A DNA stretch of 60,000 bases from Squalus acanthias (GCA_030390025.1 CM059431.1:152522001-152582000), one strand, 5' to 3'; counted from the first letter of the stretch, positions 1-60,000 are shown. Notes: a model not told the origin generated them from the sequence alone. Made by a program: numbers and translations.

Positions 1-610
1 GACTGGGGGGGGGGGGGTGGGGGCGCTATTTAAAGGGGGCCTCTTCCTGTCTTTTATTGTTGGTGGCATTTTTGAACTATGCATTCTGAGAGAGAGAGGG
101 AGAGACTTCTGGAGAGATTCAACGTTGTGTGAAGGAGTTTTGGGTACTGAGCAGCATTTTGCAGGTTCATTTTGATTTGCCATTCCTTGTATCCATTTAG
201 CAGAGACTGTGGGAGCTGCACTCTGAGCTCTTTGCCTGGTACTCCCCATTGTTCTTTCCAGCACATTTGATGTGCAAGTCTCTCCAGGCCGAGATTCAAG
301 GCTGCAATGAACAGGATGTGGATGGAAAGCAAGATTAACCATCCCCTTTAAGAACTGGCCCGTGCCACTGTGTGTGTGTTCCATTGCTGACTGACATTAC
401 ATGAGCTTCGCCAGCGCTCTGAGTTAGCGCCTCACTCCTTGGCCTTTGCGCCTTAAGACAGGTGTGCAGCGCCTGATTTAGCGCTCCACTCACCTCCCGG
501 GGCGGTAAAAGTGAAGTTTCCAGTCAGTGCCGATAATTAGCGCCAGGCGCTAATATTTGCGTCCAGACGATATTTGCGCCCCAAATGGGGCGTGACCTAG
601 TTTTTCCCCC
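1..610 (+). mobile_element. Non-autonomous Harbinger derivative (internal deletion); left end lies outside the window
   Basis: 1-220 aligns to ~910-1148 and ~225-610 aligns to ~4456-4839 of the adjacent autonomous element. Ends in the same right TIR (TTTTTCCCCC). Confidence 0.9.
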
Positions 611-1133
611 CATGACTCTATGGGGTAAAAATTCAGTTGGTTGCGCCTCCCGTTAGCGCCTTAAGAGGGCGCTAATGGGGCGCAAAGCCGCTAACGCCCG
701 GGTGCAGCGATGTTTGCGCCGCTCGGGAACTTAACTAGAGATTGTGCGGCGGCTTTAAAACTTACCGCTGCGACCACCTGCGCGCGCAGATTGTGACGTC
801 ATTCCATGGTGCAACGCCCTTGTGGTGCCCCGGAGCGGAAATTGAGTGGCACCCCCTGCCTTACCGCATGGCGCATCCAACGACCGGAAGACTGGAACGC
901 TATCAATCGCTGTGGGGCTGGGGGGGGGCGCTATTTAAAGGGGGCCTCTTCCTGTCTTTTTCTGTGGTCGACATTTTTGCACCACTCGTTCTGAGAGAGA
1001 GAGAGAGATTCGGAGAGAGAGAAAGAGAGACTTCTGCATTGACTCAACGCTTTGTGAGGTAGTTTCGCCTACTGATCCTAACTTCGCTGGTACTTTAGTT
1101 GCTGTCCTTCATTACTTTGCTTGCAAAGAGAAT

Positions 1134-2294
1134 ATGGGGGCTGCACTGATTGGGGGCGTCGTCCTGCACCAGCTGAATCGGAGGATACAGAGACGCAGAG
1201 AGAGAGTGGCAATGATGGCCAGACGGAGGAGGGCCAACAGGCGTATGTACAGGAGAGCTTACCCACCCAGGGTATATCGTGAACAGCTCTCCTACATTCA
1301 TATGTCTGAGGAGCTGTGTTTGCGAAGGCTGCGATTCAGCAAGGAGGTGGTCACTGAGCTCTGCCACCTGCTGCAGCCAGATCTGCAGCCTTAACTGAGG
1401 TCCAGGACGTCTCTGTCGGTGGCAGTGAATGTCACAGTGGCTCTCAACTTTTACGCTACTGGCTCATTTCAAGCTGCTGCTGGGGACCTCGCCAATATCT
1501 CCCAGTTCGCGGTGCATTGCTGCATCCGGCAGGTCACAAATGCCCTCTTTAAAAGGAGACGAGAGTTCATCTCTTTCCCCATGACCCCAGACAAGCAGCG
1601 TGACCGCGCTCTGGGCTTTGCGAGGATACCGGGCTTCCCCATGGTGCAGGGCGCCATTGACTGCACGCATGTGGCTTTGCGTGCTCCGCATGAGAATGCC
1701 GAGGAATTCCAGAACAGAAAGGGGTTCCATTCCTTGAATGTTCAGTTGGTCTGTGACCACAGACAGCTGATACTCGCTGTCAATGCCCACTATCCTGGCA
1801 GCTGCCACGATGCTTTTATCCTGCGCCAGACTACTGTGGCAGAACTTTTCGAGGCACCGCATCAGCCAGCTGGTTGGCTTCTCGGGGACAAGGGGTATGC
1901 ATTGAGCACCTGGCTGATGACACCGCTCCGTACGCCCAACACCCCTGCTGAGCTGCGGTACAATGAGAGCCATCAAGCTACCAGGAACATAATTGAGCGC
2001 ACAATCGGCGTGCTGAAGCAACGGTTCCGCTGTCTCGACCATTCTGGAGGAGCCCTGCAGTACTCGCCTGAGCGAGTATCCAACTTCGTAGACGTGTGCT
2101 GCATGTTGCATAACATGGCAATCCTCAGGACCCAGCCAATGCCACCAGGACTTGGAGCACCACCAGAGGAGGAGGAGGAAGAGGAGGAAGAGGACGAGGA
2201 GGATGATCATCAGCAGCACCAAGGCGGGAGGGCGGCCCACAATGGTGAAACTGCAAGGGCCGTCCGTCAACGGCTAATAGCAAGCCGCTTCTAG
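1134..2294 (+). pseudogene. Harbinger (HARBI1-like, DDE_Tnp_4) transposase, 386 codons, with one in-frame TAA at 1392-1394
   Basis: ORFs 1134-1394 and 1419-2294 share a frame. Motifs GAIDCTH, RKGFHSLNVQLVCD, YPGSCHDAFIL, LLGDKGY, IERTIGVLKQRFRCL; acidic C-terminal tail. Confidence 0.93.
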
Positions 2295-2606
2295 GGCCCC
2301 TGCTGTGGAAATGGCTTCTGCCATTGCTAACAACATTAATGAACCCAGCACGCAACCCCTAAGCCGGCCAAGGCACCAATAATTCCAACCACCAACCATG
2401 TATATTTTGAATGCAGAAACTTATTTATTTTACAAACTCTGTGTGTGTCAATTCCTCATGACAAACTCATAGAAATAAACACAAAAAATCAGTCAATAAC
2501 ATAACTGGTTCTCACAACCTGGAGATAATGTCCAAAACACTAAACAAAAGTTGGACCATGAACCTCGACCTTCAATAAAAAAATGACCAGCATTTTGTCA
2601 CACCTC

Positions 2607-4480
2607 CTACTTTTTGCCCTTCGAGGGTGATCTCCTTCCCTTGCGCACTTCCCCCCTTCTAACCCTACTGCTCCTCCGTAATGGGACCTCAGTGGCTGCA
2701 GCAAGGCTGGTGGAAGGATGCTGCTTGTCAGACCCTGACACTGCAGATGCCCCTGAAGGACGGCCTCGACCAGTTCTGGGCCTGGAGGGCCCGGCTGCAG
2801 ACTGCACCAACTCTGCATGGGCGGCAGCAGTCTGTCCTACAGGCGGTGGCAAGTGCAGTGGAGAAGTGACAGTGTTGGCAGCAGGAATGCTGTCATCGTG
2901 AGAGAGGAAAGCAACTCCCTGCTCGCCCGACACACTGGCACTCCCACGGGGCAGCACTTCAGCATCCGGAGCAATCTGCTGGAGAACAGATTGCTGGCCT
3001 GCTGCGGCGCGGTGACAGCCCCGGGGACATGTGCACGAACCATCGAGGTTGGCAGCAGTCTGTGCTCGCGTGGCCTCAATCTGAGACTGCATGAGAGCAG
3101 TCAGAGATGGGATCACGGCAGCCAGTGACTGAATTGCAGCACTAAGCGTTAGTGTGGCATCCGCCTGTGCTACAGCGAAGTGCTCCACACTCCTTGCCAG
3201 TGACTCAATGCATTCGGGCAACCTTCCCACTGCACGCATGAGATCAGTGTGCATGCCCACCGCCTGGGTGTTCATTTCTGCGATCAGCCGCTCCTCCTCT
3301 GCGTCCATTGCAGGAGGAGTGTCTGGCATTCTCTCCCTCTGGGGAGAAGGCCCCCGTTCTTCCCTACCCCCATGGCGTTGCTGCAGCCCACTGGGTCCTG
3401 GAGCTTCACCCTCATCAGACCCTTACCCCCTGCTCCCCTCCAGGGAAGGCGTGTTCCCAGTGTGGGCATGGGCTTCCTCGGGAGAGGGTGGCACTGATGC
3501 TCCGGCTTCCTCTTCCTCCTCGGCTGCAGCATCACTCCCAGTGGCAGCTTCAGGGCCCGTCTCCTCAGCTGGTGAATCACCATCTGAAAGCAGGGAGGTA
3601 CAAGAGTGGCTTTAGCGTGAGGACAGGGTGGCAGTAAGGGAGGAATAAGTGCAGCGAGTTAGCAAGTTGGATTGAAAGTGTCAAAGGCTGGTGTTGTGAG
3701 GGACAAGTGGAAGGACAGAGGACAAAAAGGTGATGACCTTACCATTGCTGTCCAGAACGGGGTCGGCGTCTCCAGTGGCGACGGGACCGATCACCCGGCT
3801 TGCCACAATCCTGTGGATGCGCTCCTCAAGATCGCTGAGGGGTTGCAGCTGAGGCCGCCCTCCACCTGTCCATTGCTGCTGTCTCCGATTATGCGCCAGC
3901 TTGGCCTGTAAGAAAAAGGACAGCATCTGAGTAAATATACAGCCATGGTCTTGCCTGATGTGCCTCCCATAGGTGAATAGCCCTTACTGTATGCAGCCAT
4001 GGGCTTGCCTGATGTGCCTCCCATAGGTGAATAGCCCTTACTGTATGCAGCCATGGTCTTGCCTGATGTGCCTCCCATAGGTGAATAGCCCTTACTGTAT
4101 GCAAAGTGTGGAATGTGTGTGTGTGTTTCATGAAAGGGCCATAGGTGTTGGATGAGTGTTGTGCATTGGGGTTTTAAGACCCTCTGGCCATAGAGTGAGG
4201 TTGAGATGGAGGGATGGAGAGGTATTGAGAAAAAGCCACTCACCCTGACGACCCGAGTGAGGTCGTTGAACTTTTTGTGGCATTGAGTATGGGTCCTGGG
4301 CACCATGCTCCTGGAGGAGACGCTCTGAGCCACCTCCCTCCACACTCTTCTGTACTCGCGTGGCAAAGGCCTCCTGCCACTCTCAGGGAAGAGTATACAT
4401 CTTCTGCGCTCCACCGCGCCAACCAGAGCATCCAAGGCCCGCTCGGTGAAGCGATGAGCTCGTTCTCTCACCCTCTCCAT
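2607..4480 (-). pseudogene. Harbinger Myb/SANT-like DNA-binding protein; exons 4480-4244, 3905-3743 and 3583-2607 (~458 aa), one in-frame TAA at 3423-3425
   Basis: Exon 1 has the trihelix pattern RFTERALDALV...VWREVA...RTHTQCHKKFNDL; exon 2 has the TGGG motif. GTGAGT and GTAAGG donors, pyrimidine-CAG acceptors. Phases 0 and 1 join into one frame (1377 nt) ending in a basic NLS-like tail. Confidence 0.85.
3940..4103. repeat. 3 x 54-bp tandem repeat in intron 1 of the Myb gene
   Basis: CAGCCATGGTCTTGCCTGATGTGCCTCCCATAGGTGAATAGCCCTTACTGTATG at ~3940, 3994 and 4048; near-identical copies. Confidence 0.95.
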
Positions 4481-5476
4481 CCTTGGCAGCAAAATGGATT
4501 CACAGGTCTCTCCAGGCCGAGATTCAAGGCTGCAATGAGCAGGGTGTGGCTGGGGAGCAAGTTGCCCCCCCCCGCTTTAAGAAGTGGCCGGCGCCAGTGT
4601 GTCTGTGTTCCCTCGCTAACTGGCAGCAGCTGCGCTGCGCTCGCGCGCTGAGTTAGCGCCTCACTGCTCGGCCTTTGCGCCTTAAGACAGGTGTGCAGCA
4701 CCTGATTTAGCGCTCCACTCACCTCCCGGGGCGGTAAAAGTGAAGTTTCCAGTCAGTGCCGATAATTAGCGCCAGGCGCTAATATTTGCGTCCAGACGAT
4801 ATTTGCGCCCCAAATGGGGCGCGACCTAATTTTTCCCCCTATGGCTCTATCTGGTCGGGTCCCATTCCCCCGAAGTGATTCATGAGCAGGAGGGATTAGA
4901 GTTTCTTTAAAAGAATGAAACGAAAATCACTTTGATGTGAGGCCGGTGTGGCACAGTTGGGTTTCGGCGGCTTTTAGATATTTTGAGTCTCTTTCTTTGG
5001 GAAATGTTCTCAAACTTTCCAAATTAAACTGAAGTCTTTTATTCGCCACTGAAGGGTTGGGTTTGAATAGAGAGAGACATCAAGGATGAAATCTATTTCT
5101 ATTGGCTGTATTTAGCTGTTATTTCTCTGTCTCCTTCTGCCCCTTTCACTGGTTTTTGTCTATCTCGGTGCCGGGTGAACATTTGATTTGATGCATTTGT
5201 CCTGAACTAATGCCTTTTACACATCTCGGGGCGGTCAGACACGCTCTGTCTGTCTGTTACTGCTTGTGACCATTAACGGGAACAGGCCGCGAGTTAAACG
5301 TTGATCAGCAAACCGAAGAAAGACAAATAAACAGAAAGATGTGTTGCTCCGCCCAGTGCAAAGGTGAAATGGATGTTATTGAAAATAATTTCCCCCGAAC
5401 AGTTTGTGTAGAGTTTTTGTAAAGTCTGGATTTTCAAAGTCAGGTGAAACCGAAAAGGTAAGAAATAAACTGCTGA

Positions 5477-5552
5477 TGACCCGTCCAGGGATTAAACTCG
5501 TGCCCTTAGCGATATTAGCACCACGCTCTCAATAACTGTGAGAAAAGCTGCC
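5477..5552 (-). pseudogene. tRNA-Ile(AAT) pseudogene
   Basis: Minus strand reads ...AGAGCGTGGTGCTAATATCGCTAAGGGCACGAGTTTAATCCCTGGACGGGTCA, matching vertebrate tRNA-Ile-AAT. The 5' end and B box are degraded. Confidence 0.8.
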
Positions 5553-6445
5553 CGGGTTGTTCGAGCCCCGCGCTGGGCGGTTTGTGTTTTACTTCTCACA
5601 GTGGGTCACAGAGTTATTGTACAGACAATGAACACACCTTAAAAATTATTCTGATATAAAATAATCACTGTTCGATAAAAACCGAGAGTGTAAATCGAAA
5701 GTAACAGAAAAAGAGCACTTAATTGTGAAAAGAATGATTGCACCAACAGTGAAGGGGAATCTGCCGGCCTCCGTCATTCTAATCCTGTGACTGTGGGAGT
5801 TTGGTTCGGGCAGAGGTTTGATTGTGACGACACGAACACCCCTCCCCCGCCCCACCCCCCGCCCACACCATCCATGTTAAACCTGAAAAGTGTCTGGCAA
5901 AAATTCGGAACAGGCGGGGAGGAAGTAACCCTTCGGAGAGGTTTGTGTTTCTGAATCCCTAACCATTTTGGCTCTTTTTGACATGTCCCCATTCAATGTA
6001 CAGACCCTCTCCTCAGTCTGCCCCTCGAGACCCGTCACCTCACATTTCTCTCCAGCTCATTTCAAAACATGTTTTACACACCCCTCCAGGATTGTCCTGG
6101 AGTCCCCAATACTGTGTCAATTGTAGCACTTTCTGAAATATTACACGTGTCATGTGTTAGTCAGGAGTACAGAGGGGAATTAGACAGATCAAGCATCGCT
6201 GAGCCTGTGCTGTAGTGAAACAGGGGTTCGTTTCATGAAATAGTGCTACAACTTTCGAAATAGAGGGAGCTTATACAAACCTGATGGGTTCCACCGAAAC
6301 AAGAGTGTTTGAGGTATTGGCAGGCAGGACATATAGAATGTGGCTAGTGTTTACATAGAAACATAGAAAATAGGTACAGGAGTAGACCATTCGGTCCTTC
6401 GAGCCTGCACCGCCATTCAATGCGTTCATGGCTGAACATGCTACC

Positions 6446-9381
6446 TCAGTACCCCATTCCTGCTTTCTCGCCATACCCCTTGATCCCCCTAGTTGTGAGT
6501 GTTATATCTAACTCCCTTTTGAATATATTTAGCGAACTGGCCTCAACAACCTTCTGTGGAAGAGAATTCCATAGATTCACCACTCTCTGGGTGAAGAAGT
6601 TCCTCCTCAGCTCAGTCTTAAATGGCTTCCCCTTAATCCTTAGACTGTGACCCCTGGTTCTAGTTTTCCCTAACATTGGGAACATTCTGCCCGCATCTAA
6701 TTTGTCTAAACCAGTCAGGATTTTAAATGTCTCTATAAGATCCCCCCTCATTCTTCTGAACTCCAGAGGATACAAGTTCAGTTGACCCAATCTTTCTTGA
6801 TATGTCATTCCGGCCATCCCAGGAATCAATCTAGTGAACCTTCGCTGCACTCCCTCAATAGCAAGAATGTCCTTCCTTAAGTTAGGAGACCAAAACTGCG
6901 CACAATACTCCAGGTGTGGCCTCACCAAGGCCCTGTACAACTGCAGCATCACCTCCCTACTCCTGTACTCAAATCCCCTTACTATGAAGGCCATCATTCC
7001 GTTTGCTTTCTTGACTGCCTGCTGCACTTGCATTCCCACCTTCAGTGACTGATGTACCATGACGCCCAGGTCTCGTTGCACCTCCCCTTTCCCTAATGTG
7101 CCACCATTCAGGTAATAGTCCGCCTCTCTATTTTTACACCAAAGTGGATAACCTCACATTTATCCACATTGTACTTCATCTGCCATACATTTGCCCATTC
7201 ACCCAACCTGTCCAAGTCACTCTGTAGCCTTCTAGCATCCTCCTCATTGTTCACACTGCCTCCCAATTTAGTGTCATCCGCAAATTTGGAGATATTACAT
7301 TTAATCCCTTCGTCCAAATCATTAATATATAATGTAAACAGCTGGGGCCCCAGCACCGAACCCTACGGTACCCCGCTGGTCACTGCCTGCCATTCTGAAA
7401 AGTACCCATTTACTCCTACTCTTTGTTTCCTGTGTGCCAACCAGTTCTCAATCCACGTCAACACATTACCCCCAATCCCATGTGCTTTAACTTTGCTCAC
7501 CAATCTCTTGTGTGGGACCTTGTCGAAGGCCTTCTGAAAGTCCAAATACACCACATCTACTGGTTCCCCCCTGTCCACCCTATTGGAAACATCCTCAAAA
7601 AATTCCGGAAGATTTGTCAAGCATGATTTCCCTTTCACAAATCCATGCTGACTTGGACCTATCATGTCGCCACTTTCCAAATGGACTGTTATGACATCTT
7701 TAATAATTGCTTCCATCATTTTACCCACGACCGATGTCAGGCTGACCGATCTATAATTCCCTGCTTTCTCCCTCCCTCCTTTTTTAAAAAGAGGGGTTAC
7801 ATTGGCCACCCCCCACTCCATCGGAACTGATCCAGAGTCTAAGGAATGTTGGAAAATGATCGTCAATGCATCCATTATTTCCAAGGCCACCTCCTTAAGT
7901 ACTCTGGGATGCAGACCATCAGGCCCCGGGGATTTTTCAGCCTTCAGTCCCATCAATTTCCCCAATACCTTTTCCCGACTAATAAGGGTTTCCCTCAGCT
8001 CCTCCCTCTTACCAGATCCTCAGACCCCTTTTATTTACGGCTGGTTGTGTGTGTCCTCCACAGTAAACACCGAACCAAAGTACTTGTTCAATTGATCTGC
8101 CATTTCCTTGTTCCCCATTACGACTTCCCCTGTTTCGGACTGCAGGGGACCTACGTTTGTTTTTACTAACCTCTTTCTTTTTACATATTTATAGAAGCTT
8201 TTGCAGTCCATTTTAATGTTCTCTGCAAGCTTCCTTTCATATTTTATTTTCCCTGCCCTAATCAAACCCTTCGTCCTCCTCTGCTGAGTTTTGAAGTTCT
8301 CCCAGTCCCCGGGTTTGCTGCTACTTCTGGCCAATTTGTATGCAACTTCCTTGGTTTTAATACTATCCCTGATTTCCCTTGTTAGCCATGGTTGAGCCAC
8401 CTTCCCTTTTTTATTTTTACGCCAGACCGGGATGTACAATTGTTGTAGTTCATCCATGCGATCTCTAAATGTCTGCCATTCCCCTTCCACTGATAGCCCC
8501 TTAAATATCGCTTGCCAATTTAACCTCACCAATTCACGCCTCATACCGTCAAAGTTGCCCTTATTTAAGTTCTGGACCATGGTCTCTGACTTAACTGTTT
8601 CCTTCTCCATCCTAATGTAGAACTCCACCATACGATGGTCACTCTTACCCAGGGGGCCTCGTACCACAAGATTGCTGATTAGTCCTTCCTCATTACACAA
8701 CACCCAGTCCAGGATGGCCTCCCCTCGAGTTGGTTCCTCAACATATTGGTTTAGGAAACCATCCCTTAAACACTCCAGGAAATCCTCCTCCACCGTATTG
8801 CTTCGAGTTTGATTAGCCCAATCTATATGCATATTAAAGTCACCCATGATAACTGCCGTGCCTTTTTTGCACGCACCTCTGATTTCCTGTTTCATACCCT
8901 CCCCCACCTCACTACTACTGTTTGGAGGTCTGTACACAACTCCCACTAACGTTTTCTGCCCTTTGGTGTTCTGCAGCTCAACCCATATTGATTCCACAGC
9001 CTCCAAGCTGATGTCCTTCCTAGCTATTGCATTAACCTCCTCTTTAACCAGCAATGCTACCCCTCCCCCTTTTCCTTTTATTCTATCCTTCCTGAATGTT
9101 GAATACCCCTGGATGTTCAGTTCCCAGCCTTGATTGTTCTGGAGCCACGTCTCTGTAATCCCAATCACATCGTATCCGTTAACATCTATTTGCACAGTCA
9201 ATTCATCCACCTTATTACGGAAACTCCTTGCATTAAGACACAGAGCCTTTAGGCTTGTTTTATTAACATCCTTTGTCCTTTTAGACTTATGATTTAGTAT
9301 GGCCCTTTGTGTTTCTTGCCTTTGTTTACTCGGCCTTCCCCTATTGTTTCTCACCCTTCTAACATTTGTTTCTGACTGCAT
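6446..9381 (-). pseudogene. CR1 ORF2 (AP endonuclease + reverse transcriptase); two nonsense codons (~8035, ~7363) and a frameshift (~7120)
   Basis: Motifs LNARS, GITETW, MGDFN, SDH, KSPGPDG, QHGF, YLDFQKAFDKVPH, FADDTK, RPHLEYC. Confidence 0.93.
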
Positions 9382-9428
9382 ATTACTTCCCCCTGTTTCG
9401 CTACATAGGTTCCCATTCCCCTGCCATA

Positions 9429-10167
9429 TTAGTTTAAATCCTCCCGAACTGCTTTAGCAAATATTACCCCGAGAACATCGGTTCCAGTCCTGCCCAAGTG
9501 CAGACCGTCCCTTTTGTACAGGTCCCACTTCCCCCAGAACTGGTTCCAATGCCTCAGGAATTTGAATCCCTCCCTCCTGCACCACTGCTCAAGCCACGTA
9601 TTCAATCTCACTATCCTGTTCTCTCTATTCTGATTAGCACGTGGCCCTGGTAGCAATCCAGAGATTACTACGTTAGAGGTCCTACTTTTTAATTTAGCTC
9701 CTAGCTCCCTAAATTCTGCTTGTAGGACCTCTTCCCGCTTTTTACCTATATCGTTGGTACCTACATGCACCCTCCCTCTTCAGAATGTTCTGCAGCCGCT
9801 TCGAGACATCCTTGACCCTTGCACCAGGGAGGCAACATACCATCCTGGAATCTCGTTTGCGGCCACAGAAACTCCTGTCTATTCCCCTTACAATTGAGTC
9901 CCCTATCACTGTAGCCCTACCACTCTTCTTCCCGCCCTGCTGTGCAGCAGAGCCAGCCATGGTGCCATGAACCTGGCTGCTAGTGCCTTCCCCTGGTAGG
10001 CCATCTCCCCCAACAGTATCCAAAGCGGCATACCTGTTTTGGAGGGAGATGACCACAGGGGACTCCTGCACTACCTTCCTGATATTGCCCTGCTTCGTGG
10101 TCACCCATTCACTGTCTGTCCTAGCCTTTACCTGCGGTGTGGACAACTCACTAAATGAGCGATTCAC
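9429..10167 (-). pseudogene. CR1 ORF1 SGNH esterase domain, frameshifted near 9770
   Basis: Motifs GDSIVRG, CCLPGA, HVGTND, DGLHL. Confidence 0.88.
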
Positions 10168-10559
10168 CGAGTTCTAGGCATCGTGCATGCTCCAGAGTGA
10201 GTCCACCCGCAGCTCCAGCACCGCCATAAACTAGATGCGGGGGTGGTTGCTGTAATTCTATGGAGTTCCTTCAAGGAGGTGATTCTGAATGCGTGTACCC
10301 ATGCAAAGCAAAGGTACTGAGCGTCATTACAATCCAGCCTGGTTCAACGGAACTGGTAAACCATTCATCCAGAAGAGAAAAACGGATTTAAGGCCATGAC
10401 GGTAAAGGGCACAGAATTCAGGCGGCTTCAAAACCAGAAGGCAAGACAAGAGTGTCAAAACTGCAAAAGAATGGCGAAGAACAATTTCACATTGAACATG
10501 GCAAGTGAAGAGAAGGTTAATAATAGTGCCAGAGGTAAGTTGTGACATTATTCACAAAA

Positions 10560-10649
10560 TGTTTTAAACGGCTTGCTTACGTTGTGGTCCGCCAAAGCTT
10601 TTGATGACGATGTAGTGGTCCACATAAAGGAAAAGGTTGGGAACCGCTG
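10560..10649. mobile_element. Probable hAT/Charlie-type element terminus
   Basis: AAAAGGTTGGGAACCGCTG (reverse complement CAGCGGTTCCCAAC) followed by TTGTAGAT, resembling the NTCTAGAN target. It interrupts a LINE ORF; the other end was not found. Confidence 0.5.
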
Positions 10650-11280
10650 TTGTAGATAATACACACTGCAGCCACGGTACGCCGGTGGTGGAGGGAGTGA
10701 ATGATTAAGGAGGTGGATGGGGTGCCAATCAAGCGGGCTGCTTTGTCCTGGATAATGTCGAGCTTCTTGAGTGTTGTTGGAGCTGCACTCACCCAGGCAA
10801 GTGGAGAGTACTCCATCACACTCCTTACTTGTGACTTGTAGATGATGGAAAGGCTTTGGGGAGTCAGGAGGTGAGACACTCGCCGCAGAATACCCAGCCC
10901 CTGACCTGCGCTTGTTGCCACAGTATTTATGTGGCTGGTTCAATTAAGTTTCTGGTTAATGGTGACCCCCAGGATGTTGATGGTGGGGATTCGGCGATGG
11001 TAATGCCATTGAATGTGAAGGGGAGGTAGTTTGACTTTCGCTTGTCGGAGATAGTCATTGGCTGCCACTTCCCTGGCGCTAATGTTTCCTGCCACTAATC
11101 AGCCCAAGCCTGAACGTCGTGCAGGTCTTGTTGCATGAGGGCATGGACTGCTTCATTATCTGTGGATTTGTGAACGGCGCTGAACACTGTACAGTCATCA
11201 GCGAACATCCCCATTTCTGACCATAAGTTGGAGGGAATGTCATTGATGAAGCAGCTGAAGAGGTTTGGGCCTAGGACACA
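10650..11280 (-). mobile_element. L2/Crack-like LINE RT C-terminal fragment
   Basis: IYKSQVRSVMEYSPLAW...LDIIQDKAARLIG...SLHHRRTVAA. Confidence 0.8.
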
Positions 11281-11282
11281 GG

Positions 11283-14200
11283 ATTACTAGTCGTGAATCT
11301 ACTCTAACATTACTGGTGGTGACCCAATTCTAACATTACTGGTCGTGACCCTACTCCAGCAATACTGGCGGTGACCCTGCTCTAACATTACTGGTGATGA
11401 CCCTGCTCTAACACTACTGGTTTTGACTCTACTATAACATGACTTCTGGTGACTAAACTCTAATATTACAGGAGTGTGACTCGACTCTAACATTACTGGC
11501 GGCGACTCTACTCTAACATTACTGGCCGTGAACCTACTCTTACATCAGTGATAAATCTAATGTAACATTACTGATGGTTAAGCTACTGTAAAATTACTAG
11601 TGGTGACCCTATTCTAATATTACTGGTGGGCTCCCATCTCTAATATATGTTGTGAATCTAATCTAACATTACTGGTGTTGATCCATCTCTAACATTACTA
11701 GTGATGACCCTACTTTACCATTACTGGTGGTGATCCTACTCTAACATTACTGCTGGTGGCCGTACTCTAACATTACTGGTGATGACCCTAATCTAACGTT
11801 ACTGGTGGTGACCGCTCTCTAAAACTGTTGATGGTGACGCTTATCTAACAATACTGGTGGTGACCAAAATGTAACATTACTTTTGGAGACCATACTCTAA
11901 CATTACTGGTGGTGACCCAACTCTAACGGTACTGGTGGTGACACTGCTCTAACATTATTGATGGTAACTCTACTTTAACATTACTGATAGTGACCCTACT
12001 CTAAAATTACTGGTGGTGTTACTTTTCTGACATTACTGGTGGTGACCCTAGTGTAACAGTATTGGTGGTGACCCTACTCTAACATTACATGTGGTGAACA
12101 TACTTTGACATTACTGAAGTGTGATTCTACTTTAACATTACTGATGGTGAATTTTCTCCAACATTACTGCTGGTGAATCAAATCTAACATTACTGGTGGT
12201 GACCCTACACTAACATTATTTTTTTGCCCCTATTCTAACAATACTGGTGGTGACCCTACTCTAACATTACTCGTGTTGACCCTATTCTAACATTACTTGT
12301 AGTGACCCTACTTTAACATTACTGGTAGTGAACCTACTCTAATTTTAATGTTGGTCAGCCTATTCTAACCTTTCTGTTGATTACTCCGCTTTTACATTAC
12401 TGGTGGTTACTCTGCTCTACCAATACAGGTGGTTACCATTCTCTCAATATACTGGTGCTAACCTACTGTAACATTATTTGTGGTGACCCTACTCTAACAT
12501 TACTTGTGGTGAACCTACTCTAGCATTACTGGTGGTGAATCTACTCTAACATTAGTCGTGAAACTAATTTAACAGTACTGGTGGTGAATCTACTCTAACA
12601 TTAGTGGTGAATCTAATTTAACATTACTGGTGGTGACTCTACTCTAACATTACTGGTGTTGACACTACTCTAACATTACTGGTGGTGACACTACTCTAAC
12701 ATTACTGGTGGTGCACCTTCTCTAACATTATTGCTGGTGACCCAGCTCTAACATTACTGGTGATGTCCCCGCTGTAACATTACAGATTGTGACCCTACTC
12801 TGACATTACTGGAGGTGAATCTACTCGAACATTAATGGTGTTGAATGAAATCTACCATTACTGCCATTGACACTATCCTAACATTGCTGGTGGGGACCAT
12901 ACTTTAACATGAATTTTGGTGAATCTAATCTGACATTACTGGTGATGACGCTGCACTTACAATAGTGTTAGATGTATAAACACTTATATTACTGGCGGTT
13001 AGTATACACTAACATTACTGGCTGTAACCCTACTCTCTTATTACTGGTTTTGAACATACTGGAGCATTACTGGTGTTGACTCTACTCTAACGTTACTGGT
13101 GGTGAATCTAATCTAACATTACTGCTAGTAGCCCTACCATAACATTACTGGTGGTGACCCTACTCTAACATTACTGGTGGTGAATATACACTAACATTAC
13201 TGGTGGTGAAGTTAATCTAACACTGCTGGTGGTGTCCCTACTCTAACATTGCTGGTGGTGAATCTACTCGAACATTTAAAGTGGTGACTCTACTCTAACA
13301 ATACTCATGGTGAATATACTGTAACATTACAGGTTTTGAATCTAAACTAACATTACTGGTGGTGACCCTACTATAACATTATTGTTGCTGCCCCTGCTAT
13401 AACATTAATGGTGGTGAGCCTATTCTAGCCTTACTGTTGACGAATCTGCTTTAACATTACTGTTGGTTACTCTGCTCTGCCTCACTGGTGATTACCATTC
13501 TCTAACTATACTGGTGCTTAACCTACTCTAACATTATACGTGGTGACTCTAGTCTAACATTACTGAGGTTTCATTACTCTAACATTAATGATTATGACTC
13601 TACTCTAACATTACCGTATGTGACCGCACTCTAAATTAACTGGTGGTGACCCTACTCCAGCATTACATTTACCAATACTGGTGATGACTGTACACTAACA
13701 TTACTGGTGTTGACTCTACTCTAACATTACGGGTGGTGGCCATACTCCTCCATTTCTGGTGATGACCCACCTCAAACATTATTGGTGTTGACCATATTCT
13801 AAAACTACTGGTGGTGACTGTACTATAACATTTATGTTGGTGAGCCTAATCTAACATTCCTGGTGGGGACACTACTCTAGCCTTACTCGTCGTAACCCTA
13901 CTCTAACATTACTGGTGTTTAACCTACTCTAACATTACAGGTGGAGACTCTGCTCTAACATTACTGATGGTGAAAATACTTTAACATTACTGGTGGTGAG
14001 TCTACTCTAACAAAGCTGGTTGTGACCCTAAACTAACATTACTGGTGGTGACCCTCCTCTAACATTATTGGTGGTGGCCCTACTCTAACATTACTGCTGG
14101 TGACTCAACTCTAACGTTACTGGTGGTGAATCTACTCTAACATTACAGCAGATAACCCTACTCTAACATTAATAGTGGCGACCCTACACTAACATTACTG

Positions 14201-15199
14201 CTGGTGAATCTAATGTAAGATTATTGCGATGTCTCTTCTCTAACAAAACTGGTGGTGACACTGCTCTAACATTTCTGGTGGTGAATCTACTCTAACATTA
14301 TTGTTGGTGAATCTAATCTAACATTACTGGTGGTGACTCTAATCTAACATTACTGGTGGTGAATCTAAACTAATATTACTGGTGGTGGACCTATTCCAAC
14401 ATTACTAGTGTTGACTCCCCTCTAACATTAAAGGTGGTGACTCTACTCTAACATTACTGGCGTTGACCGTACTCTAACATTACTGGTGGTGATCTTTGTC
14501 TAACTTTACTGGTGGTGACCCAGATCTAACATTACTGGTGAATGTACCTACTCCAACATTACTGAAGGTGATCCAACTCTAACAGTACTGGAGGTGACCC
14601 TGCTCTAACATTACTGATGGTTAACCTACACTAAAATTACTGGTGGTGATCCTACTCTAACATTACTGGTGCTAACCCTACTATAACATTACTGGTGGTG
14701 ACACTACTCTAACATTACTGGTGGTGACTCTACACTAACATTACTGTTGGTGACCCTTGCCTAACAATACTGGTGGTGACACTACTCTAACATTACTAGT
14801 GTTTAATCTACTTTAACATTACTGGTATTGAACCTTCTCTAACATTACTGGTGGTGACGCTATTCTAACATTAAAGGTGTTTACTCTACTCTAATATTAC
14901 TATTGGTGAACTACTCTAAAGTTACTGCTGGTGATCCTACTCTAATTTTACTGGTGGTCACGCTACCCTAACAATAGTGGATGTGGCCCTACTCTATCAT
15001 TACTGATGGTGTTTCTACTCTAACATTACTGGTGGTGACCCTACTCTAACATTTCATATGGTAACTATACTTTATCATTACTGGAGTGTGATTCTACTCT
15101 AACATTACTTGTGGTGAATCTACTCTAACATTACTAGTGATAACCCTACTATAACATTACTGGTGGTGACTCTACTCTAACCTTAGTGGTGGTGACATT
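11283..15199 (+). repeat. 26-bp minisatellite array (CTACTCTAACATTACTGGTGGTGACY), forward
   Basis: Continuous degenerate tandem copies with a 26-bp period. Confidence 0.97.
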
Positions 15200-16854
15200 T
15201 GTAGAATTCGCAATATATCGCGATTTTATTAATAAGGAGAAAACACAGAGTTTCGTTCAAACAGCTTTTATTTCAGCAGAATGCTGTCAGGTTTCTCAAA
15301 GTGGACACAAGCAGCCTGTAAAATGGCCGCCGCACCTCGTGACAGAACATTCTAGACTTTTCGACAGGCAGACAAGATGGCGTTCCAATAAACATTTGTG
15401 CAAGATCGATTAAGATTCAGCACATTGAAGATAATACACGAGACATTATGGGTTTACAGTATACACATAAATACTGAAATCGGTCTCCCAGGTACGAATG
15501 AAAGCTATTGTACCAAGTAATCAAGGGCCCATCCAAAGACATTAATATGTAAAATCCCAACGACTCTACGATGAGAGAGCCGTTAGCGGGTAGTTATACA
15601 AAACACTTGGAAGCCCCAAAACCCCTCCAGGGAGAACACCGACCGATTTAACAATGGGAGAAATATTAACAGGTACTCAGGCATTTACGAGTAGCCCCGA
15701 AACCCATTAAGAACGGAGATCACCCATACAAGACATTTGAGCGCCAAACCCAAACAAAAGAAAGGACATTAAGGTTGGGCGGGAAACGGAAGATTTTGTA
15801 CTATAATTACAAGCTCCAACCGTCCATCTTTCTCTTATTCTCTTATCCGATCGACTCGTAACCTCGTGGCTGCTCCTGTGTTTTGACTCGTAGTCTTGTT
15901 CCTGCTTGCCTGGTGCCTCTTTGAAAAGACTGTTGAACTTTATGATCCGTTCGGATCTACCTCGTGTCGCGTAACGAAGACCTATGTTGGTAACTGGCAT
16001 CGGAACCAAAGGCCCGAGATGAGATGAGATGAGATGAGATGAGATGAGATGAGAAGAGAGGAAGACCATACTCATCGCCACGGTCAGTAAGCCCCGACCG
16101 CGCCTGTAGGTCGAATAGCCAAGTTTCCTTGCCAGGGAGACTTCTTTGAACTTGCAAGAACGGACCTCGGAAGATCCTCCAAGATGATATTGACTGGTCT
16201 GTGAAACCCATTCGGACAGTGCCTGTTAAACCAACCAACACAGATCTTCATCACAGCAGACGTTCCAGCCTGCTAGCTGGAGCAGAAGCAAGTAAACAAG
16301 TGGGACCAGGAGACCTCCTGATCGACACGTGGGTGCTGTGGTGAAAACATCCGATCAGCTATTCGGAATTTCTCCGAGTTATCACGAGTGGTGAGCATGA
16401 GTCTCGAATCCTACGAATCTAGCTAGGACAGATATTGATAGGGGAGGGTTTAAGTATTAAGGATACTTGTAATGTGTGCCCCTATTTACGGTGTGTCGTT
16501 CGTTCCTCGTTTCCCGAGAATTAGTTATACAACTGCGTGTAAGATTGTACTGTCATTAATCTGTGCTTATGACATGTATTTCGTAATCTTAAATATCATG
16601 CAATAAAGATTTTCCATTTCGTAACATTCAACCGAGTCTACATGAGTTTCATCTCCATTACTGCTCTCGCATCTAAGTCCAGTGTCTAGAACCGTAAGGG
16701 CGAGTGATTCGAACCACTCACAGGTGTGTCTAGTGCTCCCAGACTGGCTGGAGACCAGAACAGGCAACAAGGCCTAAACCCGCACTGACATACAGGCTGC
16801 ACAGAGCCGCGTGAATCTCACAGGCTGCGAGACACGCACGTCAAATCCCTTACA
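15200..16854 (-). mobile_element. Solo LTR, 1655 bp
   Basis: Starts TGTA, ends TACA; 4-bp TSD CATT at 15196-15199 and 16855-16858; no coding capacity. Minus-strand AATAAA about 70 bp from the 15200 end suggests the orientation. Confidence 0.8.
16016..16053. repeat. (GAGAT)n microsatellite within the LTR
   Basis: About 7 perfect copies. Confidence 0.95.
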
Positions 16855-18865
16855 CATTACCCTAACATTAATGCTGGTGACGCTACTCTAACATTACTGG
16901 TGTTTGATCTACTCTAACATTACTGGTGTTGACCCTTCTTTAACATTACTGCGGGTGACCTTACCCTAACATTACTCGTGTTGACCCTACTCTAACATTA
17001 CAGGTGTTTTCCCTACTCTAATATTACTGGTGGTGACCCTACTCTTCCATTACTGGTGGCGAATTTACTCTAACATTACTGGTGGTGAACCTAATCTAAC
17101 ATTACTGGTGCTGAACCTAATCTAATATTACTGGTGGTGAACCTATTCTAACATCAGTGGTGATGACTCTACTCTAACATTAGTGGTGAATCTAATCTAA
17201 CACCACTGATGGTGAAATATCTCGAAAATTAATATTGATGACCCTACTCTAACATTACTGCTAATGACTCTACTCTAACATTAATGGTGGTGAGCCTATA
17301 CTAACCTTTCTGTTGATTACTCTGCCTTTACATTACTTTTGGTTACTCTGCTGTACCAGTACTGGTGTTTACCATTCTCTAAATATACTGTTGCTAACCT
17401 ACTGTAACATTATATGTGGTGCACTACTCTAACATTACTGGTGGTGACCCGACTCCAACATTACTAGTGGTGACTCTACTCTAACATTACTGGCGTTGAC
17501 CGTACTCTAACATTACTGTTGGTGACCCTTCTCTAACATTACTGGTGGTGACCCAGCTCTAACATTACTGGTGATGTCCCTACTGTGACATTACTGATGA
17601 TGACCCTACTGTGACATTACTGGTGGTGAATCTACTCGGACATTACTGGTGGTGACTCTACTCTAACATTACTGGAGGTGAAACTGCTCTAACATTACTG
17701 GTGTTGAATCGAATCTACCGTTACTGGTGGTGACACTATCCTAACATTGCTGTTGGGGACCATACTTTAACACGAATTTTGGTGAATCTAATCTGACGTT
17801 ACTGGTGATGACGCTACACTTACATTAGTGTTGGATGTATAAACACTTGCATTACTGGTGGTGAGTATACACTAACATTACTGGTTGTAAACATGCTCTC
17901 TTATTACTGGTGTTGAATCTACTGGAGCATTACTAGTGTTGGCTCTACTCTAACGTTAATGGTGGTGAGTCTACTCTAACATTACTGGTGGTGACTCTAC
18001 TCTATCATTACTGCTGGTGGCCCTACTATAACATTACTGGTGTTGACCCTACTCCAACGTCACTGTTGGGGAATCGACTCTATCATTACTTGTGATGATC
18101 CTACACTAACATTTCTGGTGTTGAATATACACTAACATTACTGGTGGTGAATCTACTCGAACATTTAAGGTGGTGACTCTACTCTAACATTACTGCTGGT
18201 GAATATACTGTAACATTACCGGTGTTGAATCTAACCTGACATTACTGGTGGTGGCCCTACTATAAGATTATTGGTGGTGCCCCTACTCTAACATTAATGT
18301 TAGTGAGACAATTCTAGCCTTACTGTTGATGACTCTGCTTTAACATTACTGGTGTTTACTCCAGTCTGGCTCACTGGTGGTTAGCATTCTCCAACTATAC
18401 TGGTGCTCAACCTACTCTAACATTATACGTGGTGACTCTAGTCTAACATTACTGAGGTTTCATTACTCTAACATTACTGATTATGACTCTACTCTAATAT
18501 TACCATATGTGACCGCACTCTGAATTAACTGGTGGTTACCCTACTCCAGCATTACTTTTACCAATACTAGTGATGACTCTAAACTAACATTACCGGCGTT
18601 GACTCTACTCCCTCATTACTGGTGGTGAAAATAGTCTAACATTACTGATGTTGACTCTACTTTAACATTACTGGTGATGACTGAAGTCTAATATTATTGG
18701 GGATGTCGCAACAAAACATTACTGGTCGTGAATCTACCGCAACGTGACTTATAATGACCCTTCTCTAACATTAATGGTGTTGATACTCTCCTAACATTAC
18801 TATTGGTGACCCCACACTATCATTAAATGTTGTGCCTCTACTCTTACATGACTTGTGTTGACTCT
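16855..18865 (+). repeat. 26-bp minisatellite array, forward (continuation)
   Basis: Same unit resumes after the LTR TSD. Confidence 0.97.
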
Positions 18866-19213
18866 TTCTGTGTGGTACTCTTCTATGATTCCATAGGCCG
18901 TATAATGCTTCTGTCTAAACACTGAACTCGAAATAAGAAAAGCTTCTAGTTTGACAGATACCTCTCGCTGATCTTTAGCATCCTCCTGTAAATTTTCGTT
19001 GCCTGCCCTTCGTTGACCAATACTGCTATTGTCTGAACTTCCCTCCACTGTTTTCCCTTTAACACCAGTGTACGCTTTCCTATATATCGTTTGTCCTTCA
19101 CCATCCTTCCTTTGTTAAAATCAACTTTCAGCGATCTTTCCTTTCCAGACCATTGGAACATTTGATCTCCATTGAACAAAACATTTTAAATCTTCAGGCC
19201 TTTAAAATGCAAA

Positions 19214-19895
19214 CATAGAATCATAGAAAGTTACAGCACGTAAGGAGTCCATTTCGGCCCATCGTGTCCGTGCCGGCCAACAAAGAGCTATCCAGCCTAA
19301 TCCCACTTCCCAGCTCTTGGTCCATAGCCCTGCAGGTTACAGCATCCCAAGTGCACAACCAAGTACTTTTAAAAAGTGGTTCGGGTTTCTGCCTCTACCA
19401 CCCTTTCAGGCAGAGAGTTCCAGACCCCCACAACCATCTGGGTGAAGAAATCTCCCCTCAAAACCCCTCTGATGCTTCCACCAATTACTTTAAATCTGTG
19501 GTCCCAGGTTTTTGACCCCTCTGCAAAGGGAAATAGGTCCTTTCTCCACACTTTTTCTAGGCCCCACATAATTGTATACACCTCAATAAGGTCTCCTCTC
19601 AGCTTCCTCTGTTCCAACGGAAACAAACCCATTCTATCCAGTCTTTCATCATAGCTAAGATTCTCTACTCCCGGCAACATCCTTGTAAATCTCTTCTGTA
19701 CCCTCTCTCGTGCAATCACATCTTTCCTGTAATGTTGGGAGCAGAAGTGCACGCAGTACTCTAGCTGAGTTCGAACTACTGTTTCATACAGTTGAAGCAT
19801 AACCCCCTGATCTTGTATTCTATGTCACGGCTAATAAAGGAAAGAATTCCGTACACCTTCTTAACTAAATTATCTACCTGGCCTGCTACCTTCAG
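19214..19895 (-). mobile_element. 5'-truncated CR1 3' fragment
   Basis: CATAGAAT tail; LYETVVRTQLEYCV...FFTQMVVGVWNSLP. Confidence 0.9.
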
Positions 19896-19904
19896 AGGTC
19901 CCTT

Positions 19905-21325
19905 TGTTATAGAGTTATAGAGTAAAACAGCACACCAAGAGGCCCTTCGGCCCATCGTGTCCGCGCCGGCCATCAAGCCCTGTCTATTCTAATCACATTT
20001 TCCAGCACTTGGTCCGTAGCCGTGTATGCTATGGCGTTTCAAGTGCTCATCTAAATGCTTCTTGAATGTTGTGAGGGTTCCTCCCTCTACCACCCTGTCA
20101 GGCAGTGAGTTCCAGATTCCAAACACCCTCTGGGTGAAAAAGTTTTTCCTCAAATCCCCTCTAAACCTCCTGCCCCTTACCTTGAAACTATGACCCTGGT
20201 TATTGACCACTCCACTAAGGGGAATAGTTCCTTTCTATCTACCCTATCTATGCCCCTCATAATTTTGTACACCACAATCAGGTCCCCCCTCAGCATTCTG
20301 TACTGTAAGGAAAACAACCCCAGCCTGACCAGTCTCTCTTCATAGTTGGAGCGCTCCAGCCCAGGTAAAATCCTGGTGAACCTACTCTGCACCCTCTCCA
20401 ATGCAATCACACCCCTCCTATAGTATTCTGACCAGAACTGCACACAGTATTCCAGCTGTGGCCTAACTACCGTTGTGTACATCTCCATCATAAACTCCCT
20501 GCTCTTATATTCTATGCCTCGACTAATGAATCCAAGTATCCCATATGCCTTTTTAATCAACTTATCTACCTGTCCTGCTGCCTTCAGAGATCTATGTGCA
20601 TGCACACCAAGGTCCCTCTGGTCCTCTGTACTTCCTAGGATCCTACAATTCATTCTGTATTCCCTTGCCTTGTTAGTTCTCCCAAAATGCATCACCTCAC
20701 ACTTTTCAGGGTTAAATTCCATTTGCCACTGTTCTGCCCATCTAACCAACCCGTCTATATCGTCCTGTAGACTGAGACTTCCCTCCTCGCTATTTACCAC
20801 ACCACAAATTTTCGTGTCATCTGCGAACTTACTGATCATACCTCCTATATTCATATCTAAATCATTAATGTACACTACAAACAGCAAAGGACCCAGCACC
20901 GAGCCCTGCAGTACACCACTGGAAACAGGCATTGAGTCACATAAAAAAACTACGACCATCACCCTCTGCCTCCTGTAACTAAGCCAAGTTTGGATCCAAT
21001 GTGCAAAATTGCTCTGGATCCCATGGGCTCTTAACATCTTGACCAGTCTCCCATGTGGGATTTTGTCAAATGCCGTACTGGAGTCCATGTATACTACATC
21101 AACTGCACTACCCTCATCCACACACGAAGTCACCCCCTCGAAAAATTCAATCAAATTGGTCAGACATGAACTCGCACTGACAAAGCCATGCTGACTATCC
21201 CTAATTAATCCCTGCCTCTCCAAGTTAAGACTGATTCTGTCCCTCAGAATTTATTCCAATAATTTCCCTGCAACTGATGTTATGCTCACTGGCCTGTAAT
21301 TCCCTGGTTTATCGCTACTACCCTT
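19905..21325 (-). mobile_element. CR1 RT fragment
   Basis: TTATAGAG tail; ORF 20177-21223 with QHGF, QGSVLGP and FADDTK. Confidence 0.92.
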
Positions 21326-24300
21326 AAGAACATAAGAACATAAGAAATAAGAGCAGGAGTAGGGCAATTGGCCCCTCGAGCCTGCTCCGCCATTCAATAA
21401 GATCATGGCTGATCTGATCCTAACCTCAAATATAAAGAACACAAGAAGTAGGAGCAGGACCCGGCCACTCAGCCCCTGGGCCCGCTCCGCCACCCACAGG
21501 GCCTTGACCGATCCGAACTCAGCCTCATGTCCAATTTCCTGCCCGCTCCCCGTAACCCCTAATTCCCTGTACTTCAAGGAAACTGTCTATTTCTGTTTTA
21601 AATTTATTTAATGATGTTGCTTCCACAGCTTCCTGGGCAGCAAATTCCACAGACCTACTACCCTCTGAGTGAAGAAGTTTCTCCTCATCTCAGTTTTGAA
21701 AGAGCAGCCCCTTATTCTAAGATTATGCCCCCTAGTTCTAGTTTCACCCATCCTTGGGAACATCCTTACCGCATCCACCCGATCAAGCCCCTTCACAATC
21801 CTATATGTTTCAATAAGATCGCTTCTCATTCTTCTGAACTCCAATGAGTAGAGTCCCAATGTACTCAACCTCTCCTCGTATGTCCACCCACTCATCCCCG
21901 GGATTAACCGAGTGACCCTTCTTTGTACTGCCTCGAGAGCAATATGTCTTTTCTTAATTATGGACACCAAAACTGTATGCAGTATTCCAGGTGCGGTCTC
22001 ACCAATACCTTATATAACTGCAGCAATACCTCACTGTTTTTATAATCTATCCCCCTAGCAATAAAAGCCAACATTCCGTAGGCCTTCTTGATCACCTGCT
22101 GCACCTGCATACTAACTTTTTGATTTTCTTGCAATAGGAACCCCAAATCCCTTTGTACTGCAGAACTTTCCAGTTTCTAGCCATTAAGATAATAACTTTC
22201 TCTTTGATTTTTCCTGCCAAAGTGCATAACCTCACATGTTCCAATATTGTTTTGCATCTGCCGAATCTCCGCCCACTCAGCCAGCCTGTCTATATCCCCT
22301 TGTAGGTTTTTTATTTCCTCCTCACTTTCTGCTTTCCCTCCCATCTTTGTATCATCTGCAAACTTTGATAAGTTGCACTCGGTCCCTTCCTCCAAATCGT
22401 TAATATCGATTATAAAGAGTTGGGGACCCAGTACCGACCCCTGCGGAACACCACTGCCTACTGGTTGCCAGTCCGAAAATGAACCATTTATCCCAACTCT
22501 CTGCTTCTTGTTAGATAACCAATCCTCCACCCAATCCAGTGATTTTGAGCACTAATCTTTGATGTGGCATTTTGTCGAATGCCTTCTGGAAGTCTAAATA
22601 CACTACGTCCACTGGTTCCCCTTTATCCACCCTATACGTTATGTCATCAAAGAACTCAAGCAAATTTGTCAGACATGACTTCCCCTTCATAAAGCCATGC
22701 TGAATTTGTCCTATTAAATTATGTTTATCTAAATGTTCCGTTACTGTCTCCTTAATAATAGACTCCAAAATTTTACCCAACACAGATATTAGTCTAACTG
22801 GTCTATAATTTCCATCCTTCTGCCTACTACCCTTTTTAAATAAGGGTGTTACATTAGCAGCTTTCCAATGTGCTGGGACCTTTGCCGAGTCCAGGGAATT
22901 TTGGAAAATTATTACCAAAGCATTCACAATCCCTACTGCCACTTCCCTCAAGACCCTAGGATGTAAGCCATCAGGTCAAGGTGATTTATCTGCCATGAGT
23001 CCCATTATTTTACTGAGTACCAATTCCTCAGTGATTTTAATCGTATTTAGCTCCTCCACCACTAGAGCCCCCTGTTTGTACAGTGTTGGGATATTCTTAG
23101 TGTCCTCTACCGTAAAGACTGGAACAAAATATTTGTTCAGCATTTTTGCCCTCTCCATGTTTCCCACCATTAATTTCCCGGTCTCATCCTCTAAGGGATC
23201 TACGTTTGCCTAAGCCACCCTTTTTCTTTTTATATAACTATAGAAACTCTTGCTTTCTGTTTTTATATTTTTTGCTAATTTATTTTCATAATCTATCTTC
23301 CTTTCTTAATCAATCCTTTAGTTACTTTTTGCTGTCTTTTTTAGACTTTCCAATCTTCTATCCTCCAACTAAGTTTGGCTACCTTATATGTCCTTGTTTT
23401 TAGTCGGATACTATCCTTAATTTCTTTACTTAGCCACGGATGGCTGTCATTTCTTTGACACCCTTTATTCCTCAGTGGAATATATTTCTTTTGAAGGTTG
23501 TAAAATAACTCCTTAAATGAACACCGCTGCTCATGTACCGTCTTACCCTTTAATCTATTTTCCCAGTCCACTTTAATCAATTCCGCTCTCATACCATCAT
23601 AGTCTCCTTTATTCAAGCTCTGTACGCTTGTTTGAGAACCAACCTTCTCACCCTCTAATTGGATATGGAATTCAACCATGTTATGGTCACTCATTCCAAG
23701 GGGATCCTTAACTAGGCCATTATTAATTAATCCTGACTCATTACACAGGACCAGGTCCAAGGTTGCTTGCCCCCTTGTAGGATCAGTTACATACTGCTCA
23801 AGAAATCCATCCCTAATACACTCAATAAACTCTTCCTCAAGGCTGCCCTACCCAATTTGATTTGTCCTGTTAATATGATAGTTAAAATCCCCCATAATTA
23901 TATCTGTTCCCTTATTACATGCCCCAAATATTTCCTGATTAATACTTCTTCCAGCAGAGTTGCAACTATTAGCAGGCCTATATACTACTCCCACTGGTGT
24001 TTTTTCCCCCTTATTATTCCTTATCTCCACCCAAACTGTTTCATTATCCTGATCCTTTGACCCAATAATATTTCTCTGTATTACAGTGATTCCTTCCTTT
24101 ATTAACATAGCCAGGTCACCTCCCCTTCCTTCCTGCCTGTCCTTCCTGATTGTTAAATACCCTGGCATATTTAGTTCTCAGTCGTTGTCACCCTGCAGCC
24201 ATGTTTCTGAAATGGCCACAAGATCATACCCATACGTAGTTATTTGTGCCGTTAACTCGTCCATTTTGTTACGAATACTACGTGCATTCAGATAAAGAAC

Positions 24301-24955
24301 TTTCAAATATGTTTTGTGACACTTAGTTCCTGCTTTTTCCTTTTTTAACACTTTACCTTTTACTCCATACCTTCTGTCCCTTCCCGACACGCTTCCCTCT
24401 GTCACCCGGCTCAGGTGCTCAACCCCCTGCCACTTCAGTTTAAACCCTCCCCAACAGCACTAGCAAACACTCCCCCTAGGACAGCGATCCCGGCCCTGCC
24501 CAGGTGCAGAACGTCCGGTTTGTACTGGTCCCACCTCCCCCAGAACCGGTTCCAATGTCCCAGGAATTTGAATCCCTCCCCCTTGCACCATTCCTCTAGC
24601 CACGTATTCATTTGAAATATCCTCCTATTTCTACTCTGACTAGCACGTGGCACTGGTAGCAATCCTGAGATTACTACCTTTGAGGTCCTATTTTTTAATT
24701 TACCTCCGAACTCCCTATATTCTGCTTTTAGGACCTCATCCCCTTTTTTACCTATATCGTTGGTGCCTATGTGCACCACGACAGCTGGCTGTTCGCCCCG
24801 ACCCCTCCAAAATGTTCTGTAGCCGCTCCGAGACGTCCTTGACCTTTGCACCAGGGAGGCAACACACCATCCTGGAGTCTCGGTTGCGGCCGCAGAAACG
24901 CCTATCTATTCCCCTTACAATTGAGTCGCCTATCACTATAGCTCTTCCACTCTGT
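21326..24955 (-). mobile_element. Long degenerate CR1 with esterase ORF1, APE and RT; an extra short 3'-end fragment is nested at ~21430-21530
   Basis: (CATAAGAA)n tail; fragmented ORFs with GDSIVRG, HIGTND, YLNARS, MGDFN, FADDTK. Confidence 0.92.
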
Positions 24956-24959
24956 GTAT

Positions 24960-27075
24960 GACGCTACTCTATCTATATTTGTGGTGATCCTATTCCAACA
25001 TTACTGGTGTTGACTATACTCTAATATTACTGATGATGACTGAACTCTAATATTATTGGTGGTGACACCAATATAAAATTACTGGTCGAGAATCTAGTGA
25101 AACATGAATTATAATGATACTACTCGAACATTACTGATGGTGACACTACCTTAACATTACTATTGGTGACCCCAAGCTATTACATTTTGTGACTCTACTC
25201 TTACATTACTGGAGTTGACTCCACTTTAATATTACTGATGGTGACCATTCACTAATATTTCTGGTTGTGACTCTACTCTAACATTTCTGCTTTGATCCGA
25301 TTCTAACGTTACGGATGGTGACCCTAGTCTAACATTACTGGTGGTGACTCGACTTGAACATTACTGGTAACGACCACTCTCTAAAGTTAATGGTTGCGAA
25401 AATAATGTATAATTAATGGAGATGACACTAATCTAACAAATCTGCTGGTGAGCATAATCTAACATGACTACGGAGGAGACTTCTCTAACATTACTGGTGA
25501 TGAACCTACTCTAACCTTACTGCTGGTGACCCTACTCTCACATTTCTGGTGTTGACCCTACTATAAATTTAATGATTGTGACTGTTCTCCAGCATTAATG
25601 ATTGTGACTCTGCACTAAGATTGTTGTTCTGACTGTACTCTAACATGCCTGGTGTTGATTCAACTCTAACAGTACAGGTGGGGGCCACACTCTAAGAGTA
25701 TTGGTGATGCCCATACTTTAACATTACTGGTGGTGACTCCACTCTAACATTACGAGTGATGAACCTGCTATACCATTACTGTTGTTCAACAAACTGTTGG
25801 TGACCTTAATCTAATTTACTGGTTGTGAATCTACAATGGCATTACTTGAGATGACCCTGCTCTAACCTTATTGGTGGTGACGCTAATGTATAATTACTCG
25901 TGTTGATCCGACTATAATTTTAATGAGGCTGACCATACACTAACATTACTGGCGGTGTGTCGACATGAAGATTACTGGTGGTGATTGGACTCTAACATTC
26001 CTGGTGATGACCCTACTCTAACATTACTGGCCGTGTCCCTACTTTAACATTATTGGTGGTGGCACTACTCTAACATTACTGGTGTTGACCCTACTCTGAC
26101 ATTACTGGTGGTGTACATACTCTAACATTACTGGTGGTGACCTTACTCTAACATTACTGGTGGTGACCCTACTGTAACATTACTGGTGGAGACTCTACTC
26201 TAACATTACTGGTGGTGACCCTACTCTAACATTACTGATGGTGACACTACTCTAATATTACTGGTGGTGACTCACCTCTTACATTACTGGTGGTGAACCG
26301 TCTCTAACATTGCTGGTGGTGACCCTACTCTAACATCACTTGTGGTGACCCTACTCTAACAGCACTGGTATTGACCTACTCTAACATTACTGTTGGTGAC
26401 CCTACTCTAACATTACTGGTGGTGACTCTACTCCAACATTGCTGTTTGTGAACCTGCGCCAACATTACTGATGGTGACCCTACTTCAACAGTGCTGGTGG
26501 TGACCGGACTCTAACATTTCTGATCACAGCACTAACACTACTGGGGCTTTAGCCTAATCTAACGTTACTGGTAGTCACCCTACTGCAACATTACTGTTTG
26601 GAACAAAACATAACAAGTTCTGATCAATACTCGGACCTAATATTATTAGAGGTGATCCTGCTATAACATTGCTGGTGATGACTCTACTCCAACAATATTG
26701 GTGCTGATCCTACTCTGACATCACCGGTGGTGAACTTACTCTAATATTACAGGCCTTTATTCCTACTCTAGCATTATTGTTGCTGACACTAATCTGACAC
26801 TGTTCTTGCCTACACTACCCTAACATGACTGGTGTTAATTGTATTTTAACATCACTGGTGGTGCCGAATTTTAACATCACCTGTGGAGATTCAATTCTAA
26901 AATTATTGATTGTGAGACCCATCTAACATAACATATGGTGACTCGACTCTAACATTAACGGTGTTGAACCTACTGGAAATTACTGTTGATGACCCTGCTC
27001 TATGATTATTGATGATGACTCCACACTAACAATGATGGCGAGTACAAATCTCTGCCATTACTGCTGGTGACCTCT
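24960..27075 (+). repeat. 26-bp minisatellite array, forward
   Basis: Same unit; purest at ~26050-26430. Confidence 0.96.
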
Positions 27076-28097
27076 CGTGGGTACGGCAGCATAATGGAGA
27101 TGTTGCTTGACTTATGTCCAGAGGGCGGGACTAATAATACGAAGATGATGAGTTCCAAACCCGAGCCTCCCCATGGCAGTTTGGGAATTTCAAAGCAGTT
27201 ATTTAAATGAATCTCTAATAAAATGAAAGTATCATGAATGATGCACATGAAGCTATCGGATTAATGTAGAAAAACAAGTTGTTAACTAATGGATAGTAGG
27301 GAAGGAAACCTGTCATCCTTAGCCTGTAAGGCCTATATGTGACACTTAACTATCCTGTGAAATGGCCGAAGAATCCTCTCATTTGTATCAAAGCGCTCTA
27401 AATGAGTATCATAAGAATACAATTGGACGGATCGGGCTCGGATGGAGATAAAGGCACAAACCAACCAGTCGACCCTGCAAATCCTCATCACTAACATCTG
27501 GGGACTTGTGCTAAAATTGGCTGATCTGCCCCACAGACTAGTTCCACAGCAGCCTGACACAGTCATACTGACAGAATCATATATTTCAGCAAATATCTCA
27601 GTCTCTTCCATCTCCATCCCTGGATATATCCTGTCCCACCAGCAGGACAGACCCACCAGATGTGGCGGTACTCCAGTTTATAGTTGGGTCGAAGTGGCCC
27701 CTGAGAGTCCTCAACATTTATTTCGGACTCCAGGAATTTTCGTGGCAGCAGGTCAAACACGGGCAAGAGAAGCTCCGACTGATTACATCCGCCCTCCCTA
27801 AGCTAATGAATCATTCCGCCTCCTTGGAAGAAGCACTAAGGTTAGCGAGGGCGCAGAATGTAGTCTGGGTCGTGGACTTCAATGTCCATCACCAAGACCG
27901 GATCGGTAGCACCACAAACGGACACAACTGCCAGATTGTGCGTGCGGGAGTGGGTGAAGGAACCCACACGGCGGAAATCCCAGTTGACTTCCTCCTGACC
28001 AATCTACCTGATGCATCTCTGCTTGAACGAATTTGTTGTGGTGATTACTGCATAGTCCTTGTGGAGAATAGGCCCGTATTCACAACGAGGGCACCCT
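27076..28097 (+). mobile_element. SINE-like head followed by a LINE AP-endonuclease 5' fragment
   Basis: A/B-box-like head (GCAGCATAATGG...GAGTTCCAAACC), then TNIWGL...PDTVILTESY...IPGY...QDRPTRCGG and WVVDFNVHH. Confidence 0.75.
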
Positions 28098-30422
28098 ACC
28101 TCCAGTCATATTAGAATAGGGTCATCACCAGTAATGTTAGTATAGTGTCACTATCAAAAAAGTTAGTGAAGACCCACCAACAGTAATGTTAGAGTAGAAT
28201 CACCAACGGTGCTGTTGGAGTAGGATCATCACGGGTAATTCTAGAATAATGTCACCACCAGTAACGTTATAGTAGAATCACCAACAGTACTGTTAGAGTA
28301 GGATCACCACATTCAATTCTAGAGTACAGTCACCACCAGTAATGTTAGAGTAGGATCACCACCAGTAATGTTAGAGTAGAGTCACCACCAGTAATGTCAG
28401 AGTAGAGTCGCCTCCAGTAATGTTAGAGTAGGGTCACCACCAGTAATGTTAGAGTAGAGTCGCCACCAGTAATGTTAGAGTAGAGTCACCACCAGTAATG
28501 TTAGAGTAGAGTCGCCTCCAGTAATGCTAAAGTAGAGTCACAACCAATAATATTAGACGAAGGTCAGTACCAATTTTGTTCGAATACAGTCGCCTCCAGT
28601 AATGTTACAGTAGGGTCATCACCAGTATGGTTAGAGCAGAGTCTGCACCAGCAATGTTCGAGCAGAGTAAACAGCAGTAAGGTTAGAGTAGGGACTCAAT
28701 CAGTAATGTTAGACAAGTGTCATCACCAGTAATATTAGCGTAGATTCAGCAGTGGTAATGTTAGAATAGGGTATACACCAGTACTGTTAGACGAGTATCA
28801 CCACTAGTAATGTTAGTGTAGATTCAGCACCAGCAATAACAGAGTAGAATCAACACCAGCAATGTTCGAGTAGGGTCAACATCAGTAATGTAAGAGAAGA
28901 GTCACCAACTGTAATGTTAGAGTAGGGTCTCCACCAGTAATGTTAGACTATGTTCATCACCAGTAATATTAGAGTGGGGTCGGGTGCAGTAATTATATTG
29001 TAGAGCCACACGCCAGTAAAGGTAGACGAGTGTCATCACCAGTAATGTAAGAGTGGGATCAGCAGCATTAATGTTAAAGTAGGGTCACCACCAGTTTTGT
29101 CAATGCAGGATCACCACGAGTAATGTTAGAATAGGGTCTTCACCAATACTGTTAGAGTAGGGTCACCACCATTAATGTTTGAGTGCAGTCACCACCAGTA
29201 ACGATAGATTAGATTTAGCAGCGGTAATATTAGAATAGGTTCACCACCAGAAATGTTCGAGTAGACTAAACTCCAGTAACGTGAGACTAACCAACAGTAA
29301 TGTTAGAGTGCGGTCACAACCAATAATGTTACAGTATTGTCACAATCAGTAACGTTGGACTTGTGTCAACAGCAGCAATGTTATTCTACAGGCACCGCAA
29401 ATAAAGTTAGAATAGGGTCCCCACCACATATGTTAGAGTAGGGTCAATACCAGCAATGTTACAGTAGATTCATCATCAGCAATGTTAGAGTAGAGTCAGC
29501 ACCAGCAATGTTAGAGTGGAATCACCACCAGCAATGTTCGAGTTGAATCATCACCGTACTGTTAATTTAAGGTCACCATCAGTAATGTTGGTGTAGGGTC
29601 AATACCAGCAAAGTTAGAGTAGAGTCACCATCAGCAATGTTTGATTAGAGTCACCACCAGTAATGTTAGATTAGCGTCCGTACCTTTAATGTTAGAATAG
29701 GGTCACCACCAATAATTTTATAGTGGAGTCCCCACCAGTAATGTTAGAGTAGATTCATTGCCAGTAATGTTAGATCAGAATCACCAGCAGTAATGTTACT
29801 GTAGAGTCACCAGCAGTAATGTTAGAGTAGAGGCACCACCAGTAATTTTAGAGGAGGGTCTTCACAATTAATGTTAGTGTAGGGTCTCCATGCATAAGCT
29901 TCGGTTGAGTCATGACCAGTAATATTAGAGTAGAGACATCACCTTTAATGATAGATGATAGCCACTACCAGTAATATTAGTGTAGGATCACCACCAGTAA
30001 TATTAGAGTAGATTCACTGCCAGTAATGTTAGAGTGCGGTCACCAGCAGTAATGTTACTGTAGAGTCACCACCAGTAATGTTAGATTGGAGTCACCACCA
30101 GTAATGTTAGAGGAGGATCTTCACAATTAATGTTAGTGTAGGGTCTCCATCAATAATCTTCGATTGAGTCAAGACCAGTAATATTAATGCACGATCGCCA
30201 CCAGAAATATTAGAGTTGACACATCACCATTAATGATAGATGATGGCCACCACCAGTAATATTAGTGTAGGATCACCACCAGTAATATTAGAGTAGAATC
30301 ATCACCATTAATGTTAAGTGACGGCTACCACCAGTAATATTAATGTAGGATCACCACCAGCAATATTAGAGAAGGGTGACGACCAGTAATGTTAGGGCAG
30401 AGTCATCAACAGTAACGTTAAA
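28098..30422 (-). repeat. 26-bp minisatellite array, reverse orientation
   Basis: GTCACCACCAGTAATGTTAGAGTAG tandem copies. Confidence 0.97.
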
Positions 30423-30606
30423 GCGTTACTTATGTAATGGATGAGAGAAGATTTCACCAAATTATGTGAGGCCCTGAGAAGCTAACACAGGGACTTGGAG
30501 AGATGTTCCCTTCAGGGTTTACATGGCGGGCGCAGAGCACCTGCCCTCTGGAATTAACTCCCTTTCATTGTTTTTAATGGACGGAGTTTCGTGGACTCAG
30601 CTGTAC

Positions 30607-30730
30607 AATTTCCCCATTGGGCGCACTGAAGTGGAAAATCGCCCCTTGTTTGTTCAGTGGCTGTAACTAAGTTCAATTATTGTGTAACCTGATTTTCTCA
30701 CCACAGCACGGATTGTTCTATAAAGGGGGA
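30607..30730 (+). promoter_or_regulatory. Putative GPCR promoter: reverse CCAAT (TTTCCCCATTGG) and TATAAA at 30719-30724
   Basis: Block conserved upstream of all three paralogues; TATA lies 83 bp before the ATG in both intact genes. Confidence 0.6.
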
Positions 30731-30801
30731 GCATTTACGGATCTCAGATACACACCAGTCGGAACTGTAATGCAGGACAGAATTCACACAGACTTCTGAA
30801 A

Positions 30802-33392
30802 ATGGTACGGCCAATAATTCTACAGATAAAGGACATATACTATAATTTTCTCGCAGTCTTTGGTGTTCTCGGTAAGTCAATGCATCCTGTTGTTTAATAG
30901 AAGTTAACGATTTCACTGTTAATGATTATGTAACAGATTCCGTGAAGATCATTTATCTACCGGGATAATTTGGTAAATATCAGCGGGAGTCTTACCACCC
31001 CGCGCGGCCGGTTAGGCGCCATTCTGGCCGGCAGATCTTGGGCACGGGGCACTCAACTTTCCTCTCTACACTGAGGCAGGGCGAGGCTGATTCCCCGGCC
31101 CCTCCAACAGTACATTGTCCAGTAAAGGATGTGCTGCTTAGTATCCATAGTATTTATTTCTTTTGTCCCGTGGTTCCCTGTCTATTTTAAGTTCATAATT
31201 GCTCGGACTGCAGCTACCTCCACCTAACAGCTGAATCTTTTATTTAATCCAGATATTTCCAGTAATTGCTGCGAAATTATATTTAACCACTGCCTGAAGT
31301 ATGGTGGAAGGGAGTCTGAATTTGAGTCCTCCATATTGAATATTCAGTGTTTCATTCCTCTAAATCAATATTTTTATATATATAAATGACCTGGATAATG
31401 GAGTTCAGGGTAGAATTTCTAAATTTGCTGATGACACCAAACTTGGTGGTATGGCAAACAATAGCTGCAACAGAACATAGAAATGCTAGCAGAATGGGCA
31501 GACAAGTGGCAGATGGAATTTAATACAGAGAAGTGTGAGGTGTTGCATTTTGGCAGAAGGATCAGAGAGTGGCAATATACACTCAACAACACAGTTTTAA
31601 AGAGTGTTCAGGGTGAGAGGGACTTGGGAGTTAATGTGCATCGGTCCCTGATGGTGGCGGGGCATATTGAGAGAGTGGTTAACAAAGCATATGGGATCTT
31701 CGGCTTCATAAATACAGTTATTGATTACAAAAGCAGAGAAGTGATGCTCAAACTTTATAAAGCACTGGTTGGACCACAACTGAAGTATTGCGTCCAGTTC
31801 TGGTCAACACACTTCAGGAAGGATATGAAGGACCTTGAGAGGGTGCAGAGGAGATTTACCAACATGTTTCCGGGGATGGGGGTTCTTGGCTACAACGACA
31901 GGTTGGAGAAGCTGGATTTTGTTTCATAAGAGCAAAGGAGGTTGAGGGGTGATTTGATAGAGGCGTTTAAGATTATGGCGGGTTTGGATAGGCTAGACAG
32001 TGAAAGGCTGTTCCCACTAGTTGATGGTAAAAAAGACTAGGGGACACAGCTTGAAGGTTTTGGGTAAGAGATACCGGGGATTTGTGAGGAAAAACTGTTT
32101 TACGCAGTGAGTGGTGAGGACCTCGAATTTGCTGCCGACAAAAGTGGTGGAAGCAGAGACACTCAATGTCTTCAAGGGGAGACTGGTAAGCACTAGAGGG
32201 AAATAATCTTCTAGGGCTACGTCGATAGAGGCGGGGGTGGTGTGGGGGGAGGTTGGGACTGACTGGATTGCGCTACAGAGACCCGGCACGGACTCGATGG
32301 GCCGAATGGCCTCCCTCTCTGCCGTAATTACTGCATGGCTCTTTGGCACCTCAACGCTCGCCTATATGGCAAAACATCAAAGTAGATAACGCTAAGTAGG
32401 AACACATCTTAGCATTCCACCACAATAAGCTGCGAGGTTTATTAGGTGTCCCTGTTACTAAACTCTTCTCCCTCTTCCTTACAGCGAACCTGCTGACAAT
32501 CCTGATTCTCTCCAGAGGAAATTGCGGCCTTTCCAAATGTATCTCGGTCTACATGGTGGCCATGGCGACAGCAGATCTACTGGTCATCATCTTCCATATA
32601 CTGGTGTTTCAGATTTTCTGTTACCAGTTTCCGCATTCATTTCTGTCCTACACTGCCGTGTGTAAGTCCATTCATTACATCAATACCGTCACCCTGGATA
32701 TGTCGGTGTGGTTTACAGTCTTGTTCACTTTTGACCGATTTGTAACTATATGTTGTCAGAAGTTTAAAACAAAGTATTGCACAGTAAGAACTGCAGCAGC
32801 TGTTTTAACAACTGTCCTTGTACTGGTCTGTCTAGAGAATATGCCCTTTGCTTTCTCCTATGTACCTCAACGAATCATTAACAATGTTTCCTGGGGATGC
32901 CGCGCCAGTGAAGCCTTTTATTCTTCGCCTGCAGGCATAGCCTATTTCCGCATTCAAATTATTTTAGTTCCATGGTTTGCTGTTGCTTTGATATTATTGT
33001 TTAATTGTTTGACAGTCAGACGAATTGTAGTAAGCAGTAGGGCCCGCAGGGGACTCCGGGGTCACTGCAGTGAGAATCAGAGCGATCCAGAGATGGAGAG
33101 CCGGAGGAATTCCATCATTTTACTCTTCACTGTATCGGGCAGTTTTATACTGTTGTGGTTGACATCTGTCGTGAGTAACTTGAAGAACAGCCTGGCCGTT
33201 TACTACAAAGGTGAATATGAAACCGCTGCATACATCCTGGCTGCAAGCGGATATATGCTCATGTATTTGAGTTCCTGTACAAACACCTGCATTTATGCAG
33301 CGACACAAACCAAATTCAGGCAAGAGTTGGTGAAGGTGGTGAAATCTCCTTGCACATTGATTCTGATATTGGTTAATAAAATGAAGAATTAA
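30802..33392 (+). CDS. GPR139/GPR142-like class A orphan GPCR, 325 aa; exons 30802-30871 and 32485-33392
   Basis: Exon 1 MVRPIILQIKDIYYNFLAVFGVL, phase-1 GTAAG...TTACAG intron, then ANLLTILILSRGNCGLSKCISVYMVAMATADLL. Seven hydrophobic segments, FTFDRF, SSCTNTCIY; frame open to TAA. Confidence 0.9.
31375..32335 (+). mobile_element. CR1 3' fragment in the GPCR intron
   Basis: KFADDTK, WQMEFNTEKCEVLHFG, LYKALVGPQL. Absent from the introns of the other two paralogues. Confidence 0.9.
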
Positions 33393-34444
33393 AGCATAGC
33401 TTTCTGTCGTAACTAGAGCTCAACTGCAGCCCGTGTTCCGTTTTAGAATGGCAATCTTTCCCTTGGGACAAAAGCGGATTGTTCTTGTGAAAATGAACAG
33501 GTATCAGGAAATATTTTTCCCACTTTTTTCCATGTGTTTGATGTCTGCTGCTTTAACCGGGTGAACATAATCGATTCCCGCTAAAACAGCGCCCTTTCCG
33601 CTGAAGATTCAAAGAGAACAGTCATGACAGAGCTTCAGCAGTGGAGTAGAACATGTGCGCGTCAGCGTTAACTACCTCACACAGCAGCTACTGGAATGAG
33701 ACGCTCAGTTTAATTAACAGATAAACATTCCTATAGTGTGGACACAATGTGTTACAATGGTGTTTATTTGTAATTCTGTAATCTTGGTGTGAATGTTGCA
33801 GGCGCTGGACTCTCCATCAGACTCCGCCCCCCATTGTCACCTGGACCAATAGAACGGGGCCCTGTCTCCTGATCAGTGTCTAATGATGGAGACAGTAGGA
33901 GCTAGACTCATCAATGTGACATTAGACATCTTTGTTCACAGATATTTACTGAAAATCTCAAATAGTTATCAGTTTGTTGGAATGTTATAAGAGGGGAAAT
34001 AACTGTCTAACCCAATTAGTCCTTCTCAGCATTTACCCTCCAGCCGATCAAATAGTTCCTTTCACTTTATCCGCCCGGTCTCAAAATCAATTCATCCTAT
34101 TTTTGTTCATACAATTTAGTCTCCAATATTGACATCATTTCTGCCTCTGTTAATTTCACAGCTTCGCCACTCTCAATGTAAAGAGGAGTCTCTGACCACC
34201 CGTTCTAAATCTCTTCAATCCATTGTTTAATCTATAGCCGTTCGTTCCAGATCCCACAATTAATGGCAGCAGTCTGCTTCTTTCTATTCTGCCCCGTACC
34301 TTCTTAGCCGAAATCACCTGGGCACAACTCGCCAAAAAATCTCATCCTGTAATCAATTCACAATCTAGTGCAAGTCAGTTAAGTGTAATAAAGACAGTTA
34401 ATTGATTGCTTTCTCTTGGAGCCGGAAGCGGTTTACAAAGGATA

Positions 34445-37400
34445 TACAGCACAGAAACAGGACATTCTGCCCAACCAGTCCATGTCGGCGTTTAAGCTCC
34501 ACACGAGCCTCCTTTCATCTTTCCTCATCGAACTCATCAGCATAAACCTCTATTCCCTTCTCCCTCCTATTCTTATCTAGCCTCCCTTCAAATGTGTCTA
34601 TACTATTTGCTGGAACCACTCCCTGTGGTAGCAAGGTTCACATCCTCACATTCTATTAGTAAGAACTTTTTTATGAATTCCATATTTGATTTATTGGTGA
34701 CTAACTTACATTGATGGCCTTTAGTTTTGCTCTTCCCCACATGTTGAAACATTCTTTCTCTGTCTACTCTTTCAAAACCTTTTCATATTTTAAAGAGCTC
34801 TATTAGGTCACCCCTCAGCCTTCTCTTTTCAATAGAAAAGAGACCCAGCCTGTTCATACCTTCCTGATAGGTATATCCTCGCAGTTCTTGTATCATCCTT
34901 GTAAAAAGTTTTTGCACCCTCTACAGTGCCTCTATATCTTTTTTATAATTAGGCGACCAGAACTGTAGGCAGTTTTCCAAGGGAGGTATTACAAAGGTTC
35001 GATACAAGTTTCGCAAAATTCTCTACATTTCAATTCTATCCCTCTTGAATTAAACCCGAGTGCTTGGTTTGCTTTTTTATGTGTAGCTTGCATTTATAAA
35101 CCTGCGTCGCTAGTTTTAGTGATTTGTGTATTTGTAATCCAATATCGCTTTGCTTTTCTGTCCCATTTAGATTCTTATATTCCAAATAATATGTGACTTC
35201 CTTATTTTTCTTACTACCCATTTATCTGTGTTGAAATGCGTTTGCCTATTCTGCAAGTTTATTAATGTCTTCTTGTAATTTGTTGCAGCCCTCCTCAGTA
35301 TTGACTATCACAGCCGCACCCTTCTCCCAAATTTGGTGACATCCGACAATTTAGAAATAGTTTTCTTGATTCCAAAGTCTAAATTGTTAACATAAATTGT
35401 GAACATACATGGTCCCAGCACTGAACATTGTGGGACCCCACTTTTCATAATCTGCCGCTCCGTATAGCTAACCTTTACCCCTACTCTCTGCTTTCTGTCT
35501 TGAAGCCAGCTAACTATCCATTCTGCTGCTTGTTGCCTCACTCTGCTTTCTCTGACATTTTTCATTAGTCTGTTATGCAGTCCTTTATCAAAGGCATTTT
35601 TGAAATCTCGATAAATTACTTCTATTACTTTACCCTTGTCAACGCTCTCTGTTACCTCTTCAAAGAATTCAATGATTGTGGTCAAACACGACTTTCTCTT
35701 TCGAAATGCATGCTGACTAATCATTATTATATTTTTGGCTTCTAGATTTTCTTCTATTTTTTTCCTTTAGTACGGATTCCATTATTTATTCTAACACCGA
35801 TGTTAAGATGACTGCTCTATAGTCCCATGGACATGTTCCATTTCCCTTCTTAAATATAGGTATTACGTTAGCTATCCACCAGTCATTTTGAACTCTACCG
35901 TTTCCTAACGAATTATTAAATATGTGTAATAGTGTCTCTTCCGTCGCTTCCCTAGATTCCTTTCAAATGAACGAATGTAATCCATCTGAAGCAGGGCATT
36001 TATCCTGTTTGAGTTCGATTAGTGTATTTAATAGTTCTCCTTTTTCATTTTAAATGCGGTTATATCATTTCTAATCTCATTTTCCGATGTCACGTCTACC
36101 TGACCGTCTCCCTGGTAAATACTGAAGTAAAGTAATTATATAATATTTCTGGCATTTCGCTATCGCTGCCTTTGATTTTATCCTGACCGTTCCTTAATGG
36201 CTGTATTCCCATCCCAAAATTCCTTTTTAATTATGTGCCTGTAGAATATTTTATTACGTTGTTTTATGTTCCTTGCTAATTTAATCGCAAGTACCCATTT
36301 GCCTTCCTATTGTTTTTTTTACTTCTCTATTATCTTCGTAGGCTCCCTTGCCATGATCTCCCCTGTTGTCCATTTTCTTAGTGTATGCCTCTCCTTATCC
36401 TCAATTTTTCCCTTATGTCTTTATTCTTCCATGGCGTCTCATTAGTGTTTAGTTTGTTCTTGAATTTTAGTGGAATATATTTTCCTGGTCCTGCTGAATA
36501 AATGTTTCCCATTGTTGTTCTACATCATTGCTTGCCAATATTGTTGTACATTTTATTTTCCCAAGTTCTATTCTCAGCCCCTCAAAATCGCATTTTCACC
36601 AATCTATTACCCTGATCGTCGTCATACTTATGTCCTTCTCAATTATTACCTGAAATCGTATTATATTATGGTCACTATTATCTGGATGCTGCTCCACTTT
36701 TACTTCTCTTATATGCTCTGGTTCATTCCCCATTACTCGATCCAGTAGCTAATTCTCCCTTTTCGACTTCTTACCTATTGGAATCGAAAGGAGTACTTTG
36801 AACATAGAGGAACTCCATTCCCTTATTCCCTTTACCTAGCTCTTCTGTTCAATTAATTTCGGGGCAGTTTAATCTCCACATGTTTTTTATTTTTTTAATC
36901 TAATTTCTCTCATTTGTTTCAAAATTTCTGACTTCATCTCTTCTTCCACCATTAGTATTCTGTAGACTTCCTCTGGGATTGTGATTCATCCTTCATTATC
37001 TTTTATCTCTAGCAACTTGGATTCTATTTCTGTCTTACTGATAGCTGCGTCATTTTTTCTACTGCCATTATGTTACCTATAATAAGCACAACTACTCCAT
37101 CTCCCTTTTCCCTTCTCTATCTTTTCTAAATATACCCTGCAAAGTTTAATTCCAAGTCCTGATTTTTCTGTAGCCATTTCTTAGTATTCCCTACAATATC
37201 TGGTTCCTTGCAACATATTAGTGCCTCCATTTCCCTTGTGTTATTACGGACAGAGTGTGCATTGCTGTACGGTGTGCTAAACTCATGCTTAATAGCAGTT
37301 CTTATCGCTTTATTTTTAATCATATTTTCACTCTCTAGTACAATAACTCTATTAAATACCTAGAGTCTATGCCCTCCCTTAGTTTATTCCTTCCTATGCT

Positions 37401-38760
37401 CTCCGTTCCTGTTTCGTTTATATTTAGTCTGATTTCATTTCTTATAGATCCCTTGTTACGAATGCTTCGTGCATTCAGATAAACAGCCTTTAATTTTAAC
37501 ATTTTTCCATTATTCTCTGCTTTCTCCTTATTCGCTGATGTACTATTACCATTAAGCTATCTGTCCTTTCCTGTCACATTCTGCTTATCTTTACCCAAAT
37601 CGATAAACCGCTCCATTGCCTTGACTTTTAGTTTCAAGCCCCATCAACAGTCCGTGTTATTCGATTCACCAGGATACAGGACCCAGCCCTGTTTAAGTGG
37701 AGACCCTCCCAATGGAACAGCTCACTCTTTTTCCAGAACTTGCGCCAGTGCCCATGAATCGAAGCCTCTTCCTCCCAAACCATTCTTTTAGCAAATTCTT
37801 CAACTCTCAGTTCTGCATATCCCTATGGTAATTTGCACGTGGATGAGTTTACAATCCAGAAATTATTATTTTGAGATCATGCATTTTAAATTGTAAACTC
37901 GCTCCTCAAACTCTCTCAGCAGAACCTCATTCCTAGTTCGACGTATGTCATTGGTTCCTACGTGGACCACGACCACTGGATCCTCCCCCTCCCACTCCAA
38001 ATGGTTATCCAGCTGCGGGGAGATATCCTTAAACCTGAAAGGCAACAGAGCCTTCGGAACACACGTCCGTTGCTGCAGAGAACGGTGTCTCTCCTCCTGA
38101 CTATACTGTCCCCTACCACAACTACATTCATTTTAACTCCCCCCACTTGAATGGCCTCCTATACCACGATGCCGTGGTCAGTTTGCTCATCCATCCTGCA
38201 GAATTTGCCCTAATCCACACAGGCAGCAAGAACCTCATACCTGCTGAATACGTACTAAGCCGAGGCTCCGCCAGCACTGCACCTGGGGTCCCGTTGCCTG
38301 ACTGAGTCGCAGCCACACCCTCCTGTCCCTGACCACAACCAGGCCTGTTCCACTACCTAACCGAAGGGGTGTGACTGCCTCCTGGATCAAAGTGTCCAGG
38401 TAACTCTCCCCCGCCCTGATGCCTCGCACTGTCTGCACCTCGGTCTCCTGTTCAACAACTCCGAGCTGAAGTTCCTAGAGGTGCAGGCACTAACTGCAGA
38501 CATGGTCGTCAGGGATCGCGATGCTCGCCACAAACATACCACTTGATGCGGTTGCGGAACACAACCTGCACTGCCATCACTATACAACCTCGTTTTAGTT
38601 ATTTAATTAATTAATGCTTATGCATTCAAATAACTTAGCTCATGGTTTATTTTTTAACTATTTTCTACATCTAGTTGAAGTTATAGTTTGAACCCACTTC
38701 GCTAGCTTCGAGAGCAAACTCAGCTGTAATACTCACAAACCAATCACCTACCTGCTGTCC
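34445..38760 (-). mobile_element. Old, heavily degraded full-length CR1
   Basis: Remnants VVGDSIVR (ORF1), NAHSVRN/PDIVG (APE) and SQHAF...DFKNAFDK...GVPQCSVLGP (RT). Confidence 0.82.
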
Positions 38761-39889
38761 GGTGACGTCACTCCTTGATAATTTGTCGTTGTTTTTGAAT
38801 TACCCGAATAAATATGCCGCTGCTGCTCAGGTCTGTTCCGCCCCAGGAACTTTTCTCCCGCTGTTTTTATGCCACCGCCCCTCATCTTGCGCAGGTCCGC
38901 TTTCATTGTTCTGTCCTTTCTGGTACTGAGCAATTAGAGGAATGTAATTGATAGCTTGGCCACTACAAGCAACATCGGAACCGTGCAGGGGGAGATTCTA
39001 ATCAAACATCGACAGAACCCCTACCCCCTCTCCCAGCTTTGTGTAGATAGCCAGAAAGGGTAGGAATGGCTTGTATCGGATGCCTACAGCTGCCTGATCT
39101 TGGATTATCGCTGTGTGTGCTGAAGTGTGGTGTTGCTCGTGTATACGATACCTAGCATGCGATGTGCATGATGAAGATGCCCTGAAGAATGGGTCTAAGA
39201 CATGGTCAGTCACGCTGAAGTCAGCACTACAAGAAATGGTTAATGTGTCTCTGGATAAAGTAATGTGTAAAGCAAATGGGTAGAGATCTGCAGAAGAGAA
39301 TAGATCGAGATAGATATATGATGCTAATGAAATTTAATTTTAGTGTTGGCCTTAAGTAATCGAACGCCAACAGTGGGTTATTGTAAGGAAAGAGTTAATT
39401 AGACGTTCCTAAAGCTTGCTAATGTTATGCTATATTGGTTTATCTTTCTATAGCGTTAATGTATAATATTTAGCCTTTGCCTGTTAAGCAGGGATTTACA
39501 AGTCTACTTAAAGTAACAGTGGACTGATGTGCCAGGGCCGTTCCTGCAGCAATGGTCAGTCTCAGGAGGAAGCAATAAGAGATTTATATAACACATGTCA
39601 TTGCAAACTGATTCATACATTTCAGAGAACGTTAATCATTTGCTACAATGTGGGAAGAGAGTTAGTTCCAGAACGGAAACATCGGGGCATGGATCATCAT
39701 TATAATTGGAACGAATGACCCAGAAATAAAAGTAGATTTATAATTATTGGTTTCACTTGGTAGAATGGAAATGCTGTGTATCAAGAGTGAAACTATTGAT
39801 AAGATAATGACTCGACTGGAATTACGCTTGTGAGCCCACCGGAGAAGAGATTGTTTAGGAAGGAAAACTATCCTAATTGATGAACGATA

Positions 39890-40733
39890 AGTCGAGGGCG
39901 CTAATGCGGTGCAAAGCAACTAGTGACTTGACACGTCTTTTATTTTGTGCCGCTCGCGAAATTGACGACATTTTGAGGCGCTAAACACTACCACCACGAT
40001 CTCCTACGCCCACAGATCGTGACGTCAGTCGATCGTGCAGGGCCCCGGTAGTGCCCGGACTGGAGATTAAGTGGTGCCCACTGCCTTACCGCCTGCTGCT
40101 AGAACTACAGTTTGAGGGGAGCGTTTTGCAGGCTGGAAAGGACTGGGGAGCGCTATTTAAAGGCGATCGCTTCCTGCCTTTTTTTTTGCGACATTTTTTC
40201 ACCACACATTCTGAGAGAGTGGGAGAGACTTCTGGAGTGATTCAACGCTGTGTGAACGTGTTTTGGGTCCTGAGCAGCACTTTGCAGGTTCATTTTTAAA
40301 TGAGCTTATTTGCATCGATTTAGAAGAGACTATGTGGGCTGCACTCTGAGCTCTTTCCCTGGTTCTCTCCATTGTTCTTTCCAGCAGATTTGATGAACAG
40401 GCCTCTCCAGGGCGAGATTCAAAGCTGCAACGAGCTGGGTGTGGATGGAGAGCAAGATCGACCCTCCCCTTTAAGAAGTGGCCGGTGCCAGTGTGTCTGT
40501 GTTCCATTGTTGACTGACATCACATGAGCTTCGCCAGCGCTCTGGGGTGGCGCCTCGCTCCCCGGCGTTAGCACCTTAAGAAATGTGTGTAGCCCCTGAT
40601 TTAGCAGTACAATCACCTCCAGGAACGATAGAAGCCAAGTCTGCAGTCGGAGGCGATAATTAGCTCCAGGCGCTAAACTTTGCACCTGGCGGATAATTGT
40701 GCACCAATAGGGGCGATACCGAATTTCTCACCC
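39890..40733 (+). mobile_element. Older non-autonomous Harbinger derivative, same family as 1-610
   Basis: Aligns to both ends of 622-4839 with the same internal junction. Right TIR-like AATTTCTCACCC; left TIR not evident. Confidence 0.85.
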
Positions 40734-40734
40734 A

Positions 40735-41815
40735 TTGTATTTTTATAGCGCCTTTAATGTAGTAAAACTTCCCAAACTGCTTCACAGGATTGTTATAAGA
40801 CCAAAATTTGACACCGAACCACATAAGAAAAATTTAGGGCAGATGACCAAAAGCTTGGTCAAAGTGCTAGGCCTCAAGAGCATCATAAAGGAAGGAAGAG
40901 AAGTAAAGATGTGGAGAGATTTAGGGAGCGAGTTCCAGAGCGTAGGTCCTAGGCAGCTGAAGGGACAGACACCGATGTAGAAGCGATTATAATCAGGGAT
41001 TCTGAAGTGGGTAGAATTAGAGGAGCACAGATATGTTGGGGGGTTGTGGGCTGAAGGAGATTACAGAGTTAGGGAGGGCCGAGGCCACGGCGGGATTTGA
41101 AAACAAGGATGAATATTTTGAAGTCAGGCTTTGCTTAACCGGGAGCCAATATAGGTCACTGACCTCAGGGGTGATGGGTGAACGGGACTTGGTGCGAGTT
41201 AGGACAGTTGCAGCAGTGTTTTGAATGATCTCACGTTTACATAAGGTAGAATGTGGGAGGCCAGCCCGGATGCGTTGGAATACTCCAGTCCAGAGGTAAC
41301 AAAGGCATGGATGAGGGTTTCAGCAGCGGATGAGCTGAGGCAGGGGCGGAGATGGGGAATGTTATGGAGGTGGAAGTAGGCGGTTTTATGACGCTGGTAT
41401 GTGGTTGCAAGCTCATTCCGGGTCAAATATGGCACTATGTTTGCGAACAGTCTTCAGCCTCAGACAGATGCTAGGGAGAGGGATGGAGTCGGTGACTTTG
41501 GAACGGAGTTTGTGGAGGGAGTGAAAACAATGGCTTCGGTCTTCCCAATATTTAATTGGAGAAAATTTCTGCTCATCCAGTCCTTGATGTCGGACAAACA
41601 TTTGACAATTTAAAGTCGGATGGAGGGCTCGAGAGCAGTGGTGATGAGGTAGAGCTGGGTCTCCTCAGCGTACATGTGGAAATTGACGCCGTGTTTTCGG
41701 ATGGTGTCGCCAAGGGGCAGCATATAGCTGAGAAATAGGAGGGGGTCAAGGGTAGAACTTGGTGGTCCTCAGAGGTAATGATGCGGGAGAGGGAAGAGGG
41801 AATTTCGCTTCTCAA
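40735..41815 (-). mobile_element. L2 LINE 3' fragment
   Basis: KTAYFHLHNI...LSSSAAETLIHAFVTSGLEYSNA; L2-type 3' end. Confidence 0.82.
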
Positions 41816-41837
41816 CCCAACAGACAAAGAGAAGGTT

Positions 41838-42078
41838 AATGTGAATCTGTGGAATTCTCTACCACAGAAGGTTGTTGAGGCCAGTTCGCTAAATATATTC
41901 AAAAGTGAGTTAGATATAATACTCACAACTAGGGGGATCAAGGGGTATGGCGAGAAAGCAGGAATGGGGTACTGAGTTAGCATGTTCAGCCATGAACGCA
42001 TTAAATAGCGGTGCAGGCTCGAAGGACCGAATGGTCTACTCCTGCACCTATTTTCTATGTTTCTATGTTTCTATGTTA
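41838..42078 (+). mobile_element. Short CR1 3' end, near-identical to the 3' end of 6354-10230
   Basis: VNLWNSLPQKVVEASSLNIFK and (TTTCTATG)n tail. Confidence 0.9.
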
Positions 42079-42842
42079 TGCAAGTAAAACTACCCTTATT
42101 GATAAAGAATATGTCGATGAACGTCTCCATATATGGAGTTACATTTTAACTATCATATATTTATATCATGCAACATTGTGTGGATGGTCACAGAGAGGGA
42201 GTGAGAAAATTGTAAAAAAAACTGGCTGTTTGTACTGAGTATTCTGATTCTTAAAAGCTTAAGATACTCAGCTGAGAACTGTAAGAATTTTCAATCGCCA
42301 TGCAACCATCATCAGGTGTGGCTGCAATTTGCACCTTTTAACCATATGTTTAAGGACTTTTGCATGTAACGTGTGCTCAATAAACCTGTGACACCTCACG
42401 TCAATTTTCAAGAACGTTATTGAAAACTTTACTCTAACAACAGCCTGAGTACTTTAATAGTCCGTGGGGTTCATCGATTATTTGTGATTAAATGCCCCCT
42501 TGAAGCGTCACTCGTTCTCGTTCCACTTTATGCTGACGTTCTCAAAAACAACAAACTCCACTTGGTTTCAGGTCCCTGGAGCCCCGGCTCTGTCTATCCG
42601 GCTCGCCTCCAGCTTCTGGGGCAAGTGGTGATGAGTTGCTGGTAGGTCTCAGCAGTAGGTTGATTCTCATTTAAGTAGTTTTAGACGACGAACACTATTT
42701 ATGCCAAGAGTCAGGCAGCAGGTTGGGGTTTTAATTCCGTCAGTCAGCGATGTATCTGCACCCAGCTACAATCGTGAGAAGGCGCCGAGTAATCAATGAC
42801 ATCATCCAATATAAACAGGTAAAATAAAACGAAAAATAAATG

Positions 42843-43310
42843 CACACAGAATGACGTCATACAGACTGCAGACAGAGTCGCACAGACAGCAGACTGATGC
42901 CACACAGACTGTAGACTGATGTAACACAGGCTGCAGTCAGAGTCACGCAGACTGCAGACAGAGTAACAAAGACTGCAGACAGAGTCTCACAGACGGCAGC
43001 CTGAAGTCACACAGATTGCAGAGTCACACAGACTGCAGACAGAGTCACACATACTGCAGACTGACGTCACATAAAATGCAGACAGTGTGACACAGACTGC
43101 AGTAAAAGTCACACAGACTGCGACAGAGTCACACAGACTGCAGACTCAAATCACACAGACTGCAGACAGTCGCACAGACTGCAGATTGACTTCACAAAGC
43201 CTGCAAACTGACGTCACACAGACTGTAGAAAGCGTCACACAGACTTCAGACAGAGTCACACAGACTGCAGATTGACGTCACACAGAACGCAGACAGATTC
43301 ACACAGACTT
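42843..43310 (+). repeat. 21-bp minisatellite (CACACAGACTGCAGACAGAGT)
   Basis: Roughly 22 degenerate copies. Confidence 0.93.
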
Positions 43311-43400
43311 GGCTTTATCAGGGCAGCTGTAGGCACTGAATGAAGCGTCTGCAGTTCCCACCACATCCACTAAGTGTCGCTGTTTCAATCGCACATCAGA

Positions 43401-43473
43401 GCCCCGATAGCTCAGTCGGTAGAGCAACTAAATTTTAATCTGTGTGTACAGGCTTCAAGTCCCTGTTCGGGCG
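43401..43473 (+). pseudogene. tRNA-Lys(TTT) pseudogene
   Basis: GCCCCGATAGCTCAGTCGGTAGAGC...TTTTAATCTG...TTCAAGTCCCTGTTCGGGCG, 73 nt; anticodon stem and B box mutated. Confidence 0.9.
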
Positions 43474-43759
43474 CTGCTTTCTATCAGTGGATTTAGACTT
43501 CAAAGCAACGACTTTGGTTATAACCTATCAGTAAAGATGTTTTATATTTCAAGAAAAATGAAAAATATTCATGTATTATATTGAGGCTGCAGGAAAGATC
43601 AGCGTGAATTACCAGTTTTTTATGGTGCTGAGGCCTATCCAATATTGTATAAACATTTAGCAGAATTTCCTTGCTTTGTACTCTATTCCTCTGTTAATAA
43701 AGCCAAGGTTCCCATGTGTTTTTTAACTACATTCTCAACTTGTCCCGCCAACTTGTGTA

Positions 43760-44284
43760 TTGTGTGCAGTTTTGGTCGCCTTATCTGAGGAAGGATGTTC
43801 TTGCCATGGAGGGAGTGCAGCGAAGATTTACCAGACTGATACCTGGGATGGCAGGAATGACGTATGATGATAGATTGGGTTAATTAGGCTTATATTCGCT
43901 AGAGTTTAGAAGAATGAGAGGGGTCTCATTGAAACTTATAACATTCTAACAAGACTGGACAGATTAGATGCAGGAAGGATGTTCCCGATTGCGTGTGAGT
44001 ACAGAACCAGAGGTCACAGTCTAAGTCTAAGGGGTAAGCCATTTAGGACTGAGATGAGGAGGAATTTCTTCACCCAGAGAGTGGTGAACCTGTGGAATTC
44101 TCTACCACAGAAGGCAGTTGAGGCCAATTCATTAAATATATTCAAGAAGGAGATAGATATATTTCTTAAGGCTAAAGGGATCAAGGGATATGGGGAGAAA
44201 GCAGGGACAGGTAACTGAATTTGGATGATCAGCATTGATCTCATTAAATGGCGGAGCAGGCTCGAGGGAACGAAGGGCCTACTC
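43760..44284 (+). mobile_element. CR1 3' fragment; its remaining tail lies at 46238-46270
   Basis: RRNFFTQRVVNLWNSLP. The 3' UTR is split by another CR1. Confidence 0.9.
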
Positions 44285-46237
44285 ATAGAAACATAGAAAC
44301 ATAGAAGATAGGAGCAGGATTAGGCCATTCGGCCCCTCGAGTCTGCTCCGCCATTCGATGAGATCATGGCTGATCATCCAAACTCATTACCCTGTATCTG
44401 CCTTCTCCCCATATCCCTTGATACCTTTAGCTTTAAGAAATATATCTAACTCATTCTTGAATATATTTAATGACTTGGCCTCAACTACCCTCTGTGGTAG
44501 AGAATTACACAGGTTCACCACTCTCTGGGTGAAGAAATTCCTCCTCATCTCTGTCCTAAATCCCTTACCCCCTATCCTTAGATTATGACCCCTGGTTCTG
44601 GACTCTCCGACCATCGGGAACATTCTTCCTGCATCTAGTTTGTCCAGACCTGTCAGAATTTTATATGTTTCGATGTGATCCCCTCTCATTCTTCTATACT
44701 CCAGCGAGTATAAGCCCAATCGACCCAATCTCTCCTCATATGTCATTCCTGCCATCCCAGGTATCAGCCTTGTGAATCTTCGCTGAACTCCCTCCAAGGC
44801 AAGAACATCCTTCCTCAGATAAGGCGACCAAAACTGCTCACAGTACTCAAGGTGTGGTCTCACCAAGGCCCTGTACAACTGCAGCAGGTCATCCCTGTTC
44901 CTAAACTCAAACCCTTTCGCTATGAAGGCCAACATACCATTTGCCTTCTTCACCGCCTGCTGCACCTGCATGCTTACCTTCAGCGACTGGTGCACAAGGA
45001 CACCCAGGTACCCTTCTCCCAATCTATTGCCATTCAGATAATAGTCTGCCTCTCTTTTTTTGACACCAAAGTGGATAGCCTCGCATTTATCCACGTTATA
45101 TTGCATCTGCCACGCTTCGGACCACTCACCCAACATGTCCAAATCATCCTGGAGTTTCTCGGTATCCTCCTCGCAGCACACACTCCCACCCAGCTTTGTG
45201 TCATCTGCAAACTTGGAGTTATTACATTTAGTACCCTTATCTAGATCATTAATGTATATTGCGAATAGCTGGGGTCAAAGGACCGATCCCTGCGGTACCC
45301 CACTAGTCACTGCTTGCAACTCGGAAAAAGACCCATTAATTCCTACTCTCTGCTTTCTGTCCGCCAACCAGTTCTCTATCCAAGTCAATACCTTGCCCCC
45401 AATCCCATGTGCCTTAACTTTACACGCTAATCTCTTATGCGGGACCTTATCGAAAGCCTTTTGAAAGTTCAAATACACCACATCTACTGGTTCTCCCTTA
45501 TCTGTTTTCCCAGTTACATCCTCAAAAAATTGCAGTAGATTAGTCAAGCACGATTTACCTTTTGTAAATCCATGTTGACTTTGTCCGATCCGGTCACTGT
45601 TTTTCAAGTGCTCAGCTATTACATCCTTTATAATGACTCTAGCATTTTCCACACTACCGATGTCAGGCTTACCGGTCTGTAATTCCCCGCTTTCTCTCTA
45701 CCACCCTTTTTAAATAGAGTAACATTAGCTACCCTCCATCCATGGGTACAGTTCCAGATTCCATCGAATGTTGGAAGATGATCAGCATTGCATCTACTAT
45801 TTCTCGGGCCACGTACTTAAGTACCCTAGGATGTAGACTGTCAGGCCCTGGGGATTTATCGGCCTTCAATCCCGTCAATTTCCCTAACACCATTTCCCTG
45901 CAAATACTGATTTCTTTCAGTTCCTCCCTTTCATCAGACCCTATGTTCTGCAACATCTCTGGGAGGTGATTTGTGCCCTCCTTTGTGAAGACAGAACCAA
46001 AATATGCATTTAATTGGTCTGTCATTTCTTTGTTCCCCATTATAACTTCCCCCGCTTCTGACAGCAATGGACCTACACATGATTTCACTACTCTTTTTCT
46101 ATTCACATATCTATAAAAACTCTTACAGTCAGTTTTTATGTTCCCTGAAAACTTACATTCATATTCTATTTTCCCCTTCTTAATTAATCCCTTTGTCCTC
46201 CTTTGTTGAATCCTAAACTTTTACCAATCCTCAGGGT
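44285..46237 (-). mobile_element. 5'-truncated CR1 (RT region) nested in the previous CR1
   Basis: (CATAGAAA)n tail, RT ORFs, flanked by TACTC direct repeats (44280-44284 and 46238-46242). Confidence 0.92.
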
Positions 46238-46299
46238 TACTCCTGCTCCTATCTTCTATGATCTATGATTTGTGGACATAAACCCCCGGCGGTGAGATT

Positions 46300-47472
46300 A
46301 GGCCTTCGATAAGGTACCCCATAATAGACTGATGAACAAGATCAGAGAATGCGGAGTCAGGGGACAAGTAGCAGAATGGATTGCTGGCTGGTTTCGGAAA
46401 AAAAGCAGAGTGTAGGAGTAAAGGGTAGCTATTCAAAGTGGCAGAAGTTGGGTCGAGGTATTCCACAAGCATCAGTGCTGGACCACTGCAGTGCACAATT
46501 TACATTAACAATTTAGACTTAGGAATCAAAAACGCAATTTCTAAATTTGCAGATGACATCAAATTGCGGGGTGTGGGGGGGGGGGGGTGGTGAGATAGTC
46601 AATACTGAGGAGGACTGCAACAAGTTACAGGAGGACATGAATAAACTTGCAGAATGGGCATATAATTGGAAAATGAAGTTCAACACTGATAAATGTGAGG
46701 TATTACATTTTGGTAGGAAGAATAGGGAGATCACTTATCACTCGGAGTGTTTGCTTCTAGGTTGGGTAGAGAGACAAAGGGATCTAGGAGGACAAATACA
46801 CAAATCACTAAAAGTTGCGACACAGGTTAGAAAGGCCATAAATATCCATACCAAGCAATATGGTTAATTTCTAGAGAGATAGAATCGAAAAGTAGGGAAG
46901 TTATGCTAAACCTGTATCGAACCGTGGTTCGACCACACTTAGAGTGCTGCGTACAGTTCTGATCACCATATTTTAAAAACGCATTGAGCGGCACTGGAGA
47001 GCGTGCTGAAAATATTTACAAGGATGATACTAGAAATGTGAGAGTATAAAAATCATGGAAAGGATGAACAGGCTGGGTCTCTTTTCTCTTGAAAAAAGAA
47101 GGCTGAAGGGTAATCGAATAGAGGTCTTTAAAATTATGAAAAAAATGATAGAGTGGATACAGAGAGAATATTTCCACTTATGGGGAAGAGAATAACTAGA
47201 GGCCATTAAGAAAAGATAGTCACCAAGAATACAATAGGAAAATCAGAAGAAATTTATTTACCCAAAGAGTGGTGAGAATGTGGAACTCGCTATTACAGGG
47301 AGAGGTTGAAGCGAATAGGATAGATGCATATAAGGGGAGGCTAGTCAATGAGGGATAAAGCAAATGGAGGATTATGCTGATAATTTTAGATGAGGAAAGA
47401 CGGGAGGAAGTTCGTGTGAAGCATAAACGCCGGCATGGACAGGTTGGGCCGAATAGCCTGTTTCAGTGCTGT
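46300..47472 (+). mobile_element. Degraded CR1 RT/3' fragment, same subfamily as 34445-38760
   Basis: KFADDIK, WKMKFNTDKCEVLHFG. Confidence 0.85.
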
Positions 47473-48495
47473 ATAGAGTCATAGAGTCATAACGGCAAAG
47501 AAGGAGATCATTCGGCCCATCGAGGCCGTGCCGGCTCTCTGTCGAGCAATTCAGTCAGTCCCATTTACCAGTTCTATCCCCGTAGCCCTGCAAGTTTATT
47601 TCCCTCAAGTGCCTATCCAGTCTCCCCTTGGAAACATTGGGCCAGAAATTCGGCTCCCTGGCTTCCCGCCGGTGCAAGGATCGCGCACGCACCTACCTAC
47701 CGCGCCTGCCGTTGACCTCATGGGGACTTAGGCTCCTGGGCCTCCCCCAACTGCCGGCGTTCAAAGCTTGTGTATCCCAGGGGCGTAGTTAGTACGATGC
47801 GTCCCCTAGGATCACGTGGGCCATAGAGAGCCAATGGCAGCAGACCATCTTTCATTCATAGATTTCACAGGAAGACCTGTCAAATCTATGAATACAGATC
47901 GGTCCCAAAACTGCCCTAAAACTACAAAAAAAAATTAAATCAAATTTTTAAAATAACTATAAATTACATTAATTAACTATTTTAAAAGCAAATTAAAATT
48001 TTTGAAAAAAATAATTAATTTTTTAAACGGGGCTCAAACTAAACTTACCTTTCTTTAAAGTAATTCAAAAAAAAATCTGTGAAAAAAATGTTTAAATTTT
48101 AATAAAATCATCACTTACCTTGTTAAATGAAGGCCTTGCGCATCCTTTTAAAAAGTGTATCTTCTCCGTGCTTACCTTCACCGAGGAACCTGTAAAAAAA
48201 TCCGAAGTGCGAGGCGAACGCGCTGGCCATCCGGCGTGTGCGTTCGACCTCTGAACCCCTTTCCTCAGGGGAACGGAAGTGCCGGTTTCTCGCGCATGCG
48301 CAGTGCACACATGAAACCGGCACTTTCATTCCGTCCACGGGTGAGTATACAGTGCGTACTCAGCCGACAACCTCCGAATTTCTGCCCCATTCGGTGTGTC
48401 CGCTTCCACCACTTCCGTCGGCAGCGAGTTCAAGGTCCTCACCACTCGCTGCGTAAAAAAAGTTCTTCCTCACAACCCCCTGTATCTCTTGCCCA
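47473..48495 (-). mobile_element. CR1 3' end interrupted by a non-autonomous DNA transposon
   Basis: (ATAGAGTC)n tail; CR1 sequence is contiguous across 47638/48392. Confidence 0.8.
47639..48388. mobile_element. 750-bp non-autonomous Harbinger-type element (second family)
   Basis: TIRs GGGCCAGAAATTCGG and CCGAATTTCTGCCCC (14/15 match); 3-bp TSD ATT. Confidence 0.9.
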
Positions 48496-48497
48496 AC

Positions 48498-48648
48498 CAT
48501 AGAAAAATAGGAGCAAGAGTAGGCCATTCGGCCCTTCGAGCCTGCTCCGCCATTCAATATAATCATGGCTGATCCTCTATCTCAATACCATATTCCCGCT
48601 CTCTCCCAATAACCCTTGAAGCCTTTTGCTTCTAGAAATCTATCTATC
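48498..48648 (-). mobile_element. Short CR1 3' end
   Basis: CATAGAAAAATAGGAGCAAGAGTAGGCCATTCGGCCC, as in the other CR1 tails. Confidence 0.8.
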
Positions 48649-48657
48649 AAATGGTAA

Positions 48658-48779
48658 TGTCAGAAGTGGGTTTCTAACCCTCGCCTCCGAGAAGGGTACC
48701 AGAATTCACCAACTTTTGGTAAGGTAAGGATTAACATGTTTTATGAGTCTGGCGCCTTAGACCATTCAGCCATTTATAC
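48658..48779 (-). pseudogene. Intron-containing tRNA-Leu(CAA) pseudogene
   Basis: Minus strand: ATGGCTGAATGGTCTAAGGCGCCAGACTCATA-[~38 nt]-TTCTGGT...GGAGGCGAGGGTTAGAAACCCACTTCTGACA. Confidence 0.85.
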
Positions 48780-48976
48780 AACTGTGTCCCCTACTACTTA
48801 TACCACCAACTGGTGGAGACAACCTTTCCCCGTCTAGCCTATCCAAAGTGCGAGAAATATTTCCTGATACCTGTTCATTTTCACAAGACTTTCGGTTTAT
48901 GTCCCAAAAGAAAGGCGTTAATTCTCAAACGGACACATGCTGTAATTGAGCTCGAATCAGGACAGGAAGATATAGT

Positions 48977-50790
48977 TTAATTATTCATTTAATTAACCAA
49001 TATCAAAATCAATGTCCAAGGAGATTTGACCAACTTCTTGAGCTCTTCCCTGAATTCGGTTCGGGGTCGCTGCATAAATACACGTTTTTGGACAGTAACT
49101 CAAATACATGAGCATATATCCGCTTTCAGCCAAGATTTATTCAGGGGCTTCATAATCATCCTTGTAGTAAACGGCCAGGCTGTGCGTGAAAATACTCACG
49201 GTAGCTGTCATCCGCGACAGTAAAAAGCTGCCCAATACAGTGAAGAGTAAAATGATGGATTTTCTCCAGCTCTCCTCTCTGGATCGCTCTGATTCTCACT
49301 GCTGTGGCCCCGGAGTCCCCTGCGGCCCCTACTGCTTACTAAAATTCGTCTGACTGTCAAACAATTAAACATTCATATCAAAGCAAAAGTCTGCAATGGA
49401 AATAAAATACTTTGTAGTTGGAAGAACGATACACATCCAGACGATGAAAAAAAGGCTTCATTCGAGAGGCGACCCCAGGAAACATTGTTAATGATTCGTG
49501 GAGATTCATGGGAGAAACGAAAGGGGATATATTCAAAACATAACAGCTCAGTGACAGTTATTAAACCTGCTGCGGCAGTTCACACTGTGCAATACTTTGT
49601 TTTAAACTTCTGACAACATTTGGCTAGAAATCGGTCAAAAGTGAACGAGACTGTAAACCGCACCGACATATCCAGGGTGACAGTATTGATGTAATGAATG
49701 GACTTCCACACGGCAGTGTAGGACAGGACTGAATGTGGAATGTGGTAACAGAATATCAGAAACACCAGTAAATGGGAGATGATGACCGAAGATCTGCTGT
49801 CGCCATGGCCACCATGTAGACCGAGATACATTTGGAAAGGCTGCAATTTCCTCTGAAGAGAATCAGGATTGTCAGTAGGTTCGCTGTAAGGAAGAGGGAG
49901 AAGAGGTCAGTAACGGAGATACTCAGATAAATCTCACAGGATATTGTGGGGGAATGCTCAGATGTGTCCCTACTTAGAGTTACGGACACTGATTTTTTTT
50001 TACTACATAGGTGAGCGTTGAGGAGATTTGATTGAGAAGAAACGAAACTTTGAATATTCAATACAGAGGGACTCAAATTCCGACTCCCTTCCACCATATT
50101 TCAGACAACGGTTAAATATAATTTCGCTGCAATTGCTGGAAAGATATGGCTTCAATAAAACATTCAGCTGAGAAAAAAATATTTCAATACATGTCGAAAA
50201 CTGCGCTTTTTCAATTTACGATCGCCCCGGGGGAGCTGCTCGGTAACAGAGCGGGTGCTGGTGGAGACGCGAAGTTTCTTTGCAGCCGAGCGGAGTGGAG
50301 CAACTCCCTGAGCGTCAATTGTTGCTCATAATATCTTTCAAAGTCCCCTGTTGGGGGGAGGTTCCTGCAATCCGATCAATTACCAACTTATAATAAACAG
50401 GGAACAAATGTACAGATGAGATTGTAACCATGCACACTAGGCCGCACATTCTGTAGTGAACCATATGGAATTGCAGGGGTCGCGGAATCAGCCTCGCCCT
50501 CCCTCAGTATAGAGAGGAAAGTTGAGCGCATGGTGCCCACGATCTACCGGACAGAATAGCGCTTCACCGGCCGCGTGGACTGGTAGGATTCCGACAGATA
50601 TTTATCGACTAATCCCGGTGGATGAATGACTCTGCAATGGGGACCTTCATGGAATCTGTTACATAATCATTAGCAGTGAGACACTCAACAGCTGTTAAAC
50701 AACAGGATACATTGACTGACTGAGAACACGAAAGGTTGCAAGAAAATGATACTATATGTCCTTTATCTGTAGAATTATTCGCCGTGCCAT
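48977..50790 (-). pseudogene. GPR139-like GPCR pseudogene; exons 50790-50721 and 49883-48977
   Basis: Closely paralogous to 30802-33392 (KSIHYINTVTLDMSV...FTFDRF). TAG in exon 1, frameshift near 49780, weakened donor (GTCAGT) and degraded TATA. Confidence 0.9.
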
Positions 50791-51192
50791 TTTTAGAAGA
50801 TTGTGTGAATTCTCTCCTGCTTTACAGTTCCGTCTGGCGTGTATCTGAGGTCCATAAATGCTCCCTCTTTATCGAACAATCCCTGCCTGTTGAGAAAGTC
50901 AGGTTCCATAATAATTGACCTTAGGTCCAGTCACATAAGTAACACGGGGCGATTTTCCGCTTTAGTGCGCCCAATGGGGAAATTCTAAAGCTCAGTCCAT
51001 GAGTCTCCGTCCATTGAAATCAATGAACGGAAGTTAATCACAGAGCGAATGCGCTCTGCGCCGGTCATGTGATCCCTGACGCGATCATCTCTCCAAATCC
51101 CTGTGTTTGGTTCTTGGGGCCTCACAAAATTTGTTGAAAACTTATCTCATCCATTATATCATTAAAATGTGTTTTGTACGATCATGAAGCGT

Positions 51193-52178
51193 GTTGATGA
51201 CTCGGCCTTAACATTACAGGTGGTGATCCGACACTAACATTACTGGTGGTGACCCTACACTCACATTACTGGTGGTGACTCTACTCTAACATTACTGGTG
51301 GTGACTCTACTCTAGCATTACTGGTGGTGACCCGACTCTAACATTACTGGTAGTGACTCTATTCTAACATTACTGGTGGTGACTCCACTCTAACATTACT
51401 GGTGGTGACTCCACTCTAACATTACTGGTGGTGACTCTACTTTAACATTACTGCTGGTGACTCCACTCTAACATTACTGGTGGTGAGTCTACTCTAACAT
51501 TACTGGTGGTGCCTCTACTCTAACATTACTGGTGGTGACCCTACTCTAACATTACTGGTGGTGACCCTACTCTAACATTACTGGTGGTGAGTCTACTCTA
51601 ACATTACTGGTGGTGACTCTACTCTAACATTACTGGTGGTGACTCTACTCTAACATTACTGGTGGTGAGTTTACTTTAACATTACTGGTGGTGACTCTAC
51701 ACTAACATTACTGGTGGTGACTCTACTCTAACATTACTGGTGGTGAGTCTACTCTAATATTACTGGTAATGACTGTACTCTAACATTACTGGTGGTGACT
51801 CCACTCTAACATTACTGGTGGTGACTCCACTCTGACATTACTGGTGGTGAGTCTACTCTAATATTACTTTTGGTGACTCTACTCTAACATTACTGGTGGT
51901 GCCTCTACTCTAACATTACTGGTGGTGACCCTACTCTTACATTACTGGTGGTGACTCTACTCTAACATTACTGGTCGTGAGTCTACTCTAACATTACTGG
52001 TGGTGAGTCTACTCTAACATTACTGGTGGTGTTTCTAATCGAACATTACTGGTGGTGACTCCACTCTAAAATTACTGGTGGTGACCCGACTCTCACGTTG
52101 CTGGTGCTGAGTCTATTCTCCAATTTGTGGTTGCAATCCTCCTCTAATATTACTTGTGGTGAGCCTACTTTCACATTA
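51193..52178 (+). repeat. 26-bp minisatellite array, forward, highly homogeneous
   Basis: Near-perfect copies at ~51240-52070. Confidence 0.97.
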
Positions 52179-53050
52179 AACAAATTAATCTGGCCTCAGT
52201 CTCCACAAGGGTTGTGGGGTCGTCATTCCCACAAAGACTCTCATGAACAGATGCATCAGCGACAGGTAGATAGGTGAAGACGAGTTCAACCAGGTTTTTC
52301 TCTCTTGATGGTTCTATCATCAGCTCCTGCCGGCCCAATATAGCCTTTAGTGGCGTCCGGAATAAATGCTGAACACTCTCCGGAACACTCTCTCTCGATT
52401 GTGTACCGGTGTGCTGTCTCATCTGGTGGGTCTGTCCTGCTGATGCAACAGGACATACCCAGGGATGCCGATGGAGCAGTCTGGGATGTTGGCTGAAACG
52501 TATGGTTCTGTGAGTATCACTATCTCAGGCTGGTGCTGGACTCGTCTGTGGGACAAGGCTCCAACTTCCGCCACAAGTCCCCAGATGTTAGCGAGGAGAA
52601 CAGTGCACGGTCGACAGAGCTGGCTCTGCCTTTGCCGTGTCCGTATCCTCCGATGTCCAGGACGAGGCCGGGTAATCCATCCGGCTTTATTATACTAATT
52701 TTTAGCGGTTTGCTACAACTCAGTAGCTTCCTAGAACGTTTCAGACGGCAGTTTAGAGTCAACGACATTGCGTTGGTCTGAAGTCACTTATAGGCCAATC
52801 GGGTGAGGACGGCAGGTTTCTATCCCTAAAGGACATTGGTGAACAAGTTGTGTTTTTACAACAATCTGACAGCATCATGCTCATCGTTAATGTTACTCTC
52901 TTTTTATTAGATATTAATTTAATTAGCTGACCTCAAATTTACAAACTGCCACGGGGAGTGGAGTGGGGGTGGAAATCACGTCTTCGGATAATTTGTCCCG
53001 CACTCTGGATTACTACTCCAGCAAGATAACCATTATGCTACCGTACCCGC
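52179..53050 (-). mobile_element. Inverted paralogous copy of the SINE-headed LINE fragment at 27076-28097
   Basis: Reverse complement starts GCGGGTACGGTAGCATAATGG and contains the same endonuclease remnant. Confidence 0.8.
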
Positions 53051-55385
53051 GGTAGGGTCGTCATCAGTAATGTTAGAGCTGCGTCCTCGCCAGTAATATT
53101 AATGTGGCATTATCATCCATAATGATAAGGTAACGCGAACACCAGTAAAATTAAAGCGAAGTCATCATCATTAATGTAAGTGTAAAGGCACCACCATTGA
53201 TGTTAGAATAAGTTCACCACTAGTAATGTTAGAGGAGGGTGGCCACCTGTTATGTTAGATGGGAGCCATTGTCAATAACGTTAGAGTTGAATCTCCACCA
53301 GCAATGTTTGAGTATAGTCACTCAAAATAATGTTAGTGTAGAATCATCTCTAATAATACTGGGTCCGAATATTCAACAGTAACATTATAGAACAGTAACA
53401 AACAGTAATGCTGCAGTCGGGGGACAATCAGAAATTTTAGACTAACTTATAACCAGTAACGTTAGAGTTGAGTCATGACAAGTAACGTTAGAATAGAGGC
53501 GCCACGGATAATTTTAGAGTAGAGTAACCATCAGAAATGTTGGAGTGTGGTCACCACCAGCAATGCTAGAGTAGGGTCACCACCAGTAATGTTGGAGTAT
53601 GGTCACCACCAGTAATGTTAGAGCAGGTTCGCCATCATTTATATTAGAGCATGGTCGCCATTATTTATATTAGAGTAGGGTCAGCAGCAGTAATTTTAGA
53701 GTAGCGACACCAACAGTAATGTTAGAGTTGGGTCACCACCAGTATGTTTTAGTAGGGTCACCAGCAGTAATGTTGGAGTACTTTTACCATCAGTAATATT
53801 AGAGTACAGGCAACTCACGTACTGTTAGATTAGAGTTAGCAACAATATTGTTAGAGTCGGGTCACCATCAGCAATGTTAAAATCGGGTCACCACCAGTAA
53901 TGTTAAAGTCGGGTCACCACCAGTAATGTCAGACTAGTTCCACCACCAATAATGTTAGAATTGGTTCGCCAGCGTTAATGATAGTCCAGGGTCACCACCA
54001 CTAATGTTCGACTATATTCGCCGCCAGTAATATTAAAGTATGATCCCCGCCAGTAATATTAGATAAGATTCAGCACCACTCATGTTAGAGTAGGCTCACC
54101 ACCAGTAATGTTAGAGTAGGGTCACCATCAATAATATTAGAGTTGGGTCACTATCTGTAATGTTAGAGTAGGGTTATCACCACTAATGTGGGACTACTTT
54201 CACCGCCAGTAATGTTAGAGTAGGGTCGCCCCCGTTCATGTAAATTTAGGGTCGCTACCATTAATGTTAGAGTAGGGTTATCATCAGTACTGTTAGACTA
54301 GGTTCACCACCAGGGTCACCATCAGTAATGGTGGAGTCGGATGACTACCAGTAATGGTCGTGTAGGTTCACCTGCAGTAATGTTAGAACGGGCCACTTAA
54401 AGTAATGTCAGATTAGGGTCATCATCAGTAATGTAAGACTCGTGTCACCAACAGTAATGTTTAACTAGGATCACCACCAATAATATTAGCGTAGGATTAC
54501 CACCAGTAATGTTAGCGTAGATTCACCAACAGTTATGTTAGAGTATATTCGCCACCAGTAATGTTAGAGTAGCATCTTCACCAGTAATGTTAGAGTAGAT
54601 TCACCACCAGTAATGTTAGAGTATATTCACCACCAGTAATGTTAGCGTAGGGCCATCAGCATTAATGTTAGAGTAGGTTCACCACCAGTAATATATAAGT
54701 AGGATCAGCACCCGTAATGGTAGAGTAGGATCACCTGCAGTAATGTTAGAGAAGAGTCATCACAAATAATGTTAGTGTAGGCTCACCACTAGAGAGGTTA
54801 GAGTTGGGTTACCACAAATAATGTGAGAGAAGGGTGACCACCAATAATGTTAAATGAAAGTCACCACCAGTAATGTTAAAGTATGATCACCGCCAGTAAT
54901 ATTAGAGTAAGGTCACCACCACTAATGCTAGAGTAGGTGCACCACCAGTAATGTTACAGTAGGCTCACAACTAGTAATTTTAGAGTAGGGTCACTAGCTG
55001 TAATGTTAGATTACGATCAACACCAGTAATGTTAGAATAGGTTCACCACCAGTAATGTTAGAGCAGAGTCAACACCAATAATGTTAGAGTAGGGTCACCA
55101 CCAGTAATGTTAGAGTAGAGTCACCACCAGTAATGTTAGAGTTGAGTACCACCAGTAATGTTACAGTAGAGTCACCACCAGTAATGTTACAGTAGAGTCA
55201 CCACCAGTAATGTTAGAGTAGGGTCACCACCAGTAATGTTAGAGTAGGGTCACCACCAGTAATGTTAGAGTAGAGTCACCACCATTAATGCTAGAGTTGT
55301 GTCATAGCAATAATGTTTGAATAGGGTCACCACCAGTATTTTTAGATTCTATTCACCAACAGTAGTGTCAGCGCCGATTCATCAC
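53051..55385 (-). repeat. 26-bp minisatellite array, reverse orientation
   Basis: Tandem copies, purest at ~55080-55290. Confidence 0.97.
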
Positions 55386-55570
55386 CACATTGTAAAACCA
55401 ATTTTAAATATGTAATGGATGAGATAAGATTTCACCCGATTATTATGAGGCCCCAAGAACCTAACGCCTTGACCGGGAGTGGTGCTCCCTTCAGAAATCA
55501 CATCTCTGGCGCAAAGCTTACTTTCCAATCATTAATTTTAATGAGCGGATTTTCATGTACTGAGGGACAC

Positions 55571-55695
55571 AATTTCCCCATTGGCACCCCCGGTGCACAG
55601 TAGCGGAAAATTGTTTGTTACGTAATTGTAAAAAACGTCAGTTATTGTGGAACCTGGTTTTCTCCCGGGGCACCGAGTGTTCTATAAAGGGGGAG
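55571..55695 (+). promoter_or_regulatory. Putative GPCR promoter: reverse CCAAT and TATAAA at 55683-55688
   Basis: Paralogous to 30607-30730. Confidence 0.6.
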
Positions 55696-55765
55696 CATTT
55701 ACGGATCTCAGATACACTCCAGTCAGAAACGGAAACCGGACAGAATTCATACAACCTTCTATAAA

Positions 55766-57549
55766 ATGGCACGGCCAATAATTCTACAGATAAAGGAAAT
55801 ATACTATCCTTTTCTCGCAGCATTTGGTATTCCCGGTAAGTCAGATTATTCTGTTGCTTAATATCGGTTGACTATCTCAGTGCTAATGATTATGTAACAG
55901 ATTCCGAGAATACTCTCATTGCAGAGTCACTTATCCAGCGGGCTTAATTGGTGAATATCAGCGGGAATTCGACCAGTCAGCGCATTCTCCACCGGGCGCT
56001 CAGGATTCCTCCCTATACTGTGGGAGGCGAAGCTGATTCCGGGGCCCTTCCAACAGTATAACGTTCACGTCAGAATGTGTTGCTTATTGTCCATGGTCAT
56101 CATCTCATTTGTGGCGTTGTTCCCTCTCTGTTCCACGTTGTTCATTGCTCGGACTGCAGCCACCTCCACCCAACAGGGGGCGTTGAAAGGTATTTTGAAC
56201 AATCACTGCCGCTCAAGGAGCTTCTCACCTCCGTTCGGCTGCAAAGAACCTTCGGGGTTCCTCCAGCTCCCGCTCTGTTCCCGAGTATTTCGGCCCGGGG
56301 TGATTATAAATAGGAAAATTCCAGTTTATCGACATAAATAGCATGTTTGCATTTCAGCTGATTTTTTTATTTAAGTTCATATCTTTCCAGTAAACGCTGT
56401 GAAATAATGTTAAATATTTTTCGAGGACTGAATGAGCCATGCTGGAAGGATGCGAGATTTTCAAACCCTCTACTGTTTTTAAACAGGATGCAGTCAACGC
56501 TCGCCGATATATAAAAAAAGTATTAATGTGCTAAACCCTAAGTAGGGACACATCAGCATTCGCCCACAATATGCTATGAGATTTAGCTGAGTTTCTCCGT
56601 TACTGACCTCTTCTCCCTCTGTCTTACAGCGAACCTACTGACAATCGTGATTCTCTCCGGAGGAAAATGCGGTCTTTCCAAAGGTATTTCTGTCTACATG
56701 GTGGCCATGGCAACAGCAGATCTACTGGTCATGATCAACCATGTGATAGTGAAACACATTTTCAATTATCACTTTCCACGTTCATTCCTTTCCTACACCG
56801 CGGTTTGCAAGTTAATTGTGTACGTGAATTGTCTCACACTAGATATGTCGGTGTGGTTTACAGTCTTGTTCACATTTGACCGATTTGTAGCTATAAGTTG
56901 TGAGAACTTTAAAACAAATTATTGCAAAATGAGAACGGCTGCCTCTGTTGTAACAACCGCCACTGTCCTCTTCTGTTTAAATAACATCCCCTTTTGGTAT
57001 GCATATGAACCTGAGCGAATAACGAACAATGTTCCCTGGGGATGTCGATCCAGAGTGGAGTTTTTTCTATCATCTGCAGGTACAGCGTTCTCCTGGTTAC
57101 AAAGTATTTTAATTCCATGGCTTCCTTTTGCTTTGATAAGAATGTTTATTTGTTTGACAGTCAGACGTATTTTAGTGGCCAGTAGAGCCCGCAGGAGACT
57201 CCGGGGTCACAGCAGTGAGAATCAGAGCGATTCAGAGATGGAGAACCGAAGAAAATCCATTATCTTACTGTTCAGTGTATCAGGTAGTTTTATAGTGTTG
57301 TGGCTGACAGCTGCCGTGAGTTTTTTAACTACCAGACTGACAAACATCGAGCATTATCGAGGCGATTATGCAGCCCCTGCATATGTCGCCACAGAAACCG
57401 GATATCTACTCATGTATTTCAGCTCGTGTACAAACACCTGCATTTATGCAGCGACACAAACTCAATTCAGGGAAGAGCTGAAGAAGGCGGTGAAATCTCC
57501 TTGGGCATTGATTCTGACTTTGGTTAAATTAAATGTAAAATCAAACTGA
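55766..57549 (+). CDS. GPR139/GPR142-like class A orphan GPCR, 329 aa; exons 55766-55835 and 56630-57549
   Basis: Exon 1 MARPIILQIKEIYYPFLAAFGIP, phase-1 GT-AG intron, then ANLLTIVILSGGKCGLSKGISVYMVAMATADLL; FTFDRF, SSCTNTCIY; open frame. Confidence 0.9.
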
Positions 57550-59347
57550 AGCTTCCTGTCCTAACTAAAGCTCAATTGCAGCACGTGCTCCGCTTTAGAA
57601 TGGCCCTCGATCTGCTACCACGACAATGGATTGTTCTGTTTAAATAAACAGGTACCAGGAAACATTTTCTACACTTTGCGCCGTGTGTTTGATGTCTGCT
57701 TCTTTCCCCGCATGAACATAATCGATTTCTCCTAAAACAGCGCCCTTCCCGCTCAAAATTCAAAGGGAACAGTCATGATTGAGCTTCAGTAGTGTAGTGG
57801 AATATGTGGACGTCAGCGTTAACTGCCTCACACGACAGGTACTGGAATGACACGCTCAGTTGAATTAACAGATATCGTTTTATTTAGTGTTGAAACAGTG
57901 AAGGTTTTACCATCCTTGTCATTTTAATTCTTCTGTAATCTTGCGGGCGCTGTTCTCCCCATCAGACTCCGATTCCATTGTCTCCTGGACCAATAGAATG
58001 GGGTCCTTAATCCTGATCAGTGACTAATGATGGAGACAGTAGAAACCTGACTCGTCAATGAGACATTAGACATCTTTGTTCACAGATACTAACATAAAAT
58101 CTCAACTGGTCATCAATGTGTTGGAATGTTAATACTGGGGAATTGGCCATTCGACCCAACCAGTCGTTGCCGCCGTTCACCCTCCACCTGAGCAAAAGGT
58201 TCGCATCACGTTCCCGACTCTGCCTCGACATGTCTTCTTCAATCTATATTTATTCCTGGATCTTCCCAATTTATTCTTGAGTATTGGTATAATTTCTGCC
58301 TATGTGAATTCCACAGCCGGACGACTCTCAGTGCATGGAGATATTTAACTTACCCTCAGTTCTAAATCCCTTTCATTTATTCTTTAATCTGTGACCGTTA
58401 GTTCTTGATCCCTCAATTAATGGGAGCAGTCTGCTTGCGTCGATCCTATCCCGAAACATAGGGACCAGGCAGGAAGCGATTCTAATCATAAGACCCCGAT
58501 CATTTGCTAGATGTCCAGAAGTGTCAGGGATGGTATTTTATGAAATGCTTCTTGCTGTAAGTTCTTGGGATATCACTTTGTGTGCAGAAGTGCCTTGTTG
58601 CATGTGAAGCATCCAGCATGCAATATGCATCATGAATATGCCCTGAAGAACGAGTGCAGGACAGGGTCGGTCACGCTGACAACATGGCTACAGGAAACGT
58701 TTAATGTAACTCTGGAGAGTGAGGATATCGGTAAAAGCAATGGGTAGAGATCTGGGTCGAAGAATAGACCGAGATAGATGTATGATGCTGATGAGATATA
58801 GTTTAATATTGGCTGTTAATACTCTTACACACAAAAAGGGTCAATGTAAGGAAAGCATTCATCAGACTGTCCTGACGTCTGCTAATGTTGTACTCTATTG
58901 GTTACTCTTCATATAGTACTAATTCTAAACATTAGTCTTTATCTATTCAACGAGGAAGCAATCGTCAGCTTAAAGTTCCATTAGGTTGTTGGGGCAGGAT
59001 TGAATTTGCAAGTATGTTAAGTTTCAGTGTGATGTACTAATGAGACTTAATTAAATTCTGATTTAAATTTCAGAGAGCTTTAATCATTTGGTAACAGAGT
59101 GGGAAGGTATCAGTCCAGCCATGTGAAGTATCTGGGCAAACATCAACATTTTGAATTGACATCGACGATAGAGAAACAAAGATGTATTTATAATTCAAGA
59201 TCTCAAGCGGGCTGGTATTCAATACACCTCATGCTTCAGTTATGCAGAGACTTGTTCAGACACCATCTGGAGTGCTTCATTCGGTTTTGGGCACCGGAAG
59301 GCTATATTGGTCTTGAAGCAGGTGCAGAGTAAAACCCCATAAATATT

Positions 59348-59840
59348 GGCCCAGAAATTGATCTCGCTCTGTTCCCGCGGGGGTAAGGCTTCCCCGCGCT
59401 CTCTCACCTCGCTTGTGCTTTTTCAGATCCAGCTCGCACGAACTTGATGTTCTAGACATCAGCTGGGCAGTGCTTGCGTATCCCAGCGGCGTAGTGAATT
59501 CGTGCGAGCTGTGGGATCACGTGACTCAGTTAGAGCCAATGGCAGCACACCATCTTCCATTCATAAGTTTCACAGCAGGCTGTGAAATCTATGAATCTTA
59601 CACCCCCCCAAAATAACAGCTAAACCTCAATTAAATTAAAAAAAAACCATCACATTAATAAAATAAGTATAGTTAATTAAATTAACCATTTTAAATAAAA
59701 AATTAAATTTTTGAAATTTTTTTAAATCTTTTAAAAAGTTATAAAAATAAACTTACCTGTCTTTAAAGTCTCTAAAAAAGATATACCTGTTAAAAAAAAT
59801 TCAAAAAAATACTTAATTCACTACTTACCTTCTTAAAAGA
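59348..59840. mobile_element. Second copy of the 47639-48388 family, interrupted on the right
   Basis: ATT-GGCCCAGAAATT start; shared AGAGCCAATGGCAGC block, hairpin and ACTTACCT motifs. Confidence 0.8.
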
Positions 59841-60000
59841 TAGAATGACAAAATTGCAAAAATTGTTTATACCAATCTGGCATAAAAGGAAATCTAAAAA
59901 GGTGACTCAACCGTGGATAACAGGGGAAATTAGAGACAGCATAAAATCCAAAGATAGGGCGTATAAAATAGCCAAAAAACGCGCCAGAGCGGAAGATTGG
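59841..60000 (+). mobile_element. CR1 ORF2 fragment running off the window
   Basis: LFIPIWHKRKSKKVTQPWITGEIRDSIKSK resembles the ORF2 at 8035-9381. Confidence 0.85.

Follow-up and report, generated by a model that had tools for sequence, protein, structure and literature searches.

Why does a short tandem repeat stand, always in the same orientation, just upstream of the promoters in a cluster of receptor genes, and does it do anything there? The window analysed here, a stretch of 60,000 nucleotides from Squalus acanthias (C7:152,522,001-152,582,000 within a 3.71-Gb genome), contains three two-exon genes of the G-protein-coupled receptor (GPCR) type, each preceded by an array of 26-bp units. 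We examined these arrays in the window, at paralogous loci and genome-wide. The reading that we favour, with modest confidence, is that an old minisatellite at the 5' edge of one elasmobranch orphan-GPCR clade, likely fixed once, has acted as a self-renewing, recombination-prone edge and not as a required switch.

Results

The arrays end ~380-400 bp before the ATGs at 30802, 50790 and 55766, and at all three genes, the minus-strand one included, the unit reads in the gene's sense direction. On these coordinates, distances and orientations, and on the two-exon structure, the original prediction was right throughout (3/3). Gene 1, on the plus strand, is headed by an array of ~89 units (28098-30420; arrays were delimited by sequence scan), followed by a putative promoter (30421-30801) with a core element (30646-30671) and a TATA-like box (30718-30728). 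Its exons (30802-30871 and 32485-33392; gene span 30802-33392) are open and encode a class A GPCR of 325 aa. Gene 3 repeats this layout on the plus strand, with an array of ~89 units (53057-55377), a putative promoter (55378-55765; core element 55611-55636, TATA-like box 55682-55692) and an open class A GPCR gene of 329 aa (55766-57549; exons 55766-55835 and 56630-57549). Gene 2 (minus strand, 48996-50790; exon 1 50790-50721, exon 2 from 49883) is a pseudogene: in the window translation, exon 1 contains a stop and exon 2 contains frameshifts and stops. The core element (50945-50920) of its putative promoter (minus strand, 50791-51200) is decayed and its TATA-like box (50873-50863) changed, and its minus-strand array (51202-52163, ~37 units) is the most homogeneous of the window. 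In genes 1-3, conservation is what suggests a promoter role for the segment between array and ATG. The units are degenerate, with means of 4.2 (gene 1), 1.9 (gene 2) and 4.5 (gene 3) mismatches per 26; the 25-mer is intact in 3 of ~89, 6 of ~37 and 4 of ~89 units, respectively.

The positions of the three predicted arrays thus stood, but gene 2 is a pseudogene and three further minus-strand blocks had been omitted. These blocks, likewise found by sequence scan, lie at 11283-15196 (~151 units, a piece of a long interrupted array), 16858-18865 (~77 units) and 24959-27071 (~81 units, the distal end of the interrupted array). An LTR-like insertion with TG...CA ends and CATT on both sides (15200-16853), probably a solo LTR, splits the minus array. 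A 150-kb census around the window revealed a fourth minus block to its left that is joined to an exon-2 remnant, the final third of the exon, located ~3.4 kb left of the window. We read the blocks between 11283 and 27071, together with the fourth, as what was probably a single insertion-interrupted array aimed at a dead gene; the fusion to the exon-2 remnant removes these seemingly orphan arrays as counter-examples. Spacers with head-to-head arrays on either side occur at 27071-28097, which contains a LINE-like fragment, and between the arrays of genes 2 and 3 at 52171-53056, to which the first is homologous in reverse. Since the homology (27079-27732 with 52351-53048, 69%) indicates that a head-to-head cassette was duplicated and that the window holds two copies of it, genes 1-3 are not three independent cases.

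The encoded proteins are class A GPCRs, with Pfam 7tm_1 scores of 62.9 and 61.3 bits against a cut-off of 30.5. Human GPR139 chains in the PDB matched with E 1.9e-4 over residues 1-167, and the prolactin-releasing peptide receptor matched better (1.5e-6). RefSeq and UniRef models named "probable G-protein coupled receptor 139" from sharks and rays belong to the same protein family (up to 76% identity), and their names are automatic. By these comparisons the receptors are a separate expanded family and not GPR139 orthologues, so that the GPR139-like name used in the original prediction is an automatic label. Protein searches returned 4,539 to 5,194 candidates genome-wide, which are first-look hits and not copy numbers. 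Purifying selection acts on the genes: 11 exon-2 sequences, compared in 55 pairs, gave a median dN/dS of 0.41.

Among the 20 best protein matches, for each of which 7-8 kb were fetched, exon 1 was reached in 18 and not in 2, and all 18 carried a sense array adjoining the promoter. The distance from the last good unit to the ATG was 340-501 bp in 23/23 aligned promoters, and the terminal degenerate units beside the promoter were homologous across these 23 copies. Because the array-promoter junction is homologous, array, promoter and gene are shown, on the evidence of the alignments, to have been duplicated together; position and strand of the array are thus set by descent, each later duplication having taken the array end, the promoter and the gene. 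In the 150-kb census, all five promoters of the clade carried the array (5/5), and none was found near the one distant paralogue (42% identity).

The association ends with the clade. None of 20 distant paralogue loci (48-56% identity; on C1, C3, C18, C26, C29, C30 and unplaced contigs) carried a 26-bp array in the 1-5 kb read upstream, exon 1 having been located in 16 of the 20. Six extra C1 loci, in only one of which exon 1 was reached, were not counted as negatives. In quick trees (SH-aLRT support only, the second tree comprising 105 columns), the array-bearing genes fall together, along with ray proteins, on the same side of a branch supported at 99%. The array module is, on these trees, clade-specific rather than family-wide, and the claim that every GPR139-like gene carries an array is wrong genome-wide. 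Satellite, promoter and two-exon receptor as the unit of expansion holds up for the one clade, given the association in both directions and the homologous terminal units, and fails for the rest of the family. We rejected the possibility that other subfamilies possess unrelated upstream arrays: in the C1 cluster, those of 27 and 31 bp appear to lie in introns, and a 54-bp array (L047) and a 46-bp array (L050) are lacking at sister loci.

Starting from the repeat gave a matching picture. The exact 24-mer occurs 12,102 times genome-wide (reversed control, 0), which scales to ~2-7 Mb of array. The occurrence list begins at C7:136.96 Mb and is seemingly sorted by contig, from which we infer that the 26-type array is absent from C1-C6. 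A rare unit variant with 49 matches, grouped into 29 arrays, served as a sample. Of these, 23 end at a same-strand promoter, 14 followed by sequence (for the longest, such as that on C31, ends and probes were read) and nine by coordinates only, with a promoter element 0.5-4.8 kb downstream. Five of the remaining six reach a contig end and one is still array after 56 kb, so that no array among the 29 was seen to terminate at anything other than a promoter. Outside this sample, one array (C7, near 136.96 Mb) is followed by 11.7 kb in which no promoter lies. Mapping relative to exon 1, as originally proposed, therefore bears out the association for close paralogues and sampled arrays and contradicts it for the distant loci. 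Exact promoter elements number at least 104 of the 26-type and at least 80 of the 48-type (a second array subfamily, described below), redundant contigs included; many unplaced contigs are near-identical, so that array and gene counts overstate independence. Four sequencing runs with different organism labels agree on the unit consensus, and their coverage of promoter, intron and exons is at least 80%; in run X11 one contig bridges L015:4721-5005, from the terminal units into the promoter. Four further labels (B, D, F and H), with shares of 0.11-0.19, do not enter this evidence. The 24-mer had no matches in JGI metagenomes, and among the runs listed as containing it there was none of RNA, which carries no information about expression.

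With a 26-bp unit and lengths from 0.6 kb to >50 kb among paralogues, the arrays are of the minisatellite (VNTR) type. Those of 17 to >50 kb terminate within 1 kb of promoters. Such blocks could form heterochromatin by the promoter and keep most paralogues off, giving sparse or single-receptor expression, in analogy with repressed receptor clusters. However, the unit consensus contains no CpG and most gene-picked arrays measure merely 1-5 kb, and we consider a silencing or insulating platform very unlikely.

A second subfamily bears on the age of the association. Ten loci of this 48-type, whose proteins are 75-80% identical to a Heptranchias protein, were read, and nine carried a 48-bp repeat or its remnant on the same strand as the gene, ~450-750 bp from the ATG in eight loci. 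In alignment, the 48-mer corresponds to a dimer of the 26-mer that has diverged (score 68; best of 2,000 shuffles, 33), and 26-type degenerate units persist at the proximal end of the 48-bp repeat. Blocks of at least ten matching units occur in 4/10 loci and one to three units in 5/10; L132 has none, though its exon 2 is stop-free. The 48-mer had no matches in 160 kb of distant loci. Its 24-mer occurs 1,236 times genome-wide; on C7, three of nine match groups lie within 1.3 kb, and two of nine within ~20 kb, of a gene or promoter element on the same strand. Introns are alignable within the 26-type and within the 48-type, and in 0/64 pairs between them. The array has thus kept its place between the two subfamilies despite the loss of intron alignability, which would fit selection as well as self-renewal. 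In a quick tree, the 48-type clusters (94%) with proteins of Heptranchias, Pristiophorus, Heterodontus, Scyliorhinus and Rhincodon. Together, these genera cover both shark superorders. Because the 48-type proteins group with species of both, the array likely predates the superorder split, a dating that derives from the protein grouping, the arrays themselves having been read in Squalus acanthias. For scale, the catshark genome paper gives an age of >270 My for the elasmobranch ancestor (PMC11979771).

The unit itself may descend from the promoter. Upstream of the TATA-like box, both array subfamilies share a core element consisting of TGTTTGTT followed by TGACTGTAACTAA. It is kept across subfamilies of ~50% protein identity, is also present in 8/16 distant promoters, and is repeated two to three times in L048, L050, L052 and L057, which belong to one array-free subfamily. 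On its reverse strand, the unit matches the 3' half of the L057 core element and the bases next to it in 25 of 31 paired columns, a score reached by 4/1,000 and 1/300 dinucleotide-preserving shuffled units (p ~0.004); the match is a post hoc one, drawn from a single subfamily. The likely source of the unit is thus a stretch of this conserved core element in inverted orientation.

This origin would suit an array that works as a multimerised cis-element, an amplified copy of a promoter element that binds the same factor and sets the expression level or the chance of receptor choice. The resemblance of the unit to the core element, the duplication of that element itself in an array-free subfamily, an array position and strand that outlasted intron homology and the purifying selection on the genes are all consistent with it. 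So is a precedent, x21, an engineered multimer of homeodomain sites of the H enhancer, reported as functionally tested in mouse odorant receptor transgenes (10.1101/2022.05.05.489571). Several signs point the other way. The hexamer of the unit is TAATGT (1112/2136 units), whereas the Lhx2-type TAATGA (104/2136) and TAATTG (1/2136) are rare. The TAATGTTAG core is conserved just a few points above the same bases elsewhere in the unit, and neither a homeodomain footprint nor a gradient towards the promoter was found among 2136 units. Of the core element, the TGTTTGTT half is missing from the unit, the 48-bp unit has lost TAAT, half of the 48-type loci are down to one to three units and L132 has none, and the most homogeneous array of the window heads the pseudogene. 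A gene-switch role for the array is possible, and the multimeric cis-element of the original prediction keeps a suggestive likeness to a conserved promoter element; as the explanation of the array we rate it rather unlikely. A required switch is not what we propose, because of the missing homeodomain footprint, the missing CpG, the spread from 0.6 to >50 kb and the losses at 48-type loci whose exons are uninterrupted. Bolder, and unlikely in our judgement, is a version in which this little-studied family, with hundreds of genes in sharks and rays, made a satellite out of a promoter piece before the main shark lineages separated; the array of each subfamily would then be a natural, copy-number-tunable enhancer of choice or dosage, a native counterpart of x21.

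Discussion

What, then, has kept the array at the 5' edge of these genes? Under the edge reading that we favour, slippage would have amplified an inverted copy of a 25-26-bp piece of the promoter element, after which every duplication, as the aligned junctions show, moved array end, promoter and gene as one. Unequal exchange would lengthen, shorten and homogenise the arrays, yielding blocks of 0.6 to >50 kb and, in one subfamily, the 48-bp dimer unit. Where exchanges and deletions end within arrays, distal flanks would be traded, array sequence joined to gene fragments and promoters lost, a contribution to gene birth and death that the sequences show in part. Both the renewal by unequal exchange and the role of the array as a breakpoint are what we infer.

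The simplest competitor is a pure hitch-hiker: an array that stood upstream of one ancestral gene and was copied along with no effect on expression or duplication rate. Even the deepest pairs of 26-type genes have introns that can be aligned, at 68-80%, and the persistence of the array within this group therefore needs no selection. In another subfamily, an unrelated intronic 31-bp array was co-duplicated in 5/7 loci, which makes passenger arrays normal in these clusters, and distant subfamilies expanded to many copies with no array at all. Against a mere passenger stands the asymmetry of the flanks. The 3' flanks align over at least 500 bp in 116/171 pairs, although part of this homology may be 3' UTR, whereas distal 5' flanks are common only to close copies and to the group of genes 1 and 2. 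The loci L015 and L017 match at 94-97% between an insertion within the array and the end of the examined 3' flank, and beyond the array they have no distal flank in common over 5-6 kb. Two deletions end in arrays, as read at two junctions, and the array survived beyond intron homology. We consider the hitch-hiker unlikely.

The unshared distal flanks and the two array-ending deletions suggest the recombination-prone edge, and the recombination substrate of the original prediction gains indirect support from them. Large transposon insertions inside arrays are common and can also give unshared distal flanks, and could so mimic the pattern; L005 and L008, which do share 2.1 kb of distal flank (92%), count against the edge. 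A transposon with a captured gene was rejected as a source of the module, common distal sequence across copies and shared termini both being absent.

As to known systems, our literature searches, with subscription journals largely outside their coverage, found nothing on the expansion of this family or on its upstream arrays, and the main text of the catshark genome paper (PMC11979771) contains no mention of "139", "orphan" or "satellite". The prediction that no such module had been described was nevertheless too strong. In human 19p12, beta-satellite blocks lie in a cluster of KRAB zinc-finger genes, and the title of one report links them to its expansion (10.1101/gr.8.8.791; PMC3018141, PMC2671837). 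As far as these sources describe it, this is the nearest precedent, with satellite blocks scattered among tandemly clustered genes, as is found here together with a homologous, co-duplicated junction. It differs in its 68-bp beta monomer and zinc-finger genes, and a 26- or 48-bp unit next to GPCR genes rules out the beta-satellite/KRAB-ZNF cassette itself. The shark array, moreover, adjoins the promoter with a constant spacing, its units differ by subfamily and resemble a promoter element, and it is likely far older.

In a regulatory sense the engineered x21 is comparable, being likewise a short tandem unit upstream of a GPCR promoter. It is reported to be TAATGA-based and to have 4-5 copies, whereas the shark arrays hold tens to thousands of copies in which TAATGA is rare; on the hexamer counts given above, they are not a homeodomain multimer of the x21 type. 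The ZAV macrosatellite lies within 2 kb of ZFP37, which is transcribed away from it, and has been proposed as a regulatory element (PMC3018141). The position next to a gene whose transcription heads away from the array is shared with our loci, but ZAV as described there is a single locus with a much larger repeat and no co-duplicated module.

Set beside these systems, the satellite-gene module is, by the loci compared here, real and clade-specific, and it is likely old. It offers a rare traceable satellite tied over the long term to one gene clade, whose birth from a promoter element is plausible and whose units have diverged between subfamilies. Array-bearing and array-free clades in one genome make the effect of a satellite on gene birth and death directly testable, and the unit offers a handy probe with which members of a large elasmobranch GPCR family, present in our searches only as automatic gene models, can be found and typed. 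Should the array tune expression, a mechanism known from transgenes would have a natural form here.

Transposable elements within the window comprised a Harbinger-type transposon (1095–4576), with a DDE_Tnp_4 open reading frame (ORF) on the plus strand and a Myb/SANT ORF on the minus strand, and an LTR-like insertion (15200–16853) inside a 26-bp array, with TG...CA ends and CATT on either side. CR1-like LINE fragments formed clusters at 6353–10170, 19200–24950, and 43750–47500; many of their starts had a short tandem end in common, and several fragments were placed within or between arrays. A 21-bp minisatellite of about 22 copies (42856–43309) had no relation to the 26-bp array.

The LINE-like fragment making up the window spacers, which separate head-to-head arrays, also lay a few hundred bases upstream of the promoters of three loci of an array-free receptor subfamily (L048:4203–4543, L050:3734–4079, and L052:6900–7585), where it may represent either a common repeat or a shared insertion. 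The promoters of these loci and of L057, from the same subfamily, carried the conserved core promoter element in two to three tandem copies of a 48-bp unit.

Elsewhere in the assembly (G000), the 48-type motif, the array unit of a related receptor subfamily, formed a very regular array with a period of 47 bp (G000:C29:12,064,524–12,071,173). On contig C3535 (G000:C3535:26,500–217,000), two modules were arranged in mirror image, with arrays of about 50 kb and matching insertions; they reflect either a large inverted duplication or duplicated sequence in the assembly. Distant paralogues formed a tandem cluster on contig C1 (98.9–99.6 Mb; L046, L101, L103, L105, and L106), with a 31-bp array, joined in two loci by a 27-bp array, upstream of exon 2; we read both arrays as intronic.

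The minus strand of the 26-bp unit contained ACTGGTGG, both at window positions 28098–30420 and in other arrays. The bacterial Chi octamer is a frequent comparison for minisatellite cores, and ACTGGTGG differs from it by one letter.
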